A DNA stretch of 64,000 nucleotides, taken from the NCBI GenBank assembly GCA_964407105.1, contig CAYOUG010000001.1:164273-228272 (forward strand). The letters run 5' to 3'. Both the position numbers and the translations under genes were made by a program. This document shows, in pieces, positions 1 through 64,000 of this stretch; positions within the stretch are counted from its first letter, which is position 1, and each line of letters starts with the position of its first letter. This DNA comes from an uncultured Candidatus Saccharibacteria bacterium (lineage in GTDB: Bacteria > Patescibacteriota > Minisyncoccia > Phycocordibacterales > CALRHW01). The notes under the pieces were generated by a model. It did not search any database and was not told the origin of the DNA. It saw only the letters and a list, made by a program, of their open reading frames with translations.

Positions 1-90
1 ACCAATTTTGGAAACATTGATGCTGGTGTAGAGGAGTTACAGTAAGGTAAGAGCGGTAAGAAAATCAAACAAAAAACATGTCTTTCGTAG

Positions 91-153
91 GGGGTCTCGA
101 GCGCGACGGCGCGAGAGCTTCAGGATTTTTTAAGCTTCAAAAAATCCGTACCC
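91..153 (+). repeat. family A GC-rich palindromic mini-element, copy A1 (63-bp core GGGGTCTCGAGCGCGACGGCGCGAGAGCTTCAGGATTTTTTAAGCTTCAAAAAATCCGTACCC)
   Basis: Near-identical 63-bp cores at 6125, 19496 and 25397 (reverse); lies in the loop of a local AT-rich inverted repeat (71-86 / 158-176); flanked by CGTAG direct repeats. Confidence 0.85.
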
Positions 154-217
154 GTAGAAAGACATGTTTTTTGTTTGGTTGAAAAGAGAAAATACCGAAA
201 ATGCATATTGAAAAATG

Positions 218-276
218 ACTCGCACAGGCACGACGGCGCCGAGCGGAGCAGAAAAACCAGCAGGCTTTTACGCATG
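218..276 (-). repeat. family B GC-rich element, copy B1 (reverse orientation)
   Basis: Core shares CGACGGCGCCGAGCGGAGCAG... with reverse complements of 16758-16831 and 61234-61306; sits between a 30-bp near-perfect inverted repeat (185-217 / 277-306). Confidence 0.7.
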
Positions 277-374
277 CATTTTTCAATATACATTTTCGGT
301 ATTTTCTATTTTATAAACCTTGCAAAATAGCCACATTTCCCCTACACTAAAAACCTATTTCATTTAAAAAACAT

Positions 375-1475
375 ATGGAAAAGGAAGATACAAAAAAGCA
401 TTATACAAACATAAAAATCTCTAAACTCGACAACTCAGAAATAGAAATTGAGGGAGAAATTCTTGCAGAGTATTTTGATGAACATCACAAAAACGCCCTA
501 AAAAAACTTCTAGCCAACGCAGAGGTGCCGGGTTTTCGAAAAGGCAATGCTCCAGAGAATGTTGTTCTTCAACACTACAGCGACGCCAAATTACTTGAGG
601 GCGCGGCGCAAGACGCACTCGACTCGCAATATTGGAATATTTTATCCGACAATTCCATTAAAGCTCTAGGAGAACCATCCGTAACAATCACCAAACTAGC
701 AAAAGGTAATCCTCTTGGATTTAAAATTAAAACGGCAGTGTTTCCAGAATTTACTTTGCCTGATTATAAAAAAATTGCGAAGAAAATTGCTGAAGAAAAA
801 GAAGAAGCGATAGAAGTCGAACAAAAAGAAGTCGACGAAATTTTAAAACAACTTCAACATTCAAAATTACACGAAAAAGAAGGTCGTGTTGAGCATAACC
901 ATTCATCAGACGATCATTTGGCCGACACAGAGCACAAGCATGATGAAAAGGACTTCCCTCCTCTAGATGACACTTTCGCACAATCTGTTGCTCCAGAATT
1001 TAAAACTCTCGCTGAACTTACAGAAAAAATCCGCGAAAACATGCTCGCTGAAAAAAAATATAAAGCAAAAGAAAAAAAACGTTTAAGTATTCTTGAAGCA
1101 CTTGTAGAAAAAACAGAAATTTCTGTTCCTGAAATTTTACTAGAAAGTGAACTTCAGAAAATGATCGCGCAATTTAAAGATGATGTTGCAAAAGCTGGCC
1201 TTACATACGAAACATACTTAGAACACGCCAAAAAAACTGAAGCGGATATTCGAAAAGAATGGCGAGAAAATGCAATGAAACGAGCAAAAACCCAACTCAT
1301 TTTAGGAAAAATTGGACGTGAAGAAAAAATTGAACTTGATGAAGCTGAAGTTACAAGAGAACTTGAACACATTATGTCTCATCACAAAGATGCAGATCGT
1401 TTTCGCGCACGAATGTTTATTGAAAACATGATGCAAAACGAAAAAGTACTAGAGTTTTTGGAAGGAGTAAAGTAA
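375..1475 (+). CDS. tig: trigger factor (ribosome-associated chaperone)
   Basis: N-terminal ribosome-binding motif PGFRKGNAP, typical TF length and domain order; has a His/Asp/Glu-rich low-complexity insertion. Confidence 0.85.
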   Translation: MEKEDTKKHYTNIKISKLDNSEIEIEGEILAEYFDEHHKNALKKLLANAEVPGFRKGNAPENVVLQHYSDAKLLEGAAQDALDSQYWNILSDNSIKALGEPSVTITKLAKGNPLGFKIKTAVFPEFTLPDYKKIAKKIAEEKEEAIEVEQKEVDEILKQLQHSKLHEKEGRVEHNHSSDDHLADTEHKHDEKDFPPLDDTFAQSVAPEFKTLAELTEKIRENMLAEKKYKAKEKKRLSILEALVEKTEISVPEILLESELQKMIAQFKDDVAKAGLTYETYLEHAKKTEADIRKEWRENAMKRAKTQLILGKIGREEKIELDEAEVTRELEHIMSHHKDADRFRARMFIENMMQNEKVLEFLEGVK

Positions 1476-1518
1476 GCAATACAAAAACATGCGTTTCTGA
1501 GCATCACCTAAATGAAAA

Positions 1519-1548
1519 GCCCCTAGTCGCGTGTGCGCGGCTAGGGGC
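1519..1548. terminator. GC-rich hairpin between convergent tig and the GC-rich ORF
   Basis: GCCCCTAGTCGCG-tgtg-CGCGGCTAGGGGC stem-loop; no clean U-tract. Confidence 0.4.
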
Positions 1549-1592
1549 TTGAGACCAAGTGATAGTGCTGTAGTGAAGCTAGAGCACGGAAC

Positions 1593-2297
1593 TCAGTCAG
1601 GATCGACTCGCGAGAGAAGGAATGCGAAGCTGTACAAACCGTGACCCGCTCGATTCCAATTATCCTCTGGCCAGACAACATCAAGTGTCTTTGCAGAATC
1701 TATAAAGCGTCTTTCAGAGACCGTTGGAGAATGATCGGCCTGGCGAATTCCGAGCCGAATCTGATTTTGATCCTCCACCTCGTGCATCATGGTCAGATTC
1801 CAAAGACCCATCTCCCTAACCTGGTTGTCCGTGAAAGCTTCACGAAGGAGGAAACATGCTTCTAAAGGAAGTGGCCGCAGACAACGTCTCGAAGCATCGG
1901 CGACGACCATATCGGTCGTCAAAAGCTGTCTGCTAGATGCAAGCCCACGCCCATCTATGATGGCGACAGTGTACTCCACACCGCTCGTCACTTCAAACTT
2001 GGACGATCGCACTGATTCAGACCACTGACTCCTCATGCCATTCCTCAACTCCATGCCCAGATGACGCTCCCAATCATTTTTCGTCATACCAGTCGAGGTG
2101 AGAGTAGTATAGACAACGTTACCGTTGCGACGCCACCTAACCTCCGGCTTCGTGATACGCCACTCGCTGGAGTTCACCAGCCGAATAGCTTCGTTGGGAT
2201 CTTCTGCGCCCGTCTGCCTCATAATGTTCTTCAACAAAGCATTGAGCTTCATGATCTCTGGGAGAACATTAACAATAACAAGTGGATTCTTTTCCAT
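1593..2297 (-). CDS. hypothetical protein, encoded in a GC-rich islet
   Basis: Longest ORF in a visibly GC-rich block (about 1560-2340) with GC-rich codon usage unlike its neighbours; no recognisable motif. Confidence 0.5.
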   Translation of the reverse strand: MEKNPLVIVNVLPEIMKLNALLKNIMRQTGAEDPNEAIRLVNSSEWRITKPEVRWRRNGNVVYTTLTSTGMTKNDWERHLGMELRNGMRSQWSESVRSSKFEVTSGVEYTVAIIDGRGLASSRQLLTTDMVVADASRRCLRPLPLEACFLLREAFTDNQVREMGLWNLTMMHEVEDQNQIRLGIRQADHSPTVSERRFIDSAKTLDVVWPEDNWNRAGHGLYSFAFLLSRVDPD

Positions 2298-2508
2298 GTC
2301 TGTCCTTCTGGGCTAAATCGCCCAAAGACTTTTTTCCTCTAATCCGAGGAAGGAGCACAGACCATTATGGTCATAGCCAGTAGGTGCCGATTCATTTCGG
2401 CCTCTTTTGGCTATGACCATCTCGCAATTTCTCAAAGAACGTTATGGAAATATTATACCTTTATTTATATATAACGTCAAGTACTTTGTACATCATATTA
2501 CACCCTTG

Positions 2509-3207
2509 TTAAGCCATCAAAAAGAGCGCACTAGACACAACAGCCGCCGTCTCTGCCCGTAAAATATATGTACCCAGCGTGCGAACCTCTGCGCTTCGTG
2601 TAGAAAAAAGTGCAAGTTCTGCATCACTCCACCCACCCTCAGGGCCAACAAAAAGACTCACGCTACCACTACCGTGTTTCTCTGTATCTTGTAGTGAAGT
2701 ACCAGACGGATCAAAAACAAAAACATGCGTTTCTGCGCATAGTGTAAGAGCATCTTCAGGCGACAAAGCCTTATGTATGTAAGGCAACGTTCCCCTTCCA
2801 GACTGTTCGCTTGCCTCAATTACAATTTTTTCTAAACGTTCAACATTTAAATCTTTTTTTTCTGAGCGCTCCGCGAGTATTGGAACAATGTGTGACACGC
2901 CAAGCTCGGTAGCTTTTTGCGCGACCCATTCAAAATTATCTTTTTTAATGAGCGCAACACACAGCCACACTTCGCGCGGTGGCGCTGGCACTTCTTTTGC
3001 ACCATCCACCGTCACCTCCGCTTTTTCTTTAGACAGCATTTCAATGATGCACTCATATTCTTTTCCTGATCCATCAAAAAGCACCACTTTGTTGCCCGCA
3101 CCAAGACGAAAAACTTTTTTCCATTGATGCAGTGTGTCGGGGTTGGTAATAGAAAGAGTAGAACGACTTCCTATTGTTTCATGTATAAAAAATCTATGTA
3201 ATCGCAT
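2509..3207 (-). CDS. rsmE: 16S rRNA (uracil1498-N3)-methyltransferase RsmE family
   Basis: C-terminal GPEGGWS and LRAETA motifs typical of RsmE; length 232 aa. Confidence 0.8.
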   Translation of the reverse strand: MRLHRFFIHETIGSRSTLSITNPDTLHQWKKVFRLGAGNKVVLFDGSGKEYECIIEMLSKEKAEVTVDGAKEVPAPPREVWLCVALIKKDNFEWVAQKATELGVSHIVPILAERSEKKDLNVERLEKIVIEASEQSGRGTLPYIHKALSPEDALTLCAETHVFVFDPSGTSLQDTEKHGSGSVSLFVGPEGGWSDAELALFSTRSAEVRTLGTYILRAETAAVVSSALFLMA

Positions 3208-3323
3208 GTCATTAGTGTAGACACGGCTGAGAAAAAAGCAATAGTTTCAGCGCGCAACATACCCGTTGCGTCGCGCGCCTCTTTGATATACTATTATTGA
3301 ACTTTATTATTAACCACAAAAAC

Positions 3324-3893
3324 ATGTTAATCCCAACAGTGATTGAAAAAACAAATTTTGGCGAGCGAGCATATGATATCTACTCTCGCCTACTTAAAGA
3401 GCGCATCATTTTTCTTGGTGGTCCAATTGATGATTACATGGCAAATATTGTGATTGCCCAACTTCTTTTTCTTGAATCAGAAGATCCAAAAAAGGATATT
3501 TCCTTGTATATCAATTCTCCAGGAGGATCTGTGACAGCAACTCTTGCAATGCTTGATACAATGAATCATGTAAAACCAGACGTTTCTACTGTGTGTGTTG
3601 GTATTGCAGCTTCGGGCGCAGCAATTCTTCTTGCTGGTGGAGCAAAAGGAAAACGACTTCTCCTTCCAAACGCTGAGGTGATGATTCATCAGCCGTGGGG
3701 TGGGGTGCAAGGACAAGCGACAGATATTGAAATCACCGCAAAACAAATTCTTAAAACCCGAGCAAAACTTAATAAAATTCTTGCGGACGCAACAGGTCAA
3801 TCACTTACACAAATAGAAAAAGATGTAGAACGTGATTATTTTATGGATGCCTCTGAAGCAAAAAAGTACGGGATTATTGATAAGGTGTTGTAA
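3324..3893 (+). CDS. clpP: ATP-dependent Clp protease proteolytic subunit
   Basis: [46 protein letters not shown]; start placed at the internal ATG 3324, the six-frame ORF begins at 3297. Confidence 0.9.
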
Positions 3894-3911
3894 AGATTAA
3901 AAAATCATATG

Positions 3912-3946
3912 AAAAAAGCGACCATCAAAAGATGGTCGCTTTTTTC
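3912..3946 (+). terminator. intrinsic terminator after clpP
   Basis: AGCGACCATC-aaaa-GATGGTCGCT hairpin followed by a T-run. Confidence 0.7.
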
Positions 3947-4183
3947 AATACTTTTTACAAACCTCGACAAAATGCCCTTTTTCTTATACTATGAAATTGT
4001 TCATTTTATTTGAAATTTTTTAATTTAGATATTGTCGCTTTAAATTTCTTGACCGTATGACTCTAGCCATTATTTCTCTACTTCCCTTCTTTCCGTTACA
4101 CAAGAAAACATAGTCGGATAAGCCTGCTATAGCGAGGCACTTCTATTCGTGCAGGAAGACAAAGCGTCGGTATTCGCACACAT

Positions 4184-5713
4184 ATGTCAATCAAAACAAT
4201 TCTGCTCTTTGCGGGGTTTATGACAATTTTGGGTGTTGCGTTCGGATATTTTTTACGTCTCATAATTTCTCTAGGTAGAAAAGGTTCCATGGAGCTTGAT
4301 ATCAAGCAAATGGAGCTTAAAAGCAGAGAACAAGCACAAAAAATAATTACTGAGGCAGAGGAAAAAGCCGAACACACCCTAAAAGAAGCCCGTATTGAAG
4401 TAAAAGAAAAAGAAGAAAAACTGAAAAAAGCTGAGGATCGCATCATTAAAAAAGAAGAGTTACTAGACAAACGACAAATAGATATCGATTCAGAAGTAGA
4501 ATATATAAAAAATCGAATTGAGGAAGTAAAATCTATAAAAGAGCGCGCTGATGGATTACTTTTGGAACGTGAACAAAATCTACAAAAAGTAGCTAATTTA
4601 AGCGTGGAAGCAGCAAAAGAAGAAGTTTTTGCGATTGTAGAAAAAAAACACGAGGAAGACATACTTGTACGTATGCAAAAACTTGAAATGCTCGGTGCAG
4701 AAAAGCTCGACCGTCGAGCAAAAGATATTTTAGCTACTTCTATTCAGCGTCTTGCTACGTCGGTGTCTTCTGAAATGCTTACTACTACAGTACAAATCCC
4801 AAGCGATGAAGTAAAAGGAAAAATTATTGGAAAAGAGGGTCGAAATATTAAGGCATTTGAGCGCGCGACCGGCGTAGAAATAATCGTCGACGACACGCCG
4901 GGGGCTATTACCATCTCGTCGTTTGATCCTGTGCGACGACAGGTCGCGCGCGTCGCACTCGAAGCACTCATTGCAGACGGCCGTATTCAGCCTGCAAAAA
5001 TCGAAGAAATGGTTGAGAAATCAAAAAACGATATCAATAAAATTATAAAAGATCAGGGTGAGGCGGCTGCATATGAGTGTGGGGTACTAAATCTAGATCC
5101 ACGCATCATCGCCATCCTTGGACGTCTACATTTTCGTACAAGTTACGGTCAAAATGTGCTTCAGCACTCTATAGAAATGACGCACATAGCAGGAATGCTT
5201 GCTGAAGAACTTGGCGCAAATGTGGCAGTAGCAAAAGCCGGCGCACTTCTTCACGACATCGGCAAAGCGCTCGATCACGAAGTAGCGGGTTCTCATGTAG
5301 AAATCGGACGCAGAATTTTGCAAAAATTTGGTGCTAGTGAAGAAATCGTTAAAGCAATGCAAGCACATCACGAAGAATACCCTTATGAAACAATCGAATC
5401 TATTATCGTACAGGTAGCTGATGCTATTTCAGGTGGTCGTCCGGGTGCACGACGTGACACAGTAGAAAATTATCTCAAACGTCTTGGTGATCTTGAAGCA
5501 ATCGCAACAGGTTTTAAGGGTGTAGAAAAATCATATGCCCTTCAAGCCGGAAGAGAAATTCGTGTGTTTGTTTTTCCTCAACAAGTGACAGAACTTGAAG
5601 CAAAAAATATGGCCCGAGATATCGCTCTAAAAATCGAAAATGATTTAAAATATCCAGGTGAAATTAAAGTAAATATTATTCGCGAATCTCGTTTCATAGA
5701 ATTCGCTAGATAA
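4184..5713 (+). CDS. rny: ribonuclease Y
   Basis: N-terminal TM helix, coiled coil, KH domain (GKEGRNIKAFERATGVEIIVDD) and HD domain (LLHDIGKA); contains a GC-rich codon patch at 4861-4951. Confidence 0.9.
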   Translation: MSIKTILLFAGFMTILGVAFGYFLRLIISLGRKGSMELDIKQMELKSREQAQKIITEAEEKAEHTLKEARIEVKEKEEKLKKAEDRIIKKEELLDKRQIDIDSEVEYIKNRIEEVKSIKERADGLLLEREQNLQKVANLSVEAAKEEVFAIVEKKHEEDILVRMQKLEMLGAEKLDRRAKDILATSIQRLATSVSSEMLTTTVQIPSDEVKGKIIGKEGRNIKAFERATGVEIIVDDTPGAITISSFDPVRRQVARVALEALIADGRIQPAKIEEMVEKSKNDINKIIKDQGEAAAYECGVLNLDPRIIAILGRLHFRTSYGQNVLQHSIEMTHIAGMLAEELGANVAVAKAGALLHDIGKALDHEVAGSHVEIGRRILQKFGASEEIVKAMQAHHEEYPYETIESIIVQVADAISGGRPGARRDTVENYLKRLGDLEAIATGFKGVEKSYALQAGREIRVFVFPQQVTELEAKNMARDIALKIENDLKYPGEIKVNIIRESRFIEFAR

Positions 5714-5817
5714 AAACACAAAAACAACTCTGTGTATAGTAGCTTGCGCTAAAAAAGCCTTATTATATAATGACAGAGTAATCAAAAAACGATTATTAAT
5801 AAGCCAATAGCAACACT

Positions 5818-6090
5818 ATGAACAAACAAGCAATTGCAGAAGCAGTGCATGTAAAATTGGGTGGAACAAAAGCTCAAGCAGAAGAATTGGTAGATATGAT
5901 AATTGATTCTATCGTTTCGACACTAAAAAAAGGAGACGAGGTTTCAATTGCTGGTCTTGGTATTTTTTCTACAAAAACACGAGCCGCACGACAAGCTCGA
6001 AATCCTCGCACAGGAGAATCTATTCAGGTTCCTGCGATGCGAGTTCCAAAGTTTCGCGCAGCTAAAGCACTCAAGGACGCGGTGAAATAG
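5818..6090 (+). CDS. hup: DNA-binding protein HU
   Basis: 90 aa; GxGxF..RxxRxGRNPxTGE..I HU signature. Confidence 0.9.
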   Translation: MNKQAIAEAVHVKLGGTKAQAEELVDMIIDSIVSTLKKGDEVSIAGLGIFSTKTRAARQARNPRTGESIQVPAMRVPKFRAAKALKDAVK

Positions 6091-6124
6091 TGTTTCGAGT
6101 CTAAAAAGAAAACAGCTTTCGTAG

Positions 6125-6187
6125 GGGGTCTCGAGCGCGACGGCGCGAGAGCTTCAGGAATTTTTAAGCTTCAAAAATTCCGTACCC
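6125..6187 (+). repeat. family A element copy A2, in the loop of the hup terminator hairpin
   Basis: 63-bp core flanked by CGTAG direct repeats and a 24-bp local inverted repeat (6097-6120 / 6188-6215); internal hairpin shows compensatory change GGAATTTTT/AAAAATTCC versus GGATTTTTT/AAAAAATCC in the other copies. Confidence 0.85.
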
Positions 6188-6344
6188 GTAGAAAGCTGTT
6201 TTCTTTTTTAGACTCTATTACTTTATACTAATCAACAAAAAACGGCCTCCTCGCTAACCCGCTCGAAGGCTGTTTTTTTATTGTTTTTTAATTGCTTTTA
6301 TTATTTAAATCATTAGTATAATCCTAGAGAAAGGAGTGTTTGCA

Positions 6345-6620
6345 ATGCCAAAAAACACTCAAGACACTGGCGTGAAATGTGTTATTCCAAATTGTGGTGG
6401 ATTTATTGTTGCAGAAATCGAACAAATAAAAACCGTGCCACTTGACCAAATACCATTTGGATCAAGTGGAATGAACTGCTTTGAAGTTGTAATTCACTTT
6501 CACTGCAGCAACCCACATTGCCAAGTAGCGTACCACTGCCCACCAGGAAAAGAAACACACGACAAAGATTGGTGGACTAAAGAAATAATGAAAAGGAGAC
6601 GAACACAAAACTTAGACTAG
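6345..6620 (+). CDS. small Cys/His-rich hypothetical protein (possible zinc-binding)
   Basis: AGGAG 8 nt upstream of the ATG at 6345; CxxxxC and HFHCSNPHC..HCPPG spacing. Confidence 0.5.
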   Translation: MPKNTQDTGVKCVIPNCGGFIVAEIEQIKTVPLDQIPFGSSGMNCFEVVIHFHCSNPHCQVAYHCPPGKETHDKDWWTKEIMKRRRTQNLD

Positions 6621-6663
6621 TGTTTTGTAAGTCATTGCAAAACACAATCCCCGCCCCGTAATA

Positions 6664-6695
6664 GGGGTGGTTTTTTATTCTAAAAAAACCACCCC
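6664..6695. terminator. bidirectional terminator hairpin
   Basis: GGGGTGGTTTTTT-attc-TAAAAAAACCACCCC between convergent genes. Confidence 0.5.
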
Positions 6696-6698
6696 ACC

Positions 6699-7403
6699 CT
6701 ACTCACTAAAAAATCCTGTTCCAATATTTTTTACAACAACAGAAGATGGTAAATCACCAGACTGATCAAGACGAAGTGTAAAAATATATGTACCCGGCTG
6801 AACAATATCAAACCCCATTATTTGTTTTTTAGATTCTGTTCCATAAAAACGTTCGTCCATATAACCCAAATCTTTTCCATCAAGAAATGCCGTAAATATT
6901 CCCTGCGCAACACTGTCACTCGTAAAATCCAAATCAAAATATAAATAATTGGAAGGTTTTGTGGTTGTTACGGCAAAAGAAACCCAGTTTGATCGTGCTT
7001 GAGAGGTAGATTTTATTGCAACAACACTACCAGACTGAACGGTTGCAAAAGAAAGATTATTTGATGTGTACTGAGAATTAAAAACATCCACCAATGGACC
7101 ATCAACCATTGTTTGTTGAATAGCTACAGCGGTAGCCTGAGTTTGATTTGAAACTGTAGCGGCAACATTTTTGGCAGAAGCAACGGCATTTGCTAGTGGA
7201 ATATTTTCATTTTGAGGTTTTTTTGTATTTAAATCATCCCAGCTAAGCTCATTTTTGTATGCCACAAATTCTTTACGCAAAAACAAAGATTTTATAAAAC
7301 TAATTAGTGTTTTGTCATTAATATAATTCCACCACGCTGCATGTGTTACGAGTGGAATAAAAAAAAGGCCACTCAATAAAATATAAAAAGTTATTTTCTT
7401 CAC
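6699..7403 (-). CDS. secreted or membrane-anchored hypothetical protein
   Basis: The six-frame ORF extends to 7568 but overlaps the tRNA-Gly; trimmed to a GTG at 7403 giving an N-terminal MKKITFYILLSGLFFIPLV signal/anchor; start uncertain. Confidence 0.5.
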   Translation of the reverse strand: MKKITFYILLSGLFFIPLVTHAAWWNYINDKTLISFIKSLFLRKEFVAYKNELSWDDLNTKKPQNENIPLANAVASAKNVAATVSNQTQATAVAIQQTMVDGPLVDVFNSQYTSNNLSFATVQSGSVVAIKSTSQARSNWVSFAVTTTKPSNYLYFDLDFTSDSVAQGIFTAFLDGKDLGYMDERFYGTESKKQIMGFDIVQPGTYIFTLRLDQSGDLPSSVVVKNIGTGFFSE

Positions 7404-7450
7404 AAATATATTATAGCGTAAACAAAACCAACCAGCGAGAAATATTTCTG

Positions 7451-7521
7451 TGCGGGATGGGAGAATCGAACTCCCAACCTCGGTTTGGAAAACCGATATT
7501 ATACCATTTAACCAATCCCGC
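7451..7521 (-). tRNA. tRNA-Gly (anticodon UCC)
   Basis: Cloverleaf folded by hand: acceptor GCGGGAT/ATCCCGC, anticodon loop TTTCCAA, T-loop GTTCGATTC. Confidence 0.85.
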
Positions 7522-7606
7522 TTGAGCGCCCGAGCACTATGTATTTCAAACGATCTCCAAACGAACAAGGGTTATACTAGCAAAAAAGTATATGCTAATC
7601 AATCTT

Positions 7607-7921
7607 TTACTGGTCGACTTTTTTCGTCTTCGCTATTTTAATAATCTCATCGAAATTATCTCTTGATGAAACCTTGTTTCTTTTGATCGCACCACATTTT
7701 TCACAAACAAAAACCAAATCATACTTCCCGACTATTCCCTCCACACCCACAGGCTTCATCATTCCCCCACAACCCGCTTCCCTGTCGCCAGGATGAATGT
7801 CCACATGCTTGCTCCACAAACATGTGGCGCAATGATTTGTAAAACCATTGCCGGCGTTTTCCGCATTACAGTGTTCGCATGTAAAATCTTCTTTACGTTT
7901 TTTAAATACTTCTGAGCTCAT
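7607..7921 (-). CDS. RNHCP-domain protein (zinc-ribbon-like)
   Basis: NHCATCLWSKHVD plus CEHC and CEKC pairs match the RNHCP domain signature. Confidence 0.65.
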   Translation of the reverse strand: MSSEVFKKRKEDFTCEHCNAENAGNGFTNHCATCLWSKHVDIHPGDREAGCGGMMKPVGVEGIVGKYDLVFVCEKCGAIKRNKVSSRDNFDEIIKIAKTKKVDQ

Positions 7922-7924
7922 ATG

Positions 7925-8548
7925 TTATCTCGGAGTTAAATTATACGTCCCTATCTGTACAGCAAACACAAGAAAAAGAAATACTACTGAAACATCGGTA
8001 AAAGACCACCACACTGCGCTTGTAGCCATTACACCAGCAAGATGAATATATTTCCACGGACATTTCATATGCAAAAGCACTGGAATAGTTTTCATTCCCT
8101 CTTCCCCGTCTTTTTTCACATCCCGCAGATCTCCAAGAAAATTTCTAATTAATGTAAGAGAAAACGCAAACAAAGAAAGCGGATTCAAATAACCAACAAT
8201 TCCAGCTGAAAGCACAAAATTTTGAGCTCCACGAAGAAAAGGACTAGCTACACCCCAATATGAATGTTTTTTCTTTGTATAAAGATAAGCCAAGAAAATA
8301 AAAAGAATTCCTTCTGTTTTTTTAAAGAGAAGCAAACCAGCCAAAAACAATACGTAATCAAGATATTTTGGTAATTTTGTCCTATAAGAATGCTTGTGTC
8401 CCAACTCCAAATGCGCCAAAAAACCAATCCATAAAAACAAAACACCCAAACCTTGAGCAAAAGTGGCTTGAGTAGCAAGCAAAAGCCACACAAGATCCAC
8501 AAGAGAATAAAGTCTTAATTGGCCTAAATAATTTAGAAAAACCTTCAT
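7925..8548 (-). CDS. UbiA-family prenyltransferase-like membrane protein, apparently lacking the N-terminal half
   Basis: Polytopic membrane protein carrying the second UbiA motif DLRDVKKDGEEGMKTIPV; start set at an internal Met because the longer ORF runs antisense through tRNA-Pro. Confidence 0.45.
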   Translation of the reverse strand: MKVFLNYLGQLRLYSLVDLVWLLLATQATFAQGLGVLFLWIGFLAHLELGHKHSYRTKLPKYLDYVLFLAGLLLFKKTEGILFIFLAYLYTKKKHSYWGVASPFLRGAQNFVLSAGIVGYLNPLSLFAFSLTLIRNFLGDLRDVKKDGEEGMKTIPVLLHMKCPWKYIHLAGVMATSAVWWSFTDVSVVFLFLVFAVQIGTYNLTPR

Positions 8549-8561
8549 ACCGTTAAAATAT

Positions 8562-8637
8562 TGGTCGGGGCGCCGGGATTCGAACCCGGAGTCACTTGTT
8601 CCCAAAACAAGCATGTTAGCCGTTACACCACGCCCCG
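8562..8637 (-). tRNA. tRNA-Pro (anticodon UGG), CCA encoded
   Basis: Hand fold: acceptor CGGGGCG, anticodon loop TTTGGGA, T-loop TTCGAAT, 3' CCA. Confidence 0.85.
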
Positions 8638-8729
8638 AAAATCGTTTTATAAAACAAAATCGCTAAAAACCAATGTAGGTTATACTAGCACACGAATTTA
8701 AAAATCGCTAACAAAAAATAATGAAAATA

Positions 8730-9209
8730 TTATACATTAATATTCTCTATAACAGACACTTTCGCTCGCCTAGTGGAAAAATCTAAAACAACTGTAATTC
8801 CGTCTATCTGAAGGGGTGTTTCATGTGGAACATGAAACTTAAGAAGATAGAGCTGAACTGTTTTTGAGAAACGTTCGAGTTTTCGAAAATGTATGTTTTC
8901 CTCTGCGCGATATGAGTTTTTCTTTGTTTGCTCATCGTCCCCCACCCTTTTTCTTTCACGTGAAACAGTTTTTACTTCAAAAAAGTGTAGGGTTTTGATA
9001 TTTTGACCATCTTTCGTGTGATTTTTTATAGCCATGATATCTATTTCTCCACATTTTTGCCTAAAATTTCTCCCAACAACCTGAAAACCTTGTTTCACAA
9101 GAAACTTACATGCGATTTCCTCTCCCAAGACACCAACCTTTAAATGATCTGGCTTTTTTGTTTCTATATCTGGTTTTTTTGTAATTTTTGCTCTTTTGTC
9201 ACGTTTCAT
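8730..9209 (-). CDS. yraN: YraN-family (UPF0102) endonuclease-like protein
   Basis: GEEIACKFLVKQGFQVVGRNFRQKCGEIDIMA matches the YraN N-terminal signature. Confidence 0.7.
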   Translation of the reverse strand: MKRDKRAKITKKPDIETKKPDHLKVGVLGEEIACKFLVKQGFQVVGRNFRQKCGEIDIMAIKNHTKDGQNIKTLHFFEVKTVSRERKRVGDDEQTKKNSYRAEENIHFRKLERFSKTVQLYLLKFHVPHETPLQIDGITVVLDFSTRRAKVSVIENINV

Positions 9210-9507
9210 GATTAACATTGTTTCACGTGAAACATATTTTGAGGTTATTTAATAAAAAATCCTTAATATAAGCCATATTTCAATGAAAGACAGTTTGTAA
9301 TAGACAGAAAAATACCTGTCTTTTATACACATGTCCCCAGAGTTATCCACAGTTTTAAGGGTTTTTACCCATCAATTGAGACAAAATAAAAGACTTAAAA
9401 CGTCACATCGAAAAAAGCGTCACGCGTATTTAGGACAAAACTAGGACAAAACATTATTTCAATAAAAAAACGTCGCTTAACCACCACACCAACACCGTCT
9501 ATAAAAA

Positions 9508-9581
9508 TGGTGCGGGCAGGGAGAATCGAACTCCCGTCTCGTCCTTGGCAAGGACGTGTTCTACCACTAAACCATGCCCGC
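9508..9581 (-). tRNA. tRNA-Gly (anticodon GCC), CCA encoded
   Basis: Hand fold: acceptor GCGGGCA, anticodon loop TTGCCAA, T-loop TTCGATTC. Confidence 0.85.
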
Positions 9582-9638
9582 AATGATGTAATTATAAAGA
9601 AAAGATAAAATATAATCTACCCATGTTAACAAATCTTG

Positions 9639-9710
9639 TGCTCTCGGAGGGATTCGAACCCCCAACAGCGGTTCCGAAGACCGACGTGATATCCATTTCA
9701 CCACGAGAGC
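9639..9710 (-). tRNA. tRNA-Arg (anticodon UCG)
   Basis: Hand fold: acceptor GCTCTCG, anticodon loop CTTCGGA (one mismatch in the anticodon stem), T-loop TTCGAAT. Confidence 0.8.
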
Positions 9711-9772
9711 AAGAACAAAAACCATCATACTCCACATTGGCTAAAAATCAAAGGATATAATACAATTTCTTT

Positions 9773-11275
9773 ATGAAAAAAAACTCCAAAGCCGTCGAAG
9801 GTTCAGTGGTTTTTGCCTTCGATATTCCAAAAGAGGTTTCACATGTAACAAAAACTCTCGAGAGTGGGGGATTTGAAGCATTTCTCGTAGGAGGTTGCGT
9901 TCGTGACCTTATTTTAGGCCTTATTCCTAAAGATTGGGACGTCACAACAAATGCTACACCAGAAGAAATTATTGCTCTTTTTCCAAAAACATTTTACGAA
10001 AATACTTATGGAACGGTTGGGGTAGTAAACGAAGAAACAGAAGAAGGATCATTAAAAGTTATCGAGGTCACTCCATATAGGCTTGAAACGTCTTATACGG
10101 ACCACAGACGTCCAGACAGCGTAACATTCAGTAAAACACTCACAGATGATTTAAAACGTCGTGATTTCACGATTAACGCGATTGCACTAAATTCAAAAGG
10201 GGAGATTGTCGATCCGCACGAAGGATTAAAAGACATTTTGTCTAAAACAATTCGTACCGTAGGAAATGCAAAAGAACGCTTCAATGAAGATGCTTTGAGA
10301 ATTATGCGTGCGGTGCGTCTTTTTGCAGAACTAGATTTTACTATCGAACAAAACACATATGAAGCAATTCAAAAACTTGCTTCTACATTAGAAAAAATTG
10401 CCAAAGAACGTATTCGTGATGAATTTATAAAAATAATAATATCATCACAACCAGCAAGGGGGATAGAAATGGCTCAAAAGCTTGGTATTTTACGTTACAT
10501 TGTACCAGAACTCGAAGAGGGACTTGGTGTTAAACAAAATCAGGCTCATGCTTTTGATGTTTGGACACACCTAATGAAGACGCTTCAACACTCCGCGGAT
10601 AAAGAGTGGCCTTTGTACATTCGTCTTGCCGCACTGTTTCACGACGTAGGAAAACCAGCTACTCGACGCTTTGATAAAGCAAAAAACGATCCGACCTTTT
10701 ATGGTCATGAGGTGGTTGGAGCAAGAATGACTGAAAAAATTATGCAAAATTTGCGTTTTTCAAAAGATCTAACAGAAAGAGTTGTGAAACTCGTACGTTG
10801 GCACATGTTTTTCTCTGATACAGAACAAATCACACTCTCTGCTGTCCGTCGACTCGTTGCAAAAGTAGGAAAGGATAATGTGTGGGATCTCATGAACGTC
10901 CGAGTTTGCGATCGTATAGGCACAGGACGACCAAAAGAAAATCCATATCGTCTACGAAAATATAAATCAATGATAGAAGAGGTAATGCGCGATCCTGTAT
11001 CTGTGGGCATGCTTGCTATAGATGGAAAAAGTGTAATGGAAGCTGCTAAAATACCAGCCGGACCCAAAATCGGACATATTTTACATGCTCTTTTGGAGGA
11101 AGTACTAGAAGATCCGACACTAAATACAAAAGAATACTTGGGTAAAAAAGCTAATGAACTAGCCAAACTTTCAGAAAAAGAACTCGAAGAAATAGGTAAA
11201 AAGGGAAAAGAAAAAAAAGAAGAAGAGGATGAAAAAGATTTAAAAGAGATACGAGACAAATATCACGTAGAGTAG
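9773..11275 (+). CDS. cca: CCA-adding tRNA nucleotidyltransferase with HD domain and a Lys/Glu-rich C-terminal tail
   Basis: GGCVRDLILG..DWDVTT polymerase-beta head motif; HD domain; ends in a KEKKEEEDEKDLKE tail. Confidence 0.85.
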   Translation: MKKNSKAVEGSVVFAFDIPKEVSHVTKTLESGGFEAFLVGGCVRDLILGLIPKDWDVTTNATPEEIIALFPKTFYENTYGTVGVVNEETEEGSLKVIEVTPYRLETSYTDHRRPDSVTFSKTLTDDLKRRDFTINAIALNSKGEIVDPHEGLKDILSKTIRTVGNAKERFNEDALRIMRAVRLFAELDFTIEQNTYEAIQKLASTLEKIAKERIRDEFIKIIISSQPARGIEMAQKLGILRYIVPELEEGLGVKQNQAHAFDVWTHLMKTLQHSADKEWPLYIRLAALFHDVGKPATRRFDKAKNDPTFYGHEVVGARMTEKIMQNLRFSKDLTERVVKLVRWHMFFSDTEQITLSAVRRLVAKVGKDNVWDLMNVRVCDRIGTGRPKENPYRLRKYKSMIEEVMRDPVSVGMLAIDGKSVMEAAKIPAGPKIGHILHALLEEVLEDPTLNTKEYLGKKANELAKLSEKELEEIGKKGKEKKEEEDEKDLKEIRDKYHVE

Positions 11276-11602
11276 AGTATAAAAAAACCGCCTGATGCAG
11301 TCCTCGTGAAAGCATAAGCGGTTTGAAGAATCCGCTCAGAATATCACAACAAGTAGAGGATCTATATCTCAAAATGTGGAGAAAAGTTGAAGATATATAT
11401 GTCCTATGTAACTCATGTGACCCAAGCGACCTTCGCGGGGTGGCCTACCCATTCTAGACAGAACGTGAGGGATTTGTCTTTTATTTTTTATGATTAGCAC
11501 AGATTCCTCCCCGATTCCTTCTAGAGTATATCATCACATAAAAGACATGCAAATATTTTGTGTGGATAACTTGTCTTTTATAAAAAAGTTGTCAAGTGTT
11601 TT

Positions 11603-12376
11603 TTATTTTTCTTTTAGATAAAGGACAATTGGACAATGATCTGAGCCGTATACTTGATCAAAGATATCCATTGATTGAACCTCAGAAATAATTTCTGAAG
11701 AAACAAAAAAATAATCTATACGCCAGCCCACATTGCGTTCACGCGCCGATGTTTTCATGTCCCAATACGTATAAGCATCTTTTTTTTCTGGATAAAAGTA
11801 TCTGAAAACATCTACAAATCCATTTTTTACAACGTCATCAATCCACGCACGTTCGATCGGTAAAAATCCTGTATTTTCTTCATTTTGCTTTGGTCGAGCA
11901 AGATCTATTTCTGTATGCGCAGTATTTATATCTCCGCAAAAAATAATATTGTGGCCTTTTTTGCGCAATTTATTGATGTATTTTAGAAATTCTTTATAAA
12001 ATTCAAGCTTATACTCAAGACGTACTGGCCCACCACCACCGTTGGGGAAGTATACGTTGATAAACACAAAATCTTTAAAATACACAGTCACAAGACGACC
12101 TTCGCGGTCGAGCACATCTACACCCATTTCGTATTCCACTTTCTCTGGCTTCACTTTTGAATAAATAGCGACACCACTGTATCCTTTTTTTTCCTTAGGA
12201 AAATCGAAAAATGAGTGGTATCCCGCTGGATTTCGTACTTCATCAGGTAGCTGATCTGGATTTGCCTTTGTCTCTTGTAAACAGAAAATGTCGGCCTTTT
12301 GCGTCAAAAGCCAATCCCATTGACCTTTTTTATGAAGCGCACGTATGCCGTTTACATTCCAAGAAATGAATTTCAT
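11603..12376 (-). CDS. xth: exodeoxyribonuclease III
   Basis: MKFISWNVNGIRA..LQETK..SDHCPI ExoIII/AP-endonuclease motifs. Confidence 0.9.
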   Translation of the reverse strand: MKFISWNVNGIRALHKKGQWDWLLTQKADIFCLQETKANPDQLPDEVRNPAGYHSFFDFPKEKKGYSGVAIYSKVKPEKVEYEMGVDVLDREGRLVTVYFKDFVFINVYFPNGGGGPVRLEYKLEFYKEFLKYINKLRKKGHNIIFCGDINTAHTEIDLARPKQNEENTGFLPIERAWIDDVVKNGFVDVFRYFYPEKKDAYTYWDMKTSARERNVGWRIDYFFVSSEIISEVQSMDIFDQVYGSDHCPIVLYLKEK

Positions 12377-12412
12377 GCACTTAATTGTAGACTACCAAGA
12401 AGCATTTTGCAC

Positions 12413-13402
12413 TTATTTCTTATTATGAAACTTTTTATGCACTTCGCGGAGGTGTTTGTCAGTAAGATGAGTATAAATCTGTGTCGTACCAATGTTTGCA
12501 TGACCCAAAAGCATCTGCACAGAACGAAGATCGGCTCCATTTTGAAGTAAATCCGTCGCAAATGAGTGACGAATGACGTGTGGCGTCACTTTTTTAGTAA
12601 TCCCAGCTTTTATAGCGTAATATTTTACCAAACGTTCCACCGAGCGGGGAGTAAGGCGTGTGTCGTCTTTGTTTCCAACGTTTTTACCAAATTGTACAAA
12701 AAGTGCATCGTCAACATCCGTCCTCTTTGCGAGATATTTTTTAAGAGAATTTTTGGCATTATCCGAAAGAAATACCACACGCACCTTTTCGCCCTTACCG
12801 CGCACAGAAAACTCTTCACTTTTTAAATCTAAATCGCGTGTGAGGGAACAAAGCTCTGAAACACGTAGTCCTGTAGAGAAAAGAAGCTCTAAGATAGCAG
12901 CATCACGTAGAGATTTTACATCCTCTCCCTTTGGAGCAGACATGAGGCGGTCGAGTTCATCACGAGAAATGAGATCTATAGAACGTTCGGCTACTTTTGC
13001 AAGCTCTATTTGGTCTGGGTGCAAAGAAACAACCCTTCGACGAGCTAAATATTTTAAAAATGAACGTAACGCAATAAGATAATAATTTTGAGTGCGTTTT
13101 TTAAGACTGTCTGCACCGCCCTGTACACCAGCTTCTTTTTTGCCGGATTTTTGACGATTGAGCCACAGGCGATACTCACGCAAGACAGAGTCGTTGATAT
13201 CAGATGGGTTTTTCACCTTTGAAAATTCGAAAAAACGATCCAAATAGTGTTCATAATTTTGCACCGTTTTTAAACTGCGACCTTTTTCAATCTCTATATA
13301 TTCGAGATATTGACGTTTAAGTTCGGTCAGTTCGCTTTTTTGCTGACTTTCAGTTTTTTCGACCGGTTTTTCATTTTTTTTTAAATTTTTCTCTTGAGGC
13401 AT
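12413..13402 (-). CDS. tyrosine site-specific recombinase, XerC/XerD-like
   Basis: C-terminal RHSFATDLL..LLGHANIGTTQIYTHL catalytic motifs (R..H..R..Y). Confidence 0.85.
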   Translation of the reverse strand: MPQEKNLKKNEKPVEKTESQQKSELTELKRQYLEYIEIEKGRSLKTVQNYEHYLDRFFEFSKVKNPSDINDSVLREYRLWLNRQKSGKKEAGVQGGADSLKKRTQNYYLIALRSFLKYLARRRVVSLHPDQIELAKVAERSIDLISRDELDRLMSAPKGEDVKSLRDAAILELLFSTGLRVSELCSLTRDLDLKSEEFSVRGKGEKVRVVFLSDNAKNSLKKYLAKRTDVDDALFVQFGKNVGNKDDTRLTPRSVERLVKYYAIKAGITKKVTPHVIRHSFATDLLQNGADLRSVQMLLGHANIGTTQIYTHLTDKHLREVHKKFHNKK

Positions 13403-13448
13403 AAAATATTTTGCGACACTACTTATAGTATCACCAATAACAATTAGT

Positions 13449-14831
13449 ATGCTAGAATATATTTTAATGATTTCTCAAGAGGTGATCGTTCTTATATTAT
13501 TTGTATTAAGCTGCGCACAACTTATCTTTCTCGTTCGAAAATTGAAGTGGTCAGTATTTAAACAAAATATGTCGTCATATTTAATGCCGACATTTTCGGT
13601 TGTAACTTTTTATCTCTCATTATTTGTGCTTTTTATCAGTATCATTGAAGGTGTTGTGTTTGTGTTGCTTCCATTGATTGGATATTCATTGTCAAGCCAT
13701 TTCTCTGTTATCCGTGGTAATGGTTGGGGTACTCTTCTATTTTTAATTTATATATTATACCCAACACTTATTCTGTACACTTTTTTTACAACACTTGGAT
13801 GTATAGGACTTTTTATACACAAAATCACATCAGGATCATGGAAACGTATGCCAATGTGGCTCGTTGCATTTCTTGTAAGTACAATTGCTCTTCTTTCGAT
13901 GTTTGGACTTGTGATTTTTGTTTCTGATTTTTTTGACAACGTCATACAACGTTGGATTTCAAAAACGCTTACCTTATTTTATCGTGAATACGATCATGCT
14001 CCGTCACCTTTCTCTATAGTTTTCATATATCTTATGTTTTTGATTCAGGCAATAATTTCAGTTGCATACGCTTTTCGTCTCCGGGGGAGAGCGTGGTTTT
14101 ATTGGTTTTTAGCATTAATACACTCCATCTCGTTTTTGATTAGTTTCGGTGTAAATTCTTTTTTTCCATATCTTTTTATCATTACTCCCGCTTCGATAAT
14201 TGCAGCAATCGTATACGCACTTCATGGTAGTATTCATCCAAAGAAAATTATTGTTACAGGACTTATTATGATTGGGGTGTGTGCAATTATTACAGGGACA
14301 ATGATTGGACCAAATATTGCATCGTTTATTCGATACGGTATTGCTGGAGAAATAACTCTGCATATTGATTGCCCAGAATGTGTTGGTGATTCTCAGGTGT
14401 ACAAAATGACTGAACTTATGTTGTGTTCAAAAAATACTCTTTCTCAGGTAATGGATGGTAAGTTATCTGATCCGACTGATTTTTACACGAGCACCAGACA
14501 AGAGTTTTCATTTCCTTTATGCAATGCTGGCGGTACATGCCTACCATTCACTTGTGCAGTAAACAAGCGAGGCAATACGGCGGTAATAGGACATGAATTT
14601 TATTCAAGACCAGAAGTATGCTCAACTATAAAAATCTTTGATTCGCGAACATGGACAGCAAAAAACTTTAATGAATTTAAAACTCCACAGAATTGCGAGC
14701 AAAAATGTAATTCTATTGTTACAGCAAATAATAACAATTTCTGTTTGGGGCGATCTTTTGAATCATACAGTTCTCCACACCCCTTTGTAGAAAAAGTGTA
14801 TACCTGCGGATGTGTTATTAATACTTTGTAA
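13449..14831 (+). CDS. polytopic membrane protein with a C-terminal Cys-rich extracytoplasmic domain
   Basis: About ten hydrophobic segments followed by a roughly 150-aa domain with more than ten Cys; no recognisable family. Confidence 0.5.
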   Translation: MLEYILMISQEVIVLILFVLSCAQLIFLVRKLKWSVFKQNMSSYLMPTFSVVTFYLSLFVLFISIIEGVVFVLLPLIGYSLSSHFSVIRGNGWGTLLFLIYILYPTLILYTFFTTLGCIGLFIHKITSGSWKRMPMWLVAFLVSTIALLSMFGLVIFVSDFFDNVIQRWISKTLTLFYREYDHAPSPFSIVFIYLMFLIQAIISVAYAFRLRGRAWFYWFLALIHSISFLISFGVNSFFPYLFIITPASIIAAIVYALHGSIHPKKIIVTGLIMIGVCAIITGTMIGPNIASFIRYGIAGEITLHIDCPECVGDSQVYKMTELMLCSKNTLSQVMDGKLSDPTDFYTSTRQEFSFPLCNAGGTCLPFTCAVNKRGNTAVIGHEFYSRPEVCSTIKIFDSRTWTAKNFNEFKTPQNCEQKCNSIVTANNNNFCLGRSFESYSSPHPFVEKVYTCGCVINTL

Positions 14832-14882
14832 TAACCAATAGATCTCCTAGACACAACACGAAATAAAGGCACTCACAAGAGG

Positions 14883-15821
14883 ATGCTTGTGCTAGAATAT
14901 AAACATATGAAAACAACAATCATTACGCTTGTCATTATTATTATCGCGGGTTTAGGTTTTTATTTCTTTAGCCAAAAAAATTCAAATCAACAAAATTTAG
15001 TAACAGAACAAAACACACCAGTTACAGTTGTACCGCCCGTAGCTACCACAACTGAAGTAAAAGAACTTGCAAACGGCGAAACATTCGTTCTTGGCACATC
15101 AGTAGAAAAACGAGACATCGTTGCATACAATTTTGGTAAAGGAGACAAAGAACTTATTTTCATTGGAGGCATTCATGGTGGATATGCATGGAACACAGCT
15201 CTCTTGGGATACGAAATGGTTGATTATTTAACCAAAAATCCAAACACGATACCAGAAGGCACAAAAATAACAGTCGTTCCAGTATTAAATCCAGACGGTC
15301 TTTTTAAAACAGTTGGTACCTCAACCCGTTTTTCAGCAAAAGATGTTCCATCTTCTACAAGTTTACAAACCGCTGGACGTTTTAACGCAAACACCGTTGA
15401 TCTCAACCGCAATTTTGATTGTGATTGGCAAGCTTCTAGTAAATGGCAAAACAAAACAGTAAGCGGTGGCACCAAAGCTTTCTCAGAACCAGAAACACTT
15501 GCTCTTAAAAATTATGTAGAAAAAAACAAACCCGCAGCAGTGGTAGCATACTATAGTGCTGCCGGAGGAGTATTTGCATCAAATTGTCACAATGGCGTAT
15601 CAACAGAAACACAAGCACTCACAAAAGCTTACTCTGATGCGTCTGAATACAAGGCATACCAAGATTTCGATTTCTACGAAACAACAGGCGACATGACCAA
15701 CTGGCTAGCAAAAATTAACATTCCTGCAATCAGCGTTCTTCTTACAAATCACACAGACACTGAGTGGACAAAAAACAAAGCGGGTATCGACGCATTGTTA
15801 AAATATTTCTCTAACAAATAG
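14883..15821 (+). CDS. M14-like zinc-carboxypeptidase superfamily protein, probable inactive paralog
   Basis: Signal anchor; NPDG and DLNRNFDC motifs of the M14/AstE-AspA fold; HGGYAWN replaces HGGYEWN and the second His is missing; alternative start 14907. Confidence 0.55.
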   Translation: MLVLEYKHMKTTIITLVIIIIAGLGFYFFSQKNSNQQNLVTEQNTPVTVVPPVATTTEVKELANGETFVLGTSVEKRDIVAYNFGKGDKELIFIGGIHGGYAWNTALLGYEMVDYLTKNPNTIPEGTKITVVPVLNPDGLFKTVGTSTRFSAKDVPSSTSLQTAGRFNANTVDLNRNFDCDWQASSKWQNKTVSGGTKAFSEPETLALKNYVEKNKPAAVVAYYSAAGGVFASNCHNGVSTETQALTKAYSDASEYKAYQDFDFYETTGDMTNWLAKINIPAISVLLTNHTDTEWTKNKAGIDALLKYFSNK

Positions 15822-15827
15822 CAAGTA

Positions 15828-16712
15828 ATGGGATCAATTTCAATCAAGAAGATTCTTATACTTCTTTGTGTTGTATTTGTATTAGGTATTGGTGCGGTTA
15901 CAACGTTAAACCGCAAAAACACACCCACAGTAATTCAGCCGACAGTTGAAAAAGTTTCTGTTACATATCCAATAGAAAAAGTGATCGGTAAGTCGGTGGA
16001 AGGAAGAAATATTTCTGCATATACTTACGGAAACGGACAAAAAAATCTCGTTTTTGTAGGCGGTATTCATGGTGGCTATGAGTGGAACAGTGTTTTGCTC
16101 GCTTATGAATTCATGGATTATTTAAAAGCAAACCCCGCAATAATTCCAGAAAAAATTAAGGTGACCGTCATTCCGTCCCTAAATCCTGATGCGGTTTTTA
16201 AGGTTGTGAACAAAGAAGGACATTTTGTTGCAACAGACGTATCAAAAAATGAAGAACTTCTCTCCTCTGCACGTTTTAACACTCACAACGTAGACCTCAA
16301 TCGCAATTTTGATTGCAATTGGGCATCAACGAGCATGTGGAAATCAAAAGTAGTAAGCGCGGGTACTGCGCCACATTCTGAACCAGAAGCAAAAGCTTTT
16401 GTGGATTTTGCTCTTGCAGAAAAACCAGCAATGGTTCTTTTCTGGCATAGTCAAGCTGGTGCAGTGTATGCCTCTTTCTGTGATGGGGAAATTTTGCCTG
16501 AAACAGACACACTGTATAAAGCATACTCAGCGACTTCTGGATACAAAGCCGAAAAAACATTCACAAATTATTCAATCTCTGGTGACGCGGGGGATTGGCT
16601 TGCAAAAATTGGTATTCCCGCTATTTCTGTAGAGCTCACCGACCACCAAAACACTGAGTTTGAGCGAAACTTAAAGGGAATATTGGCGTTATTTGAATAC
16701 TTTAAGAAATAG
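15828..16712 (+). CDS. M14-like zinc-carboxypeptidase superfamily protein (murein-peptide peptidase-like)
   Basis: GGIHGGYEW, NPDA, DLNRNFDCNW and WHSQ motifs consistent with His-Glu-His ligands; tandem paralog of the upstream gene. Confidence 0.6.
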   Translation: MGSISIKKILILLCVVFVLGIGAVTTLNRKNTPTVIQPTVEKVSVTYPIEKVIGKSVEGRNISAYTYGNGQKNLVFVGGIHGGYEWNSVLLAYEFMDYLKANPAIIPEKIKVTVIPSLNPDAVFKVVNKEGHFVATDVSKNEELLSSARFNTHNVDLNRNFDCNWASTSMWKSKVVSAGTAPHSEPEAKAFVDFALAEKPAMVLFWHSQAGAVYASFCDGEILPETDTLYKAYSATSGYKAEKTFTNYSISGDAGDWLAKIGIPAISVELTDHQNTEFERNLKGILALFEYFKK

Positions 16713-16757
16713 AGGCTGGCGTTTGAACATCGTAAGAAAAACCCCCTAAAATGTGTT

Positions 16758-16831
16758 TCGAAAACCACGCATAAATCGCTGCTGCGATTTTGCTACGCTC
16801 GGCGCCGTTGCGCCTGCGCGATGCTTTTCTC
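16758..16831 (+). repeat. family B GC-rich element, copy B2
   Basis: Core ATCGCTGCTGCGATTTTGCT..CGCTCGGCGCCGTTGCGCCTGCGCGA shared with 61234-61306; embedded between a 20-bp inverted repeat (16737-16757 / 16832-16851). Confidence 0.75.
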
Positions 16832-16890
16832 AACATATTTTAGGGGGTTTTCTTGCATTTATATGGCATTTATGCTATTCTCATCACACA

Positions 16891-17163
16891 ATGCTTACGA
16901 AAACAAAGAAACAAAAGGTTATTGCGGTGGCAAAAATCCACGATGTGGATACGGGCTCACCGGAAGTTCAAATCGCCCTCCTTTCTAAAAGAATCGAGGA
17001 TTTAGCGGCTCATTTAAAGAAAAACACCAAAGATACTCATTCTCGACGTGGACTTCTTCAAATGGTGGCAGATCGCCAAAAGCACATGAAATATTTGCAG
17101 AAAAAGAGCACTAAACGCTTCAATGCAATCATGAAAAAGCTTGAACTCAAGAAAAAAGCCTAA
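16891..17163 (+). CDS. rpsO: 30S ribosomal protein S15
   Basis: 90-aa S15 (..HSRRGLLQMV..RQKHMKYL); the six-frame ORF starting at 16753 is an artefactual extension through element B2. Confidence 0.9.
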   Translation: MLTKTKKQKVIAVAKIHDVDTGSPEVQIALLSKRIEDLAAHLKKNTKDTHSRRGLLQMVADRQKHMKYLQKKSTKRFNAIMKKLELKKKA

Positions 17164-17181
17164 GTCAACTAATCAGTTTTC

Positions 17182-17208
17182 AAAAAAGCAACCACGAGGT
17201 GCTTTTTT
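17182..17208 (+). terminator. terminator-like hairpin after rpsO
   Basis: AAAAAGCAACC-acgag-GTGCTTTTTT. Confidence 0.5.
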
Positions 17209-17361
17209 GTTTGATATACTAAAGTAGCGCGGGTCGATATTTCGCGCCGATCTTTGAAAAATTATTTTCATACGTATTTCATAAGCATTCGCCGACAACG
17301 GCACATTTTAAAACTTAAAACCTTTTAAAATATTTAAAAAAATAAAACACCATTTAAAAAA

Positions 17362-17979
17362 ATGACAGTTATAAAACACAAAAATCAACGAGTAGGAATT
17401 TTTATCGATACTCAAAATCTTTATCATAGTGCAAAAAATTTATACAAAGCACGCGTCAACTTTGGACAAGTAGTAAAAGATGCATTGGCAGGCAGATCAC
17501 TCATCCGCGCAGTAGCGTATGTGATTACCACAGAATCAGGAGAAGAAAAAAACTTTTTTGAAGCTCTTGGAAAAGTGGGAATTGAAACAAAAACAAAAAA
17601 TCTTCAAATATTTGCTGGTGGAGCAAAAAAAGCAGACTGGGATGTAGGCCTTGCTGTAGACGCAATTTCACTTGCGCCAAAACTCGACACAGTTATTATC
17701 GTATCGGGCGACGGAGACTTTGTGCCACTTGTAGAATATTTAAAAATTAACGAGGGGTGCCAGGTAGAAGCGGTTGCGTTTGGAAAATCTTCATCAGCAA
17801 AACTTATTGAAGCGGCAGACGACTTTATTGATCTCGACAACAATCCAAGAAAATATTTAATGAATTTTGGACGCACACCAATACAACACGACACACGTCG
17901 AAGACAGGGAAGAGGAGACGCAACACAAGACGAAACGTATAACGAAACGTTTGAAGAATCCGCAACAGAAACCCAATAA
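17362..17979 (+). CDS. NYN (LabA-like) domain protein, putative RNase, with a disordered acidic C-terminal tail
   Basis: VGIFIDTQNLY and IIVSGDGDF PIN-like NYN motifs. Confidence 0.65.
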   Translation: MTVIKHKNQRVGIFIDTQNLYHSAKNLYKARVNFGQVVKDALAGRSLIRAVAYVITTESGEEKNFFEALGKVGIETKTKNLQIFAGGAKKADWDVGLAVDAISLAPKLDTVIIVSGDGDFVPLVEYLKINEGCQVEAVAFGKSSSAKLIEAADDFIDLDNNPRKYLMNFGRTPIQHDTRRRQGRGDATQDETYNETFEESATETQ

Positions 17980-17990
17980 AAAATATATCA

Positions 17991-18021
17991 AAAACACACC
18001 CAAGACATCAGGTGTGTTTTT
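17991..18021 (+). terminator. intrinsic terminator
   Basis: AAAAACACACC-caagacatca-GGTGTGTTTTT. Confidence 0.6.
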
Positions 18022-18029
18022 GATATATA

Positions 18030-19025
18030 ATGGAAAAAACAATATATCGTATGGAACCAGATTTACTCAAACCAATAGATACAAAAACAACCACCAACGC
18101 TTCTACACCTGTACAAAAAAGTGATATTCTAAAACCTTTGCGCACATACGAACGCGACATTGCTGATTTGGTACGAGCACATCAAGTGTCAACAGTACAA
18201 ATAAATATTGCCGAACAAAAAAAAGTAGAAAAACTTCCTGAACCAGAAAAAAAACAAATACAAAAAGAGCGACAAGAAGAACGTAAAGAGTTACTTCAAA
18301 AAACAGAAGTGGTGACACGCAATTCCATTTTTTCTATACTCAGCATAATACTCATCATTATTGGCGCGTCAGTTTTTGTTTTATTTTTCATCAACAAACC
18401 AAACAGCATCACAACGAATACAACAAACCCAGAATTAATAACATCTATTCCGAGTGATTTGGAATACGGCATTGTACTTGATATTTCAACACAACCACAA
18501 CTCGCAAAACAATTTTCAGATTTAGTACAATCAACAAAAGATAATTCTTTAACTCATGTAAAATTTTTGGTGGGCACTATTAATAATGTAAAAGAGGCGA
18601 GCCCAGAAACATTTTTTAGAGCAACAGCACCAAATATTCCAGCCTCACTTACACGCGCACTTAACACAACAATGTTTGCTGGAATTTATGCAAACAATGA
18701 TAAACATCCGTTTTTTATTATAAGTGTTGATACTTTTGATAAAGCTTTTGAGGGAATGCTGGAGTGGGAAAAAAACATGTATCAAGATTTTGGAATATTT
18801 GTGCGCACAAACAAAACAAATTCTTCTGTCGCTTTTGGCACACCACCTTTTGTATTTGAAGATGAAATTATACAAAACAAAGATACTCGCATATTAAAAA
18901 ATAATCAGGGTGAAGTGGTAATGATTTACTCATTCATTGATGAACAAACGCTTTTTATTGTTGACAATGAAGAAACTTTTAAAGAAATTCTAAATCGATT
19001 TTCTTCAGCAAAATTTGTGCGATAA
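18030..19025 (+). CDS. single-pass membrane hypothetical protein
   Basis: Charged N-terminal region, one TM helix (IFSILSIILIIIGASVFVLFFI), roughly 200-aa extracytoplasmic domain. Confidence 0.5.
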   Translation: MEKTIYRMEPDLLKPIDTKTTTNASTPVQKSDILKPLRTYERDIADLVRAHQVSTVQINIAEQKKVEKLPEPEKKQIQKERQEERKELLQKTEVVTRNSIFSILSIILIIIGASVFVLFFINKPNSITTNTTNPELITSIPSDLEYGIVLDISTQPQLAKQFSDLVQSTKDNSLTHVKFLVGTINNVKEASPETFFRATAPNIPASLTRALNTTMFAGIYANNDKHPFFIISVDTFDKAFEGMLEWEKNMYQDFGIFVRTNKTNSSVAFGTPPFVFEDEIIQNKDTRILKNNQGEVVMIYSFIDEQTLFIVDNEETFKEILNRFSSAKFVR

Positions 19026-19081
19026 TTTTTTCTCTAGCGTATTTGTGTGTGGGTTGCGAGGGTTATGTATTCTGCTATGAT

Positions 19082-19453
19082 ATGGAACATATGACAGAAA
19101 TAAATACAACACATTTCAAAGAAAAACTTGAAACAGAATTAGCAAAAGTGAAAGCTGAACTTAAAACGGTTGGTATAGAAGATCCAGCAAGTCATGATTG
19201 GCAAGCATCACCACCAAGCACAGATGACACTTCTTCAGCAGATGAAAATGAGATGGCTGATCGAATAGAAGAGTATGAAGATAACGCTGGAATTTTAAAA
19301 GAACTAGAAATTCAATATAACGAAATTGTAGTAGCACTTAAAAAAATTGAAGCTGGTACTTATGGTATTTGTGAAATAGACGGTGGACAAATAGAGCACG
19401 AAAGACTTGAGGCAAATCCAGGAGCAACAACGTGCATGAAACACATGAAGTAG
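19082..19453 (+). CDS. DksA/TraR-family protein with a degenerate (C-D-C-H) zinc finger
   Basis: Coiled-coil N-terminus; C-terminal ICEIDGGQIEHERLEANPGATTCMKH aligns to DksA CxxC..RLEAxP..CxxC with Cys-to-Asp and Cys-to-His replacements. Confidence 0.55.
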   Translation: MEHMTEINTTHFKEKLETELAKVKAELKTVGIEDPASHDWQASPPSTDDTSSADENEMADRIEEYEDNAGILKELEIQYNEIVVALKKIEAGTYGICEIDGGQIEHERLEANPGATTCMKHMK

Positions 19454-19495
19454 GTTGCTGGTGTTTTGAAACAAAAAGAAAAAGTGGTGTTTAGG

Positions 19496-19558
19496 GGGGT
19501 CTCGAGCGCGACGGCGCGAGAGCTTCAGGATTTTTTAAGCTTCAAAAAATCCGTACCC
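19496..19558 (+). repeat. family A element copy A3
   Basis: 63-bp core identical to A1; in the loop of a local inverted repeat (GTGGTGTTTAGG / CCTAAACACCAC) just after the DksA-like gene. Confidence 0.85.
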
Positions 19559-19690
19559 CTAAACACCACTTTTTCTTTTTGTTTCACACTCACGTTATCC
19601 ACAGTGATATCGTTTTCTTTAACATTTCTTTAGGGAAACTTTATCTCCGCTTTGATGTAATACAGACATTAGCAACAGTTTCACTGTTAT

Positions 19691-21238
19691 ATGGGTTTTT
19701 CAAAAATTCACAGCGCACAAGTTTCATTACTTCAACCACACATCATAGATATAGAGGTCGATATATCAAACGGATTACATTCATTTACTATCGTTGGTTT
19801 GCCAAGCAAAGCTGTAGAAGAATCCAAAGATCGTGTTTCCGCTGCTATTAAAAATTCAGGGCTCACATCGCCCAAACAAAAAAATCAAAAAGTTGTTATA
19901 TCACTTGCACCAGCAGATTTAAAAAAGGACGGGCCGGTTTTTGATCTGCCTATAGCACTCGCTTATCTTTTGGCATCTGGAGATGTGTCTTTTGATCCTG
20001 CGCAAAAAATATTTTTAGGTGAACTTTCACTCGACGGGGAACTGCGTTCGATGCGCGGTGTTTTACCACTTGTGCAAGAAGCAGAACGTTGTGGATTTAC
20101 AAAAATTTATGTACCGAAAGAAAACGCAAAAGAAGCGGCGATTATAAACAACGTCACAGTATTTGGTGTAAATTCTTTTTCTGATTTACTCGCACACCTT
20201 GATCCTAAATATGTGTGTGAGAAAAAAATAACAACATTAACACCGCAACCCAAAACACAAATTCAACATACACAAAAAATAAATTCTCAAACATTTGCAG
20301 ATATACGTGGACAAGATGGAGCGAAGCGCGGACTTGAAATTGCGGCGGCAGGAGGACACAGTATTGCAATGAGTGGACCACCTGGTACCGGCAAAACAAT
20401 GTTGGCCAACGCATTTTGCGAACTTCTACCACCACTTTCATTTGATGAAATTCTTGAAGTTACTTCTATACATTCGGTGGCTGGTAAACTCGAAAATACA
20501 CTCATAACACACCCACCTTTTCGAGCGCCACATCACAGTGCTTCTCATAGCGCACTTGTGGGTGGAGGAGGAATTCCAAAACCCGGAGAAATAACTCTCG
20601 CACACCGTGGTGTTTTATTTCTTGATGAATTTCCAGAATTCGATCGACAAGTTATAGATTCGTTACGTCAACCACTTGAAAATAAAAAAATTAATATCTC
20701 CAGAGCAAAAGGTTCAGCCCTTTTTCCTGCAGATTTTATTTTGATTGCTGCAATGAATCCGTGCCCATGTGGATTTCGTGGTGTGAAAGGCCGAGAATGT
20801 GTATGCTCGGCTGTAAATATAAATTCATATCGTCGCAAAATTTCTGGACCAATTATTGATCGTATTGATTTGTGGGTAAATGTAGAAAAAATTGAATATA
20901 AAAACTTCGGTGAAAAAAACACACAAGAAAACACAAATATTATTAAAGAAAAAATTGAAAATGCGCGAAAAATACAGAAAAAAAGATTCGAAAAACATCA
21001 AATTAATATCAAAACAAATGCAGAACTCGGGAGTGAGAAATTAATAAGTATCACGCCACTATCTTCTGACGTACAACAGCTTTTAAACACATCAGCAAAA
21101 AAACTTGATCTTTCTGCGCGCGCATATCATCGAGTTTGGAAAGTAGCGCGCACCATTGCCGATCTCGCAAACCACGAAAATATAGAAACACCCGACATGC
21201 TCGAAGCCTTGCAATATAGATCGAAAAATATTTTCTAA
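19691..21238 (+). CDS. comM: YifB/ComM Mg-chelatase-family AAA+ ATPase
   Basis: N-terminal Lon-like domain; Walker A GPPGTGKTM; Walker B/arginine-finger region FLDEFPEF; C-terminal helical domain. Confidence 0.85.
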   Translation: MGFSKIHSAQVSLLQPHIIDIEVDISNGLHSFTIVGLPSKAVEESKDRVSAAIKNSGLTSPKQKNQKVVISLAPADLKKDGPVFDLPIALAYLLASGDVSFDPAQKIFLGELSLDGELRSMRGVLPLVQEAERCGFTKIYVPKENAKEAAIINNVTVFGVNSFSDLLAHLDPKYVCEKKITTLTPQPKTQIQHTQKINSQTFADIRGQDGAKRGLEIAAAGGHSIAMSGPPGTGKTMLANAFCELLPPLSFDEILEVTSIHSVAGKLENTLITHPPFRAPHHSASHSALVGGGGIPKPGEITLAHRGVLFLDEFPEFDRQVIDSLRQPLENKKINISRAKGSALFPADFILIAAMNPCPCGFRGVKGRECVCSAVNINSYRRKISGPIIDRIDLWVNVEKIEYKNFGEKNTQENTNIIKEKIENARKIQKKRFEKHQINIKTNAELGSEKLISITPLSSDVQQLLNTSAKKLDLSARAYHRVWKVARTIADLANHENIETPDMLEALQYRSKNIF

Positions 21239-22314
21239 AATGGATTCTTTGCTCCTCTAATTTCAAAATGTACGTGTGGACCAGTAGATTTTCCGCTTGA
21301 TCCAACATTTCCAATAACCTGACCCTGAACAACTCTTGTGCCCACAGAAACAATAATATTAGACATGTGCGCATAAAGTGTTTGTGTGCCATTATCATGA
21401 GCGATTACAACATACATTCCATAACCTCCATTCCATCCAGAACTCTTACTGATAATCACGGTGCCTCCAGCAGAAGCTAGAAGTGGTGTACCTATTGGAG
21501 CGCCAATATCAATTCCGTTGTATCCATGAATTCCTTGTGTTTTTGTTCCACCAACAACGGGTCGAATATAATATCCTGCTGGTACAGCACGTATTGGGAG
21601 GGGATTTTTGGGTGCACCAAAAGATTTTGATGGTACGGTTCTTGAATAAACACTGTCTTTCGAAGAGGGTTGTGTGGAAACTGGAGTCAATTCTCCGTCC
21701 GGTACAATAACAACATCTCCCACAGCAAGTTTTGCGCCAATAGATAAGTCATTAAATTGACGAATTTCTTCTGCATTACTTTTATACTTTTTTGCAATAG
21801 TCTCAACGGTATCTCCAGATTTTACTATGTGTTGTACGCCAGTAATAGGGAGAATAACAAGGGTTTGACCCTCTGAAATTGTTCCTCCAGAAAGATTGTT
21901 ACCCCAAAGAATGGTGTTTACAGAAACATTAAACATTTTAGCGATCTGTGAAAGAGAATCGCCTTTTCGCACAACATACAAACTAATTTGTCCAGCAGAA
22001 AGACTTGTGTCTTCACCAATACTTCCAACAGCATTAAGTTCTGGCATAATAGCGTTTTCATCCACGATGGTAACCTCGCCACCACCCACAGACATACTGA
22101 TATTTAGTGGTGCTTGAAGCAGGGGAATGTTCTGAGAATTGTGATCATTGACAGAAAATTCTTCTGTTGTCCCTCCAAACATCGCTGAAACAACATTAAA
22201 AAAACCAGCGTGAGCTACTGGAACATTGAGAAAAGAGAAAAAAGCTAAAAAAAGCGTTGTCATCGACAAACCCCTAATAACTGTTTTTATGGCTCCAAAT
22301 CTAGCTTTTTTCAC
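21235..22314 (-). CDS. LysM-domain M23 peptidoglycan endopeptidase
   Basis: Signal peptide; two LysM repeats; C-terminal HxxxD..HxH M23 motifs (GIDIGAPIGTP..HVHFEIR). Confidence 0.85.
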   Translation of the reverse strand: MKKARFGAIKTVIRGLSMTTLFLAFFSFLNVPVAHAGFFNVVSAMFGGTTEEFSVNDHNSQNIPLLQAPLNISMSVGGGEVTIVDENAIMPELNAVGSIGEDTSLSAGQISLYVVRKGDSLSQIAKMFNVSVNTILWGNNLSGGTISEGQTLVILPITGVQHIVKSGDTVETIAKKYKSNAEEIRQFNDLSIGAKLAVGDVVIVPDGELTPVSTQPSSKDSVYSRTVPSKSFGAPKNPLPIRAVPAGYYIRPVVGGTKTQGIHGYNGIDIGAPIGTPLLASAGGTVIISKSSGWNGGYGMYVVIAHDNGTQTLYAHMSNIIVSVGTRVVQGQVIGNVGSSGKSTGPHVHFEIRGAKNPF

Positions 22315-22537
22315 AGCGCCCCCAACACAGCAAGATGTGGATTTATTGAACTGAGTTAAAATAAGCCTAAGATTAATGATAATTTCGTCCTGAATCGGTA
22401 AATGTGGCTTTGTTGAGCCACATTATAATATCGGGCGATCTTTCTGGGTATCTTTTTATTATACAAAGTGAACATCTCTCGTCAATCATTTCACGCACCT
22501 CTGTGGATATTGTGCTCTGTGATATAGTTTATTTCTA

Positions 22538-24511
22538 ATGTCACAAAATACGGAAAAAAATTATCTTGACGCACTAAATCCAGCACAAAAAGAAGCGGTG
22601 ATCGCAACAGAAGGTCCACTACTCATTGTAGCGGGGGCAGGGGCGGGAAAAACAAAAACGATTACACATCGAATTCTTCATCTCATTAAAAAAGGTGTGC
22701 CTCCACAAGAAATTTTGGCAATTACTTTTACAAACAAAGCGGCCAGAGAAATGAAAGATCGTGTTCTACATTTTGTAACCAACGATAAAGAAACACGCGA
22801 CACAATCACTCGTTTTGGAATGCCTTTTGTTAGCACATTTCATTCACTTGGCGTGTTTATTTTAAAAGAACACGGTCATCACCTTGGACTTTCAAAATAT
22901 TTCACGATTTGCGACAAAAATGATAGTAAAAGAATTATTAAAGAAGCAATGACTGAATCTGGTTATGATCCAAAACAATTTGATCCAGCAAAAGTAATGG
23001 GGGCTATTTCTAGAGCAAAAGGAGAGGGAATGACTGTAAGTGTTTATCAAGAAAAAGTTTCAAATCAGTATTTTGAAAGTGTTGTGCTTGCTATTTGGAA
23101 ACGTTACGAAACAATTCTTTCAAAAGAGAGCGCCCTTGATTTTGATGATCTTCTTTTAAAAACCTTGGTGCTTTTAGAAAAATTTGAAAGTGTACGCACC
23201 GTATGTCAAAATCGATGGAAATATATCCATATTGATGAATACCAAGACACGAACAAAGTACAAGACAGAATAGCAGAAATTATTTCTTCAACACATCGCA
23301 ATATTTGTGTAGTAGGAGACACAGACCAAAACATCTATAGCTGGCGTGGAGCAAATATTCAAAACATGCTCACTTTTGAAAAAAAATATCCTGATGTAAA
23401 AATTGTTCGTCTAGAAGAAAATTATCGATCAAGCAAAACCATTTTGGGTGTTGCAAACAACGTTATCATAAAAAACAAATATCGCATTGAGAAAAATCTT
23501 TTTACCAACAACCCAGTAGGAGAAAAAATAGGTCTTATTGATAATTATGATGAAAACCAAGAAGCATATACTGTGGCGGGAAAAATTCGAGATCTCATTA
23601 CTAGTGGTGTGTCTCCAGAAGAAATTGCAGTACTTTATCGTGCCAACTTTCAATCGCGCATTCTAGAAGAAGCCTGCGTGTCACTTTCAGTACCTTACCA
23701 AATGATTGGTGTGCGTTTTTTTGAAAGAAAAGAAATAAAAGATACTCTTTCATATATTCGTGCATCACTAAACCCAAACAGTGTTTCAGACATTAAACGG
23801 ATCATAAACGTACCAGCGAGAGGAATTGGAAAAGTAACTATCGACAAAGTATTAGAGAAAAAAGAAAACGAGCTATCTGCTGGAGCACAAATAAAAGTAA
23901 CCAATTTCCGAAATATTTTGTCACACATAAAAGAAGAATCAAAAAAATTAACACCATCCTTACTCATTAAATATACAATCAAAATTTCCGGCATCGAAGC
24001 TGAGTTAGAAAAAGGTAAAAGTGAAGAAGATACCGAACGGCTTGAAAATATAAAAGAACTTGTAACACTAGCACTTTCTTATGACGGATACGGCGCAGAA
24101 GAGGGAATAGACAGACTTCTCACTGACGTAGCGCTTGCAACAGATGAAGAGGGTGATGAAAAAAAAGAGCCCGCAATAAGACTTATGACAGTACACGCCG
24201 CAAAGGGTCTTGAATTTGATTATGTGTTTATCACCGGACTTGAAGAAAATCTTTTTCCACACCAACGTAGAGAAGCTGGCGGAAAAGCAGAAGACAATGA
24301 AGAAGAGCGTAGGCTTTTTTATGTAGCTGTCACTCGTGCACGTAAAAAACTTTTTCTTTCGTATGCACAAACGCGCACTATTTTCGGCTCCAGACAAGTC
24401 AACGTCCCCTCAGAATTTCTTTTTGATGTAGAAGAAGATCAGGTCGACAGAGAATCTGGTACTACCGCAGACATGCCTAGCCGAAAACCACTCTTTAAGA
24501 TAGATTTCTAG
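22538..24511 (+). CDS. pcrA: UvrD/PcrA-family DNA helicase
   Basis: GAGAGKT Walker A, TFTNKAAREM motif Ia, DEYQDTN motif II and the remaining SF1 helicase motifs. Confidence 0.9.
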   Translation: MSQNTEKNYLDALNPAQKEAVIATEGPLLIVAGAGAGKTKTITHRILHLIKKGVPPQEILAITFTNKAAREMKDRVLHFVTNDKETRDTITRFGMPFVSTFHSLGVFILKEHGHHLGLSKYFTICDKNDSKRIIKEAMTESGYDPKQFDPAKVMGAISRAKGEGMTVSVYQEKVSNQYFESVVLAIWKRYETILSKESALDFDDLLLKTLVLLEKFESVRTVCQNRWKYIHIDEYQDTNKVQDRIAEIISSTHRNICVVGDTDQNIYSWRGANIQNMLTFEKKYPDVKIVRLEENYRSSKTILGVANNVIIKNKYRIEKNLFTNNPVGEKIGLIDNYDENQEAYTVAGKIRDLITSGVSPEEIAVLYRANFQSRILEEACVSLSVPYQMIGVRFFERKEIKDTLSYIRASLNPNSVSDIKRIINVPARGIGKVTIDKVLEKKENELSAGAQIKVTNFRNILSHIKEESKKLTPSLLIKYTIKISGIEAELEKGKSEEDTERLENIKELVTLALSYDGYGAEEGIDRLLTDVALATDEEGDEKKEPAIRLMTVHAAKGLEFDYVFITGLEENLFPHQRREAGGKAEDNEEERRLFYVAVTRARKKLFLSYAQTRTIFGSRQVNVPSEFLFDVEEDQVDRESGTTADMPSRKPLFKIDF

Positions 24512-24512
24512 T

Positions 24513-25370
24513 ATGAAAGCTAAAAAATCACTCGGACAAAATTTTTTAAAATCAAAACACGCACTACGTGTGATTGTTGAATCTGCAAATATTGCGCCCA
24601 CTGATACCGTGCTTGAAATAGGGCCGGGAAAGGGGGCGCTTACCGCCGGACTTTTAGAAAAAGCGGGACACGTCATAGCGATAGAAAAAGACGATGAACT
24701 TGTGCCTTTTTTGCAAGAAATGTTTGCCGCAGATATTGCGACAAAAAAACTTACACTTATTCATGGAGATATTATGGAAATGACGATTGAGGAAATTTTT
24801 GCACAAGCACGAAATGCTGGCGCAAGCGATGTAACGGCAGAATCATACAAACTCGTTGCAAATATTCCATACTATATTACAGGTGCACTCATTCGAATGT
24901 TTTTGGAGACGGCGCGCCAGCCACGCCTCATGGTGCTCATGCTCCAAAAAGAGGTGGCGCGCCGCATCACCGCAACCGACAAAAAAGAAAGCTTACTCTC
25001 ACTTTCAGTAAAAGCATACGGCACACCTAAATATATAGAGACCGTCAAAGCAATGTTTTTTTCACCACGCCCAAACGTAGACTCCGCAATTTTACTTATT
25101 AAAGATATTTCAAAAGCATTTTTCAAACGGGACACAGATACAAAAGAAACATCTGGCATCCAACCAACCACACACGCCGAAGAAACTTTTTTCAAAATTA
25201 TCAAAGCCGGCTTTGCACACAAAAGAAAACTTTTGGTGCGCAATCTTGAAAGCGATTTTTCAAAAGAAAAAATTTCTACAACTTTTGCTTCGTGCAACCT
25301 TTCTCTAAAGGCGCGTCCAGAAGATCTTTCTCTTGATCAGTGGAAGTGTGTAACAACACAAATAAAATAA
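24513..25370 (+). CDS. rsmA: 16S rRNA (adenine1518/1519-N6)-dimethyltransferase
   Basis: SLGQNFL start and GPGKGALT SAM motif. Confidence 0.9.
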   Translation: MKAKKSLGQNFLKSKHALRVIVESANIAPTDTVLEIGPGKGALTAGLLEKAGHVIAIEKDDELVPFLQEMFAADIATKKLTLIHGDIMEMTIEEIFAQARNAGASDVTAESYKLVANIPYYITGALIRMFLETARQPRLMVLMLQKEVARRITATDKKESLLSLSVKAYGTPKYIETVKAMFFSPRPNVDSAILLIKDISKAFFKRDTDTKETSGIQPTTHAEETFFKIIKAGFAHKRKLLVRNLESDFSKEKISTTFASCNLSLKARPEDLSLDQWKCVTTQIK

Positions 25371-25396
25371 AACAAAAAACTTTTATATCTTTCTTC

Positions 25397-25459
25397 GGGT
25401 ACGGATTTTTTGAAGCTTAAAAAATCCTGAAGCTCTCGCACCGTCGCGCTCGAGACCCC
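25397..25459 (-). repeat. family A element copy A4 (reverse orientation)
   Basis: Reverse complement is a 63-bp core with one mismatch to A1; within a local inverted repeat (AAAACTTTTATATCTTTC / GAAAGATATAAAAGTTTT) between convergent rsmA and the 25506 gene. Confidence 0.85.
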
Positions 25460-25505
25460 CTACGAAAGATATAAAAGTTTTTTATTTTATTTTTTTGTTT
25501 AAACT

Positions 25506-25859
25506 CTATGACGTACCCACTATTGTCATAATACCTTGTGCTGGCCACTGATCTAAACATTCACCCTCATCCCACGTACCGCAAGATGTTGGTACTCCAG
25601 AATGAAGCCCCAAAACCCAATTTCCGGGAGTAAAAATATTTCCATTCGCAAAAAGTGTAGATAATCCTGGAAAAAACAAAAATGCACCACCAACCGGAGG
25701 AGAAACCTGAATCCACAACGCACCAGGACACGTGCATACTCGCACATAAGTAATCATTCCACCAAATGGCAAAAAAGCTTCCGCTTTTTTATACACAAAC
25801 ATACTACTACTCAAAATAACCAAAACGAAAACCATAAAAGCTAAAATTTTTCTCTTCAT
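25506..25859 (-). CDS. small secreted hypothetical protein
   Basis: Signal anchor MKRKILAFMVFVLVIL; Cys-containing mature part. Confidence 0.4.
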   Translation of the reverse strand: MKRKILAFMVFVLVILSSSMFVYKKAEAFLPFGGMITYVRVCTCPGALWIQVSPPVGGAFLFFPGLSTLFANGNIFTPGNWVLGLHSGVPTSCGTWDEGECLDQWPAQGIMTIVGTS

Positions 25860-25860
25860 A

Positions 25861-26949
25861 TTAGATGACGTTAAGTATAGCAGGTGAATTTTTATCACTC
25901 ACACCATTGATGTTAACAACATAAATAAAGATTTTTAATCCACTCACACCATTACCACCATTATCTTTAAAAATATCACCCAGATTTGGAAGGTTCGATG
26001 GGGCTTCTAAAGTAAAAGTGAGGGTTTTTCCATCAGAAGAAGAAAGATTTGAAAAATTACCAAAAGAAGTATGAACACTATTTCCTGTTGGTGTAAAATT
26101 TTCACCTAAAATAGTAATTTGAGAACCGATAGACGCAGAGATAGGGGAGATAGAAATAATCTTTGGAACAAAACCGCTATTGGCCGTAACTACAAAATAT
26201 GAGTTACTTTCACTTTTTCCTTTTGAATTACTTACCTCAATATCATAAATACCAACCGGAATTGTTTGTGGAATTGTAAAAACAATGTTGTTTGCATTTA
26301 CTGAAGAAACGTTGCTCACAATATGTGGTCCAAAATGGATACTATTGCCTGTCGACAAAAATCCCGTACCAGTAAGAGAAAGGGTACTGCCATAACCTCC
26401 ACTGTTTGCAGACATAAATGCAAGCTGAACTTTTGAATTATCTGCTTCTGTAAACAAACTAAATAAATCAAATTGATTTAAGCTTTGTGTGGGTTGTGTT
26501 GGTTGTGTAGATTCCTGAACCGGCAAAACATTTTCGTAAGCTGTTCCGGATTGTGCTGGTGCAGTTTTTGGAAAACCATCATTTGTGCTTATTGAAGAGG
26601 GTGAATTAAGCACTGCGCGAGTCGATGGTCCAACAAAACCGGTACCAACACCCAAACCAAGGGGGGTTAAAATTTGATCTGCATGTTCATTTTGAAAAGC
26701 AATTACAGCCTGTTTTGTGGCTGGACCAAAATACATTGTTTCATTACCCAAAGAACCCGAACCGCTTTGCGCTACAACAGTTTTTTCATTTGTGTTTAAT
26801 GTTTTTTGAAGCTCCAAAACATCAGGGCCCACATCTCCAAAAGATAAATTACGAACAAAAGTATAAGCAAAAGATGTTTTTGGTAAAAACGAAAACACAG
26901 AAAAAATAAAAATGAGTGTGTAAACAGAAATACAAAAATATCGATACAT
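25861..26949 (-). CDS. secreted protein with a peptidoglycan-binding (PG_binding_1-like) domain and IPT/TIG-like repeats
   Basis: Signal peptide; FGDVGPDVLELQKTLN..YFGPATKQAVIAFQ matches the PG-binding pattern; two Ig-like repeats with GTGF..GNS.HFG. Confidence 0.55.
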   Translation of the reverse strand: MYRYFCISVYTLIFIFSVFSFLPKTSFAYTFVRNLSFGDVGPDVLELQKTLNTNEKTVVAQSGSGSLGNETMYFGPATKQAVIAFQNEHADQILTPLGLGVGTGFVGPSTRAVLNSPSSISTNDGFPKTAPAQSGTAYENVLPVQESTQPTQPTQSLNQFDLFSLFTEADNSKVQLAFMSANSGGYGSTLSLTGTGFLSTGNSIHFGPHIVSNVSSVNANNIVFTIPQTIPVGIYDIEVSNSKGKSESNSYFVVTANSGFVPKIISISPISASIGSQITILGENFTPTGNSVHTSFGNFSNLSSSDGKTLTFTLEAPSNLPNLGDIFKDNGGNGVSGLKIFIYVVNINGVSDKNSPAILNVI

Positions 26950-27039
26950 ACAGACATTGTACGGCAAAAAATACGCCTTCACAATCAATACATTTCGGTC
27001 ACACAATCTGATATACTAAAGAAAATTTCCATTAAAATC

Positions 27040-28035
27040 ATGAAATTACCAAGCATTAAAATAATACTCGTTGCGATCACATGTGTTGCGGTAGTAAGTG
27101 CCATTTATGTTTTAATACAAAAAAATAATAAAACAGAAATAAATAGTGTAACCACAAACACACTTTCTCCAGAATTAGTAAGTTCAAGCGTAAAGGGTTC
27201 AGCTTACATCGACAGCGACAAAGACGGTTTGTACGATTGGGAAGAAATAATCTGGAAAACCGACCCGCTGAACCCAGATACAGATCAAGATGGCATTCTC
27301 GATGGGGAAGATGTAAAAAAAACACCATCATTTGATACCGCGACACAAAAACTTACAAAAACAGATGGTGTAAATGATATAAACACACAAACAGACTCAC
27401 CACAAAACCTAACCCTCACAGACAAAATCGCCCAAGCAGCATTTACACAGTACGCACTTTTAAAACAAAGTGGTAAAAAAATTACTGCAGATCAAGCGCA
27501 AGAAATTGCACACAACATTATTGCAAATCAACCGTTGGTGGAGGGCTTGAAAAAATTTACTGAATTAAATATTCCAAACAAAGTAGAAAATTCTTCGGAC
27601 AATATTTATACATACGGCAACGAGGTGTGGGATATTATGGTAAAAGACACGCCAAAAAATGTAAAACTTGAAAATGAATACACTATTCTACTTACCGCAC
27701 TTCAAAAAGAAGATGAGAAATATCTTGAAAAACTTGATCCAATTATTTTGGGTTATCAAAACACAATAAAAGATTTGCTTTCAATGAAGGTGCCCGCAGG
27801 CGCAGTTTCTGCTCATTTAAATTTTGTAAACAATATGAATGGCGTTCTTGCTTTCATTGAAGACATGCGCGCGTATTATAAAGATACTGCACGTGGTTTG
27901 GGTGCTGTAACGTACTATGGTGGGCAGGTGATAGAACTTCGTGCATCGCTTACACAATTAGTAGAATACTTTTCATCACAGGGTGTAGAATATGTGGAGG
28001 GCGAGAGTGGCTACCTACTAACGCATAGTATATAA
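27040..28035 (+). CDS. membrane-anchored protein with DxDxDG calcium-binding-like repeats
   Basis: N-terminal TM helix; DSDKDGLYDWEE and DPLNPDTDQDGILDGED thrombospondin-type-3-like motifs; first gene of a tight operon. Confidence 0.5.
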   Translation: MKLPSIKIILVAITCVAVVSAIYVLIQKNNKTEINSVTTNTLSPELVSSSVKGSAYIDSDKDGLYDWEEIIWKTDPLNPDTDQDGILDGEDVKKTPSFDTATQKLTKTDGVNDINTQTDSPQNLTLTDKIAQAAFTQYALLKQSGKKITADQAQEIAHNIIANQPLVEGLKKFTELNIPNKVENSSDNIYTYGNEVWDIMVKDTPKNVKLENEYTILLTALQKEDEKYLEKLDPIILGYQNTIKDLLSMKVPAGAVSAHLNFVNNMNGVLAFIEDMRAYYKDTARGLGAVTYYGGQVIELRASLTQLVEYFSSQGVEYVEGESGYLLTHSI

Positions 28036-28038
28036 TTA

Positions 28039-29013
28039 ATGGCAAAAGACATTACTGTGTCATCAATTTATTCTAAAAAATTATTTTTTACTGTTTTCTC
28101 TCTCGCTCTGTCTATCGGCTTTTTCATTCCTTTACATGTAAAGGCGCAAGTTGCTGTGCCTGTTGTTGAGCTTGTAGGATCTCCACTCCTAACCAATACG
28201 ATATTTATAATGGCAAGCACCGACGATATCGCTTGGAACACAGCGTATCTTGCTGCAAAAGAAACAGGAGTTGCAAAATATAAAAATATACCAATTACCG
28301 GAGTGCAAGTCGCTGCCGGAAGTACACTGAGCGCTGATTCAATTGCGACTACATTCCTCAAGCCACTCATCCGCAACATGACCAACTCGCTTGTACAATG
28401 GATAAACAGCGGTTTTCAAGGATCACCACTTTTTGTAAGCGATCCAGCAAAGTTTTTTATTGGTGTTGCAGATAGAATAGCGGGAAGTTTTATAGAGGGT
28501 TCAGATCTCGCATTTCTCTGTTCGCCTTTTTCTTTAAAAATAAGACTCGCGCTCAATTTAAATTATTCAGCACGTTTTCGTGATGAAATTGGTTGTACAC
28601 TTACAGATGTAGTAGAAAATATAGATAATTTTCAAAAAGATTTTACTCAGGGTGGATGGGATGCGTGGTTTAGCATGACACAAAATCCACAAAACAACGC
28701 ACAAGGTGCATATCTTTCTTCTCAAAGTCAGCTTGATATCCGTCTTGCAAGTGCGCTTGGTATAGAAGTGGCTCAGCTTGACTGGGGTCAAGGTTTTCTA
28801 TCTTTCAGAGACTGTGAAATTTATGATCAGACTGGAAAATGTATAAAATACGGCCCCACAAAAACACCCGGAACTGTTATCAATGGTCAGTTACAAGACG
28901 CACTAGGTACAGATCTTTCACAGCTCGAGCTTGCCGATGAATTTGATGAAATTGTAGCGGCGCTAGTAGGTCAGCTATTTAGCAAAATCCAACAGGGTTT
29001 GATCAACTCATAA
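28039..29013 (+). CDS. secreted hypothetical protein (operon member)
   Basis: Signal peptide ..IPLHVKAQVAV; start is 4 nt after the previous stop. Confidence 0.5.
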   Translation: MAKDITVSSIYSKKLFFTVFSLALSIGFFIPLHVKAQVAVPVVELVGSPLLTNTIFIMASTDDIAWNTAYLAAKETGVAKYKNIPITGVQVAAGSTLSADSIATTFLKPLIRNMTNSLVQWINSGFQGSPLFVSDPAKFFIGVADRIAGSFIEGSDLAFLCSPFSLKIRLALNLNYSARFRDEIGCTLTDVVENIDNFQKDFTQGGWDAWFSMTQNPQNNAQGAYLSSQSQLDIRLASALGIEVAQLDWGQGFLSFRDCEIYDQTGKCIKYGPTKTPGTVINGQLQDALGTDLSQLELADEFDEIVAALVGQLFSKIQQGLINS

Positions 29014-29014
29014 T

Positions 29015-31114
29015 ATGAAACGATTTTTTAGAAACAAAAAAACACGCTTCATCTTTGCAACACTTGTTGTGGCATTTTTCATATGTATTCCTCTAGTTAC
29101 TTTCGCAGAGGTCACTTCACCTTCATCACCAGCACCGGGGTGGTTTGGAACCGAAATTCTTGCTGCAGTAACTGGAGTTTTTAATAGACTCCTAGCCCTT
29201 GCTGGCGCATTTGCCATGATGCTCACAAGTTGGATTTTGTGGGCTTCCGGATCACTTCTTACTGAAGTATTGAAATACACCGTTCTGAACATGTCACAAA
29301 ATATTAATTCTATTAGCGCTATAAATGTTGCGTGGACAGTATTCAGAGATCTCGCAAACATGTTTTTCATTTTTATACTTCTTTATGCGGCCATCGGCAC
29401 CATTTTAGGTTTAAGCGGCGTCAATGCAAAAAAAATGGTCGTCAATATAGTTATTATTGCGCTTCTTATAAATTTCAGCTTATTTTTCACAAAAATAATT
29501 ATCGACGCATCAAACATCGTTACTATTGGTTTTTACAATAGAATAACCTCATCTATAGGAGAAAATGGTGGTCTTGCCACACCTTTTATGAACAAAATGG
29601 GGATAGTGGGTATGTTTAGTATTGATGGAATAATGTCTGATAGTGGTGCCTTATCATCAAACAAAACCCTCACAGAAATAGCGCTCACTGGAATAATGGG
29701 CTCCATATTTATTCTTGTAACCGCTTTCGTCTTTTTTGCTGCCAACATTATGTTTATTGGCCGATTTGTGATTTTGATATTTTTAATGATACTTTCTCCG
29801 CTTGCTTTTGCTGCAATGGCATTACCGAAAGATAAATATTCATCTGATTGGTGGAAGTCCTTACTTGATCAAGCGCTTTTTGCACCAGCCTTTTTAGCGA
29901 TGATGTATGCCACCTTACTCATTGTAGAGGGCTTAAATATACCAAATGCTGGTTTTGCAAAAGTATTTGTCCCTGGAGAAGATGGTAAGGCACCAGATCT
30001 TGCTATGGTACAGGTTCTTATGAATTACATAATTATCATAGTAATGATAATAGCCTGTCTTATTATTGCTAAAAAATTTGGCGCACACGGATCAGGTGAA
30101 ATGATCAAGCGTGGCCAAAAACTCCGTGGTTGGGCACAAGGTAAGGTAGGGAGGGGGGCTTTGCGAGGAACGGGTCTTGCTGCCCTTGATAGAAAATTTG
30201 CAGATTCAGATTTTGCAAAAACACGAACAGGTAACATTTTTCGCAGTATGACAACCGGCGCAATTACCAATGCAAAATTTGGCTCTGATACTTCAATACA
30301 AAAAGTAGATAAGGCAAACAAAGATCTTGATAAAAAATACAATGAGGGTGTAATGAAAGGTGTGGAGAAAAAATTTGAAAAAAGTTTGCCAGAACAACGA
30401 AAAAACTATATTGGCGATTTAAACAAAAAAATTGATGAATCTGGTACAAAAAAGTTTGAGACCGAAGCACAACTTATGACAAAACGAGAAGAGCTCGAAG
30501 ATGCTATCGCAAATGGAAAAGCAGTACGACCAGAAAGAGAACTACCTAAACTAGAACGAGAAATAACCGAAAGAGAAGGGCAGTTGCGTCGAGCTTCATC
30601 GGGCGGGCTAGCCATTCCTAAGAGTGAAATTGATCGTGTCAATACAGAAATTGCAGAAAGAAGAGAGAAGGTAAGAGTTACAAAAGAAATACAAAAACAA
30701 ATTGAAAATTTAAAAAAAGAGTCAGACACCACACAAAAAGAAATTAGTAGTTTTGAACAAGAAAAGAAAACTACTCAATCTAATATGGATGGTGGCTTTG
30801 TCGCTACAAAAAGCGAAAAGGGTCGTTGGTTAAATCAGGCATACGAAGAAAAAGCTAAAAGTCTCGAATCCTTGGGACCAACACTAGAAGCTGGTAAGAA
30901 AATGTTCCCCGGAACATCAAGAGTTATCGGTGCTCTTGGTAAACTTCGTCCAACATATCTAGATTTTGAAATGGGTCTAACAGCAAAAAAAGATGTCGTA
31001 AAAGAGTTGCGCAAAAAAACACAAGGTGGCGGTAAAGAAAAGGATATAATAAATCAACTTAAAGAATCTCTAAAAAATGCAGGTGAATTGGAAGATGGGG
31101 GAGAAAAAAAATAA
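29015..31114 (+). CDS. VirB6/TrbL-like polytopic membrane protein with a long charged coiled-coil C-terminus
   Basis: About 360-aa N-terminal region with six to eight TM helices then a roughly 340-aa K/E-rich coiled coil; topology and position upstream of PrgI-like/VirB4 genes. Confidence 0.5.
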   Translation: MKRFFRNKKTRFIFATLVVAFFICIPLVTFAEVTSPSSPAPGWFGTEILAAVTGVFNRLLALAGAFAMMLTSWILWASGSLLTEVLKYTVLNMSQNINSISAINVAWTVFRDLANMFFIFILLYAAIGTILGLSGVNAKKMVVNIVIIALLINFSLFFTKIIIDASNIVTIGFYNRITSSIGENGGLATPFMNKMGIVGMFSIDGIMSDSGALSSNKTLTEIALTGIMGSIFILVTAFVFFAANIMFIGRFVILIFLMILSPLAFAAMALPKDKYSSDWWKSLLDQALFAPAFLAMMYATLLIVEGLNIPNAGFAKVFVPGEDGKAPDLAMVQVLMNYIIIIVMIIACLIIAKKFGAHGSGEMIKRGQKLRGWAQGKVGRGALRGTGLAALDRKFADSDFAKTRTGNIFRSMTTGAITNAKFGSDTSIQKVDKANKDLDKKYNEGVMKGVEKKFEKSLPEQRKNYIGDLNKKIDESGTKKFETEAQLMTKREELEDAIANGKAVRPERELPKLEREITEREGQLRRASSGGLAIPKSEIDRVNTEIAERREKVRVTKEIQKQIENLKKESDTTQKEISSFEQEKKTTQSNMDGGFVATKSEKGRWLNQAYEEKAKSLESLGPTLEAGKKMFPGTSRVIGALGKLRPTYLDFEMGLTAKKDVVKELRKKTQGGGKEKDIINQLKESLKNAGELEDGGEKK

Positions 31115-31120
31115 AAAACA

Positions 31121-31870
31121 ATGGATGACTTTCAAATAAAAAAAATAATACAAGAACAGTGGGGTATACTTCCTGAAAACATTCAAAAACTTATTCTGTC
31201 CTCGGAATTTGATTCAAAAATCGAACAAATTTCTAGAAAATACAATCTTCTTGGAAATCAAACTGTTAACCTAAAAAATGAGATTGTTTTTGTGCTTCTT
31301 GGTCTTGTTCATCTTATGGATTTTACCCAAAATCTAGAGCATGAACTTGCAATTCCAAAAGAACAGGCACGCTTACTAGCTCAAGAGGTTGGCGCACAGA
31401 TATTTGCCAATGTAAAAGAATCTCTCAGGGAACTTGGCAAAACACTCGAATTGGAAAATGCTCAAGATTCTCAGAATTCATTGGGTACAGACCAGCAAAA
31501 ACCAACAAATCAAAACGTTCCACCCCCAATCGCAACGGTACAAGGAGTACACATGCAAAAAGAATCGCTCACCCCAGAAACACAAGACAGTATAATTACT
31601 GCTAGCGCGAATGTAGAAAAGGAAGAGGGGAACGTGCAAACAGGTATTGTAGAAGACGTTGCATCATTAAACAAAGAAACCTTACTTAAAGAAATAGAAT
31701 CTCCAGCTCTCATTACCGCCCACGCATCAACCCCAGAATACGAACCAACAATAATAGATAAAAAACTTAGTGGCATAATGAAAGTGCCACGCGAAGAGGT
31801 GCGTGTAAATGTAGATGCAAACACACCAAGCTATAAAGGTACCGATCCATACCGTGAACCTTTAGAATAA
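31121..31870 (+). CDS. soluble acidic hypothetical protein (operon member)
   Basis: No TM helix; lies between the VirB6-like and PrgI-like genes. Confidence 0.45.
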   Translation: MDDFQIKKIIQEQWGILPENIQKLILSSEFDSKIEQISRKYNLLGNQTVNLKNEIVFVLLGLVHLMDFTQNLEHELAIPKEQARLLAQEVGAQIFANVKESLRELGKTLELENAQDSQNSLGTDQQKPTNQNVPPPIATVQGVHMQKESLTPETQDSIITASANVEKEEGNVQTGIVEDVASLNKETLLKEIESPALITAHASTPEYEPTIIDKKLSGIMKVPREEVRVNVDANTPSYKGTDPYREPLE

Positions 31871-31874
31871 AATT

Positions 31875-32300
31875 ATGAGATTTCAAGTCCCACAATTTAC
31901 TGACGTTGAAGATAAAATTTTTGGCGCACTCACTTTTAAGCAGTTTATATATCTTGCTGGAAGCGCTGGAGCATGCGTCATTTTGTACTACATCATTCCG
32001 TTCAAAATTATTTCTTTCATGTTTATGTTTCCGATAATCGCTTTCGGCCTTGCTTTAGCATTTTACAAAGTAAACAATAAACCTTTTATTCGTGTAGTAG
32101 AAGCATTTTTTAAATATTCAGTCACAAGCAAACTATATATTTGGAAACATGAACCCAAAAAAATAACGGCAATGTCTACTCCAAAAGAATTTTCGTCATC
32201 TTTTTTACCAAAACTTTCAGAAAGTAAGCTAAAAGATCTCACCTGGACACTTGACGTTACAGAAAATATAAACAAAAAGGTTCCTTCTGATTTTAAATAA
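31875..32300 (+). CDS. PrgI/VirB3-like small membrane protein
   Basis: 141 aa with two central TM helices; immediately precedes VirB4 as in Gram-positive-type T4SS. Confidence 0.5.
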   Translation: MRFQVPQFTDVEDKIFGALTFKQFIYLAGSAGACVILYYIIPFKIISFMFMFPIIAFGLALAFYKVNNKPFIRVVEAFFKYSVTSKLYIWKHEPKKITAMSTPKEFSSSFLPKLSESKLKDLTWTLDVTENINKKVPSDFK

Positions 32301-32327
32301 AAGGAATATAGGATATAATTTCTAAAT

Positions 32328-32972
32328 ATGGCAACCAATGCACGAGCTTCTCAAGAATTTGTGCCGATTAATGACATTCAAAATGGCATTGTCACTTTAA
32401 AAGACGGCTCATTACGTGCTGTACTTATGGCATCTTCTGTAAATTTTTCTCTTAAATCAGAAGAAGAGCGTGCAGCCATCATGTTTCAATTTCAAGATTT
32501 TTTAAACTCTCTTGATTTCACTGTACAAATTTTTATTCAATCACGACGTCTAGACATTCGTCCATACATTAATCTTCTTGAAGAACGCAAGAAAGCGCAA
32601 GTAAACGATCTCATGAAAATTCAGGTGGAAGAATATATTGGTTTTATCAAAAACTTTACCGACAACACCAATATTATGACTAAACATTTTTTCATAATCG
32701 TGCCGTATTCTCCTGCAATTCTTCAAAAGGGTGGCAATAATCCCGTCACTGGTTTATTTAAAAATAAAAAAAATGATGAAGAGATAAAAATTAATACACA
32801 AGAGGCATTCGAGGAACGACGCACTCAGCTAGAACAACGTTTGGCGGTGGTGGAGCAGGGGCTTGTCCGCTCAGGAGTACGTGTAGTACAGCTTGGAACA
32901 GAAGAAATCGTCGAACTTTTTTACAAAATTTTCAATCCCGGCGAAGCAGAGAAACCAATTCACATTCAATAA
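32328..32972 (+). CDS. VirB4-family N-terminal domain (separate ORF)
   Basis: EFVPINDIQNGIVTLKDGSLRAVLMASSVNFSLKSEEER resembles the VirB4/TrsE/TcpF N-terminus; its stop is 1 nt before the ATG of the ATPase ORF, which is in a different frame. Confidence 0.6.
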   Translation: MATNARASQEFVPINDIQNGIVTLKDGSLRAVLMASSVNFSLKSEEERAAIMFQFQDFLNSLDFTVQIFIQSRRLDIRPYINLLEERKKAQVNDLMKIQVEEYIGFIKNFTDNTNIMTKHFFIIVPYSPAILQKGGNNPVTGLFKNKKNDEEIKINTQEAFEERRTQLEQRLAVVEQGLVRSGVRVVQLGTEEIVELFYKIFNPGEAEKPIHIQ

Positions 32973-32973
32973 T

Positions 32974-34788
32974 ATGAGCTTTTTAGAAAATATATTTGGT
33001 GGTAAAAAGAAAGAGGAAACAGTAGGAATGCTTCCTCAGGAAATTTATCAAGCGCAAACACTTGAATTAAAAGATATTATCGCACCAAGCGCCCTAAAAA
33101 TTGCTCCAAAAGAACTAAATTTAGGAGATAAAATTGTACGAACATTTTTTGTTATTTCATACCCGCGTTTTCTTGGTGAAAGTTGGTTTGCGCCAATTAT
33201 TAATCTTGACCGTGTTTTTGATGTCTCTATTTTTATACATCCAGTAGACACAGTGAAAGTTTTGAGACAATTTCAAAAAAAGGTGGCTGAGGTGCAAAGT
33301 CAGATTCATGAACGAGAAGACAAGGGAATGGTGCGTGACCCAATGCTTGATACCGCATATCAAGATCTCGAAAATCTTCGTGATAGTTTACAGCAAGCAC
33401 AAGAAAAACTTTTTGATGTTGGTTTGTACATTTCCATTTATGCAGAAAGTGATGCTGAACTCGATAAAATCGAATCAGAAATACGATCCATTCTTGAATC
33501 AAAGCTTGTTTACGTAAAACCCGCACTTTTCCAACAAGAACAAGGCTATAAAAGCGTGCTTCCTATTGGTACGGACATTCTTGAGGTGCATTCAAAGCTC
33601 AATTCTTCACCGCTTTCAAGTCTTTTTCCTTTTATTTCTTTTGATCTTACGTCTGATAAAGGAATTTTGTATGGTATCAATCGCCACAATTCAAGTCTTG
33701 TACTTTTTGATCGTTTCTCACTTGAAAATTACAACTCTATTACTTTCGCAAAGTCTGGTTCTGGAAAATCTTACGCAACAAAGCTAGAAATTTTGCGTAC
33801 CCTTATGTTTGATACCGAAGTTATAGTTATTGACCCTGAACGAGAATATGAATATATGGCTGAGGCTGTTGGTGGAAGATACTTTAAAATTTCCCTCAAC
33901 TCCGAACACCACATTAATCCATTTGATCTACCCCTTCCAGGAGAGGGTGAGTCTGGAGAAAGCGTGCTTAGAAGTAATATTATCAATCTTGTGGGTCTTT
34001 TTAGGCTTATGCTTGGTGGTATTAGTGCAGAAGAAGACGCAATTATCGACAGAGCAATTACAGAAACATACGCATTAAAAGACATCACGGCCCAGTCTAA
34101 TTTTGCAAATATAGATCCACCACTAATGTCTGATTTCGAGCTTGTGTTGGGGGGAATGGAGGGTGGGGAATCACTAGCGCAACGTCTTACTAAATACACG
34201 AGAGGTACGTGGGCTGGGTTTATCAATCGTCCTACAAATATTGATATTAATAAAAAGTTTATTGTGTTTTCGTTGCGCGACATGGAAGACGAGCTCAAAC
34301 CTATCGCCATGTACATTGTGATGCACTATATTTGGAGTGCAATTCGCAAAGAACTTAAAAAACGCCTCTTGGTAATAGACGAGGCGTGGTGGATGATGAA
34401 ATCCGAAGACACGGCCTCGTTTCTCCTCTCACTCGCTAAACGCGGCCGAAAATATTACCTCGGCCTAGCCACCATCACCCAAGACGTTGACGATTTCCTC
34501 AAGTCTCCATACGGAATGCCGATTATCACCAACTCCTCAATTCAAATTTTACTCAAACAATCTCCAACATCTATAGACAAGCTCCAACAAACATTCAACC
34601 TCACCGACGAAGAAAAATATTTACTCCTTGAAAGCTCGGTAGGAGAGGGAATTTTCTTTGCTGGCCTAAAACACGTCGCAATAAAAATTATTGCATCGTA
34701 TACCGAAGATCAAATCATTACATCCGACCCATCTCAAGTGCTTTCTATTCAACAAGCAAAACGCGATCTGGAACAGTCTCAACAATAA
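32974..34788 (+). CDS. VirB4/TrbE-family T4SS ATPase (ATPase domain)
   Basis: Walker A GSGKSYAT, Walker B LLVIDEAWWMM and the conserved C-terminal region. Confidence 0.8.
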   Translation: MSFLENIFGGKKKEETVGMLPQEIYQAQTLELKDIIAPSALKIAPKELNLGDKIVRTFFVISYPRFLGESWFAPIINLDRVFDVSIFIHPVDTVKVLRQFQKKVAEVQSQIHEREDKGMVRDPMLDTAYQDLENLRDSLQQAQEKLFDVGLYISIYAESDAELDKIESEIRSILESKLVYVKPALFQQEQGYKSVLPIGTDILEVHSKLNSSPLSSLFPFISFDLTSDKGILYGINRHNSSLVLFDRFSLENYNSITFAKSGSGKSYATKLEILRTLMFDTEVIVIDPEREYEYMAEAVGGRYFKISLNSEHHINPFDLPLPGEGESGESVLRSNIINLVGLFRLMLGGISAEEDAIIDRAITETYALKDITAQSNFANIDPPLMSDFELVLGGMEGGESLAQRLTKYTRGTWAGFINRPTNIDINKKFIVFSLRDMEDELKPIAMYIVMHYIWSAIRKELKKRLLVIDEAWWMMKSEDTASFLLSLAKRGRKYYLGLATITQDVDDFLKSPYGMPIITNSSIQILLKQSPTSIDKLQQTFNLTDEEKYLLLESSVGEGIFFAGLKHVAIKIIASYTEDQIITSDPSQVLSIQQAKRDLEQSQQ

Positions 34789-34795
34789 AAACTTT

Positions 34796-35224
34796 ATGGA
34801 ATCAAAACTCACCACCCTAACAGCCGGACTAATGATCACAGTAGCTGTGATTTTTGATATTATTCAAGCACTTCTTGATTTGCTTCACTTTATACCGCTT
34901 GTGGGAAACATATTTGCAATTATTTCCACCTCACTGCTTTCTGTTTTCGCGTGGCTCACATTCTATTTGTGGATGAAAATAAAAGGAATAGATTTTGCAA
35001 GCCCAAAACGCTCGCTTAGTCTTGGTGGTGGTTTTATTTTTGAACTTATTCCAATATTAAATGCTCTTCCGGGATGGACACTTGCTGTAATACTTATTAT
35101 TGGAAGTATGCGTGCTGAAGAATTGATTGCAAAAACCACAGGTATAAACGTAAATATTTCTTCTGGAGTATCGCCGATACCAAATCCAACACAAGCTATT
35201 AAAAACACACCATTGAACAAATAG
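34796..35224 (+). CDS. small polytopic membrane protein (operon member)
   Basis: Three to four TM helices; 8 nt after the VirB4 stop. Confidence 0.45.
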   Translation: MESKLTTLTAGLMITVAVIFDIIQALLDLLHFIPLVGNIFAIISTSLLSVFAWLTFYLWMKIKGIDFASPKRSLSLGGGFIFELIPILNALPGWTLAVILIIGSMRAEELIAKTTGINVNISSGVSPIPNPTQAIKNTPLNK

Positions 35225-35241
35225 TGTATCGTGCTAAAATT

Positions 35242-36264
35242 ATGAAGTACTCTTTGTATATGCTCCATTCTTCTATAAAAATAATATGTGTGACACTTGT
35301 TTTGTTTTTTGCATGCACACTAAGTGCGTCCGCTCAATTGGGCAATCCATCAGCAGAAAGCGTGCAGTTTTTTATTACACCAGAAAATCCTGGATCAAAT
35401 GAACTTGTAAAAATCAGGGTGGAAAGTTTTACATCAGACCTAAATTCAAAAGAAATTACTTGGTCACTAAATGATAAAATCCAAAAAAAAGCGGTGGGCG
35501 ACAAAAATTTTGAGTTTACTACCGGCCCACTTGGAAGTGTCTCTAAAATAACCTTTTCTACAAACACAATAACTAAAAGTGTAACCCTACGCCCAGTAGA
35601 TCTTTTTATAACTTGGCAAACCAACACCTACACACCACCTTTTTATAAAGGAAAAGCAGTGTACACCAACCAAAGCTCAATACAGTTTGTGGCACTTCCT
35701 ATGTTTGTTGGATCAAATGGAAAAACAATAGATCCAAAAAATTTAATATATAAATGGACAAGAGACGACTCCGTACTCAACAACGAATCTGGCTATGGAA
35801 AACAGGTCCTTTCTACTAGCGGTGGAACACTCGCAAAACCAATATTAATTAATCTTGAGGTTACGAGTGCCGACGGACTACTTAAAGCGAAAAGAGAAAT
35901 CGAGGTTGAAGGAAATCTTCCAAGAATTATATTTTACGAAAATCATCCACTCTACGGAATCACGTATCGCAATGCATTACCAGACATCTTTACACTCACA
36001 AGTAAAGAAATAAGTCTTGTCGCCGCACCTTATTTTTTTGATATAAGTGGAAAATTAGACTCAAATCTTTCATATGTATGGAAAATGAATGGGGAAGTCA
36101 TAGAAAATCAAGAAAATCCATCAACACTTACACTTCGAAGACCTGAGGGTTCTGCTGGTGGCAAAGCAAATATATCTCTTATGACTTCTCACCTTGCAAA
36201 AATTATTCAATTTACAAACAAATCTTTAGATATTAATTTTGAAGCTCTAAATATTTCCGATTAA
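35242..36264 (+). CDS. secreted protein with three Ig-like beta-rich repeats
   Basis: Signal peptide; three roughly 100-aa repeats. Confidence 0.5.
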   Translation: MKYSLYMLHSSIKIICVTLVLFFACTLSASAQLGNPSAESVQFFITPENPGSNELVKIRVESFTSDLNSKEITWSLNDKIQKKAVGDKNFEFTTGPLGSVSKITFSTNTITKSVTLRPVDLFITWQTNTYTPPFYKGKAVYTNQSSIQFVALPMFVGSNGKTIDPKNLIYKWTRDDSVLNNESGYGKQVLSTSGGTLAKPILINLEVTSADGLLKAKREIEVEGNLPRIIFYENHPLYGITYRNALPDIFTLTSKEISLVAAPYFFDISGKLDSNLSYVWKMNGEVIENQENPSTLTLRRPEGSAGGKANISLMTSHLAKIIQFTNKSLDINFEALNISD

Positions 36265-36269
36265 AATAT

Positions 36270-37115
36270 ATGATAAAAAACGCAAAAAAATATCTTGGTT
36301 TTATAATAATTTTGATAACTATTTTAAGTATACATGGTGCTTTTTTAACAAAAACGACTTTTGCAGAGCTTGAATCTGGTGGCACCACAGGAGGTTTTAC
36401 AAATTACAAACCCCTTATTCCACTTCCAATTGGACCAAACGGTAGCAACGAAACACCTACAGAACTTTCAAAATACCTACCTGCAATGTTTCAATTTTTT
36501 ATAGGTATTGCTGGAGTACTTGCTGTGGTAATGATCGTAATTGGTGGAATACAATATATGTCTACTGATGCGGTCTATGGTAAAAGTGCTGGAAAAGAAA
36601 AAATCGCTCAAGCACTTGGTGGACTTTTGCTCGCTATTGTTGCTTGGCTTATTCTTTATTCCATCAACCCAAATCTTTTAAATACAGTTCTTGGTGGGCC
36701 AAATACACAAATGGCCAGTTCAACACCAACAAACCCAATACCACACACAGCAAGAGTAACGTATCACGTACAAAACACATATGGACCACCAACAACCGAG
36801 TGTAAAAGTACATATCCATCACCACAAGCATGTGCACAATCACTTACACAACTAGAAGCATCATATCCAACGCCACCATATGCCAACGTATCTGTTGGTT
36901 GTGATGTTGAGTGCAATCCAACACCTCCACCCCCACCATATTCACTTATGGTTACCTATCATGTACAGGGCATACCAGGACCACCAAAAGTAGCCTGTTA
37001 CCCTTATACTGGTCCCGTAGAATGTCAAACAGCATCTGAAAACTTTGATCAATCAGACCAACCAACATGGATTATTCACAACGAAATTTGTACTCAAGAG
37101 TGTACAGAACAATAA
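36270..37115 (+). CDS. VirB2/TrbC-like pilin candidate with a C-terminal tandem Cys-containing repeat
   Basis: Long signal peptide then two hydrophobic helices separated by a short loop (LPAMFQFFIGIAGVLAVVMIVIGG / KIAQALGGLLLAIVAWLILY); C-terminal repeats RVTYHVQNTYGPPTTEC and MVTYHVQGIPGPPKVAC. Confidence 0.5.
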   Translation: MIKNAKKYLGFIIILITILSIHGAFLTKTTFAELESGGTTGGFTNYKPLIPLPIGPNGSNETPTELSKYLPAMFQFFIGIAGVLAVVMIVIGGIQYMSTDAVYGKSAGKEKIAQALGGLLLAIVAWLILYSINPNLLNTVLGGPNTQMASSTPTNPIPHTARVTYHVQNTYGPPTTECKSTYPSPQACAQSLTQLEASYPTPPYANVSVGCDVECNPTPPPPPYSLMVTYHVQGIPGPPKVACYPYTGPVECQTASENFDQSDQPTWIIHNEICTQECTEQ

Positions 37116-37118
37116 ACC

Positions 37119-38357
37119 ATGCTTAAAAAAATTATTATCGTCATAGCTATTATTATCTTACTCGCTTTAGGCGCATTTACTTATCTTTATTTCACATCAC
37201 CAGAAAGCCTTAACTCAATCACAAGCAATGTGGGAATAAACGTGTCAGACTTTTTTCCTTTTGGACAAGAGCCCACAACACCAACAAACACCACAAACAA
37301 TTCTTCGGGAGACACCCCTCCAAACACAACGCCGGCCCAATTACGACAAATATATTCTTCTCCTGTATCTGGTGGGCAGTTTTTCAATATAAACAACAAC
37401 ACCGCTGTGCGTTTTGTGGAACAGTCAACAGGCAACGTATATGAAGCGAATACAGAAAATACGGCCATAGAACGCATCACCAACACCACAATTCCAAAAG
37501 TAACAGAAGCTACTTTTGTAACAAAAGATAGTGTGCTTTTGCGATTTTTACGAGACGATAGTGATCTTATTGAAACTGTATACGGCACAATAAGCACAAC
37601 AACATCTACAAGCACGGTGCAAAGTGAGTTTGCAGACCTTCAAACAACATTTCTCTTTCCAAACATCAAAGACCTTGTTGTTTCTCCTAAAAAAGATAAG
37701 GTTTTTTACATAAATCAATTTTCGATTGGCGCTCTAGGTACCATTGCAAGTCCTAATGGTTCAAATAAGACTGTGGCGTTTGAATCTCCAATTCGTGAGT
37801 GGAACACGCAGTGGCCGACCACCACCACACTAGCACTCACCACAGCGCCAAGTGCACAGGTATCAGGATATTTATATTTCGTAAACACCACCACAGGCAC
37901 GCAACAAAAAATATTAGCAAATATTCCAGGACTAACCACTCTCACAAACACAAACACTTCGAGCGTGCTCTACACAAAAAATAATCTCAAAGGAAGTTTT
38001 TCCCTAAATTTACTTAACACAAAAACAGGAACATCAACCCTTCTTTCTTTTGGTCAAACATTACCAGAAAAATGTGTGTGGAGTAAAAAAAATGTAAACG
38101 TAATGTATTGTGCGGTGCCAAAAGTTATACCAAAAGGGGAATATCCTGATATTTGGTATATGGGTCTTGTTTCTTTTAGTGACAAACTCTGGCGTATCAA
38201 CACAGAAACCAACGAAACAGATATGCTTGTCGATCTTGAAAGTGTGTCTGGACGAACACTCGATGCTATAAAACTTTCTTTGGATACAAATGAAAACTAT
38301 ATTCTGTTTACAAACAAAGCTGACTCAACCTTGTGGAGTTTCGCACTAAATAAATAA
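37119..38357 (+). CDS. membrane-anchored Thr/Asn-rich extracytoplasmic protein (last gene of the operon)
   Basis: N-terminal TM helix, low-complexity TPTNTTNNSSGDTPPNTTP linker, beta-rich C-terminal domain. Confidence 0.5.
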   Translation: MLKKIIIVIAIIILLALGAFTYLYFTSPESLNSITSNVGINVSDFFPFGQEPTTPTNTTNNSSGDTPPNTTPAQLRQIYSSPVSGGQFFNINNNTAVRFVEQSTGNVYEANTENTAIERITNTTIPKVTEATFVTKDSVLLRFLRDDSDLIETVYGTISTTTSTSTVQSEFADLQTTFLFPNIKDLVVSPKKDKVFYINQFSIGALGTIASPNGSNKTVAFESPIREWNTQWPTTTTLALTTAPSAQVSGYLYFVNTTTGTQQKILANIPGLTTLTNTNTSSVLYTKNNLKGSFSLNLLNTKTGTSTLLSFGQTLPEKCVWSKKNVNVMYCAVPKVIPKGEYPDIWYMGLVSFSDKLWRINTETNETDMLVDLESVSGRTLDAIKLSLDTNENYILFTNKADSTLWSFALNK

Positions 38358-38401
38358 AACAAAAAGATTTTCTCCGCTTTATATTTTATTTTTGAGGTTT
38401 A

Positions 38402-39181
38402 TTATTTCTTAATGTTTCTTTTGAGTACCAATTCTTGTCCGATAGTAAATAAATTACTCGTAATCCAATAAAGTGCGATTGCTGCGGATATTCCATAAGA
38501 GATGAATCCGGCGATAATCGGGAATACATAGATCATTTGTACGCGCATACTACGTGCAAGATCGTGTTTAAATGAATCTGTATTGGTTTTGCCCTGTGTC
38601 TCAGTTTTTTGCTGTGTTTTTGGAGCCATTAATTTTGCTTGAAAAAACGTAGAAATAGCCACAAGCACAGCAAGCACAATACTTTTTGAAGAAATATCTA
38701 TAAGTCCCAAAAACATCATATTAATATAATTGGGAATACCCACAAAACCATATAAAAGTTCTTTGTTTACTGTTGGTAAACCTGAATGCCAAAATATTCT
38801 ATAAAGGGCAAAAATTATTGGTAATTGAATAAATATAAGCAAAATACTCATAAAAGGCCGCACACCTCTTTCTTTGTAAAGTTGCATCGTCTTTCGAGCT
38901 TGTTCTTGTTTATCATCCTTAAACTGTTCACGAATTATTTGAAGCTCTGGTTCTATTTGCTTCATCTGAATCTGTGTTGTGACGGCTTTTTTGGAAAGAG
39001 GGAATAGAATAAGTTTGATTATGATTGTAAACAAAATTACCGCAATTCCAGCATCCACCCAAGGAATTAGATTAATCAACAAAATAAGTCCGTTATAAAG
39101 AGGCTGGTAAACAATTGTGTGGTATATATTTGATATCATCAGGTTATTGTAACTTACGGTGGAAGCATTTTCAAACCACAC
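38402..39181 (-). CDS. yidC: membrane protein insertase YidC/Oxa1 family (short form)
   Basis: Five TM helices and the conserved ..KQIEPELQIIREQFKDDKQE..MQLYKERGVRPF.. region. Confidence 0.85.
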   Translation of the reverse strand: MWFENASTVSYNNLMISNIYHTIVYQPLYNGLILLINLIPWVDAGIAVILFTIIIKLILFPLSKKAVTTQIQMKQIEPELQIIREQFKDDKQEQARKTMQLYKERGVRPFMSILLIFIQLPIIFALYRIFWHSGLPTVNKELLYGFVGIPNYINMMFLGLIDISSKSIVLAVLVAISTFFQAKLMAPKTQQKTETQGKTNTDSFKHDLARSMRVQMIYVFPIIAGFISYGISAAIALYWITSNLFTIGQELVLKRNIKK

Positions 39182-39510
39182 TACATAAGACGAGCTTTGT
39201 GAAAAAGTTCCTCTATTTCAGACTGTAAAACAGCGAAGGTTATTTTATTAGCTCCTTGTTTTGCAGAAATAACAGTATGTGATGTTTTTTTTATTTGTGG
39301 CAATAGCACACGTATTACCGCATACACACGTCTACGCACTCTGTTTCTGTCTACAGCGCTCTGTGCAACCTTTTTTGAAACAAGAGCGGCATAACCCTCT
39401 TTGGAGGCCGAGATTGTTCGTAATAAGAAGTGGGGGGAATTTTGCAATAAACCCAAAGAAAGAATGCGTCCAAAAGAATCTCTAGGGATCCTTTTTTGTT
39501 TAGGTAGCAT
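39181..39510 (-). CDS. rnpA: ribonuclease P protein component
   Basis: 109 aa, basic; RNR motif region AVDRNRVRRRVYAV; located between rpmH and yidC. Confidence 0.8.
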   Translation of the reverse strand: MLPKQKRIPRDSFGRILSLGLLQNSPHFLLRTISASKEGYAALVSKKVAQSAVDRNRVRRRVYAVIRVLLPQIKKTSHTVISAKQGANKITFAVLQSEIEELFHKARLM

Positions 39511-39538
39511 ATATAAAAGGAGATTATGCTCTCAGGCC

Positions 39539-39673
39539 TTAAACCGTGAGTCTAGCTCGACCTTTTGCTCGTCTTCGATTGACGGTTTTTTTACCACCAG
39601 CCGTTCGTTTTCGCTTAAGAAAACCGTGTGATTTAGCGCGTTTTCGTTTTTTAGGATTATATGTAAAAGACAT
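39539..39673 (-). CDS. rpmH: 50S ribosomal protein L34
   Basis: Hand translation MSFTYNPKKRKRAKSHGFLKRKRTAGGKKTVNRRRAKGRARLTV (44 aa); not in the ORF table because it is shorter than 60 aa. Confidence 0.9.
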   Translation of the reverse strand: MSFTYNPKKRKRAKSHGFLKRKRTAGGKKTVNRRRAKGRARLTV

Positions 39674-39817
39674 ATGACAGGAGTATATAGGAGAAATTAT
39701 ATTTATTCAAGTAAAAGTCTATTTTTTTGTTATACACAAGATATGCACAGTGTATCAACATATTTGTACCTTAAATACAAGTACGAAGTGTTTACCTATC
39801 ATATATAATAGTTCGAT

Positions 39818-41173
39818 ATGGATAGTAAAAAAATCTGGGAGAGTGTACTTGTGGATATAGAAATTAATGTTTCTAAGGCAAATTTCAATACTTGGTTCAA
39901 AGATACTTATATATATAAATTTGAAGATGGGGTGGTGTATTTGAGTGTGCCAAATAATTTTGTAAAGGAGTGGCTTCTTAAAAAATTTCACTCATATATA
40001 TTAAAGGCTTTGCGCGGACTATCAGAAAACGTTCGGTCGCTTGACTATATAGTAAGTAGGGGAGATATAAAGAAAAAAGAACCTGATCACATAAAAGGAT
40101 TAAACACTTTAGCTGAAAGCACAAACGAACTACCTTTAAATGAATTTTATATCAACAAAGACGATAATTTGAATCCAAAATACACCTTTGATTCTTTTAT
40201 TATCGGCCCATTCAACGAACTTGCTCACGCAGCAGCGCAAGCGATTATTAAAAAACCAGGAATTGTTTATAATCCACTTTTTGTTTACGGCAACACCGGA
40301 CACGGAAAAACCCACCTTATACAAGCAATAGGTAACCACATGAAACATACTTATCCTGAACGTAAGATACATTACCTTACATCAGAAAAATTTGCTGTTG
40401 ATTATATAAATTCAGTTCAAAATCAAAAAGTAAACAATTTCAAAGAAAAATATAGAAAATATGACGTTCTTATAATGGACGATATTCAATTTCTTTCAAA
40501 TAAAGAGAGGACTCAGGAAGAATTATTCCATTTGTTTAATTTTCTCTACGACAACAATAAGCAAATTATTTTTTCTTCAGACAAACATCCAAACTATATT
40601 CCACAACTCGAGGAACGTCTTAAATCGCGCTTTGGTGCTGGTATGATAGTAGACATTCCTCCTCCAGACGAAGAATCACGCGCAGCTATTTTGACTGCAA
40701 AACTAAAACAACACAACCTAGAACTACCAAAAGAGGTGCTTGCTTATCTTGCACAAACACTTTCTACAAACATTAGAGAGCTTGAGGGTGCTTTAAATGG
40801 GGTAATGATGCAAATGCAACTAAAACAAAAAGAAGTTACTCTTAATGATGTAAAAAACCTTCTTAAAAACAACACAAAACCAAAGAAAAATCTTTCACCA
40901 AAAGAAATAATAAAAATAATCGCTGATTTTTATAATATCAATGAAGAAAGTATTTATGAAAAAACAAGAAAAAAGGAAATAATAAAACCACGCCAAATTA
41001 CTATGTATATTTTACGAGAAGATTTTAATATCTCTTACCCATCAATAGGGGAGAAAATGGGAGGGCGAGACCACACTACAGTTATTCATTCGTGTGAAAA
41101 AATAAAAAACGACCTTAAATTAAATACTGACTTGGCGCAGGAGATAAATCAGATTAGATCAATGTTTGTTTGA
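39818..41173 (+). CDS. dnaA: chromosomal replication initiator protein DnaA
   Basis: AAA+ Walker A GNTGHGKTHL, Walker B LIMDDIQF, sensor motifs and C-terminal DNA-binding domain. Confidence 0.95.
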   Translation: MDSKKIWESVLVDIEINVSKANFNTWFKDTYIYKFEDGVVYLSVPNNFVKEWLLKKFHSYILKALRGLSENVRSLDYIVSRGDIKKKEPDHIKGLNTLAESTNELPLNEFYINKDDNLNPKYTFDSFIIGPFNELAHAAAQAIIKKPGIVYNPLFVYGNTGHGKTHLIQAIGNHMKHTYPERKIHYLTSEKFAVDYINSVQNQKVNNFKEKYRKYDVLIMDDIQFLSNKERTQEELFHLFNFLYDNNKQIIFSSDKHPNYIPQLEERLKSRFGAGMIVDIPPPDEESRAAILTAKLKQHNLELPKEVLAYLAQTLSTNIRELEGALNGVMMQMQLKQKEVTLNDVKNLLKNNTKPKKNLSPKEIIKIIADFYNINEESIYEKTRKKEIIKPRQITMYILREDFNISYPSIGEKMGGRDHTTVIHSCEKIKNDLKLNTDLAQEINQIRSMFV

Positions 41174-41402
41174 TGTGTAAAACCTTGTGTATATAGTGTG
41201 GATAGGGATGAATAAGTGTGGATAAAAAAACAAATTATTTTTCAAAAACTACTTTATGAACAACCTATTAAAAACAATCCACAGTTCAATAATTGAAAAT
41301 AAAAAAAATACGGCTAATTATCGAGGTTTAAAAAGTTATCCAGATATCCACATCCCGTATAATAGTAATAGTATTTATATATAATATATACATACAACAT
41401 AT
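41174..41402. promoter_or_regulatory. candidate oriC: DnaA-box cluster plus an AT-rich unwinding element between dnaA and dnaN
   Basis: TGTGGATAG (41197), TGTGGATAA (41217), CAATCCACA (41275), TTATCCAGA (41336), ATATCCACA (41345), then a pure A/T tract at 41366-41400. Confidence 0.7.
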
Positions 41403-42503
41403 ATGAAAATAGAATGTCTTATCGAAAAATTAAATAAACATATAATGCAGGCTGAGCGTATTGCAGGTAAAAATCATTCACTACCAATTATTAATTGTAT
41501 TTTATTGGAAGCAACAAAAAACTCACTTCGTATTAGATCTACAAATCTTGATTTAGGTATAGAAATTACTGTGCCAGTAAAAGTATTAGAAGAGGGAAGT
41601 GTTGCTGTACCCGCTGGTATATTAGGTATGTTTTTATCGAGTTTACATACAGATAAAGCAGTAACACTAGAAACAAAAGATAATACTTTATTTGTTTTTT
41701 CTCAAAAAAATTCAACACAAATAAAAACCCAGTCAGTAGAAGATTTTCCAACATTACCAATGGTTTCAAATGAAAAACTATTTAAAATTAATCCACAAGA
41801 TTTTATAAATGGTTTAAAGTCGGTATGGTACAGCTCTTCAGTTTCAAGTATGAAATCTGAACTCTCAAGTGTTTATATTTACAGTGATGATGATAGTCTT
41901 GTTTTTGTTGCCACTGACTCATTTAGGCTTGCTGAGAAAAAAATAAAAAACCAGAAAATAAAAGAATTTAATCATCTTCTTATTCCTTTTAAAAACATTC
42001 CAGAAATAATTCGAGTACTTGAAAATACTTCAAATGAAGTGGAAATTTGTGTAGAAAAAAACCAAATATCTTTTACATACGAATACATATACCTTACTTC
42101 ACGTGTTATTGATGGTGTTTTTCCTGATTACAAACAAATTATCCCTAAAAATTTTACTACCGAAGTGGTAATGTTAAAACAAGATTTTGTAAATTCTCTT
42201 AAGACAGCAAATATTTTCTCAAACAAACTTAATCAGATAAACATAAAAGCATTACCGTCTAAAAAGATATTTGAACTTCAAACAAAAAATTCAGATATTG
42301 GAGAAAACACAAATAGTATTGATGCTGTTTTTATAGGTGAAGATATAGATATTAATTTTAATTATAAATATGTTGTTGATTGTCTCCAATCCATTGATTC
42401 AGAAAGTATTTCTTTAAATTTTACAGGAATGAATAAACCAATGGTGATATTTGGTGTTTCAGATAAATCATTTCTTTATCTTGTGATGCCTATGAATAGG
42501 TAG
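41403..42503 (+). CDS. dnaN: DNA polymerase III beta sliding clamp
   Basis: 366 aa with three-domain clamp architecture; conserved N-terminus MKIECLIEKL.. Confidence 0.9.
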   Translation: MKIECLIEKLNKHIMQAERIAGKNHSLPIINCILLEATKNSLRIRSTNLDLGIEITVPVKVLEEGSVAVPAGILGMFLSSLHTDKAVTLETKDNTLFVFSQKNSTQIKTQSVEDFPTLPMVSNEKLFKINPQDFINGLKSVWYSSSVSSMKSELSSVYIYSDDDSLVFVATDSFRLAEKKIKNQKIKEFNHLLIPFKNIPEIIRVLENTSNEVEICVEKNQISFTYEYIYLTSRVIDGVFPDYKQIIPKNFTTEVVMLKQDFVNSLKTANIFSNKLNQINIKALPSKKIFELQTKNSDIGENTNSIDAVFIGEDIDINFNYKYVVDCLQSIDSESISLNFTGMNKPMVIFGVSDKSFLYLVMPMNR

Positions 42504-42508
42504 ATTTT

Positions 42509-42763
42509 ATGGAAAATATCACTTCTTTTTTACAAAAATTCAAAAAAATACTTTCTTCTCAAGGTGCTCACGCGTATGTATTTATTGAAATTGTAAAAGA
42601 CGAGCTTGGTATTAAGTTACAAAAAAAAGATGTGAGTGTTCGAGGTAATGTGATTTATGTTCGTGTTTCTCCAGCATCAAAAAATACAATATTTTTAAAA
42701 AAGAAGAAAATACTCGATCTACTCACAGAACAGGCTGGTCGCCACGTCACCGATATTCGCTAA
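42509..42763 (+). CDS. small conserved protein after dnaN, possibly DciA/DUF721-like
   Basis: 84 aa; context only (genes of this size after dnaN are often DUF721). Confidence 0.3.
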   Translation: MENITSFLQKFKKILSSQGAHAYVFIEIVKDELGIKLQKKDVSVRGNVIYVRVSPASKNTIFLKKKKILDLLTEQAGRHVTDIR

Positions 42764-42765
42764 GG

Positions 42766-45255
42766 CTACTTGTTTATTTCAAATACGACAAAATCTTCAT
42801 CTTTATTAAACACTTCGTCGTACACCACTATTTTGAGCTCATTGTTTCCGTTTTTAATAAAATCAAGATCGTTGGGAACAAAAGAAATAGTAAAAGGAGA
42901 TTTTGTGTTTACACCAACCACGTTTCCGTTTATATAATATTCTATTTTTTGAATAGGGAATTCTCCGGAATATTCTATTGATGTGTTTATTTTTTTATCA
43001 CTATCATATTTTTTGTTTTTTTGAGGAGTTTCAATTGAAATGTTCGGCATATTTTCTGGAGTGTGCACATCGTCATATTTTGTTGGTTTTGATACGTCTG
43101 ATTCATTGATATTGTTTTCTTCAACCCATTTACGAACACCATACTCCCAGTTTTTAAATTGAGGATCGTCGTCCGGGTTGCTTGGTATTGGTCCGCGAGG
43201 ATTATTTTTGTCTACCCAATAAAGAATAGAGTGAACAGTACCAGTAACCACCTCTTTTTGTGTTTCTGGTGGAGTGTATTCTGTTGCGAGTTTTCCAGAT
43301 ACGGTATCAATCGAATATGTTTCGCCACCCTGCCATTTGTCACGAAGAATTGGTTTTTGATCACTTAAATCCTCAACAAAAGGCGCTTCAAATTTTTCAT
43401 TCGGATAATTCTCAAGAGCTTTACTCATTATTTTGTTCCAATATGGAGCAATAATGTAACCAGCCACCTTTTTGTCCATCGGAGTGTTATTGTTGTTACC
43501 AACCCACCCGCCAATAACCAAACTTGGTGTGTAACCAACAATCCAAGCATCTTTGTAGTCATTGGTAGTACCTGTTTTTACAGCCACATCACGATTTGGA
43601 ATATACAGAGATGAGTGTGCTCCAAAAATTGGTGCACGCGCTTCATCGTCTGAAAGAATATTAGAAATTTGTAACGCTACATTTTTGTCTAATACATTTG
43701 TTGGGGTTTGTTCAGTTTTTGTGATAACACCAGTGTCTTTGTCTGTAATTTCAAGAATTGTTTTATATGGATAACGCACCCCATTGTTTGCAAAAACACC
43801 ATAAGCGCTTGTCATATCTACAAGCGACACCTCACCACCTCCAAGCACAAGAGTGAGCCCGTATTGATCTATGTTTCCAAGAGTGCTGATACCCATATCT
43901 TTTGCAAAACGAAGAGTATCGCGCATACCAGCAAGATAAAGTGTTTTTATGGCTGGAATGTTTATCGATTGGGCAAGAGCGTTGCGCATTGTCATTGGTC
44001 CGCGAAAATTACCAGTATAATTTATTGGCGCATAACATCCGTCACCGTTTTTCATATCATCTGGTTTGCAGGTTGTTGAAAATTGAGTTTTAACATCAAA
44101 AAGCACAGTGCTTGGAGTGAATCCTTTTGTAAATGCTGTTGCGTATGCAAATGGTTTGAAGGCAGATCCAGGTTGTCTTTTAGCTAGTGCAATATTAAAA
44201 TTACCGTCTATTGTGGTGTCAAAGTAGTCTCTAGAGCCTACCATTGCTAAGACATCTCCATTTTTAGGGTCGATTGCTACAGTCGCAATATTTTCAGCTT
44301 GGTGTGTTTTTGCGTTTGCAAGCGCATACTCTTTTGCCTCTTTTTCTATCATTTCTTGAAGTTTGTAGTCGAGTGTGGTGATTACTTTAAGTCCACCTTG
44401 TTCTAAAACCTCTTTCCCGTATTGTTTTTCAAGTAAATCTTTTACAAACATCACAAAATGCGGTGCTTTTATTCCCGACTCCTCTTGAGTTTTAAAAACA
44501 ACAACTTCGTTTTTTGCTTGATTAAATTCTGTTTCGTTTATATAACCCTGATTTTTCATTTCTTCAAGGACAACATTTTTTCTTTCATCTAAGGCGGTGC
44601 GATTTTTGTATGGAGAATAGTATGATGGAGCTTTTGGAAGGGAAGCGAGGTATGCCGCTTCTGCTATGGTTATATCTTTTGATTTTTTGCCAAAAAACGC
44701 ACTACTTGCTTCTTCGACACCATAAATACTACCGCCGTAAGGAATTTCATTTAGATACATTGCCAGTATTTCGTCTTTTGTGAGAATTTTTTCAAGTTTA
44801 ATAGCAAGCACCCACTCTTTTATTTTTCGTGAAATACTTTTTTCACCAGTGAGTAAGGAATTTTTTACTACTTGTTGTGTAATGGTTGATCCACCCTGAC
44901 TAAATTGAAGTGTTTTTAGGTTTGCAAATATTGCACGAATAAAAGAAGAAGGTTTTACACCATGATGTGTATAAAATTCTTTATCTTCAATTGCAATTGA
45001 AGCGTGTTTTATGTGGTCTGAAATTTGGTCAAGAGGCACCACCGTGCGACGAATATTTTGATATACATCATAAAGAAGTACTTCGCCTGTGCGATCATAA
45101 ATTTTTGTTGATTGAGAAACTTTACGCTCTTGAAAAGAGTCTAGGGTGGGTAGTTTGAATGTTGAAATCCAAAGTAAAAAAATGGAGATGAAAATGATAA
45201 ATGCGCCAGATCCTAAAAATACAATATTTTTAATTAGACGAGTTTTCTTTTTCAT
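42766..45255 (-). CDS. class A penicillin-binding protein (transglycosylase/transpeptidase) with a C-terminal extension
   Basis: N-terminal TM helix; GT51 motifs (EDKEFYTHHG, GGSTITQQ) and transpeptidase SxxK/SxN/KTG (KTGTT) motifs. Confidence 0.85.
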   Translation of the reverse strand: MKKKTRLIKNIVFLGSGAFIIFISIFLLWISTFKLPTLDSFQERKVSQSTKIYDRTGEVLLYDVYQNIRRTVVPLDQISDHIKHASIAIEDKEFYTHHGVKPSSFIRAIFANLKTLQFSQGGSTITQQVVKNSLLTGEKSISRKIKEWVLAIKLEKILTKDEILAMYLNEIPYGGSIYGVEEASSAFFGKKSKDITIAEAAYLASLPKAPSYYSPYKNRTALDERKNVVLEEMKNQGYINETEFNQAKNEVVVFKTQEESGIKAPHFVMFVKDLLEKQYGKEVLEQGGLKVITTLDYKLQEMIEKEAKEYALANAKTHQAENIATVAIDPKNGDVLAMVGSRDYFDTTIDGNFNIALAKRQPGSAFKPFAYATAFTKGFTPSTVLFDVKTQFSTTCKPDDMKNGDGCYAPINYTGNFRGPMTMRNALAQSINIPAIKTLYLAGMRDTLRFAKDMGISTLGNIDQYGLTLVLGGGEVSLVDMTSAYGVFANNGVRYPYKTILEITDKDTGVITKTEQTPTNVLDKNVALQISNILSDDEARAPIFGAHSSLYIPNRDVAVKTGTTNDYKDAWIVGYTPSLVIGGWVGNNNNTPMDKKVAGYIIAPYWNKIMSKALENYPNEKFEAPFVEDLSDQKPILRDKWQGGETYSIDTVSGKLATEYTPPETQKEVVTGTVHSILYWVDKNNPRGPIPSNPDDDPQFKNWEYGVRKWVEENNINESDVSKPTKYDDVHTPENMPNISIETPQKNKKYDSDKKINTSIEYSGEFPIQKIEYYINGNVVGVNTKSPFTISFVPNDLDFIKNGNNELKIVVYDEVFNKDEDFVVFEINK

Positions 45256-45331
45256 TTGTTTATTTTATCATAACGGACACAAGAGTATATGGATTCCAAA
45301 AACAACGCAAATATGATACATTTACGTCATT

Positions 45332-46549
45332 ATGAAACTGTTTGGTGCTAGAAAAGTTAATACAGACAAAGACGCTATTCGTGAGCTACTTACTCGTGGT
45401 GTAGAAGAGATTTTTGTAAAAGAAAGTTTGGAAAAAAAGCTTTTTTCAGGCAAACCCCTTAGAATAAAACTCGGCTTTGATCCTACTGGCTCGAATATTC
45501 ATATCGGTCGTGCTGTGGTGCTTCGAAAACTTCGTGAGTTTCAAAATCTTGGACACACCATCGTTTTTATTATTGGTGATTTTACCGCGCAAATAGGCGA
45601 CCCATCAGACAAACTTTCAAAACGTCCGATGCTTTCTAGTGCTGAGATTAAAAAAAATCTAAATCAATATAAAGCACAGGTTGGTAAAATTATCGATCTT
45701 TCTCGAGTGGAGTTTCATTACAACAGTAAATGGCTTTCAAAACTTACTTTTCAGGAGATAAGTAGTTTGGCAGAAAGTTTTTCTGTACAACAGATGTCGA
45801 ATCGTAGAAATTTTAAAGAGCGTCTTGATCGTGGAGAAGAGGTTTCTTTGCGAGAGTTTTTATACCCACTTATGCAGGGTTATGATTCGGTGATGGTAAA
45901 AGCAGATGTTGAAATAGGTGGTTTTGACCAACTTTTTAATCTTAAAGCTGGAAGAACTATTCAAAAACACTACAACATGCCTGAGCAGGATGTGCTCATT
46001 ACCAAAATGCTTGAGGGCACTGATGGGAGAAAAATGTCTACAAGCTGGGGTAATGTAATTAATGTTGTTGATGACGCCAAAAATATGTTTGGAAAAATTA
46101 TGTCGATACGCGACAATCTTATTACGCAATATTTTCTACTTTGTACAGATGTACCAGAAGGTGAAATTGGAGCGATAGAAAAAAGTTTTGAATTTGGAGC
46201 AAATCCACGCGATATAAAAATGAAGCTCGCCACACAAATTGTAACCATTTATCATGGTTCGGCCTCAGCCCAAAAAGCAAAAGAAGATTTTATCAATACA
46301 TTTCAGAAAGGTGCAATTCCTGACGATATTCAGGAACTGTCTTTAGCACCAAATACACCTTTGGTAGATGCGCTACTTGTTGCTGGGGTAGTAAAATCAA
46401 AATCAGATTGGCGACGACTTGTAAAAGAAGGTGCAGTGCAAACAATGGACGATAAAACGATTATTTTAGACCCGGCTTTTACTGTATGGAAAGATGTTGT
46501 AATAAAAATAGGGAAGTTGCGTTTCGTTAAAATAAAAATTATTTCATAA
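45332..46549 (+). CDS. tyrS: tyrosine--tRNA ligase
   Basis: HIGH-type motif GSNIHIGR, KMSKS-type motif KMSTS, C-terminal S4 domain. Confidence 0.85.
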   Translation: MKLFGARKVNTDKDAIRELLTRGVEEIFVKESLEKKLFSGKPLRIKLGFDPTGSNIHIGRAVVLRKLREFQNLGHTIVFIIGDFTAQIGDPSDKLSKRPMLSSAEIKKNLNQYKAQVGKIIDLSRVEFHYNSKWLSKLTFQEISSLAESFSVQQMSNRRNFKERLDRGEEVSLREFLYPLMQGYDSVMVKADVEIGGFDQLFNLKAGRTIQKHYNMPEQDVLITKMLEGTDGRKMSTSWGNVINVVDDAKNMFGKIMSIRDNLITQYFLLCTDVPEGEIGAIEKSFEFGANPRDIKMKLATQIVTIYHGSASAQKAKEDFINTFQKGAIPDDIQELSLAPNTPLVDALLVAGVVKSKSDWRRLVKEGAVQTMDDKTIILDPAFTVWKDVVIKIGKLRFVKIKIIS

Positions 46550-46560
46550 TTTTTGGGTTA

Positions 46561-46597
46561 CAAACAAAAAAGAGCCGAAAGGCCCTTTTTTGTTTGT
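46561..46597. terminator. bidirectional intrinsic terminator after tyrS
   Basis: CAAACAAAAAAGAGCC-gaaa-GGCCCTTTTTTTGTTTG. Confidence 0.75.
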
Positions 46598-46843
46598 TTA
46601 TATTGCTTCATCAATTCCCAAACCACCCACTTCTTCTTCCTCTTCTTCCAAATCGACTTCTTCTTCCACTTCCTCATCATCAACTTCCATAGGGTCTTTT
46701 TCGTCTTCCATATTTTAAAAAATTATTTATAAAAACCCACGTTGTTTCTATTTATTTCTCGTGGACCCCCTATTTGTATCAAATCTCGAATTTTTTGCAA
46801 ATTTTTTCTTTAGAATATGTGGATAATAATTAGAAAATATAAT

Positions 46844-47350
46844 TTATCTTGATAAAAATTGTTTGGATGCTATGTGTGTAAGCCCCACCGCAATAGCGTC
46901 GAATTCATCATCAACTGTTTTTTTCTGTTTTATTTCTATAAGCTTTTTTACCATAAGAGTCACCTGATCTTTTGTGCTTCTTCCGTAGCCAGTTACTGCC
47001 ACTTTTATTTCCAGTGGAGTGTATTCATATATTTCAAGATCAGCTTGCGCCGCTTCATAAATTATTACACCGCGAGCCTCCGCTACTTTTATTACTGTTG
47101 TTTGGTTTGAATTAAAAAAAAGCTGTTCTATTGCCATGTCGGTGGGGGAATATTTGTTTATAACACGTCGAATTTCTTTACCAAGAAGAGCGAGGCGTTT
47201 GTCGTGACTGAGTTTTGCTGATGTATTAAAACATTCAGAAAAAATTAAACAATCTTTTGATTGTAAATTTTTTTCTAGAACAGCAATACCTGTGCGTTCA
47301 TAACCCGGATCTATTGAAATGACACAATATTTTTTTTGTTTACTCGGCAT
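46844..47350 (-). CDS. ruvC: crossover junction endodeoxyribonuclease RuvC
   Basis: ISIDPGYERTGIAV start and RNase-H-like fold motifs. Confidence 0.85.
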   Translation of the reverse strand: MPSKQKKYCVISIDPGYERTGIAVLEKNLQSKDCLIFSECFNTSAKLSHDKRLALLGKEIRRVINKYSPTDMAIEQLFFNSNQTTVIKVAEARGVIIYEAAQADLEIYEYTPLEIKVAVTGYGRSTKDQVTLMVKKLIEIKQKKTVDDEFDAIAVGLTHIASKQFLSR

Positions 47351-47867
47351 TTGTATATACAGCCTGCACCTCGTCGTTGTCTTCGAGTTCGGTAATCAAT
47401 GTATCAAGTGTTTTCGCTTCTTCTTCTGAAATCGGTGTGGTGTTTTTTGGAATCCAAACACCCGCTGTTTTTTCAAAAGCCCACGTGGCCGAACCTATAC
47501 CTGCGAGTGTACAACCATGATTTGAAAGAATGTGTTTTATTTCCTGTGTTGCTTTGTTGTGGTTGTCAGTAAGGGCTTCAATAACAAGCGCACAACCTCC
47601 CGGGCCATAACTTTCATATACAACATGATCTAAATCTACAGCTTGGCTTGTTGCTTTTTTAATAGCGCGTTCGATATTTTCACTTGGCATGTTTTCGGCA
47701 CGAGCGCGTTCGATAATGGTTTTTAGTGTTGGTGAATTAATATTGCCATTACTTTTTTTTGCTTCCTGAGTAATGAGTTTTGCAAATTTAGCAAAAACTT
47801 TACTTTTCTGTCCGTCAGTTTTCTCTTTCTGTCTTTTTATTTGTGACCATTTATTATGTCCTGACAT
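47340..47867 (-). CDS. yebC: YebC/PmpR-family transcriptional regulator (short form)
   Basis: MSGHNKWSQIKRQK YebC N-terminal signature; sits between ruvC and ruvB. Confidence 0.8.
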   Translation of the reverse strand: MSGHNKWSQIKRQKEKTDGQKSKVFAKFAKLITQEAKKSNGNINSPTLKTIIERARAENMPSENIERAIKKATSQAVDLDHVVYESYGPGGCALVIEALTDNHNKATQEIKHILSNHGCTLAGIGSATWAFEKTAGVWIPKNTTPISEEEAKTLDTLITELEDNDEVQAVYTNAE

Positions 47868-47876
47868 GGTATTTTT

Positions 47877-48953
47877 TTATAATAATTTTTTAGTTTTTCC
47901 ATCTTTTGGTAATACACCAATGTGTTCATATCCAGCATCTGTCACCACTCTACCACGCGGTGTGCGCTCTAGAAAACCCACCTGAAGAAGGTATGGCTCA
48001 TTAAATTCTTCTATCGTAGCCTGCTCTTCGGAGAGAGAGGCGGCGAGAGTATTTAAACCCACAGGACCCCCTTTAAATTTTTCGGCAATTGTTTGAAGAA
48101 TCGTGCGATCAGATGGTGAAAGACCTACGTGGTCGATACCAAGAAGCACAAGAGCCTGATCAACAATATCTTTTGTAAGTGACCGTTTGTGGACTTGTGC
48201 AAAATCTCGACAGCGTTTCAAAAAATAATTGGCGGTGCGTGGTGTAAAACGACTTCGTTTTGCGATCTCCGTAACCGCTGTTTTTTCTGCTTCTATGCCA
48301 AGAATTTTTGCTGAACGCTGTATAATTTCTTCAATTTCACTTTGGGTGTAATATTCAAGTCTAAAAATACCACCAGAAAAACGTGAGCGAAGAGGAGAGG
48401 AAATGAGAGCTACGCGAGTGGTTGCGGCAATAAGTGTGAAAAGTGGAAGTTCTAGCTGAACGGTGCGTGCTGAAGGACCTTTACCGATAATAATGTCGAG
48501 TACACCGGATTCCATCGCTGGATAAAGCACTTCTTCAATAGCTTTGTTGAGTCGATGAATTTCATCGATAAATAATATGTCGCCAACAGAAAGATTTGTG
48601 AGAATTGAAGCAAGATCACCCACTTTTTCAATGGCAGGACCAGACGTGATTTTTATTTGCGCACCAGTTTCTTTTGCAATGAGATGGGCGAGGGTTGTTT
48701 TGCCGAGTCCAGGTGGACCGTAAAAAAGAATATGTTCCGGTGGATGGTTTCGTTCACGAGCTGCGGTAAGAAGGATGTGGAGATTATCTTTTATGTTTTT
48801 CTGTCCAATATATTCATGCCATTTTGACGGTCGGAGAGTATGATCTAGAGAGGAGGCATCTTTTTCTGTATCCATTAATCCGGTGTCATCGAGCGGTTTT
48901 GCTGTTTTTGATGATAGCTTCTTCATGAAATCATTATATACAAAAACCCCCAC
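47877..48953 (-). CDS. ruvB: Holliday junction branch migration helicase RuvB
   Basis: LRPSKWHEYIGQ.., GPPGLGKTTLA Walker A, sensor motifs; alternative start at 48926. Confidence 0.9.
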   Translation of the reverse strand: MGVFVYNDFMKKLSSKTAKPLDDTGLMDTEKDASSLDHTLRPSKWHEYIGQKNIKDNLHILLTAARERNHPPEHILFYGPPGLGKTTLAHLIAKETGAQIKITSGPAIEKVGDLASILTNLSVGDILFIDEIHRLNKAIEEVLYPAMESGVLDIIIGKGPSARTVQLELPLFTLIAATTRVALISSPLRSRFSGGIFRLEYYTQSEIEEIIQRSAKILGIEAEKTAVTEIAKRSRFTPRTANYFLKRCRDFAQVHKRSLTKDIVDQALVLLGIDHVGLSPSDRTILQTIAEKFKGGPVGLNTLAASLSEEQATIEEFNEPYLLQVGFLERTPRGRVVTDAGYEHIGVLPKDGKTKKLL

Positions 48954-49058
48954 GCTAGACAGCTGTTATGCATTACGCTAATGATGTATTGACAAATACA
49001 TCAAATTATGCTATACTCTACGTTAGAAATACCTTGAAATTAAATGTGTGTTGAGATG

Positions 49059-49110
49059 TTTGCCACAACGGAAAATGGCTTGAAAATAAGCTATTTTCCG
49101 TTGTGGCAAA
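49059..49110. promoter_or_regulatory. 52-bp palindrome (perfect 18-bp arms) upstream of the GC-rich ORF; candidate operator
   Basis: TTTGCCACAACGGAAAAT-ggcttgaaaataagct-ATTTTCCGTTGTGGCAAA, about 50 nt upstream of the ATG at 49158. Confidence 0.4.
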
Positions 49111-49157
49111 CCAATGTGGTTAAGCCAACAAACAGCACTTCAGAAAGGAAAAGTCAC

Positions 49158-49718
49158 ATGGCACGTTCAAAGTCTGAAAAACTCATGAACCCGGCGACAG
49201 AATTGGAAATCGGAGAGGTGGAAGCAGTGGACACTTTTGTTTTGAAAGGAGACTCTTTCATTACGATCAGAGAGGGAAAACAGACCTCGACGATGGTGGC
49301 TTCCATCGACCCCTTTTTTATGAGTCGATTTTTTACGAAGACCCCAAATGCGGATCATGCCATGGTGGTTGTCAAACCACCAACATTGAAACGAAGGTTT
49401 CAGTGCACCGGCTTGAAGCGATACGACCATGGAAGGTACGTGGTTGCGAGCGAGGTGATTCGCGAGTTGGGTGGGGAAGCAAAGGTCGCAATAACTCCAG
49501 CGGAGTTTTGTCACTTTCTGGCGTCCCAATCCGATGATTTTAGGTTCAAGAATCGCGTTTGTTTTATGAGGGACACAAGTGGTGTTCTTCAGGAGGTTTA
49601 TGTGAGTTACTACCAACATGGTTCTCTAGCTGGTCTTCATATCAGCGCCAACCTCATCAATTGCGGTCGATGGTCTGAGGGAACACGTTTGGTTTTCCCT
49701 CGTGCCAAAGGAAAGTGA
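49158..49718 (+). CDS. hypothetical protein in a GC-rich islet
   Basis: GAAAGGAAAAG ribosome-binding site; GC-rich codon usage unlike the flanking ruvB and pilB; no recognisable motif. Confidence 0.5.
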   Translation: MARSKSEKLMNPATELEIGEVEAVDTFVLKGDSFITIREGKQTSTMVASIDPFFMSRFFTKTPNADHAMVVVKPPTLKRRFQCTGLKRYDHGRYVVASEVIRELGGEAKVAITPAEFCHFLASQSDDFRFKNRVCFMRDTSGVLQEVYVSYYQHGSLAGLHISANLINCGRWSEGTRLVFPRAKGK

Positions 49719-49750
49719 TTCAATACACGAGATCCCTGATCGTTCTCTAT

Positions 49751-49790
49751 GGTCCTCGTTTGCTTAGGCAGACCGAGGACCATTTTTTTT
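49751..49790 (+). terminator. GC-rich intrinsic terminator
   Basis: GGTCCTCG-tttgcttaggcagac-CGAGGACC followed by TTTTTTTT. Confidence 0.75.
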
Positions 49791-50204
49791 ATTTAATTAT
49801 TTCACTTGACATTTTAGACAATGTATGATACATTTATGGGGAACTTGAAATATGGCGGTGTCAAACGATCAAAGACAGACAGTCCTTGATTTTTTTCTCG
49901 CCTTGGGTAATATATGAGACTCCCACTTTATGGGGTACTCCTTTGTCAATCCAAGATATAAATCTCTAAGCAACGAGGCCTTACGGCCTAGTAAGATTTC
50001 TTCAGAGGACATTCTGGTTACCACCTTGTGTGGTTTGCTGGGGTTATCCTATGTGAAATGTTTAACTTTTGGTACGAATATTAAAAGTGTTGCTTAGAGA
50101 TTTATGTCTTTGATTGTTTTAAAAACAATTCATCTCTACTAGTCTAATTATTCATAGGAAAAGAGTTTCTGCAATCTTGTAAAACAAAAAATCTGTTTCT
50201 TAAT

Positions 50205-50236
50205 ACAAAAAACACTCGAGCTTGAGTGTTTTTTGT
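50205..50236. terminator. terminator hairpin downstream of pilB
   Basis: AAAAAACACTCGAG-ct-TGAGTGTTTTTTG. Confidence 0.6.
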
Positions 50237-50237
50237 A

Positions 50238-51914
50238 TTATTTATCTTCTTCTAGATCTACAACACGCTGTAATTCTTCAATAGAAGTGATTCCCTGTAA
50301 TACTTTTATAATTCCATCTTGTTGCATGTCTAAAAGGTGCTGTGGAGCGGCTGCTTTTTTGATTTCTCTTTCACTTGGATTGTATTGCACCACTTTTTCT
50401 ATTTCCTCATCTGTTTTTATTGCCTCATAAACACCAATACGTCCACGATAACCAGTAAAATTACATTTATTGCATCCTTTTGCTTCCCAAATCATACTCA
50501 AATCAATACCATCAAGATACGTTTTGTCTTCTATACCTCCAATAATTTTTTCTAATATTTCTTTTTCTTTACCCTCGAGTTTTTTTTGCGCTTTGCAATC
50601 AACGCAAAGTTTTCTTACTAAGCGTTGAGCCATACAGATACTAATTGCTGATGTAATCACTTTTGGATTTACACCAAGATCGATGAGGCGAGGGAATGCT
50701 CCAGCTGCGTTGTTGGTGTGAAGTGTGGAAAACACCAAATGTCCGGTAAGCGCCGCGTTTACTGCTATTTCTGCGGTTTCGTTGTCGCGAATTTCTCCCA
50801 CCATTATGACGTCTGGGTCTTGGCGAAGCGCTGAACGCAGGCCCTCGAGAAATGTGTAGTCTTCGGTGGTTTGTGTTTGCACAATTCCCGGCAAATGATA
50901 TTCAATCGGATTTTCAATTGTAATAATTTTAATATCTGATGAATGAATTTTTTTCAGAAATGCGTAGAGTGTGGTGGTTTTTCCGGAGCCGGTTGGACCT
51001 GTGTTTAAAATCATACCGTTTGGTTTGCTGATTTCATTTTGTAATACAGAAAGAAGTCGTGGATGAATACCAAGCTCTTCTAGGGGAACAGAAATTGCTT
51101 TTGGATTAAGCACGCGCAAAACAATTGAGTCGTTATATGCGCCCGGTAAAAGGGAAGTACGAATTTCAATTTCATCTCCTTCGAGTTTGATACTAAAACG
51201 TCCATCTTGTGCTTTTCCTTTTATATTTAGTTTTAAGTTTGAAAGCAGTTTTATACGAGACAAAATGAGATTGTAGGTGTCTGTATCAAATCGAATAATA
51301 TCGGTAAGCACACCGTCGAGACGATAACGCAAACGCACATATGCTTCTTCTGGCTCAACGTGTATGTCTGAGGCTTTTTGGGCCAGTGCTCCAGCAAGAA
51401 TTGTTTCAAGAATGCGAGAAATACGGTATGCTTTTTTTTCTGCAAGACCCTCCTCTAAAAGTTTTTGAAGTTCGTCGAGCGTTGTTACTTTTTCAAGTAA
51501 GGCAATAATACCTTCGTTTGAAAGATCAAGTGCTCCACCTTTTGTTTCCATTGACATTGAAAGATCTTTGTAACGATCCCACACTTTTTTTAGACTTTCT
51601 GGTGACACAAGATAGATTATTGGGATGTATCCTTTTTCTGTGAGTGCGGCGATAGCGTTTTTTGTTTGTTCTGTACTTGGAGAAAGTACACCAACGTGAA
51701 GTTTTTTGTCTACAATATTAAAAACTGCTATTTGTGCGGCGATAGCATCTTCTTCTTTTAGAACACGAAGAGCGTCTATGTTTACTGGCACAAGCGCAAG
51801 ATCAAGATAAGGGAGTTCATATTTTTCTGAAAGTACTTCGGTGAGATTTTCTGCTTCGTGACGCTTAAGTTCTTCTAGTCGTTCGTTTTGTTTTTCTTCA
51901 TTAAATTGAACCAT
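50238..51914 (-). CDS. pilB: type IV pilus assembly / type II secretion ATPase PilB/GspE family
   Basis: N-terminal GSPII domain, Walker A GPTGSGKTTT, Asp/His boxes, C-terminal CxxC..CxxC zinc site (CVDC..CNKC). Confidence 0.85.
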   Translation of the reverse strand: MVQFNEEKQNERLEELKRHEAENLTEVLSEKYELPYLDLALVPVNIDALRVLKEEDAIAAQIAVFNIVDKKLHVGVLSPSTEQTKNAIAALTEKGYIPIIYLVSPESLKKVWDRYKDLSMSMETKGGALDLSNEGIIALLEKVTTLDELQKLLEEGLAEKKAYRISRILETILAGALAQKASDIHVEPEEAYVRLRYRLDGVLTDIIRFDTDTYNLILSRIKLLSNLKLNIKGKAQDGRFSIKLEGDEIEIRTSLLPGAYNDSIVLRVLNPKAISVPLEELGIHPRLLSVLQNEISKPNGMILNTGPTGSGKTTTLYAFLKKIHSSDIKIITIENPIEYHLPGIVQTQTTEDYTFLEGLRSALRQDPDVIMVGEIRDNETAEIAVNAALTGHLVFSTLHTNNAAGAFPRLIDLGVNPKVITSAISICMAQRLVRKLCVDCKAQKKLEGKEKEILEKIIGGIEDKTYLDGIDLSMIWEAKGCNKCNFTGYRGRIGVYEAIKTDEEIEKVVQYNPSEREIKKAAAPQHLLDMQQDGIIKVLQGITSIEELQRVVDLEEDK

Positions 51915-52002
51915 GGTGTATTTATACTAACATTTTCGGTGAGTGTTACACACGTGTGGTGTGGAAAGGTTTTGCTTTTAAGGTAGTATTTATTAGCTAG
52001 TA

Positions 52003-52031
52003 TTGACTTTTATTCTTCATTGTGCTATAAT
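52003..52031 (+). promoter_or_regulatory. sigma70-like promoter for the GC-rich lipoprotein gene
   Basis: TTGACT, 17-nt spacer, TATAAT, about 65 nt upstream of the ATG; AAAGGAGGG ribosome-binding site. Confidence 0.55.
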
Positions 52032-52097
52032 AGAAAAGGATGAAGTGAGGAATGTTTCCTGCTTCAAATACAGAAATTCCGCCCAAAGGAGGGCATC

Positions 52098-52430
52098 ATG
52101 ACAACTCGATCGAACATTATCAAACTCGCAGTTCTCACCTTCGTCGCGATGCTCCTCGGTGGAGCGTTTGGCGGATGTGGTCCTCAACGGACCACGTCGA
52201 TTGAGACTGTGGTTAACCCCGACGGTTCAACCACGGTCCACAAGTACAAGACGGTTGTCGAGGGAGGGAGCGGAATGTTCGCCCCCGTCCACATCAACCG
52301 ATACTCGTCCCCCGGATATGTTCGGGGGCGATACGTGGAATGGGGTACGGAGAATCGCGGGGTTGCTTATCACAGCTTCGGGCTCAACGAGCCCCACAAG
52401 CACGTGTATGGCAACAACTGCAACAAGTGA
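52098..52430 (+). CDS. small putative lipoprotein in a GC-rich islet
   Basis: Signal peptide ending ..LLGGAFGGC (lipobox-like); GC-rich codons; own promoter and terminator. Confidence 0.55.
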   Translation: MTTRSNIIKLAVLTFVAMLLGGAFGGCGPQRTTSIETVVNPDGSTTVHKYKTVVEGGSGMFAPVHINRYSSPGYVRGRYVEWGTENRGVAYHSFGLNEPHKHVYGNNCNK

Positions 52431-52627
52431 ATGATGAAGTGTATACCACAACATCATCACAACGCGCGCTTAACCTTTCGAGGTTTGGCGCGTTTTTTCT
52501 TGTGTGTATACGTATTTTTTTTAATAATTTAAATATTGACTGTCGATATAATTTATGTTAGTATTGTGGAAGATTAAACAGCAGAAATTTTTTCAGCTGT
52601 TTCCGCAAAGCCAACAGAAAGGAAGTT

Positions 52628-53020
52628 ATGAAGCTCTTTGGAATTGTTGCTGCGGCGATGGTTGCAGCTGTGTCATGTGGTGCGTTGGCTGAGACGATTA
52701 CGCGTACCGAGTACGCTGGTGGGCCGGTCATGACGTACACCAACGGTGTGCTCACGCATGTCAACGGTATGAGTGTGCCACCACCCGCACCTCCGCCAGC
52801 CCCCGTTGTGCAGACGCAGGTTGTGGTGGTGCAACAGTATGCCCCGCCTCCGCAGGTGGTGTGTGTCGAACGGCCACGCGTGGTCTTTCGGTACTACCAC
52901 CAGCCGACGTACTGCGCACCGGTGGTGCATGTGCGTTCGTGTGAATCACGGGTGAATGTTGGCCTTTCAGTCGGCATTCGTTTCGGTGGTGGACACGATC
53001 ACTTTCACCCTTGCCGCTAG
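52628..53020 (+). CDS. small secreted Pro-rich, Cys/His-containing protein in a GC-rich islet
   Basis: Signal peptide (..CGALA/ETI), PPPAPPPAP linker, four Cys and GGGHDHFHPC at the C-terminus; own promoter-like TTGACT..TAGTAT and AAAGGAAG ribosome-binding site. Confidence 0.55.
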   Translation: MKLFGIVAAAMVAAVSCGALAETITRTEYAGGPVMTYTNGVLTHVNGMSVPPPAPPPAPVVQTQVVVVQQYAPPPQVVCVERPRVVFRYYHQPTYCAPVVHVRSCESRVNVGLSVGIRFGGGHDHFHPCR

Positions 53021-53085
53021 ACGTTTGCATCTCTCTTGGGGTGCGCACGCGTCAGATCTTTATGGTCTGACGCGTTTTCTTTTAC

Positions 53086-53158
53086 AAAATTTGTTGTAAC
53101 CCCCCACCCAACACTCTCTCACTAAAGCGCTTCGCTAACCCGTTCGAGAGTGTTGGGT
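53086..53158. repeat. exceptionally long perfect hairpin (23-bp GC-rich stem, 27-nt loop) upstream of tsaE
   Basis: GTAACCCCCCACCCAACACTCTC ... GAGAGTGTTGGGTGGGGGGTTAC; loop contains TCGCTAACCCGTTCGAG, similar to the loop at 6251-6268. Confidence 0.7.
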
Positions 53159-53172
53159 GGGGGGTTACACCC

Positions 53173-53703
53173 TTGATGAAAGATTGTTTTGTGTGGGTTT
53201 TAGGCGACCAGCTGTGCTACTATAGTCGCATGATTACTACCACAAGTCTGACAGAAACATACGTGGTTGCGGCGGATTTTGTACAAAAAATTATCAAAAT
53301 TCCCCAACAAATTTCTGATAATAATTCTTTATCTAATGCTATTGTTGTTGGTTTTTATGGAGATTTAGGTGCAGGAAAAACAGCTTTCATACAAGGTATA
53401 GCAAAAGCGTTGGGTGTAGAATCTCAGGTGGTGAGTCCTACGTTTGTGTTAGAAAAAATATATAAACTTAATGCGAGTATGCAGGAAAGATTTACACACC
53501 TTGTGCACATTGATGCGTATCGTATGGATGATCCAAAAGAACTTGTGCATATTGGCTGGCACGATCTTCTTAAAGATTCGCGAAACCTTATTTGTATTGA
53601 ATGGCCAGAACGTGTTGCATCAGAAATGCCACAAAATCATATTCACATCACTTGTGGTTTCGTTGACGACACAACTCATACTTACGATATTCAATTATCA
53701 TGA
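53173..53703 (+). CDS. tsaE: tRNA threonylcarbamoyladenosine biosynthesis protein TsaE
   Basis: P-loop GDLGAGKTAF and TsaE-like length; alternative start 53230. Confidence 0.8.
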   Translation: MMKDCFVWVLGDQLCYYSRMITTTSLTETYVVAADFVQKIIKIPQQISDNNSLSNAIVVGFYGDLGAGKTAFIQGIAKALGVESQVVSPTFVLEKIYKLNASMQERFTHLVHIDAYRMDDPKELVHIGWHDLLKDSRNLICIEWPERVASEMPQNHIHITCGFVDDTTHTYDIQLS

Positions 53704-56240
53704 CTTCTGCTATACAAAAAGAAAAAACGAAAACCCGCATCAGTGGTGAACAAAAAAAAGTTGTACTACTCGATGTGCATGCAATAATTCATCGCGCTTA
53801 TCATGCGTTGCCTGATTTTTCATCTGCGAAAGGTGAGCCCACTGGTGCGCTTTATGGTTTGTGCACAATGCTTCTAAAAATCGCAGGTGAACTTTCTCCA
53901 GATTATGTAGTGGCGTGTTATGATCTTCCAGAAAAAACACATCGACACGAAGTGTACGAAGCGTACAAAGGTACACGTAAGAAAATTGACGATGCGCTTA
54001 TTGCGCAGATTATACGTTCTCGAGATATTTTTACAGCGTTTAATATTCCTATCTATGCATGTCCGGGTTTTGAAGCAGATGATGTGCTTGGTACTATTGC
54101 AGAACATTTAAAAAAGGGGGACGCAACGGTGGGTGATGATAAAAAAGTTGATGTTAATGTAAGTGTGATTATTGCTTCTGGTGATATGGATACGCTTCAG
54201 CTTGTTGATGATAAAAAAGTGCAAGTTTACACTTTGCGAAAAGGAATTAAAGACACGGTGCTTTATGACGAAGAGGCGGTGTGTGAGCGTTTTGGTTTTG
54301 CGCCAATACTTTTGCCAGATTTTAAAGGACTTCGTGGAGACCCCTCAGATAATATTATTGGCATCAAAGGTATTGGAGAAAAAACCGCGACAACACTTAT
54401 TACAACATTTGGCTCGATAGAAAAAATGTATGAGGCGCTTGCTAAAGGTGATGCGTCATTTAAAGAAGCTGGAATTACTCCGAGAATTATTGATTTGTTG
54501 CGAGCAGGAAAAGAAGAGGCGATGTTTTCAAAAACACTTGCAACGATTCGTCGTGATGCACCGATAGATTTTTCTTTGCCAGAACAAACATGGAAAGAAT
54601 CGCTCTCGCAAAATGGCTCACATATTGCGATACTCAGTGCTCTTTTTGCAGAACTAGATTTTCGTTCAATGATGGGTCGTGTGGAAGAAGTGTTGCTTGG
54701 GAAAAAGCCTCTCAAGCAGAGCAGTTTGCTTGGTGTGGACAATGAGAGTGGATTGGGTGCGGCGGGAGCGGCAGAGGGCGTGGGCGTAAGCGCGGGCACG
54801 GTAGCGCTCCCGCCGCATGAACAAAAGCTTCTTTCTCTTGCCCTGTGGATTATTGATTCAAATATTTCAAATCCCACAACAGAAGATATTTTGCGCTTTG
54901 CACACACCGACTCACTCGTTGTCGCACAAAAAATGATTTTCTCCGAACTTGAAAAACGCGGTCTTTTGAAAGTATTTAAAGAAATTGAAGAGCCGCTCAT
55001 TGCCGTGATAGATGGAATGCAAACTCGAGGGATAAAAGTAGATACGAAATATTTAAAAACACTTTCGCAGGAGTATCATGCACGTCTCAAAGATCTTGAG
55101 AAAAATATTTACAAAGAAGCGGGAGGGGAGTTTAATATCAACTCACCAAAACAAATGGGCGAGATTCTTTTCGATAAACTCGGCCTCTCTGTGAAAGGAC
55201 AAAAGAAAACTGCGGGCGGTGCAAAATCTACGCGCGAAAGTGAGCTTGAAAAAATGATTGATATTCATCCAATCATCAAACACATTCTCACATATCGGAT
55301 GCTTCAAAAACTCGTTTCTACATACATCGACACGTTACCCACAATGCTTGCGGAAGACGGACGCCTACACACCACCTTTGAACAAACAGGCACCACCACC
55401 GGCCGTATGTCTTCCAACAATCCCAACCTTCAAAATATTCCTATCAAAACAGAAGAAGGTCGTCGCATCCGAAATGCTTTTGTAAGCGAGCGAGGTTTCA
55501 AACTCGTCACCTTCGACTATTCTCAAATCGAACTTCGCATCGCAGCATTTCTTTCTGGCGATCAAAAACTAATTGAAATTTTTACATCCGGCGGAGACAT
55601 TCATGAAGCGGTGGCGTCGCAAGTGTTTGGTGTACCGCGCGAAAAAGTGGATAGGGAAATGCGCCGCAGGGCGAAAGTTATCAACTTCGGCATTCTTTAT
55701 GGTATGGGAGTAAATGCTTTGCGTGCAAATTTAAGTGAAGGCGTAGCAAAGGGTTCTGAAGTTTCCCGCGAAGAAGCGCAGCGTTTTTTTGACGAATATT
55801 TTAATACATTCACCGGTCTCGCACAGTATTTAGAAAATGTAAAAGCGAGCGCAAAAAAGACCGGCTACACAGAAACATTTTTCGGTCGTCGTAGATATTT
55901 TCCGCAGATAAAATCTAAGCTTCCATACATTGTGGCGGCAAATGAGCGCATGGCTATCAACGCTCCGATACAAGGCACAGCAGCGGATGTGATCAAGCTT
56001 TCTATGATTCACATTCACGACTACATTAAAAAAGAAGGTTTGGAGAACGATGTGTTTCTCTTGCTTCAGGTGCACGATGAACTTGTGTTTGAAATTCGTG
56101 AAGATGCTGTGAAAAAAGTGTTGCCGGAGCTTGAGCGTATTATGCAAAGCGTGCTTACTCCTACGCAAATGCGTGGCGTGCCTTTAAAAGTAAATGGTAA
56201 ATTGGGGGACAATTGGGGCGAGACTGAAGAGATCAAATAA
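53700..56240 (+). CDS. polA: DNA polymerase I (5'-3' exonuclease plus polymerase domains)
   Basis: FEN motifs in the N-terminal domain; motif A DYSQIELR, motif B RRAKVINFGILYG, motif C LLQVHDELVFE; contains an in-frame GC-rich palindromic insertion in the inter-domain linker. Confidence 0.9.
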   Translation: MTSAIQKEKTKTRISGEQKKVVLLDVHAIIHRAYHALPDFSSAKGEPTGALYGLCTMLLKIAGELSPDYVVACYDLPEKTHRHEVYEAYKGTRKKIDDALIAQIIRSRDIFTAFNIPIYACPGFEADDVLGTIAEHLKKGDATVGDDKKVDVNVSVIIASGDMDTLQLVDDKKVQVYTLRKGIKDTVLYDEEAVCERFGFAPILLPDFKGLRGDPSDNIIGIKGIGEKTATTLITTFGSIEKMYEALAKGDASFKEAGITPRIIDLLRAGKEEAMFSKTLATIRRDAPIDFSLPEQTWKESLSQNGSHIAILSALFAELDFRSMMGRVEEVLLGKKPLKQSSLLGVDNESGLGAAGAAEGVGVSAGTVALPPHEQKLLSLALWIIDSNISNPTTEDILRFAHTDSLVVAQKMIFSELEKRGLLKVFKEIEEPLIAVIDGMQTRGIKVDTKYLKTLSQEYHARLKDLEKNIYKEAGGEFNINSPKQMGEILFDKLGLSVKGQKKTAGGAKSTRESELEKMIDIHPIIKHILTYRMLQKLVSTYIDTLPTMLAEDGRLHTTFEQTGTTTGRMSSNNPNLQNIPIKTEEGRRIRNAFVSERGFKLVTFDYSQIELRIAAFLSGDQKLIEIFTSGGDIHEAVASQVFGVPREKVDREMRRRAKVINFGILYGMGVNALRANLSEGVAKGSEVSREEAQRFFDEYFNTFTGLAQYLENVKASAKKTGYTETFFGRRRYFPQIKSKLPYIVAANERMAINAPIQGTAADVIKLSMIHIHDYIKKEGLENDVFLLLQVHDELVFEIREDAVKKVLPELERIMQSVLTPTQMRGVPLKVNGKLGDNWGETEEIK
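54759..54815 (+). repeat. in-frame GC-rich palindromic insertion within polA (57 bp, 19 codons; encodes AAGAAEGVGVSAGTVALPP)
   Basis: 11-bp terminal inverted repeat GCGGCGGGAGC / GCTCCCGCCGC; codon usage foreign to the rest of polA. Confidence 0.6.
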
Positions 56241-56256
56241 TTTTTACACAATATTT

Positions 56257-56976
56257 ATGCTCTACTTTCTCTACGGCACAGATTCAAAAAAAGCTCGCAA
56301 CAAACTTCACGAGCTGCTCGAAACGCTTCAAAAGAAAAAACCGGATGCGAGCGTTTTTCGTATAGAAGCAGAGCAGTGGAACGCGGCACAATTTGAAGAA
56401 TTGCTCAGCGGACAAGGACTTTTTTCAAACAAATATATTGTGGTACTTGATCGCGTGTTTGAAAATACGGAAGCAAAAGAATATATTGTAGACTCTCTAA
56501 AAAAAGTTGCGGAGTCTGACAATGTTTTTATTTTTATTGAAGGTAAGATAGACGTCGCGACGCTCAAGAAGATCGAAAAGCATGCACAGAAAACGCAGGA
56601 ATTTGAAGAGAAAAAAAATGCGCCAGCCGCGCAAGCATTTAATATGTTTTCTCTCACCGATGCGTTTGGTACGCGCGATAAAAAAAAGTTGTGGGTGCTT
56701 TATCAGCAGGCAATTGCTTCGGGTGCACAGCCAGAAGAAATTCACGGCATTTTATTTTGGCAACTCAAAAGTATGATCGTGGCATCGGAAGCGGGGAGTG
56801 CTGAAGCTGCGGGCCTGAAGCCCTTTGTGTATCAAAAGTCGCGCGGGTTTGCTGCAAAATTTTCTCCTGCCGAACTACGCTCTATGTCCAGTGCTTTCAT
56901 CGACATCTACCACAACGCTCGCCGCGGAATATGTGACATGGACATTGCGCTTGAGAAGTTTGTGTTGGGGTTATAG
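56257..56976 (+). CDS. holA: DNA polymerase III delta subunit-like protein
   Basis: N-terminal LYFLYGTD and overall HolA-like pattern; the longer ORF from 56194 overlaps polA. Confidence 0.6.
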   Translation: MLYFLYGTDSKKARNKLHELLETLQKKKPDASVFRIEAEQWNAAQFEELLSGQGLFSNKYIVVLDRVFENTEAKEYIVDSLKKVAESDNVFIFIEGKIDVATLKKIEKHAQKTQEFEEKKNAPAAQAFNMFSLTDAFGTRDKKKLWVLYQQAIASGAQPEEIHGILFWQLKSMIVASEAGSAEAAGLKPFVYQKSRGFAAKFSPAELRSMSSAFIDIYHNARRGICDMDIALEKFVLGL

Positions 56977-57082
56977 GACAATTTGAAATTACGTATTGTT
57001 GACTTATTTCTACCTCATGTTACCATCTTTGCTTGACGTGTTTTTGTGTTCGGGGGTTCATTTAACATCTTGGGAGTCTAGA

Positions 57083-57400
57083 ATGCTTAGCTTGGTGATC
57101 GAAGTGAGTCATGAATTGTTTCTTCGCGTCGAGGAACTGACGAATGCTGTGGTGAGGGCGGTCGTTGAGGCAACCGGAATCAACGCCGCCGATCTGTGGT
57201 TTTTTGTGAAGGGACCACCTGAACAAGATCTGGCTCCAAATGGGGTCATGATCAAGACGAGCGGTTGGTCGCAACAAACAGATTGGCTACAACAGCTTGA
57301 AAGAGCTGTCACGAACGCAATCAGCGGGATGGGCTTTCAACCGCAAAGGGTTGCGATGTGTCATTCGGTGGCATTGCGAAGCACGCTTTTTTCCCACTGA
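57083..57400 (+). CDS. small hypothetical protein in a GC-rich islet
   Basis: GGAG ribosome-binding site; GC-rich codons; followed by the GC-rich terminator CCGCCCG..CGGGCGG at 57432-57470. Confidence 0.45.
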   Translation: MLSLVIEVSHELFLRVEELTNAVVRAVVEATGINAADLWFFVKGPPEQDLAPNGVMIKTSGWSQQTDWLQQLERAVTNAISGMGFQPQRVAMCHSVALRSTLFSH

Positions 57401-57511
57401 ATCGATCCGATGATCAAAAAACAAAAAACGTCCCGCCCGCAGAAGTCGCACGACTCTCGGGCGGCTTTTGTTTTGTAAATTAAAAAACTGCTAAAAGCAG
57501 TTTTTTTCTAG

Positions 57512-57584
57512 TCCGCCCACCAGGACTCGAACCTGGGACCAAGTGCTTAAAAGGCACCTGCTCTACCAACTGAGCTATAGGCGG
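57512..57584 (-). tRNA. tRNA-Lys (anticodon UUU)
   Basis: Hand fold: D-arm GCTCAGTTGGTAGAGC, anticodon loop CTTTTAA, T-loop GGTTCGAGTCC; unusual 5' C1 paired to G72. Confidence 0.85.
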
Positions 57585-57626
57585 ATATCAAGAAAATATA
57601 CCAGAATTGGGTTAAAAGTCTATATC

Positions 57627-57992
57627 TTACAGAGGAATATCCATTGCAAAACCACCAGCGCCAGAAAAAAGAAGAGAGCAAGCAATAATTATTGTAAAAA
57701 TCGCAAGCCATTTTTCGTCGACACTGAGCGTGTCTTTGTGTGTTATTTTTTGCCACAACATGAATACCGTTAATACCATAACAACAAGCGACGCTATTTG
57801 TGTGTAAAATCCAACAATTATCATTATTCCGACAATTACAAAAATCCCAGCAATTGCGCGTTGTTTTTTGTTGTCTGTTTTTTTATATACAAACTGATAT
57901 GTGTTTATTAAAAAAATACCAAGTATTACGCGCAACAAAAGAGGGGACAAAAAGGCGCCGAGAAAAAATAGGTCTGGAAATGGATTAAGCAT
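57627..57992 (-). CDS. DoxX-like small membrane protein
   Basis: Four TM helices; LLLRVILGIFLI pattern. Confidence 0.45.
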   Translation of the reverse strand: MLNPFPDLFFLGAFLSPLLLRVILGIFLINTYQFVYKKTDNKKQRAIAGIFVIVGIMIIVGFYTQIASLVVMVLTVFMLWQKITHKDTLSVDEKWLAIFTIIIACSLLFSGAGGFAMDIPL

Positions 57993-58545
57993 GCACGTAG
58001 TATATCAGCCTGTGAAAATTATGAAAATAGTGTATGGTGTGAGCATGAAAAAAACAGTGAAAAATAAAACGCCAGTATATGTAATTCTCCACAATATTCG
58101 CAGTATCCATAATGTCGGTTCTGTTTTTCGCACAGCTGATGCGGCAGGAGTTTTAAAAATATTTCTTACAGGATATACACCTACACCACATGATCGTTTT
58201 GGTCGTATCAGAAAAGATCTTGCAAAAGTGGCTCTTGGTGCAGAAAATTCTGTGGAATGGGAATATGTGAAAAATCCAACAACACTTTTAAAGCGACTTA
58301 AGAAAGAAAAAATTCAGATTATTGCCGTGGAACAAAGTTCGCATGCAATAAATTACAAAAAAGTAAAAATAGATAATGGCGCCGGCGCGACCGCGTTTTT
58401 GTATGGAAACGAGGTCTCCGGTGTCGTGCCGGCGCTCCTCTCTCTGTGTGACACAATTGCCGAAATTCCAATGTTGGGCAAAAAAGAATCGCTTAATGTT
58501 TCTGTTGCAGTTGGTGTTACACTTTTTGGAATACTAGATCTTTAG
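57991..58545 (+). CDS. SpoU/TrmH-family RNA 2'-O-methyltransferase
   Basis: Motifs VILHNIRSIHNVGSVFRTADAAG, YGNEVSGV and IPMLGKKESLNVSVAVGV; start uncertain (57991 or 58045). Confidence 0.75.
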   Translation: MHVVYQPVKIMKIVYGVSMKKTVKNKTPVYVILHNIRSIHNVGSVFRTADAAGVLKIFLTGYTPTPHDRFGRIRKDLAKVALGAENSVEWEYVKNPTTLLKRLKKEKIQIIAVEQSSHAINYKKVKIDNGAGATAFLYGNEVSGVVPALLSLCDTIAEIPMLGKKESLNVSVAVGVTLFGILDL

Positions 58546-58547
58546 TT

Positions 58548-59378
58548 TTAAAAATCGTAACTATACACATCTACAAGTCGGCCTTGAGCATCCCAAAGAC
58601 GAAGTGTGTCTTTTTCTTTATACCAATACGGGAATTTACTATTTAGAAACAAACGCCACTCTGGTTTATAAAAATCTTTATCTTCAACATGCAGTCCGAC
58701 ACAAGCTCCGTACGACATTGTTTTTTCAATATATGCTTTGCAGTATGATGGCAAATTCGGTAATTTTTTTGGTGGAAGTTCACATCTAGAAAATGAATGA
58801 AGGTAGTCCATGCACTCATCGTTATCCTCTACTTTTTTTGGTAAAAAATCTTCATTTTCTGGAAGTGGACACTGAAGCGGAAGAGTGGGTGTAAAAAGAT
58901 ATTTTTCCTCATAATAACCCGTGCATAGATTTGTTCGAAAAGAAAAACTCATCGGTGATTTTCCTGATGAAAGAATAACTTTGTCACCCTTTTTTAAAAT
59001 CATTGTTTGTACTGGTAAAATTTCAGGAAAAGGGGATGCAGTACCAATAACTGCTTTATTTCCGGTTGTATCACTTGTAATAGTCCAACCCGTAAACACA
59101 ATCGGATCTCTAAAAGATGATTTGATTGTTATGTATTCTGATCCGGCAAACGTTCCGGGGTTTTTTATTCCAATAATTCCTACATAATTTTTATATGGTG
59201 AGACAGCGCCAAAATTTGTTGTTTGTGCACCCAACACTTCTCCTTTTGTGCTTTGTGAACTGGATGTTTTTGAGTTAGTTTTTTTTGTAGACGTAAAGAG
59301 CTTACCGTCTTGATAGAGTGTCATGATTATTGCAATAGCAATAATTGTTGTGAGTATAAATGGTCCACCGTTTTTCAT
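58548..59378 (-). CDS. membrane-anchored protein with a lamin-tail-domain-like region and a Cys-rich C-terminal domain
   Basis: N-terminal TM helix; SEYITIKSS..IVFTGWTITSD..KGDKVIL matches the lamin-tail-domain pattern. Confidence 0.4.
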   Translation of the reverse strand: MKNGGPFILTTIIAIAIIMTLYQDGKLFTSTKKTNSKTSSSQSTKGEVLGAQTTNFGAVSPYKNYVGIIGIKNPGTFAGSEYITIKSSFRDPIVFTGWTITSDTTGNKAVIGTASPFPEILPVQTMILKKGDKVILSSGKSPMSFSFRTNLCTGYYEEKYLFTPTLPLQCPLPENEDFLPKKVEDNDECMDYLHSFSRCELPPKKLPNLPSYCKAYIEKTMSYGACVGLHVEDKDFYKPEWRLFLNSKFPYWYKEKDTLRLWDAQGRLVDVYSYDF

Positions 59379-60292
59379 ATTGTATATTTTTTTTGATGTG
59401 TATCGCAGAAATGTGCACTTCGACCGCCAACTATTTTGCGCTCTATTTTGCCTGTACAACCACGCTTACGACACAGTTCGTTTTTCCGTCGATATACGTT
59501 GTGTTCATTTTGAAATTTTCCCATTTCTCCATGAATATTTCGATAATCAGACATTGAGTCGCCACCGAAATCGATGCCTTTGGCGAGCACTTTTTGAGTA
59601 AAACGATGCATTATCCTAAGAGCCTGGTCGGGAATAGCCTTGACGAATGTTTCTGGATGAACACCACTATACCACAATATTTCATCTGAGTAAATATTAC
59701 CAATACCAGAAATTAGTGTTTGGTCCATAAGAACTGTCTTTATTTTTCCTTTAGGTTTTTTGTATAAACGATTTTTGAAAATGGAAAATGTAAATTTTTT
59801 GTCGGTAGGTTCGGGTCCAAGTTCACGAAGGTCAACAGACTGCGCAAGCGTGTCGGTGGAAAGTAGTGTTACCTTTGCAAATTTACGTGTGTCAGAAAGA
59901 GCAACGTGTTTTTTGTTTGAGAGAATAATTACAAAATGTACTCGTGCATTAAATGGGTCGTCGCGCAGTGGCCCAGCGTGTTTAGCAATCCAAGTTTTTT
60001 CATTTTTTTCATACTGTCCAAAAAGTAGGTGGCCGGTCATTTTCATATGCACTAAAATGGTGTGATTTCCTTCCAGATGTATGAGTACGTTTTTACCACG
60101 TCTTCCAACAGATAAGATTTTTTTACCACACACCGCTTTTCGAAAACTTTTAAAAAAAGTTGGATTTTTTATATTTTTTTTACCAATATAAAAACTACTA
60201 TTGTAGTCTGTCCAAACATCTACAATTTTTAGATTGGGCAAGACATTTTGCAAGCCTGTGGCAGTGGTGTGTACTTCTGGTAGTTCTGGCAT
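59375..60292 (-). CDS. mutM: formamidopyrimidine-DNA glycosylase
   Basis: MPELPEV N-terminus and C-terminal zinc finger CxxC..CxxC. Confidence 0.9.
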   Translation of the reverse strand: MPELPEVHTTATGLQNVLPNLKIVDVWTDYNSSFYIGKKNIKNPTFFKSFRKAVCGKKILSVGRRGKNVLIHLEGNHTILVHMKMTGHLLFGQYEKNEKTWIAKHAGPLRDDPFNARVHFVIILSNKKHVALSDTRKFAKVTLLSTDTLAQSVDLRELGPEPTDKKFTFSIFKNRLYKKPKGKIKTVLMDQTLISGIGNIYSDEILWYSGVHPETFVKAIPDQALRIMHRFTQKVLAKGIDFGGDSMSDYRNIHGEMGKFQNEHNVYRRKNELCRKRGCTGKIERKIVGGRSAHFCDTHQKKYTI

Positions 60293-60331
60293 AGTGAGGA
60301 TTATATCCTACCGCATGTTATACTTTTTGCC

Positions 60332-61180
60332 ATGAAACGTACCATTTTTCTGATTATCGCTCTTTCTTTGTTTGGTTTTATGATATACACCGGCAAAGCT
60401 GATGCTCCAGTGCTCGACGCAAAAATACAACAAACACAACAAGAAAAAATTAAAGTTCTTATTGTGGTGGGACATGACAATGTGGTGTGGGGTGCGAAGT
60501 TTGGAGCGCTTAAAGAGGTTGTCCTCAATAGAATTTTAGGGCAATATCTTTTTGAACTTCTTTCTTCAGATCCTCTTTTTGAACCCACAATTACTCAGCG
60601 TGATGGTAAATATATTCCGGAGCTTGCAGATTTCTTTGATACACAAGAAGAAAAAATACATAAATATCGTGCAGAGCTTAAGCAAACATTTATTAAAAAA
60701 GAAGAGCCGGGCGACGTTGATGATATCAAACACAACAAAGTGACTGAGGGTGTGGCTCAGGTACTTTACGGTACCAATATGTGGGCACAAGAAAAAAATT
60801 TTGATCTCATCTTGCACGTACATTTTAATGATTATCCTGGTCGACCACGTACAAGTGCAGGAAAATATTTTGGCTTCGCTGTGTATGTACCAGATCACAC
60901 GTTGCAAAATGCGCAGAAAAGTATTGAGCTTGGAAAAGTACTTCACAAAACTCTTGCAGAATATCAACCAGAAAGTAATTTATTTATTGAAAAAGTGGGT
61001 GTGATAGAAAGTGAAGATTTGATCGCACTCGGCGCAAAAAATAGTTTGAGTATTCCAGCGGTACTTATTGAGTATGCGTATATTGCTGAATCACGACTTA
61101 ATGATGAGCGACGAGAAGGGGAGTTGCGCGCGATGGCAAAGCAAACTTATGATGGGCTGAAGGAGTTTTATCAGAAGTAG
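60332..61180 (+). CDS. secreted N-acetylmuramoyl-L-alanine amidase-like (Amidase_3-like) protein
   Basis: Signal peptide; candidate metal-binding pattern IVVGHDN, LHVHFND, LIEYAYI. Confidence 0.45.
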   Translation: MKRTIFLIIALSLFGFMIYTGKADAPVLDAKIQQTQQEKIKVLIVVGHDNVVWGAKFGALKEVVLNRILGQYLFELLSSDPLFEPTITQRDGKYIPELADFFDTQEEKIHKYRAELKQTFIKKEEPGDVDDIKHNKVTEGVAQVLYGTNMWAQEKNFDLILHVHFNDYPGRPRTSAGKYFGFAVYVPDHTLQNAQKSIELGKVLHKTLAEYQPESNLFIEKVGVIESEDLIALGAKNSLSIPAVLIEYAYIAESRLNDERREGELRAMAKQTYDGLKEFYQK

Positions 61181-61233
61181 GACAAAAAACCAAAACATGT
61201 GTTGAGAAGAGAAAAATAAAAACAGTGGTGTGT

Positions 61234-61306
61234 CTCGCGATACGCGTCAATCGCTGCTGCGATTGCTGCTCCGCTCGGCGCCGTCGCGCCTGCGCGAGTT
61301 CGCTTA
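61234..61306 (+). repeat. family B GC-rich element, copy B3
   Basis: Core ..ATCGCTGCTGCGATTGCTGCTCCGCTCGGCGCCGTCGCGCCTGCGCGAG.. within a 20-bp perfect inverted repeat (61214-61233 / 61307-61326) between convergent genes. Confidence 0.75.
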
Positions 61307-61320
61307 ACACACCACTGTTT

Positions 61321-62589
61321 TTATTTTTCTAACATCTTTCGCAACTCCTCTTCTGCTACTGCGCGATCACTCCACGGTTCTTTTGTTCCACCTGCGCGCA
61401 TGATATATGGATCAGTTCCTTTTCCAGTAATAAGTATAGCGTCACCGGCGCGCGCTTTGGAAATAGCTTTTGCAATAGCTTGTCTGCGATCCATAATGAT
61501 TTCACAGGGTTTTTCAACAATTGCCTTTTTCATTTCCTCCACAATGCTTAAAGGATCATCATCGTAAGGATCTTCGTCGGTAAGAATAATTTCATCACAA
61601 TATGAGTCGGCGATTTGTGCCATTTCTGGTCTTTTCCAAGTATCACGTCCACCACCGGTATTACCAAGTACACATATTTTTCGTTGAGTAGGAAATGCTT
61701 GGTAAAGCTTTTCAAGAGAGTCTGCGGTGTGTGCATAGTCGACAATAACATCAAAATTTTGTCCCATCTCGACACGTTCAACACGCCCTTTGATTGGCGC
61801 AATATGTGAAAGTGCACGGGCGATTGTTTCAACAGGAATTCCCATTGCGTGTGTTACTGTTGCTGCAGCAAGAGCATTGTATATATTAAAAAGTCCCGTG
61901 AGCGGCATGAAAATTTTTGTACCATGAAATGTGAATGTAACAGAATGTTGATTTTCTTTGTTATCAAGCGTATACGGTTTTGCGTCATTAATTGAAAATG
62001 GAACAGTGTGTTTTATTTTTGGTAAAGAAAGATAAAATGTGGATTCGCTATCGTCAAGATTTGCTACCATCCACGTTTCTTTATGCGAACGAGTAAGTGC
62101 TAAAGCGATAGACCTTTTTGCGTCACGGTATTTTTCAAACGAACCATGTGACTCAATATGTTCTGGCGAAAGATTATTGAATATAAGTGCATTAAGTTCT
62201 ATGCCGTGATGACGATATTGTCTCGCACCCTCAGAGGTTATTTCTATTACTGCATGAGTACACTGAGCATTTACTGCTTCCCGTAAAAAATTTTGCATAA
62301 AAAAGCGTCCCGGCATCGACATTTTATACATATTCGGACGACTTTTTTCGGCAATTTTAAAACGAATAGTATTTGAAAGCGCAGTTTTTTTGCCCGCTTC
62401 TTCTAGTATTGCGTTGATAAGTTCTGTCGTACTAGATTTTCCTTTTGTGCCCGTAACACCTATTACTATAAGTTTTTTTGAAGGAAAGCCGTTGAGTATT
62501 GTGCCTGTGTATGCAAGAAGTATGTGATATGCAGGTTGAAAAAAATTAAACATTGGTTTAGGAATAATTTTTTTAAGAAATGAAAACAT
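61321..62589 (-). CDS. Mur ligase family protein (MurE/MurF-like central and C-terminal domains, short N-terminus)
   Basis: GVTGTKGKSST P-loop; C-terminal DYAHTADSLEKL, GGGRD..KRP and TDEDP motifs. Confidence 0.7.
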   Translation of the reverse strand: MFSFLKKIIPKPMFNFFQPAYHILLAYTGTILNGFPSKKLIVIGVTGTKGKSSTTELINAILEEAGKKTALSNTIRFKIAEKSRPNMYKMSMPGRFFMQNFLREAVNAQCTHAVIEITSEGARQYRHHGIELNALIFNNLSPEHIESHGSFEKYRDAKRSIALALTRSHKETWMVANLDDSESTFYLSLPKIKHTVPFSINDAKPYTLDNKENQHSVTFTFHGTKIFMPLTGLFNIYNALAAATVTHAMGIPVETIARALSHIAPIKGRVERVEMGQNFDVIVDYAHTADSLEKLYQAFPTQRKICVLGNTGGGRDTWKRPEMAQIADSYCDEIILTDEDPYDDDPLSIVEEMKKAIVEKPCEIIMDRRQAIAKAISKARAGDAILITGKGTDPYIMRAGGTKEPWSDRAVAEEELRKMLEK

Positions 62590-62600
62590 TGTGGTTTTTA

Positions 62601-63182
62601 TTACATTTTTGAACCCAAAATTTTTAATGCCTCTTTTACTCGTGCGCCAGTATTTTTAATTTCTTTAGAAACTTTTTGCAAAGTTTCCCTCGCTTCATTT
62701 TGTGAATACCCAAGAGATTTAAGTGCTTCTATTACGTCTGAATCTTTTTTAAAATTTTCTGCACCGGCACCGGTTGCATCCATTCCCTCAAATTTTCCTC
62801 TAAGTTCACGCACAATTTTTTCAGCTATTTTTTTACCGACACCGGAAACTTTTGTAAGGTAGGCGGTTTCTCCTGAAGATATTGCCATACGCACAGTTTC
62901 AGGAAGCACCACCGCAAGTACACCGATAGCTGTTTTTGGTCCAATACCAGAGACAGTAATTAGCATCTCAAAAAGATCGAGATCTTCTTTGCTCTCAAAA
63001 CCATATAAATCAAGGGCGTTTTCTCTTACAGCAAGATGAGTCCAAAGAGTAATTTTATTACCTTCCCGCGCATTATCGAGTATCGACGGGGTGGTGGCTA
63101 CTTTATATCCCACACCAGCCACATTTACCACAATATGACGTATATCTTTGTATAACACCACCCCTCGAATTTGAGAAATCAT
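62601..63182 (-). CDS. ruvA: Holliday junction DNA helicase RuvA
   Basis: MISQIRGVV..GVGYKV OB-fold start and HhH motifs GIGPKTA / GVGKKIAEKI. Confidence 0.85.
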   Translation of the reverse strand: MISQIRGVVLYKDIRHIVVNVAGVGYKVATTPSILDNAREGNKITLWTHLAVRENALDLYGFESKEDLDLFEMLITVSGIGPKTAIGVLAVVLPETVRMAISSGETAYLTKVSGVGKKIAEKIVRELRGKFEGMDATGAGAENFKKDSDVIEALKSLGYSQNEARETLQKVSKEIKNTGARVKEALKILGSKM

Positions 63183-63253
63183 GGCTGTATGATAACAGAA
63201 TTTGCCTTTTTGAGCGATATTTGCTACGATGCTTTGACATACAAAATACATTT

Positions 63254-63517
63254 ATGCCAATTACATCATCAGCAAAAAAGGCACTTCGAAATTCTGCGCG
63301 TAAGCGAGTTTTTAATACACGCAAAAAAGACTCTCTTCAGAGTGCTCTTAAAAAACTTCGCAAGCTTGTTTTAGAAAAAAACAAAACAGAAGCGCAGAAA
63401 CAAATGATTTTAATTCAAAAAACCTTAGATAAATCTGCAAAAACAGGTTTAATCAAAAAGAATACCGCCTCAAGAAAAAAATCTCGTTTGGTTGCGATGA
63501 TCAAGAAAATAGCATAG
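63254..63517 (+). CDS. rpsT: 30S ribosomal protein S20
   Basis: MPITSSAKKALRNSARKRVFN.. basic helical S20. Confidence 0.85.
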   Translation: MPITSSAKKALRNSARKRVFNTRKKDSLQSALKKLRKLVLEKNKTEAQKQMILIQKTLDKSAKTGLIKKNTASRKKSRLVAMIKKIA

Positions 63518-63524
63518 ATTGTCA

Positions 63525-63558
63525 CAAAAAATCCCACACTGTTGTGTGGGATTTTTTG
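63525..63558. terminator. bidirectional intrinsic terminator after rpsT
   Basis: AAAAAATCCCACAC-tgttg-TGTGGGATTTTTT. Confidence 0.7.
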
Positions 63559-63789
63559 TTATAGTTTTTGGATTTCTTTTAGATCGTGATCTGGGGCGTA
63601 GAGAATTACCAATCCTATAATTATTCCACCAAGTCCTGTTAAAAAATGTGAACCTCCGAAAAACCAAATATCGATAGAATCAAGAACGTGCCACACACCT
63701 CTCCAAATGAGCACAAGACCCAAAATAATACTTAAATTTTTTGCTAAATACACCAACGTCAACTTTTTTTGATACCCCATATTATTCAT
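63559..63789 (-). CDS. small two-TM membrane hypothetical protein
   Basis: 76 aa with two hydrophobic helices. Confidence 0.4.
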   Translation of the reverse strand: MNNMGYQKKLTLVYLAKNLSIILGLVLIWRGVWHVLDSIDIWFFGGSHFLTGLGGIIIGLVILYAPDHDLKEIQKL

Positions 63790-63840
63790 ATGTTTAAAAT
63801 CCTATCATAATACAAAAACCTAAGCCACCACCCCAAAAAG

Positions 63841-63911
63841 TGCTCTCAGTAGGAATCGGACCTACATCGCAAGCTCCGCAAGCTCGCATTCTATCCATTG
63901 AACTATGAGAG
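63841..63911 (-). tRNA. tRNA-Arg (anticodon read as GCG; atypical T-loop)
   Basis: Hand fold: acceptor GCTCTCA, anticodon stem CGAGC/GCTTG with a G-U pair, loop TTGCGGA, T-loop TCCGATT (C at position 55). Confidence 0.65.
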
Positions 63912-64000
63912 CAAAAATATGTTCACGTTTTATCTATAGGAACACAAGCAGGGTATCACGAAAAAGTTAAAAACCCAAATACTCCATGAGTTTTTGTAGG

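Follow-up and report, generated by a model that had tools for sequence, protein, structure and literature searches.

Why should one 63-nt sequence recur at the apex of four different hairpins in a single stretch of the genome of a tiny, Parcubacteria-like bacterium of the candidate phyla? The window (the whole 64-kb stretch of DNA analyzed here, numbered from its first nucleotide) contains four near-identical copies of this core, which we refer to as 'family A': at 91–153, 6125–6187 and 19496–19558 on the + strand, and at 25397–25459 on the − strand, where a sequence-only reading of the window had also placed them. Only three positions vary among the four, and a 35-nt probe from the core matches the window four times at one mismatch or fewer, with no match expected (100 shuffles). 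Patescibacteria have very small genomes, with few recognized mobile elements or regulatory RNAs. In such genomes an abundant structured repeat would shape terminators and operon boundaries, and it may point to a structure-specific DNA or RNA enzyme. The explanation that we favor, and to which we give roughly an even chance, is that family A is a hairpin cap akin to the REPs and MITEs of other bacteria, mobile or gene-converting in a structure-dependent manner, and that the stems beneath it are probably bidirectional terminators.

Tips, stems and related elements in the window

The four cores cap four different A/T-rich hairpins, with stems of 24–35 bp. The tips are 95–100% identical on these unrelated stems, and the whole-hairpin folding z-scores run from −7.7 to −11.3. 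Copy A1 occupies 63–180 (+; MFE −57.2, z −8.45), with 24-bp A/T-rich arms at 63–86 and 157–180; upstream is a + strand gene that ends at 45, and downstream are a hairpin of a second family (B1) and tig. Copy A2 (6097–6215, +; arms 6097–6120 and 6191–6215; z −7.67) lies downstream of hup (5818–6090), and is followed at 6241–6277 by a second terminator-like hairpin, capped by a member of a third family, C. Copy A3 (19467–19586, +; z −11.25) has perfect 31-bp arms, at 19467–19497 and 19556–19586, and is situated between a dksA-like gene (ending at 19453) and yifB (19691). Copy A4 (25361–25496, −; arms 25361–25399 and 25458–25496; z −9.81) lies between the convergent genes rsmA (ending at 25370) and one for a small secreted protein (25506–25859, −), and its left arm overlaps the final codons of rsmA. 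A third copy of the arms was sought throughout the window and none was found; on this ground we rejected a guide-like role in which the stems would match some other sequence.

The tip of A1 (model R1, 90.8 bits, E = 9e-22) comprises a closing helix, P1 (GGG/CCC, 91–93/151–153); helix H1 (96–117), CTC-GA-GCGC-GACG-GCGC-GA-GAG; helix H2 (123–147), GGATTTTTT-AAGCTTC-AAAAAATCC; and the junction nucleotides GTA (148–150). That of A3 scores 95.9 bits. In A4 the strand that carries GACG is the − strand, and a C to T change gives a G·U pair in H1. In A2 a paired change, GGAATTTTT/AAAAATTCC, occurs in H2; it had been taken as a sign that the structure is constrained, and covariation among the core-type members, described below, bears this out.

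Two copies had also been described as flanked by CGTAG direct repeats resembling target-site duplications. This interpretation fails, since three unrelated loci have these very bases along with the flanking CTTTC/GAAAG. CGTAG occurs to the left of A1, A2 and A4 and to the right of A1 and A2, always embedded in a longer stretch common to these three copies (CTTTCGTAG...G(T/A)AGAAAG). It is absent from a copy in another genome (L001) and from A3, where the stem continues directly into GGGG/CCCC. Judging from these sequences, CGTAG belongs to the element's own proximal stem and to its 3 × 3 internal loop (GUA/GUA); relatives have an equivalent U-rich/A-rich proximal stem. On the strength of the flanks that A1, A2 and A4 share, and of the equivalent stems in relatives, we place the putative mobile unit of A1 at 82–161 (+). 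It would read CTTTC-GTA-tip-GTA-GAAAG, comprising the tip, the shared proximal stem and the internal loop, with the 'CGTAG repeats' inside it.

Family A is accompanied by other apex elements, which brings the total in the window to nine: four A, three B and two C-like. B1 (182–312, +), a distant relative in which GGCAC-GACG-GCGCC and an AGCA-loop hairpin cap a long A/T-rich hairpin, is degenerate, with three A·C mismatches on the + strand, and is missed by models R1 and R2. B2 (16738–16851, −) lies between an M14 peptidase gene and rpsO, both + and hence both antisense to it, and matches the models weakly (E 0.46–0.74). B3 (61210–61330, −) lies between convergent amidase and Mur-ligase genes (R2, 19.3 bits, E 0.0077). 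The two C-like apexes were read by eye. One, at 6241–6277 (−), is a possible minimal relative, CCTTC-GA-GC-GGGTTA-GC-GA-GGAGG, with the same CGAG...CGAG tandem G·A motif on its terminator-like hairpin; the other, at 53095–53169 (−), shares TCGCTAACCCGYTCGA with it and rides a perfect, GC-richer stem of 24 bp. Two intergenic regions contain two hairpins in tandem (A1 with B1, and A2 with C), and the structured repeat is present in roughly every sixth or seventh intergenic region.

Fold, strand and distribution of the family

The core folds as a three-way junction: H1, then the AU-rich H2, then the GUA junction. As RNA, H1 reads CUC-GA-GCGC-GACG-GCGC-GA-GAG, with a tandem G·A internal loop and a GACG tetraloop. 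This fold is kept in 11 members from five Patescibacteria genomes of 38–59% GC. Changes on both sides, compensatory in nature, are found in 14 of 22 pairs and are spread over all three helices. Paired cells amount to 89.7%, compared with 76% in shuffles (none of 500 reaches the observed value) and 24–60% in slid controls, and H1 is paired in every one of the 11. These sequence comparisons support the view that the structure of the element is under constraint. The unpaired bases GA/GA, GACG and GUA are invariant, too, in lineages whose GC content differs widely.

Which strand folds, and as what? Counted on MFE folds of non-independent copies, the GACG strand has 31 G·U pairs and only six isolated A·C mismatches, an excess that argues for this strand as the folded one; B1 and one copy in the genome L139 (c1) favor the opposite strand. 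The fold is also predicted to be stable as single-stranded DNA, and equally possible there on either strand; the folded form may be RNA or ssDNA. In Rfam 15, nothing but tRNAs reached the gathering threshold in the window, and a search of 40–330 at E up to 10 returned nothing credible over the tip. The description of a repeated, structured, MITE- or REP-like element that lacks an Rfam entry thus holds. By eye, we rejected a hammerhead or other small ribozyme, a tRNA-like structure, an SRP-like apex, a retron ncRNA and an ssoA origin, the core motifs or the context being absent; cmscan and ARAGORN gave no match at the element in support of ribozyme, tRNA-like or related candidates.

Beyond the window, the family is recognizable but patchy. 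The analysis found 15 members (11 core-type and 4 B-type), all of them intergenic and all capping a long hairpin with a stem of 19–35 bp. A fifth tip, 95–98% identical to those of the window, occurs in another MAG that shares no other DNA with it. Of the loci returned by exact-pattern scans with the 22–23 nt H1, two in genomes and one in a metagenome were real; the other two metagenome matches (L003 and L005) were GC-rich and due to chance. Across the public collections, exact-pattern scans produced five true loci only, so that copy number and spread are poorly constrained; a covariance model from the present analysis offers a direct route to mapping the family. The nearest relatives, L011 and L012, lack the element at the dksA–yifB and rsmA sites and throughout ~39 kb of syntenic DNA. 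Their rsmA spacers are only 7–12 nt, and at the dksA site L012 has a plain terminator. The genome L139 contains three elements (c1, c2 and c3) in 22 kb, and L137 lacks the element at two of these three sites. A comparison through MetK, meant to place L001 relative to the window genome, identified no ortholog for the latter; the nearest relative of L001 (L140/L141, 88% nucleotide identity in metK) has neither a copy nor synteny at the L001 site. The repeat breaks short-read assemblies: every Logan contig examined, from the same and from related strains, ends in an element, and among these contigs no empty site in a close strain was seen.

Because short-read contigs break at the element, one might suspect an artifact of assembly, a vector or a chimera, and we rejected this as having next to no likelihood. 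The A2 (hup) junction recurs in three independent Logan assemblies from different runs (DRR783867, SRR12487045 and DRR274965), each of which includes the hup-side arm and runs 21 nt into the core, with flanks 95–100% identical. All three break at that point, as is expected of a multi-copy palindromic repeat. Diverged copies with compensatory changes are present, moreover, in five other MAGs or metagenomes. The viral collection gave no match to a 22-mer; a 16-mer gave at least 120, all of them chance matches in GC-rich coding DNA, and none with the architecture of the element.

Discordance between tip and stem

That the core is a unit distinct from the hairpin that carries it, as the sequence-only reading had proposed, is seen most directly between murJ and lepA, where three species (L135, L137 and L139) have an orthologous hairpin. 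Their tips are mutually just 60–68% alike. The L135 tip is 82% identical to that of L139 c3, a different locus, and the L137 tip is 79% identical to that of L139 c1. Identity of outer stem and flank, in contrast, peaks between the murJ–lepA orthologs (69–77%), although the outer stems of two non-orthologous pairs (c2 and c3, and L135 and c3) also reach 71–73%, by way of a shared base motif. The outer stem is common to L139 and L135 whereas the inner stem and tip differ, and the breakpoints are mirror-symmetric. The tip, along with ~8–10 bp of proximal stem, is nearer to tips of other loci. This discordance suggests that tips have been exchanged between resident hairpins; were it confirmed, such exchange would be an uncommon way to spread, directed at hairpin apexes. 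Every copy at this locus nonetheless retains all of the unpaired conserved bases, on perfect stems. To judge from the sequences, such conservation looks like purifying selection in place, and it fits a function for the host at least as well.

Orientation speaks to the same question. All copies had been held to lie in sense to the gene that abuts them, and this is so for the four in the window, although A4, being between convergent genes, is uninformative. As a rule for the family it breaks down: in co-directional contexts five members are sense and five antisense, the latter including the murJ–lepA copy of all three species. Such random orientation to the flanking genes argues that conservation of the tip serves the element rather than the mRNA, and the antisense members weaken the reading of the core as a 3'-UTR RNA module. 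None of 13 placed copies lies between divergent genes. The view that the stems are simply terminators of the adjacent genes survives only in part. In favor of it, ordinary terminators in this AT-rich window have the same layout of A-tract, stem and T-tract, with 17–20 bp stems and loops of 4–10 nt. Against it, all members, including GC-rich ones in which the U-tract is absent, have stems of 19–35 bp, some hairpins stand in tandem, and the A/T tracts of the window copies are themselves paired in the stem.

These findings bear on several other explanations. Family A might be a structured RNA of use to the host, either a multi-copy sRNA or a cis-acting module, whose long stem and three-way-junction cap, with box C/D-like tandem G·A motifs, would serve in protein binding, 3'-end formation or processing, the tips being kept alike by concerted evolution of paralogous RNA genes; we regard this as unlikely. 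It would account for the compensatory changes in three helices and the invariant unpaired motifs, for the perfectly paired murJ–lepA copy of three species, and for the excess of G·U over A·C on one strand, which is typical of RNA. It is usual for RNAs, as well, to have variable helices between their conserved motifs, and in the L139 group the base of the stem has a second tandem G·A motif (GCGAG...CGAGC). It sits poorly with a GACG strand that is antisense to both neighbors in half of the informative cases, with the lack of any predicted sigma-70-type promoter beside the three antisense orthologous copies, with a density (nine elements in the 64-kb window and three in 22 kb of L139) that greatly exceeds that of known trans-acting RNAs, with tips of different subfamilies at one orthologous site, with the absence of an Rfam match, and with a fold to which ssDNA of either strand is equally suited. 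A different idea, which we consider improbable, is that insertion itself makes the stems: fold-back or template-switch synthesis would copy one flank inverted, and the element would create its hairpins rather than home to them. Stems (near-)perfect over 24–35 bp, compared with 17–20 bp in ordinary terminators, would then be understandable. So would the tandem pairs A1 with B1 and A2 with C, each in one spacer; the poverty of the stems in GC pairs, by which they would be expected to be weak terminators without a cap; and the rsmA and L139 c3 sites, at which relatives have 5–12 nt in place of the ~110–135 nt of the window and L139. The murJ–lepA locus is at odds with this idea, since its shared outer stem and mirror-symmetric breakpoints fit a palindrome that was already there and whose apex received an insertion or was replaced, as is the plain terminator at the dksA site of L012.

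Fainter still is the likelihood that family A is a cruciform or ssDNA hairpin without mobility of its own, bound by a host protein of the nucleoid, replication, recombination or DNA uptake. An orientation independent of transcription, a stable ssDNA fold, conserved motifs and a strictly intergenic location suit such a site. The distribution does not: it is patchy, and L011 and L012 do without the element in syntenic DNA. Nor do the copies in the window keep one orientation relative to the replication origin (marked by dnaA/dnaN and the skew minimum, at ~38–42 kb): A1–A3 are + and A4 and B2 − within one replichore. Near-identical tips on unrelated stems would, in any case, still require copying between loci.

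According to the mobile or gene-converting cap that we favor, family A would belong, as one subfamily, to a class of small, structure-dependent, non-coding repeats that extends across the Patescibacteria. The conserved unit would be a hairpin of ~80 nt, namely a short proximal stem (U-rich/A-rich, plus G/C) closed by a three-way junction of 63–70 nt, that rides the apex of longer, locus-specific hairpins and is copied or exchanged between them through insertion at the apex, replacement of the apex or gene conversion. In the genome of the window, one variant would recently have spread to, or been homogenized among, at least four hairpins. The unpaired GA/GA, GACG and GUA are most simply viewed as the recognition surface for a protein that would move the unit, presented on one folded single strand, that of GACG. 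The long stem works either way round and, with its A-tract and T-tract ends in this AT-rich genome, is probably a bidirectional terminator or 3'-end stabilizer, as REPs are. Scanning ~50 ORFs of the window disclosed no transposase, HUH/RAYT protein (Y1_Tnp), reverse transcriptase or other candidate mobilizer. The sole recombinase among them is an Xer-like integrase that is syntenic in relatives without the element. We entertain more tentatively, at well under even odds, the possibility that this is an undescribed mobile module, known by its shape, that inserts into or replaces hairpin apexes (those of terminators and of older copies) to give the layered hairpins of CPR bacteria; or else a site to which a dedicated CPR protein binds, and with it a new and abundant class of RNA or ssDNA. 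If a module, the shape recognized would be the three-way junction with its box C/D-like tandem G·A motifs.

Comparison with known small repeats

The element is a variant of the small palindromic repeats of other bacteria, and differs from them in having a three-armed, 63-base tip on hairpins between genes. It is like REPs, BIMEs and REPINs in being a short, GC-rich, structured palindromic repeat with many intergenic copies, in either orientation, between co-directional or convergent genes. These, too, can build larger hairpins, and REPs are viewed as selfish elements that double as terminators or mRNA stabilizers. REPs are simple imperfect palindromes of 20–40 bp with a tag at the foot, however, and their stems are conserved between copies; in family A the 63–70 nt junction is conserved, and the 19–35 bp stems differ. 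Proteobacterial REPs, which RAYT tyrosine transposases mobilize, have a palindrome that bears a conserved tetranucleotide, GTAG or CGTC, unpaired at one of its ends (PMC3733652). Only in A1, A2 and A4 does GTAG adjoin the tip; it is absent from A3 and from the L001, L004 and L135/L137/L139 copies, and no GC-rich relative has it. CGTC is seen solely where the H1 loop is read on the other strand. The ~50 ORFs of the 64-kb window, the sole part of the genome searched, include no RAYT (Y1 HUH transposase).

With bacterial MITEs (Correia/CREE, ERIC/IRU, RUP, BOX and the RPEs of Rickettsia) family A shares a non-autonomous nature, a length of ~60–150 bp, hairpin formation upon transcription, a patchy distribution and near-identical copies within one genome. 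MITE-like terminal inverted repeats were not found, the only shared ends being GGG/CCC, plus CTTTC/GAAAG in three copies, and the window has no IS. Copy-specific target-site duplications of the MITE type were likewise not found: three loci have an identical CGTAG, two have none, and the sequence is part of a longer stretch that copies share. The target of family A is apparently a hairpin tip rather than a short sequence and, unlike RPEs, which insert in-frame into genes, family A is strictly intergenic. PATEs, which derive from IS200/IS605, have two similar subterminal hairpins (LE and RE) and a fixed target of 4–5 nt at the left end only. We rejected this origin: H1, GC-rich and with tandem G·A, is unlike the AU-rich H2, and the left flanks have no tetranucleotide in common.

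Mobile DNA that aims at the tip or foot of a hairpin has precedents in IS1397/ISKpn1-type elements, which insert into REP loops, and in class C group II introns, found at terminators and attC hairpins. These encode proteins or ribozymes and span 1–2 kb, whereas the moving part of family A would be a non-coding hairpin of ~80 nt. An analogy, and only that, exists with the GC42 clusters of yeast mitochondria and the DHEs of Allomyces cited in the same paper (PMC4478555). They are small, GC-rich (double-)hairpin modules in AT-rich spacers, variable in copy number, with changes in loops or compensated changes in stems, with evidence of conversion and merger, and with no known transposase. Mitochondrial GC clusters are organellar, differ in sequence context, have an AG target duplication, and are not reported at the tips of long, locus-specific hairpins; family A is bacterial, on a chromosome that carries dnaA, dnaN and ribosomal genes, and only some of its copies are flanked by TAG/AG. 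TIGR stem-loop arrays, finally, whose RNAs are box C/D-like guides of Tas proteins, consist of tandem units next to a tas (Nop-domain) gene, with two unpaired spacers of 8–12 nt flanked by box C/D motifs, and TIGR-Tas systems occur in Parcubacteria, among others (PMC12045711). No Nop-domain gene is among the ~50 window ORFs scanned. The likeness to TIGR lies in the CPR hosts and in variable, consistently palindromic stems around conserved tandem G·A motifs of the box C/D type; the difference is that family A consists of dispersed singletons in which unpaired stretches do not exceed 5–7 nt.

Core fold and copies in the window

Four copies of the 63-nt family A core occur in the window, three on the + strand (A1, 91-153; A2, 6125-6187; A3, 19496-19558) and one on the - strand (A4, 25397-25459), exactly where the sequence-only reading had placed them. 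A 35-nt probe matches the window four times with at most one mismatch, and not once in 100 shuffles. Three positions vary among the cores: two form a paired change in hairpin H2 of A2, and the third is a C-to-T change in A4 that turns a G-C pair into G.U. The core is predicted to fold as a three-way junction, closed by a GGG/CCC stem, P1. Hairpin H1 (CUC-GA-GCGC-GACG-GCGC-GA-GAG) has a GACG tetraloop on a 4-bp stem, with a 2x2 tandem G.A internal loop below. H2 is GGAUUUUUU-AAGCUUC-AAAAAAUCC, and a GUA junction stands before the 3' strand of P1. Past the core, A1, A2 and A4 stay identical for another 8-9 nt in both directions (CTTTCGTAG... / ...G(T/A)AGAAAG), which adds CUUUC/GAAAG, a stem of 5 bp, with a symmetric internal loop, GUA/GUA. 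The stem of A3, like that of a copy on another contig, L001, continues straight into GGGG/CCCC. The CGTAG repeats once taken for target-site duplications are not such, because their bases belong to this shared proximal stem. The H2 loop (132-138 in A1, and present in all A copies) holds the self-complementary AAGCUU, through which a kissing dimer could form; this sequence is not kept in relatives, whose H2 loops are AGCA/AGUA. AGCTTCA occurs twice in the A1 tip, at 117-123 and 133-139.

The cores lie at the apexes of four different inverted repeats of 24-39 nt (I8, I18, I3 and I1), whose arm sequences do not recur within the window. The complete hairpins have folding energies of -54 to -71 kcal/mol (z-scores -7.7 to -11.3). 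Ordinary terminator-like hairpins in the window (I15, I17, I19, I23) have near-perfect arms of 17-20 bp, in which an A-tract leads into a short stem richer in GC, closed by a loop of 4-10 nt and followed by a T-tract. The arms of element-bearing hairpins are longer, with fewer G-C pairs; the A-tract/T-tract ends are alike.

Family B (182-312, 16738-16851 and 61210-61330) also caps long A/T-rich hairpins. Its tip comprises a GGCGC-GACG-GCGCC hairpin with an A/GA internal loop, and a hairpin with an AGCA loop. The rebuilt covariance model, R2, ties it to family A (copy B3, E = 0.0077) and finds a B-like copy on contig L137 (19567-19637, E = 0.0021). Copy B1 is degenerate in appearance. Hairpins at 6241-6277, directly after the A2 hairpin and 3' of hup, and at 53095-53169 share the apex TCGCTAACCCGYTCGA, which on the - strand forms a small hairpin with a GGGTTA loop and the CGAG...CGAG tandem G.A motif of family A. 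They may represent a minimal third family, C. The spacer that separates pilB (T2SSE) from an unknown ORF contains, at 49947-50116, an inverted repeat of 28 bp (93% complementary) around 114 nt of GC-richer sequence; by eye this repeat is unlike families A-C, and nothing in Rfam matches it.

Relatives and covariation

Scans for the H1 sequence in collections of genomes and metagenomes yielded three true loci beyond the window. In L001 (39% GC), which has no other DNA in common with the window, the tip sits on a different stem and matches the window tips at 95-98% identity. L002 (57% GC) has two copies within 8 kb, and L004 (59% GC) has one. Protein-anchored look-ups reached L139, the L002 contig (21.8 kb), with three copies (c1-c3), and two syntenic relatives, L135 and L137, with LepA identities of 93% and 89%, respectively. 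The L001 and L002 MAGs are labelled ‘uncultured Candidatus Saccharibacteria’; their LepA/MetK relatives, like the YifB relatives of the window, are labelled Parcubacteria, Kaiserbacteria or Paceibacterota. The labels of the two MAGs are probably imprecise.

R1, a covariance model trained on eight members, recovers every one of the loci above at E < 1e-10; Rfam holds no comparable family. In an 11-member alignment, which was fitted to the model and is biased toward the structure (a MAFFT-only alignment agreed), 14 of 22 modelled pairs have changed on both sides. There, 89.7% of cells pair versus 76% in column shuffles, none of 500 shuffles matches the observed value, and with slid partners only 24-60% of cells pair. 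In H1, every cell pairs (100%), and the upper stem occurs as GCGC/GCGC, GCUC/GAGC and GCAC/GUGC; ten of the 11 copies have a GACG loop, and the other has GGCG. The tandem GA/GA and the GUA junction are nearly invariant (one copy has GUG), and H2 is AU-rich even in the 57-59% GC genomes, with loops of AGCA/AGUA type. All 15 members cap a hairpin of 19-35 bp, some with GC-rich stems that lack any U-tract.

In the GC-rich relatives, a second conserved tandem G.A motif bounds the base of the long stem (..AGCGAGU.. stem ..CGAGCU..), at L139 9845-9965 and 12345-12470, L135 4748-4870 and L137 9828-9950. There, the conserved element thus consists of the base motif and the tip, with a variable stem between them; around the window copies, no equivalent of the base motif was seen.

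Presence and absence of copies, and proposed exchange of tips

The family A element is no assembly artefact. In three Logan assemblies, made independently from different runs, the flanks match the window at 95-100% identity; each assembly runs through hup, the left arm and the initial 21 nt of the core and breaks off at that point, as expected of a de Bruijn assembly that meets a multi-copy palindromic repeat. Logan contig L010 has one end within A1 and the other within A2. Every short-read contig recovered for the window lineage (L006-L010; SRR12487045, DRR783867, DRR274965) starts or stops inside an A or B element; these repeats split assemblies of the window organism. L006 (95% identical) loses synteny with the window upstream of position 3961, just past a terminator hairpin.

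Two further contigs, L011 and L012, from syntenic relatives of the window genome, share the window order rpsO-NYN-x-dksA-yifB-M23-pcrA-rsmA-small protein, and have no element in ~39 kb of syntenic DNA. A plain short terminator follows dksA in L012, and none does in L011; the spacer between rsmA and the convergent small gene is 7-12 nt in both versus 135 nt in the window. L137 lacks two of the three copies seen in L139; its matching spacers are 58 nt and ~5 nt long. One of the L139-specific copies, c3, directly adjoins a tRNA-Gly(CCC) gene (L139 12496-12567) that is inverted relative to L137 (12349-12421) and L135 (7264-7337), which points to a local rearrangement linked with the element.

The third L139 copy, c2, between murJ and lepA, is present alike in L139, L135 and L137, on the strand antisense to both genes. 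The tips of this copy are mutually only 60-68% identical among the three species, and two of them have closer matches elsewhere: L139 c3 for the L135 tip (82% identity) and L139 c1 for the L137 tip (79%), both at different loci. Its history, then, is not purely vertical. For the 24 nt flanking the inner unit on each side, the orthologues agree better (c2-L135 77%, c2-L137 69-71%) than c1 does with any copy (48-54%), but the separation is not clean, non-orthologous c2-c3 and L135-c3 flanks reaching 71-73% via the shared base motif. Divergence between L139 and L135 starts mirror-symmetrically in both arms (...GGCCGC | inner | GCGGCC...), and ~8-10 bp of proximal stem moves together with the tip (c1 UUUUGGAG/CUCCAAAA versus L137 UUUUGAG/CUCAAAAA; c3 CCUGAAAA versus L135 CCCGAAAA). 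The simplest reading, held with moderate confidence given the short segments and few sequences compared, is that the tip and its proximal stem, ~80 nt together, form a unit that is inserted at, or replaces, the apex of a resident hairpin. This would account for the near-identical window tips on unrelated stems.

Strand, mechanism and gene setting

In MFE folds of the 15 members, the strand bearing the GACG loop has 31 G.U pairs versus 6 isolated A.C mismatches, and is the more stable in 11 of 15. In L137, the stem by itself shows three positions that read as A.C mismatches on the mRNA-sense strand but as G.U pairs on the GACG strand. One strand, the GACG strand, thus appears to be the folded one, with the qualification that the copies are non-independent and that B1 and L139 c1 point the opposite way. 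It is sense to co-directional neighbours in five copies (A1, A2, A3, B1 and that of L004) and antisense in five (B2, L001, the murJ-lepA copy, L139 c3 and the B-like L137 copy), which overturns the claim that the element is always sense. Three more copies lie between convergent genes, and orientation is also mixed in the window's left replichore. Since orientation is mixed, no sigma-70-type promoter is predicted next to the antisense orthologous copies, and the fold is predicted to be as feasible in single-stranded DNA, the tip is unlikely to function within the neighbouring mRNA. The GACG strand may act as an independently transcribed RNA or as a folded single-stranded DNA intermediate.

We favor, at a probability of about one half, a structure-dependent REP/MITE-like repeat. 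The conserved tip would spread among hairpin apexes by insertion, replacement or conversion. In the AT-rich window genome, the long stem probably also serves to terminate transcription in both directions or to stabilize 3' ends. The sequence-only interpretation holds in part: a repeated and structured cap that looks mobile does sit on locus-specific hairpins, but the target-site duplication and the sense-orientation rule fail. The main rival, a structured RNA with a host function built on box C/D-like tandem G.A motifs, would explain why all conserved unpaired bases are retained in place at murJ-lepA; it sits poorly with the orientation, density and tip discordance of the copies, and we consider it rather unlikely. 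Less likely again is a variant of the mobile model in which insertion itself makes the stem, through inverted duplication. Among ~50 window ORFs scanned, none encodes a transposase, HUH enzyme, reverse transcriptase, or Nop or L7Ae protein; the sole recombinase, a Xer-type integrase, has the same position in relatives without the element. The closest known systems to the repeat that we favor are REP/REPIN-RAYT elements, bacterial MITEs, mitochondrial GC clusters and double-hairpin elements; TIGR stem-loop arrays are near in motif and host only. The element behaves like a REP or a GC cluster, but each of these families has defining features that it lacks when tested, and it therefore belongs to no named family.

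The window (38% GC) carries tig, rny, hup, a dksA-like gene, yifB, pcrA, rsmA, dnaA-dnaN, polA, six tRNAs and a type-IV-secretion-like cluster. The closest YifB homologues are just ~70% identical, and those that are named belong to Parcubacteria/Paceibacteria-type Patescibacteria. At ~38-42 kb, dnaA (39818-41173), dnaN (41403-42503), the lowest GC (0.31) and the cumulative GC skew minimum coincide, and the chromosomal replication origin therefore probably lies within the window. The same stretch (~38400-42600) has yidC and rnpA/rpmH-like ORFs on the - strand. Most genes at 13-38 kb are directed at the origin, i.e. head-on to replication. A run of + strand genes at 27040-38357 includes PrgI-like, VirB4/TraG-like ATPase and T4SS-pilin-like genes and many ORFs without a Pfam match. 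The genes that open it, after lnt, have syntenic counterparts in L011 and L012, so the run is probably a conserved Parcubacteria type-IV-secretion-like system rather than a mobile island.

Follow-up and report, generated by a model that had tools for sequence, protein, structure and literature searches.

What is a GC-rich sequence doing, three times over, between long AT-rich inverted repeats in the genome of a CPR bacterium? CPR/Patescibacteria genomes are tiny and streamlined, and they are considered to contain few repeats and little mobile DNA. In the window, by which we mean the whole 64,000-nucleotide stretch analyzed here, a first-pass annotation had described this sequence, family B, as an element inserted between such repeats. 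We put at about one in two the probability that family B is a small, non-coding cassette resembling REPs and MITEs, which forms the GC-rich, Y-shaped tip of hairpins laid out like bidirectional terminators. It behaves like an exchangeable cassette and not like an ordinary transposon, with its mode of spread and its function being what we infer from sequence comparison.

Copies, module plan, and fold of family B

Scanning the window with a 26-nt core motif returned three matches, at 220-245 (minus strand), 16796-16821 (plus), and 61272-61297 (plus), compared with none in 100 shuffles. With nhmmer, the full elements extend over 213-282 (minus), 16760-16829 (plus), and 61242-61299 (plus). Together with their arms they form the following modules:

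182-312, minus strand: B1 module, arms 182-217 and 277-312, core 218-276
16738-16851, plus strand: B2 module, arms 16738-16767 and 16822-16851, core about 16766-16823
61210-61330, plus strand: B3 module, arms 61210-61240 and 61300-61330, core 61242-61299

Whole modules fold with z scores of −7.6 to −11.7, and none of 200 shuffles was equally stable. Motif scan, nhmmer, and folding bear out the first-pass annotation's three GC-rich copies with a shared core, and the composition is as extreme as described, at 61-71% GC in the cores, 25-39% in the arms, and 38% in the whole window. The conserved unit is about 59 nt long, or about 71 nt including a semi-conserved GAAAAG/CTTTTC stem base, instead of the roughly 45 bp first proposed. 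Family B is a genuine GC-rich repeat between long AT-rich inverted repeats, with arms 87-94% complementary. These repeats are near-perfect, as annotated, but longer than the annotated 20-30 bp, reaching 36 bp in the window.

B1 (arms of 36 nt, 94% complementary) follows the upstream gene, whose stop codon is at 44-46, and precedes the promoter region of tig (375-1475); it adjoins the family A module A1 at 63-180, as had been noted; its arms recur at a contig end of a 95%-identical strain (L034). B2 (30 nt, 87%) follows an M14 peptidase gene (15828-16712), starting 26 nt past its stop codon, with rpsO (16891-17163) downstream, and the module is also found in a strain contig (L026). B3 (31 nt, 90%) is flanked by convergent amidase (60332-61180) and Mur-ligase (61321-62589, minus strand) genes, and the Mur-ligase stop codon falls within its 3′ arm. 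The orthologous site is filled in L020 and filled but flipped in L005.

Beyond the window, pattern scans found 25 loci in five CPR (Paceibacterota/Parcubacteria-type) MAGs and seven metagenome loci, showing the family to be dispersed among related genomes of a small group of ultra-small CPR bacteria; two of the metagenome contigs, L027 and L032, appear chimeric. The scans gave no match in viral contigs. Over the sequences collected, nhmmer reported 36 B and seven A matches, and the copy number of family B is low.

Read from end to end, each intact module consists of an A-run, 4-6 variable base pairs, TTT or CTC, GAAAAG, the 59-nt core, CTTTTC, the mirror-image stem, and a T-run. The A residues in alignment columns 12-15 and the T residues in columns 105-108 are present in 19-22 of the 23 aligned copies. 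RNAalifold and an independent count of pairs agree that the core folds into two hairpins at a three-way junction. Pairing in hairpin 1 reaches 99.6%, and five of its ten pairs covary; all 30 arm pairs have changes on both sides, with 88% of arm cells paired. None of 500 shuffles equaled these values, and slid controls were only 42-56% paired. Substitutions concentrate in the stems and are compensated, while the loop of hairpin 1 is near-constant (TGCT in 17/23 copies) and the unpaired junction bases of the core are invariant. CGTC occurs in family B only as the tetraloop of hairpin 2. Because the search patterns preset hairpin 2 and part of the core, the invariance of these parts is in part an effect of the search. 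The ordered 59-71-nt alignment and the compensatory changes in hairpin 1 rule out similarity limited to low-complexity GC runs.

A covarying stem under a near-constant loop is the classic signature of a hairpin that is read out, and the core could be a structured RNA, either a protein-binding module in a 3′ UTR or a small RNA freed by RNase III, with arms that only present or excise it. RNase III cuts long double-stranded stems, as in rRNA processing, and the perfect arms of 19-41 bp are putative substrates. The invariant unpaired junction and the retention of the core between genomes with gene nucleotide identities of only about 68-72% fit this reading as well. Nevertheless, we consider it quite improbable, given that orthologs retain the core in either orientation to the upstream gene (for example L001/L004/L024 and L014/L018), equally well conserved in each, and that the arms avoid G-U pairs (573 Watson-Crick, 4 G-T, and 18 A-C). 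Nor did Rfam 15 contain a family that matched B at gathering score; only six tRNAs passed in the window, and E-value mode returned far sub-threshold matches, chiefly to miRNA-precursor models with long hairpins.

Arms, borders, and exchange of the hairpin tip

Over all copies the arms measure 19-41 bp, with a median of 28 including the GAAAAG stem base. Conservation between copies is partial and confined to the innermost 6-9 bp (GAAAAG/CTTTTC); the outer arms are specific to their locus. Conservation declines gradually outward from the core, and the element has no sharp border. Among 25 copies, no consistent target-site duplication was seen at the repeat boundaries: 13 had no direct repeat, ten had one of 2 nt, and one had one of 3 nt. 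A single 5-nt boundary repeat was rejected as a target-site duplication, being an artefact of an internal loop.

These observations bear on the insertion view of the first-pass annotation, worked out here as a classical MITE with a core of about 89 nt and short terminal inverted repeats TTTGAAAAG...CTTTTCAAA, put into terminator loops by a structure-specific transposase acting in trans, in which case the 4-6 variable base pairs and the A/T runs would derive from the original terminator. Such targeting has precedent in IS1397 and ISKpn1, which target the loops of REPs. In its favor, the distance from the core to the A-run and T-run varies little and amounts to about one canonical terminator stem (5-9 bp), all three families (A, B, and C) are placed alike, relatives carry plain terminators in the same slots, and module presence differs between genomes. 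Against it stand the tapering conservation, the lack of a target-site duplication, the few copies, and a Pfam scan of 15 window ORFs, a minority of the total, in which neither a transposase domain nor a RAYT was found. Among the sites compared, there was also no empty site with the same arms around a short, unrelated loop. We regard this reading as unlikely, although a dedicated transposase or RAYT may be encoded elsewhere in these genomes.

The suggested comparison with relatives was run, and it did not bear out insertion into older repeats; the same arms were never found both uninterrupted and element-free. The sole uninterrupted hairpin with the same arms, in L009 at about 3870, has a loop made of the final 8 nt of an A element and is therefore a deletion product; the A copy was lost between 7-nt TCAAAAA repeats, leaving a plain hairpin. 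Because of the fixed spacing of A-run and T-run, the co-evolution of the arms with the core site, and their capacity to grow by inverted copying, we take the arms to be part of the module and not an independent target.

The arms of orthologs differ by paired substitutions, with homology still recognizable between some of them. In L009, a perfect 33-bp repeat is a copy of the last codons and stop codon of the upstream gene. Arm pairing, paired substitutions, and extension over a gene end all fit template switching during replication, the known outcomes of which are arm homogenization, spacer inversion, and arm expansion (PMC8604942, PMC13100816, PMC8794818).

The tip itself is exchanged, both among loci and across families A and B. 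L007 has a B core and L009 an A core in a homologous inner stem, in genomes that are about 94% identical, and the slot at 19467-19586 holds an A module in the window and B modules in STL-PAT9 (L014) and the TrH MAG (L018). A doubly substituted CGT/ACG variant of hairpin 1 occurs at six separate loci and is restricted to the TrH and Baikal genomes; where the ortholog was recovered elsewhere (L016/L011, L025/L023), it has another variant. L010 and L014, two loci of one genome, have about 13-19 nt of arm in common, and whole modules including their arms could be the moving unit. The core is flipped in two of nine ortholog comparisons, flips that are provisional at read level because assembly with a k-mer shorter than the arm can get the orientation of a core between inverted repeats wrong.

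These exchanges weigh on the idea that nothing moves and that the modules are ancient, vertically inherited terminators with a selected core and arms that drift with compensation. Six groups of sites are indeed occupied orthologously, in genomes with a nucleotide identity of only about 68-86%, and the recognizable arm homology agrees with such descent. We give it hardly any credence, however, in view of the A/B swap within one hairpin, the confinement of the hairpin 1 variant to one clade, the shared arm sequence, and the tandem A and B modules where a relative has 16 nt.

The other families in the window are built and placed as follows:

63-180, plus strand: A1 module, arms 63-86 and 157-180, in tandem with B1
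6103-6208, plus strand: family A module, 3′ of the HU gene (5818-6090)
19467-19586, plus strand: family A module, 3′ of a DksA/TraR-like gene (19043-19453)
25361-25496, minus strand: family A module, between a convergent KsgA-type methylase gene (24513-25370) and an ORF at 25506-25898
53093-53171, minus strand: family C module, 27-nt core (reverse complement of GAACGGGTTAGCGAAGCGCTTTAGTGA), 26-bp locus-specific arms

The architecture of family C matches that of A and B. Families A and B are related, as both contain a GC hairpin with a GWCG/CGWC loop and the 12-mer GCGCGACGGCGC, which has seven matches in the window against 0.03 expected. The common hairpin lies on opposite strands relative to the commoner orientation of each family, which also argues against the structured RNA described above. 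GTAG precedes three of the four A copies in the window (at 87, 6121, and 25397) and none of the A copies of other genomes.

The three families may be mobile DNA of a type not previously described, "hairpin-tip cassettes" that need no transposase, colonize terminator apices, and replace one another there. They would do so through copying guided by structure (template switching, or repair of breaks at the hairpin tip), which would also create and lengthen the arms. This broader proposal is tentative, and we lean against it.

Gene ends and a possible mechanism

In all cases with a callable flanking gene, the core of B or A is 0-62 nt away from a gene 3′ end. Several copies sit between convergent genes, with stop codons inside the arms, and the B modules have the layout of a bidirectional terminator, with A-run, stem, and T-run just past stop codons. 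Plain bidirectional terminators are present in the window at 3910-3947, 17983-18028, and 46560-46597; a simple scan for a terminator consensus cannot score the 59-nt branched apex. Relatives lacking A or B have plain A6-stem-loop-stem-T6 terminators upstream of tig and after the HU gene, the latter slot holding a plain terminator in L035 in place of family A. Upstream of tig, the terminator of more distant relatives is plain and unrelated, and STL-PAT9 has only 16 nt with no palindrome. STL-PAT9 also has a B module after tig, followed by another conserved hairpin downstream, and some modules, such as this one, look redundant. At the 25.4-kb site of the TrH MAG, neither a hairpin nor a module was evident.

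The core might instead be a DNA-level site that is bound or cut as a duplex or as an extruded hairpin, for example by nucleoid proteins or gyrase, as at BIMEs, or by HUH-type nicking and recombination. The orientation-independence of the element, the DNA-like Watson-Crick perfection of the arms, and the GC hairpin common to A and B are consistent with this, as are the 6-bp palindromes in which the cores are rich (by eye, ACGCGT and GGCGCC in B, CTCGAG and AAGCTT in A, and AGCGCT in C). We hold it to be very unlikely, as duplex binding would not require compensatory changes in hairpin 1, no candidate protein was found, and transcription better explains the A-run/T-run plan and the tight association with gene 3′ ends.

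We favor the reading of B as an exchangeable terminator tip, for which we propose the following mechanism. Transcribed from either side, the branched hairpin and its U-run would stop RNA polymerase and shield the 3′ end of the transcript. The core may have spread, and been homogenized, from one hairpin tip to another through template switching or copy-type recombination, and not by cut-and-paste transposition. The arms would be local sequence in which template switching within the hairpin during replication preserves complementarity, extends the repeat outward, and sometimes inverts the spacer. The strictly conserved unpaired bases suggest that a factor reads the fold, which could be a protein or the copying process itself.

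If exchange, flipping, and deletion hold up, the terminators of these genomes are dynamic, modular structures, and if hairpin-tip cassettes are real, terminators in minimal CPR genomes are partly built and renewed by selfish DNA. The modules also offer a natural test case for how template switching makes and maintains long perfect hairpins. On the practical side, they break short-read assemblies and can be mis-oriented, which matters for the quality of CPR MAGs.

Comparison with known systems

REPs and BIMEs are palindromes of 20-40 bp tagged by GTAG and CGTC, with the unpaired tag at one end (PMC3733652). They lie mostly between convergent or co-directional ORFs, usually less than 20 bp from the 3′ end (PMC3733652), sometimes provide the stop codon, and have proposed roles in termination and mRNA stabilization (Di Nocera et al. 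2013, PMC3733652). Family B resembles them in its GC-rich intergenic hairpins with heterogeneous stems, in the presence of several families per genome, and in its placement near such 3′ ends (0-62 nt). It differs in being a 59-71-nt junction of two hairpins instead of a single palindrome, in lacking an unpaired GTAG/CGTC end tag (CGTC being the loop of hairpin 2), in its locus-specific arms of 19-41 bp, in its low copy number, and in its CPR host.

MITEs such as the Correia elements of Neisseria, ERIC, and RUP form long hairpins and exert their effects as RNA. Like these, B is small, non-coding, intergenic, dispersed, and present or absent between relatives. MITEs have target-site duplications and share their terminal inverted repeats among copies, whereas B is conserved at its center and not its ends, its outer arms differ from locus to locus, and it has no duplication. 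An integron attC site has conserved outer R/L boxes and a variable center; this candidate was rejected, as B shows the opposite arrangement. A retron ncRNA was likewise rejected, with no reverse transcriptase adjoining and neighbors that comprise tig, M14 peptidase, rpsO, amidase, Mur ligase, HU, and KsgA genes.

Mitochondrial GC clusters are similar in being short GC-rich hairpin repeats between the genes of an AT-rich compact genome, and their families merge and shuffle, with a possibly recombinational spread, as those of B do. In yeast, GC42 clusters have a putative AG target-site duplication and substitutions concentrated in the loops (PMC4478555), and double-hairpin or repetitive hairpin elements occur in fungal and sponge mitochondria (PMC2800124). 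B, on the other hand, is non-organellar, varies mainly in its stems, has no duplication, and sits at the tips of terminator hairpins.

Template switching of the Ripley type, at quasipalindromes or short inverted repeats, accounts for the homogenized arms, spacer inversion, and outward repeat growth observed here. In family B the inverted spacers measure about 59 nt, compared with substitutions of 2-5 bp in the yeast cases (PMC8604942). Template switching is a mutational process and not an element family, and it leaves the origin and conservation of the core unexplained.

Finally, B modules share with bidirectional intrinsic terminators the succession of A-run, stem, stem, and T-run after stop codons and between convergent genes. 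Where a plain terminator has a loop of 3-8 nt, B has a conserved, branched, GC-rich domain of 59 nt, and its arms are much longer and more AT-rich than a terminator needs, reaching past the A and T runs.

Family B copies and their branched fold

The window holds three copies of a GC-rich repeat, family B, each a core set between inverted-repeat arms that are specific to its locus. The family is real, as the first-pass annotation had it: the 26-nt motif CGCTCGGCGCCGTYGCGCCTGCGCGA, with up to 3 mismatches allowed, matched at 220-245 (reverse strand), 16796-16821, and 61272-61297 and never in 100 shuffles, and a profile search agreed, returning three full elements and no other B copy in the window. 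Profile searching also placed four window copies of family A, a sister repeat with the same layout.

182-312, reverse strand: module B1 (arms plus core), full element 213-282
16738-16851, forward strand: module B2, full element 16760-16829
61210-61330, forward strand: module B3, full element 61242-61299
63-180: family A module A1, which adjoins B1 upstream of tig (375-1475, trigger factor), as had been noted
6103-6208, 19467-19586, and 25361-25496: the other family A modules

B1, B2, and B3 can be aligned in order across ~59 nt, which rules out a similarity limited to low-complexity GC and makes the shared core longer than the ~45 bp first assigned to it. The extreme composition was confirmed, with 61-71% GC in the cores, 25-39% in the arms, and 38% in the window. 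Near-perfect inverted repeats do flank all three cores (36 nt at 94%, 30 nt at 87%, and 31 nt at 90% complementarity), with lengths of 30-36 nt instead of the 20-30 bp initially read.

Elsewhere, a hairpin-2 pattern recovered 25 loci, spread over five species-representative MAGs that all belong to the CPR: the Paceibacterota STL-PAT9, the Parcubacteria TrH-25oct19-271 (TrH) and Baikal-deep-G202 (Baikal), and two labelled Saccharibacteria. An independent pattern for the 5' half found B in 7 metagenome contigs, and no B copies were found in viral contigs. The window is syntenic with the B-bearing MAGs at 67-72% nucleotide identity and therefore comes from the same small clade; A and B are absent from more distant relatives, whose tig proteins are 65-72% identical. 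Loci and contigs from these related MAGs and metagenomes carry L numbers below.

Single-sequence folds, RNAalifold, and pair counting across 23 distinct B copies agree on a three-way junction that is closed by P1, a long stem made of the two arms, and carries two GC-rich hairpins. Hairpin 1 is exemplified by AATCGC-TGCT-GCGATT (base GCG/UGC), and hairpin 2 reads GGCGC-CGTC-GCGCC (base CGC/GCG). In the window, module folding gave z = -7.6 to -11.7, with none of 200 shuffles equally stable. Across the 23 copies, all 30 arm pairs were altered on both sides, with 88% of arm cells paired; hairpin 1 was 99.6% paired, covaried at five of its ten pairs, and kept a TGCT loop in 17 copies. None of 500 shuffles matched these pairing values, and structures slid by 1-3 columns paired only 42-56%. 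The invariance of hairpin 2 says little because it was fixed by the search patterns, and the restriction of its 6 G-U wobbles to the B strand reflects ascertainment bias, since 5 of them fall where the pattern permitted only C-to-T changes; the arms, read as a guide to the strand of a putative RNA, lean weakly the other way.

The modules follow a common plan: an A-run, 4-6 variable bp, TTT or CTC, GAAAAG, the core, CTTTTC, the mirror image, and a T-run at the end. Alignment columns 12-15, in the A-run, are A in 19-22 of the 23 copies, and the repeat often reaches past the A and T runs. Arms span 19-41 bp (median 28, including the GAAAAG stem base). An alternative small hairpin, TCGCG-CCTG-CGCGA followed by (G)TCTTTTC, occurs in all B copies (window 16806-16833; alignment columns 74-95); it shares sequence with the 3' arm of hairpin 2, so that the two are mutually exclusive. 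A simple terminator scan, which cannot score branched loops, picked up only this hairpin within B2.

Placement at gene ends

At every site with a callable flanking gene, the B or A core is 0-62 nt away from the 3' end of a gene. The upstream genes are housekeeping genes (M14 peptidase, amidase, Mur ligase, HU, DksA-like, KsgA, and tig). Several copies sit between convergent genes with stop codons inside both arms, as at window B3 and at locus L020, where the stops lie 6 nt from the core on either side. At L020 (5890-6010), the B arms provide the last codons and mirrored TAG stops of both convergent genes, an amidase (...GKQQK*) and a Mur ligase (...VNKQK*), each longer than its window counterpart; the inverted repeat has thus rewritten two protein C-termini. 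Near B2, the 136-aa ORF at 16753-17163 is ribosomal protein S15 with a true start at 16891 and a spurious in-frame N-terminal extension; because the B2 core is read through in this extension, gene-calling software may make rpsO too long at this site.

In relatives that lack A and B, these slots are occupied by canonical bidirectional terminators, which makes the modules positional equivalents of terminators. Upstream of tig, contigs L035 and L036 have the plain terminator AAAAACCCCGT-ctct-ACGGGGTTTTT and L037 has a hairpin with 19-bp arms; after the HU gene, L035 has ACAAAAAACCGCC-ttctg-GGCGGTTTTTTGT where the window has an A module. The modules also show the A-run/T-run layout typical of bidirectional terminators, and they presumably terminate transcription.

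Two other hairpins in the window deserve mention. One is conserved downstream of tig (aaaagcccctag..ctaggggctt; window 1514-1600 and STL-PAT9 locus L013 3630-3724) and is followed by a ~45-nt stretch, gtgatagtgctgtag..agagcac, that matches STL-PAT9 at 89% identity, much more than the intergenic sequence around it. Hairpin and stretch had no match in Rfam and may be an unannotated RNA or 3'-UTR element. The other, at 49947-50116, is a 28-bp inverted repeat (93% complementary) around a 114-nt spacer, unrelated to A, B, or the further family C; it had no match at the Rfam gathering score and may represent a gene for a structured RNA closed by a stem.

Relative to the upstream gene, B lies forward at ~9-10 sites and reverse at 3-4, a difference that is not significant. 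Such orientation independence is what a DNA-level protein site would give, yet that reading leaves the compensatory changes in hairpin 1 unexplained, and we consider it very unlikely. The covariation of hairpin 1 around a constant loop is instead what one would expect if the core were a functional RNA. The orientation independence and the scarcity of G-U pairs in the arms make this unlikely too: within the repeats we counted 573 Watson-Crick, 4 G-T, and 18 A-C pairs (7 of the A-C from one recurrent internal loop), so G-U is not tolerated as it would be in stems under RNA-only selection. The pairing perfection of the arms is DNA-like.

Exchange of cores and changes in the arms

A and B are related. 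Family A and the reverse complement of B have a homologous GC hairpin (TCGCG..GG-stem, GWCG loop, stem-CC, GAGCG), and the 12-mer GCGCGACGGCGC common to both matches the window 7 times with at most 1 mismatch against 0.03 expected. Scored by this shared hairpin, A favours the strand opposite to B with respect to the upstream gene. Family C, a 27-28-nt core with consensus GAACGRGTTAGCGAAGCGCTTTAGWGA, likewise sits between locus-specific inverted repeats, several with A and T runs, which indicates that the architecture of conserved tip and local arms is general in the clade.

Copies of family C
Window: 53093-53171
L001: 3559-3640
L003: 3407-3483
L023: 7940-8000

Where a close CAYOFR MAG has a C module between convergent genes (L001 3563-3631), STL-PAT9 has a ~0.98-kb insert (L004 2497-3476); this is probably a recent foreign acquisition, as it is GC-rich, encodes a 255-aa protein without a Pfam match, and has its own plain terminator.

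Orthologous sites differ in what they hold. Upstream of tig, between the same stop codon and promoter, the window has A1 and B1 (63-312) and STL-PAT9 has 16 nt without a palindrome; downstream of tig, a B module is present in STL-PAT9 and absent from the window. Neither a hairpin nor a module is evident in TrH at the A site near 25.4 kb. After the DksA-like gene, the slot is filled by A in the window, by B in STL-PAT9, and by B with a truncated A remnant in TrH. That remnant, GGGTACGGATTTATTTAAG (L018 7250-7350, minus strand), lies beside the B module, is flanked by the 28-bp direct repeat GATTTTAAGRACGTTACACAAAACAAAA, and resembles a scar left by some complex replacement. TrH and Baikal are ~94% identical across 4.2 kb, and one hairpin, with the homologous inner stem AAAAAGTGC(G)TTTG..AAG, carries B in TrH and A in Baikal. 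The neighbouring hairpin carries a full A in TrH; in Baikal the same arms are joined by TCCGTACC, the 3' end of A, as a result of deletion between two TCAAAAA repeats.

This deletion derivative is the only instance of flanking repeats approaching an uninterrupted state in a relative, and apart from it we found no empty site with identical arms among the orthologous sites compared. What recurs is the replacement of core by core. The earlier interpretation thus stands in part, as a repeat family between arms, and falls short as insertion into pre-existing repeats.

Core variants also recur across loci. One hairpin-1 variant with a double substitution, CGT/ACG, is present at six different loci, all in TrH and Baikal; at the two with an ortholog recovered in another clade (L016/L011 and L025/L023), the orthologs carry other variants. 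Purely vertical descent of the modules is contradicted by these clade-specific variants and by the A/B swaps, and is the least probable of the readings considered. A second variant, CGC-TACT-GCG, occurs without change at four non-orthologous loci from three genomes, and two STL-PAT9 loci (L010 and L014) have 13-19 nt of arm in common. We found no target-site duplication at B copies, and conservation declines gradually outward from the core with no sharp border. Together, the hairpin-1 variants, the shared arm, the missing duplications, and the gradual fade suggest that cores spread by copy-type exchange (gene conversion or template switching) and not by cut-and-paste transposition. A structure-specific transposase that inserts a MITE into terminator loops could account for the constant distance at which the A and T runs lie from the core, but it would be expected to leave duplications, sharp ends, and empty sites, and we regard it as a possible but rather unlikely source of the family.

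The arms change in concert. L001 differs from L024 and L017 at two arm positions, both compensated, and L009 differs from L002 by G to T in one arm and C to A in the other. In Baikal L009, a perfect 33-bp repeat has a 3' arm that is an inverted copy of the upstream gene's last codons and stop (ccctgttaa / ttaacaggg), an extension absent from TrH. As assembled, two of nine ortholog comparisons show the core turned round with respect to its flanking genes (L007 against L028, which are the same copy judging by a rare hairpin-1 variant in common, and L005 against window B3 and L020); a spacer can be assembled in either orientation when the assembler k-mer is shorter than the arm, which makes these two flips provisional, and the agreement of the other seven suggests that most orientation calls can be trusted. 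Polymerase template switching at inverted repeats has three documented outcomes, namely homogenised arms, an inverted spacer, and expanded arms (PMC8604942, PMC13100816, PMC8794818).

Assemblies are affected by these repeats. In metagenome contigs L027 and L032, the left flank of one B locus runs into the right flank of a different one, so both are probably chimeras, and many short-read contigs end exactly inside A or B cores (contig ends at L017, L021, L024, L026, L031, L034, and L038-L040). In exact-protein look-ups for strain-level presence or absence, contigs ended within the repeats, and one look-up gave no match. The A/B repeats fragment CPR assemblies and may scramble them. A rearrangement between close strains is indicated by L038 and L039: their HU proteins are identical and their A modules have matching arms, but upstream of RNase Y one carries FolB and others and the other carries the window's genes, RsmE and ClpP.

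Considering all of the above, B is most likely a non-coding, REP/MITE-like cassette, from which the hairpins of bidirectional terminators get their branched, GC-rich tip. As to mechanism, we infer that the branched hairpin would end transcription and protect the 3' end, that cores would spread via recombination or template switching, and that template switching would maintain the arms. The core's unpaired bases are conserved, and some factor would be expected to read them.

Comparison with known systems

Rfam gave no real match, either in gathering mode for the whole window or in E-value mode for two modules, and our literature search for these CPR elements found no description. Readings of B as a retron, attC site, group II intron remnant, or ribozyme were rejected on context or architecture. 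Comparison with REP elements and mitochondrial GC clusters places B among the small extragenic palindromic repeats. Its genomic distribution matches that of REP elements, and it is by distribution that we liken the two, not by the RAYT gene that helps to define REPs; the single 20-40-bp palindrome and the terminal GTAG or CGTC tag of REPs have no counterpart in B. Mitochondrial GC clusters and double-hairpin elements are, like B, GC-rich hairpin repeats in AT-rich DNA whose spread is possibly recombinational, but the GC clusters differ in having target-site duplications and loop-biased variation. Three features of B are unusual: a conserved centre within locus-specific arms, placement at the tip of terminators, and the exchange of cassettes between families.

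Follow-up and report, generated by a model that had tools for sequence, protein, structure and literature searches.

We found five compositionally deviant genes, in four GC-rich islets, near oriC of a Parcubacteria genome. We propose, with a probability of roughly 60%, that these are independent monocistronic accessory genes in variable slots. Their deviant composition would stem from a GC-richer pool of accessory genes that circulates horizontally, with no amelioration so far, and the hairpins beside some of them would not be the carriers. One of the encoded proteins, i1, belongs, as judged by its sequence and predicted fold, to a family of C-type-lectin-fold proteins of ~220 residues in the candidate phyla radiation (CPR), members of which are targets of diversity-generating retroelements (DGRs).

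The window (the whole stretch of 64,000 nucleotides that we analyzed) has a GC content of 0.38 and includes dnaA and dnaN. An earlier note on this DNA described single-gene islets, with elevated GC and foreign codon usage, scattered among housekeeping genes. The islets do have unusual composition: the GC3 of the five islet ORFs is 0.49–0.68, versus a median of 0.28 for the window (median gene GC of 0.385; 60 greedy ORF calls). By a leave-one-out synonymous-codon score, they are the lowest five of the 60 genes (z = -4.6 to -9.0); the next-lowest genes have z = -3.5 and -2.9. A general tendency of non-shared genes toward elevated GC3 is weak: 18% of them exceed a difference of +0.10, versus 2% of shared genes (Mann-Whitney p = 0.15, confounded by locus coverage). 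The neighbors are indeed housekeeping genes (tig, rsmE, clpP, ruvB, pilB, tsaE, polA, holA, and tRNA-Lys). Three of the islets have one gene each, as described, while the block at 52000-53080 contains two, which brings the total for the four islets to five (Table 1). Each islet is made up of one or two small ORFs with no Pfam matches, and comparing the five proteins with each other gave no sign of paralogy.

Every islet gene has a promoter-like site; those of i1, i2, and i3a are exactly upstream and match the consensus at 11 of 12 positions, while those of i3b and i4 match at 9 of 12, with a TG extension. When we read the sequence for the GC-rich terminators that each gene was said to have, we found a GC-rich hairpin with a T-run at every one (for i3a at about 52452-52489 and for i4 at about 57433-57475). 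A strict terminator scan recovered only the terminator of i3b (53047-53075).

Table 1. Features of the four islets, in window coordinates.
Feature	Position	Strand	Description
GC-rich hairpin	1517-1550		15-nt arms; between the stop codons of tig and i1
i1	1593-2297	-	234 aa; GC 0.50, GC3 0.54
i1 leader hairpin	2367-2420	-	stem TGGTCATAGCCA / TGGCTATGACCA; about 70 nt before the ATG
i1 promoter-like site	2452-2480	-	TTGACG-17-TATAAT; 11/12
i2 promoter-like site	48989-49017	+	TTGACA-17-TATACT; 11/12, with TG
i2 leader hairpin	49058-49111	+	motif class shared with the i1-family leader
i2	49158-49718	+	186 aa; GC 0.465, GC3 0.49 (values from the longer ORF 49044-49718)
i2 terminator	49749-49791	+	hairpin plus T-run; read from the sequence
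i3a promoter-like site	52003-52031	+	TTGACT-17-TATAAT; 11/12
i3a	52098-52430	+	110 aa; GC 0.56, GC3 0.68
i3b promoter-like site	52536-52564	+	TTGACT-17-TAGTAT; 9/12, with TG
i3b	52628-53020	+	130 aa; GC 0.59, GC3 0.60
GC-rich palindrome	53095-53169		perfect 24-bp arms; between the i3b terminator and tsaE
i4 promoter-like site	56999-57026	+	weak; 9/12, with TG
i4	57083-57400	+	105 aa; GC 0.49, GC3 0.53 (values from the longer ORF 56996-57400)
tRNA-Lys(UUU)	57511-57584	-	3' end toward islet 4

Comparison with related genomes showed that three intergenic gaps are enlarged here, which fits the recurrent, small-scale gain of single genes that had been proposed. Between rsmE and tig there are 1034 bp in this genome, compared with 72 bp in its closest relative (L039) and 5–130 bp in most of the roughly 50 relatives. 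The ruvB-pilB gap, which measures about 300–470 bp in most relatives, is 1285 bp long here because it includes the i2 unit, an insertion relative to nearly all of the relatives examined. And from holA to tRNA-Lys there are 52 bp in L003 and 534 bp here. Since the sites for i1, i2, and i4 are empty in the closest syntenic relatives (which are distant, with PolA at 75% identity), these are lineage-specific insertions. In other relatives, the islet slots contain other genes, often with elevated GC (pyrC/pyrD, an ECF sigma factor, or Clp-N repeat proteins).

Islet 3 does not fit capture as a single event. The pilB-tsaE gap is occupied in nearly all relatives, so islet 3 is a long-standing variable slot. 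In 12 relatives, whose GC content ranges from 37% to 55%, 15 of 15 small genes in this slot are GC-elevated, and they encode secreted or mostly lipoprotein-like proteins. Several of these genes form homologous pairs across genomes, but the sequences from different relatives are mostly unrelated. Similarly, i3a is a predicted lipoprotein (it has a signal peptide with the lipobox FGGC), and i3b is a predicted secreted protein that is rich in Pro and Val, with a signal peptide that ends in AVSCG. i3a is similar to the slot gene of L003 across the signal peptide and lipobox (GCGP; E = 1e-4). By eye, the promoter and 5' UTR of i3a also seemed to be homologous to those of the L003 gene, but the best blastn score was 22 bits, which is below the maximum for shuffled sequences (27 bits), so we rejected this. 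That the pilB-tsaE genes are GC-rich in every relative suggests either a persistent composition that is specific to this class of genes or constant replacement.

We found 533 homologues of i1 (E ≤ 1e-3). The confidently predicted structure of i1 has a C-type-lectin/FGE-type fold, and the variable region is C-terminal, as expected for a DGR variable protein. A helical motif near the N-terminus is conserved within the family and particular to it, and no Pfam or NCBIfam model describes the family. (We set aside a match of the family's profile to 9ncf, in which Ig repeats were matched weakly and repeatedly.) At three loci with i1 homologues, we identified pairs of variable and template repeats with adenine-specific mismatches: template adenines account for 14 of 14 mismatches at L123, 16 of 17 at L130, and about 12 of 13 at L119. 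At L123, the repeat pair is followed by an RVT_1 gene with the GxxxSQ motif, and at L130, by bAvd plus RVT_1. The TR-paired homologues are 36–42% identical to i1, and their variable repeat corresponds to the last ~55 codons of i1 (about 1596-1766). CPR bacteria have their own cell-encoded clade of DGRs (PMC8144416). So, although the earlier note's description of the islet proteins as being of unknown function still applies to i2, i3a, i3b, and i4, it no longer applies to i1.

Within the 64-kb window, we found no repeat of 1501-1900 that could be a template for i1, no DGR reverse transcriptase (by tblastn with the L123 enzyme), and no template repeat or reverse transcriptase for any of the other islets. 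Thus, i1 would either be targeted remotely, by an element in another part of the genome, or be a frozen copy that has been orphaned. Targets that are remote from their element are documented (PMC8867640), and a DGR may be acting on i1 at present. i1 is known as a single sequence (it is alone in its 90% cluster, and its copies in NCBI and Logan do not differ). The hairpin between i1 and tig is probably a bidirectional terminator. It lies ~43 nt beyond the i1 stop, which is the equivalent of the end of the variable repeat. DGR targets have an IMH and a GC-rich hairpin or cruciform 4–34 bp after the variable repeat, with a 7–10 bp stem and a GRNA loop (PMC3240598). The CACA loop of the i1 hairpin does not fit this consensus. 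The hairpin might have a role in DGR targeting, or it may just be a terminator.

Genes of the i1 family occupy unrelated chromosomal loci on the various CPR contigs. Of nine contexts, five have a gene with a GC content above that of the host, by 0.08 to 0.18, and the other four members are host-like. The most GC-elevated members are linked to template repeats, and most of the lone copies are host-like. At L130, the GC content is 0.57 for the target gene and 0.50 for the template repeat, versus 0.38–0.42 for avd, the reverse transcriptase, and the host's genes. The earlier note held that close homologues of the same composition in related low-GC genomes would argue against capture. For i1 this is partly the case: the homologues in low-GC CPR are at most 45% identical, and many of them are GC-rich.

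The inverted repeats that had been reported upstream of two of the islet genes are both present. The one upstream of i1 has 24-nt arms with 83% complementarity, and the one upstream of i2 has 24-nt arms with 96% complementarity and a perfect 19-bp core. Both are in the 5' UTR, with the promoter on one side and the ribosome binding site (RBS) on the other. The i1 hairpin is conserved 5' of every i1-family gene that we examined. The alignment of these leaders has 93.7% paired cells and compensatory changes at 10 pairs, which was reached by 0 of 500 shuffles; also, the leader scores far higher on the sense strand than on the antisense strand. Model R2, which was built without the i2 sequence, gives the i2 hairpin 34.5 bits (E = 2.8e-9), while no unrelated hairpin in the window exceeds 19 bits with the leader model. 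Apart from the instances at i1 and i2, which are within their units, the covariance model locates none in the window, and the motif is absent from i3a, i3b, and i4. Searching Rfam with the leader hairpin gave only chance matches of the miRNA type, far below gathering thresholds, and a brief check of the literature did not turn up the motif. The i1 leader is thus a family-wide 5'-leader RNA element, which presumably controls mRNA stability, translation, or protein binding. i2 is an unrelated orphan with a leader of this class, so i1 and i2 are probably members of one regulatory or mobile class.

We did not detect a homologue or family for i2 or i4; among the searches with i2 was a word-index search of a kind that also missed all of the i1 homologues. 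The best match for i2 is a weak one, to PDC-S05 of PADLOC (E = 0.004). We also considered whether i2, i4, and the neighboring gene at L125 might be distant relatives of the i1 family, but the hhalign probabilities were under 3%, and a similarity by eye between i2 and the L125 neighbor was not supported by BLASTP. For i2, i3a, i3b, and i4, for which searches less exhaustive than those with i1 gave no homologues, it is thus their composition and the empty sites that argue for a foreign origin. A phage or plasmid origin was considered and rejected: none of the five proteins had a tblastn match in a plasmid collection, i1 and i2 had no matches in phage genomes or IMG/VR viral contigs, and neither did the i1-family alignment in IMG/VR. 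We did not identify a donor for any of the islets.

Besides gene capture as such, the earlier note raised the possibility that the adjacent palindromes or hairpins acted as integration hotspots, and we weighed this mechanism with them as either hotspots or recombination sites. Long inverted repeats do adjoin the ORF in two of the islets, and the palindrome at 53095-53169 abuts islet 3, but we consider this mechanism to be highly improbable. Because the i1 leader is conserved with its family, and because the i2 hairpin fits an independent model, these hairpins are gene-linked RNA elements, not integration hotspots. They lie between the inserted gene's own promoter and its RBS, and the i1 hairpin follows its family to unrelated loci with RNA-type covariation and strand asymmetry, so hairpin capture is already contradicted for i1 and i2; the other three genes lack the motif. 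Furthermore, the repeated long inverted-repeat elements in the window (63-180, 182-312, 6103-6208, 19467-19586, and 25361-25496) do not coincide with islet borders. The lone exception among long palindromes is the one beside islet 3, which occurs once in the window and matches no Rfam family. No direct repeats of at least 9 bp flank the islets, and we found no att repeats, target-site duplications, or tRNA-fragment repeats. We found no integrases or IS elements around the islets either: those flanking ORFs that we scanned against Pfam are housekeeping genes. Overall, gene capture is supported and hairpin-mediated capture is not; the islets as such are probably ordinary horizontally acquired genes, and the hairpin mechanism is wrong. 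The GC-rich blocks might instead be structured non-coding RNAs, as is often the case in AT-rich genomes, or chimeras from assembly or contamination, with spurious ORFs. The ORFs of i3a, i3b, and i4 are so short that length alone is weak evidence for coding. But we find this account hardly credible: the blocks have no Rfam match at gathering or E-value thresholds, GC2 is below both GC1 and GC3 in all five ORFs, each ATG is preceded by an RBS at a distance of 5–8 nt, and both proteins of islet 3 have a signal peptide and lipobox. A spurious ORF would also not explain the many homologues and confident fold of i1. As for chimeras, the junctions of islets 1 and 3 recur in independent Logan contigs (SRR12487045), Logan also contains the i2 protein, and the promoters and flanks run on continuously with host DNA.

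A different explanation is that GC-richness is intrinsic to these genes. They would be long-resident, fast-evolving genes for surface or ligand-binding proteins. Selection on mRNA structure or expression control would keep their GC3 high, or else GC-biased gene conversion tied to frequent recombination, which might be related to DGR targeting. This would account for the elevated GC of the pilB-tsaE slot genes in all 12 carriers regardless of host GC, for the GC-rich target and template repeat beside host-like avd and reverse transcriptase at L130, for the higher GC of TR-linked family members than of most lone copies, and for the signal peptide and lipobox that i3a has in common with the L003 slot gene. 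Nevertheless, we think it unlikely. The closest syntenic relatives lack i1, i2, and i4; the DNA of islet 3 is no more similar to the L003 slot than shuffled sequences are; the slot genes are mostly unrelated across relatives; and four i1-family members have host-like GC. A further point against it is that the sense strand has no adenine-specific depletion outside the variable repeat. We also considered adenine depletion on the sense strand as a footprint of DGR activity across the whole gene, but rejected this, as A3 and T3 are both reduced in the TR-linked homologues. The pattern at L130 is not explained by simple transfer of a whole cassette either. It does fit with a more speculative idea, which we regard as rather improbable: the leader might mark CPR-wide, self-contained promoter-leader-ORF modules for hypervariable ligand-binding proteins, both DGR targets and new families like i2. 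These would move from slot to slot and from one DGR to another independently of the reverse transcriptase, and would stay GC-rich, with a composition foreign to each host. Together with the pilB-tsaE slot and its GC-rich lipoprotein genes, these modules would form a distributed, exchangeable toolkit for surface variation in these episymbionts.

Under our preferred reading, acquisition from a GC-richer pool, the islets would not be one system, but would fill a small number of variable gaps between genes, in a Parcubacteria backbone that has strong synteny. Islet 1 would be a complete promoter-leader-ORF-terminator unit for a variable protein from a CPR-specific family of DGR targets. In the intact elements of this family, the reverse transcriptase (with Avd) would copy the template repeat, misincorporating at adenines, and the cDNA would then replace the last ~130 nt of the target gene. 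Islet 3 would be the local version of the pilB-tsaE slot, which throughout the clade encodes one or two small secreted proteins, mostly lipoprotein-like, that turn over quickly. Islet 4 would be a small orphan gene that was inserted downstream of tRNA-Lys.

The genomes of CPR bacteria are tiny, their gene order is highly conserved, and the cells are thought to live attached to other microbes. This makes their few variable genes the best candidates for host recognition. As a putative DGR-type variable binding protein, i1 would thus go from an "unknown" gene to a candidate host-recognition factor. Also, the covariance-supported leader motif could be used to search metagenomes for more genes of this type. 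Acquired genes are usually AT-richer than their host, so accessory genes that recur in slots and are GC-richer than the host run contrary to the norm and bear on the sources of genes in CPR.

Among known systems, the closest to i1 are the DGR variable proteins that have a C-type-lectin fold (Mtd of Bordetella phage BPP-1, TvpA of Treponema denticola, and FGE-type proteins) and the CPR-restricted clade of cellular DGRs. Unlike these, i1 has no template repeat or reverse transcriptase in its window, and i1-type targets are much GC-richer than the host. Also, a conserved hairpin precedes the genes of the i1 family, within the 5' UTR. In the model for BPP-1, by contrast, sequence upstream of the variable repeat is dispensable and the known cis elements are downstream (PMC3240598). 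The islets resemble genomic islets in being single genes with deviant codon usage between conserved neighbors, in slots that are variably filled in relatives, but they are GC-richer than the host instead of AT-richer. The slot between holA and the 3' end of tRNA-Lys is similar to tRNA-adjacent insertion sites, although only i4 abuts a tRNA, and the hallmarks of integrase-mediated islands (an integrase, att or tRNA-fragment repeats, or IS elements) were not found. Like integron attC cassettes and REP/MITE elements, the leader-bearing units combine a single ORF with an imperfect inverted repeat of ~55 nt. In contrast to integron cassettes, the hairpin is 5' of the ORF and acts on the sense RNA strand, its position is downstream of a promoter that belongs to the unit, and the units are dispersed rather than in an array with IntI; and unlike REP/MITE, the leader element is not repeated at the islet borders. 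Finally, although we saw no repeats, phase-variation tracts, or paralogous arrays at islet 3, and its cross-genome homology is mostly undetectable, it is like the variable surface-lipoprotein loci of host-associated bacteria in that small, rapidly diverging secreted proteins, mostly lipoprotein-like, are encoded at a fixed locus, by the gene for the type IV pilus ATPase.

An exhaustive HMMER search found 533 relatives of i1, the protein encoded by the first of the window's four GC-rich islets (109 of them at E <= 1e-10; identity at most 45%; about 210-230 residues). Family members share an almost invariant N-terminal motif, LNALVKNIMRQTG..DPNEAVRLVNSGEW, as well as W..GFAF at the C-terminus. 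On contig L123, the homologue ends in 128 nt that match, at 89%, a second copy located 340 nt farther downstream. The two copies differ at 14 sites, each of them an adenine in the downstream copy, and the repeat pair is followed by an RVT_1 (reverse transcriptase, RT) gene with a GxxxSQ motif. On contig L130, the order is target, template repeat (TR), bAvd, RVT_1, and 16 of 17 mismatches are at adenines; L119 also has a variable repeat (VR)/TR pair. (The L130 locus is a complete diversity-generating retroelement, or DGR, of the candidate phyla radiation, or CPR, between valS and tsaD; its VR bases opposite template adenines are nearly all G.) Judging from sequence, i1 is a member of a DGR variable-protein family, and the VR/TR evidence from the homologues' loci is decisive. 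This replaces the earlier note's description of i1 as a protein of unknown function.

Other members of the family are lone genes at unrelated loci among housekeeping genes. Searches of plasmids, phage genomes and viral contigs turned up no member, which agrees with the cell-encoded clade of CPR DGRs on record (PMC8144416). Within the 64 kb of the window, tblastn with the L123 DGR RT found no RT and the 3' end of i1 is not repeated, so i1 belongs to the family but has no element nearby. Remote DGR targets are known elsewhere (PMC8867640), and i1 may be a remote target or an orphan. Pfam, PHROG, NCBIfam, and PADLOC gave no family for any of the five islet proteins, apart from a weak PDC-S05 match of i2. 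A word-index search with i1 or i2 retrieved only the query itself; because this search missed the 533 relatives that HMMER then found for i1, its "orphan" result is weak. On contig L125, the i1-family gene has another GC-elevated orphan gene (222 aa, GC 0.46 vs. 0.34) immediately upstream of it, for which no family was found and no relation to i1 or i2 was detected.

The elevated GC and foreign codon usage that had been reported for the islets were borne out. Across 60 ORF calls, GC at third codon positions (GC3) is 0.49-0.68 for the islet ORFs versus a median of 0.28, and a leave-one-out synonymous-codon score puts the five islet ORFs as the five lowest genes (z = -4.6 to -9.0). G3 and C3 are both up and A3 is down, as expected for genes of a genome with ~50-55% GC. 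An RNHCP-domain gene (z = -3.5, GC3 0.41) and holA (z = -2.9, GC3 0.44) are milder outliers. Islet 3 (52000-53080) had been taken for a single-gene block, but it contains i3a, with a predicted lipoprotein signal peptide, and i3b, with a predicted secretory signal peptide. The five islet genes are five separate units, each with an RBS and, as had been claimed, its own GC-rich terminator (a GC-rich hairpin and a T-run). The best sigma-70-like matches in the scanned regions (11/12) are upstream of i1, i2, and i3a; the promoter-like sites of i3b and i4 are weaker and TG-extended.

Positions of the features discussed, in the window and on contigs of relatives
Feature	Sequence	Positions	Strand
i1	window	1593-2297	-
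i2	window	49158-49718	+
i3a	window	52098-52430	+
i3b	window	52628-53020	+
i4	window	57083-57400	+
Leader hairpin of i1	window	2367-2420	
Leader hairpin of i2	window	49058-49111	
i2 unit	window	48954-49800	
RNHCP-domain gene	window	7607-7921	-
holA	window	56194-56976	+
dnaA	window	39818-41173	
dnaN	window	41403-42503	
Structured RNA candidate	window	49949-50127	+
Promoter-like site of the RNA candidate	window	49806-49834	
Long inverted repeats	window	63-180, 182-312, 6103-6208, 19467-19586, 25361-25496	
Perfect palindrome	window	53095-53169	
Slot gene, pilB-tsaE	L004	8978-9481	
Dihydroorotase and dihydroorotate dehydrogenase	L005	13177-15350	
Dihydroorotase	L024	13529-14566	
GC-rich DNA, holA-tRNA-Lys	L007	13181-14230	
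tRNA with anticodon UUA	L013	12795-12868	-
Orphan gene beside i1-family gene	L125	6761-7429	
DGR	L130	4178-6770	

The window (38% GC) includes tig, rsmE, clpP, RNase Y, HU, dnaA, dnaN, ruvC, ruvB, pilB, tsaE, polA, holA, and six tRNAs. All contigs retrieved by PolA- and RsmE-based searches are of the Parcubacteria/Paceibacteria type of CPR and share the window's gene order; the closest relatives are L003 (PolA, 75% identity) and L039 (ClpP, 89%; RNase Y, 86%). The dnaA/dnaN region is the window's lowest-GC stretch (0.27-0.31 across 41000-43000), and the minimum of the cumulative GC skew lies just upstream, at ~38-41 kb. Because these features coincide, the window spans the replication origin; islets 2-4 are 8-17 kb away from it.

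In most of ~50 relatives, the convergent genes rsmE and tig are separated by 5-130 bp (72 bp in L039); the window's gap is 1034 bp and the i1 unit exactly fills it. A few relatives have an ECF sigma factor, Clp-N repeat proteins, a GATase, or an L,D-transpeptidase at this site. The ruvB-pilB gap is ~300-470 bp in most relatives, including a conserved element that aligns to the structured RNA candidate described below, and the extra DNA in the window's gap is the i2 unit. From holA to tRNA-Lys, the site of i4, the distance is 52 bp in L003 versus 534 bp in the window; in this place, other relatives carry pyrC/pyrD or different DNA, often GC-elevated. By eye, from ORF translations, L005 and L024 have a dihydroorotase in this slot, and L005 has a dihydroorotate dehydrogenase as well. 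These genes exceed their hosts' GC by ~0.10, so metabolic genes appear to have been acquired at i4's slot too. L007 has ~1 kb of GC-rich DNA there (0.56-0.59 vs. 0.46), in which neither a convincing ORF nor an Rfam match was found. At the tRNA-Lys(UUU) position of L013, ARAGORN calls a tRNA with anticodon UUA ("tRNA-Stop"); possible explanations are a suppressor tRNA, recoding, or an error.

The pilB-tsaE gap, which holds islet 3, encodes one or two small secreted proteins in each of 12 relatives, the majority with a lipoprotein-type signal. Each of these 15 slot genes has a GC content 0.04-0.17 above that of its own locus, and several are homologous across genomes (L007 and L025, L010 and L028, L012 and L026). 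The only parts that i3a shares with the slot gene of L003 are the signal peptide and a GCGP lipobox, and DNA similarity between islet 3 and the L003 slot is not above chance. The slot gene of L004 (GC 0.56 vs. 0.42) looks by eye like a glycine-zipper/17-kDa-surface-antigen-type lipoprotein, a type typical of Proteobacteria; if this likeness holds, it would hint at acquisition across phyla. Given the empty sites for islets 1, 2, and 4 and the filled slot for islet 3, there were three lineage-specific gains and one long-standing variable slot. The earlier note's small-scale gene capture is thus a fair account of the three gains but not of islet 3.

Why are these genes GC-rich? Within the i1 family, gene GC minus host GC is +0.18 in L119 and L130 and +0.08 in L123, all with a TR; +0.12 for i1 itself, with no TR within 64 kb; +0.11 in L125, where the contig ends and TR status is not readable; and +0.03, +0.02, -0.01, and -0.02 in L132, L131, L120, and L126, with no TR in the locus. 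The excess is most simply read as the result of recent transfer out of GC-richer CPR lineages, with amelioration afterwards. This fits L130 less well, where GC richness is confined to the target (GC 0.57, GC3 0.69) and the TR region (0.50) while avd (0.39) and RT (0.38) match the host. It also fits less well with the pilB-tsaE slot genes, which are GC-rich everywhere. Two alternatives to transfer and amelioration remain: GC-rich composition might be maintained in resident genes by selection or biased conversion, or target-plus-template units might be exchanged as modules. We also tested for a DGR-like adenine-specific footprint across gene bodies, and rejected it.

Beside islet 2, in the ruvB-pilB gap, lies a candidate for a conserved structured RNA, which at least 11 relatives also have in this position. 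A 25-bp stem (ATAAATCTCTAAGCAA / TTGCTTAGAGATTTAT) closes the structure around three inner hairpins, with compensatory changes at 26 of 50 predicted pairs. U-G/G-U pairs that stay invariant favour the + strand. The candidate has no Rfam match at E <= 1.

The islet borders have no flanking repeats, and neither the islet ORFs nor the flanking ORFs that were scanned with Pfam (part of the window's ORFs) include an integrase or transposase. Five dispersed long inverted repeats (arms of 18-39 nt, spacers of 58-70 nt, AT-rich with G/C-rich inner ends) are probably the hairpin "families" of the earlier note, which proposed checking whether islet borders coincide with them; none of the five borders an islet. 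Just upstream of tsaE is a unique perfect palindrome, TGTAACCCCCCACCCAACACTCTC, with GC-rich 24-bp arms and a 27-nt spacer. As a plausible route, we infer recombination in the conserved flanks after DNA uptake.

The inverted repeats reported by i1 and i2 are real, and they sit between promoter and RBS. The idea that genes were captured via these hairpins is wrong: they lie within the units, and the i1 hairpin recurs upstream of family genes at unrelated loci. The i1 hairpin sequence, TGGTCATAGCCA...TGGCTATGACCA, is found again 50-130 nt before the start codon of the homologues in L119, L123, L130, and L132, and a covariance model finds the hairpin upstream of the remaining family genes (L120, L125, L126/127/129, and L131; E = 1e-8 to 1e-12), with essentially no hits elsewhere in ~1 Mb. 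In the alignment of nine leaders, 93.7% of cells are paired and ten pairs have compensatory changes; 0 of 500 shuffles reached these values, and slid registers collapse. Conserved G-U pairs, and scores that are much higher for the sense strand than for the antisense strand, indicate that the leader is an RNA element. The i2 hairpin scores 34.5 bits (E = 2.8e-9) in a model built without it, versus 19 bits for the best unrelated hairpin; the palindrome by tsaE has no score at all. This match, together with the conservation in the i1 family, makes both hairpins one motif class that is linked to genes and not to insertion sites. No Rfam family matches the motif.

Our analysis thus adds the placement of i1 in a DGR variable-protein family, a conserved leader hairpin common to i1-family genes and i2, the conserved variable slots, and the separate structured RNA candidate adjoining islet 2. 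The leader is not among the known DGR elements, since in the model DGR of BPP-1 the cis elements are downstream (3') of the VR and upstream sequence is dispensable (PMC3240598), whereas the conserved hairpin of the i1 family is 5' of the gene.
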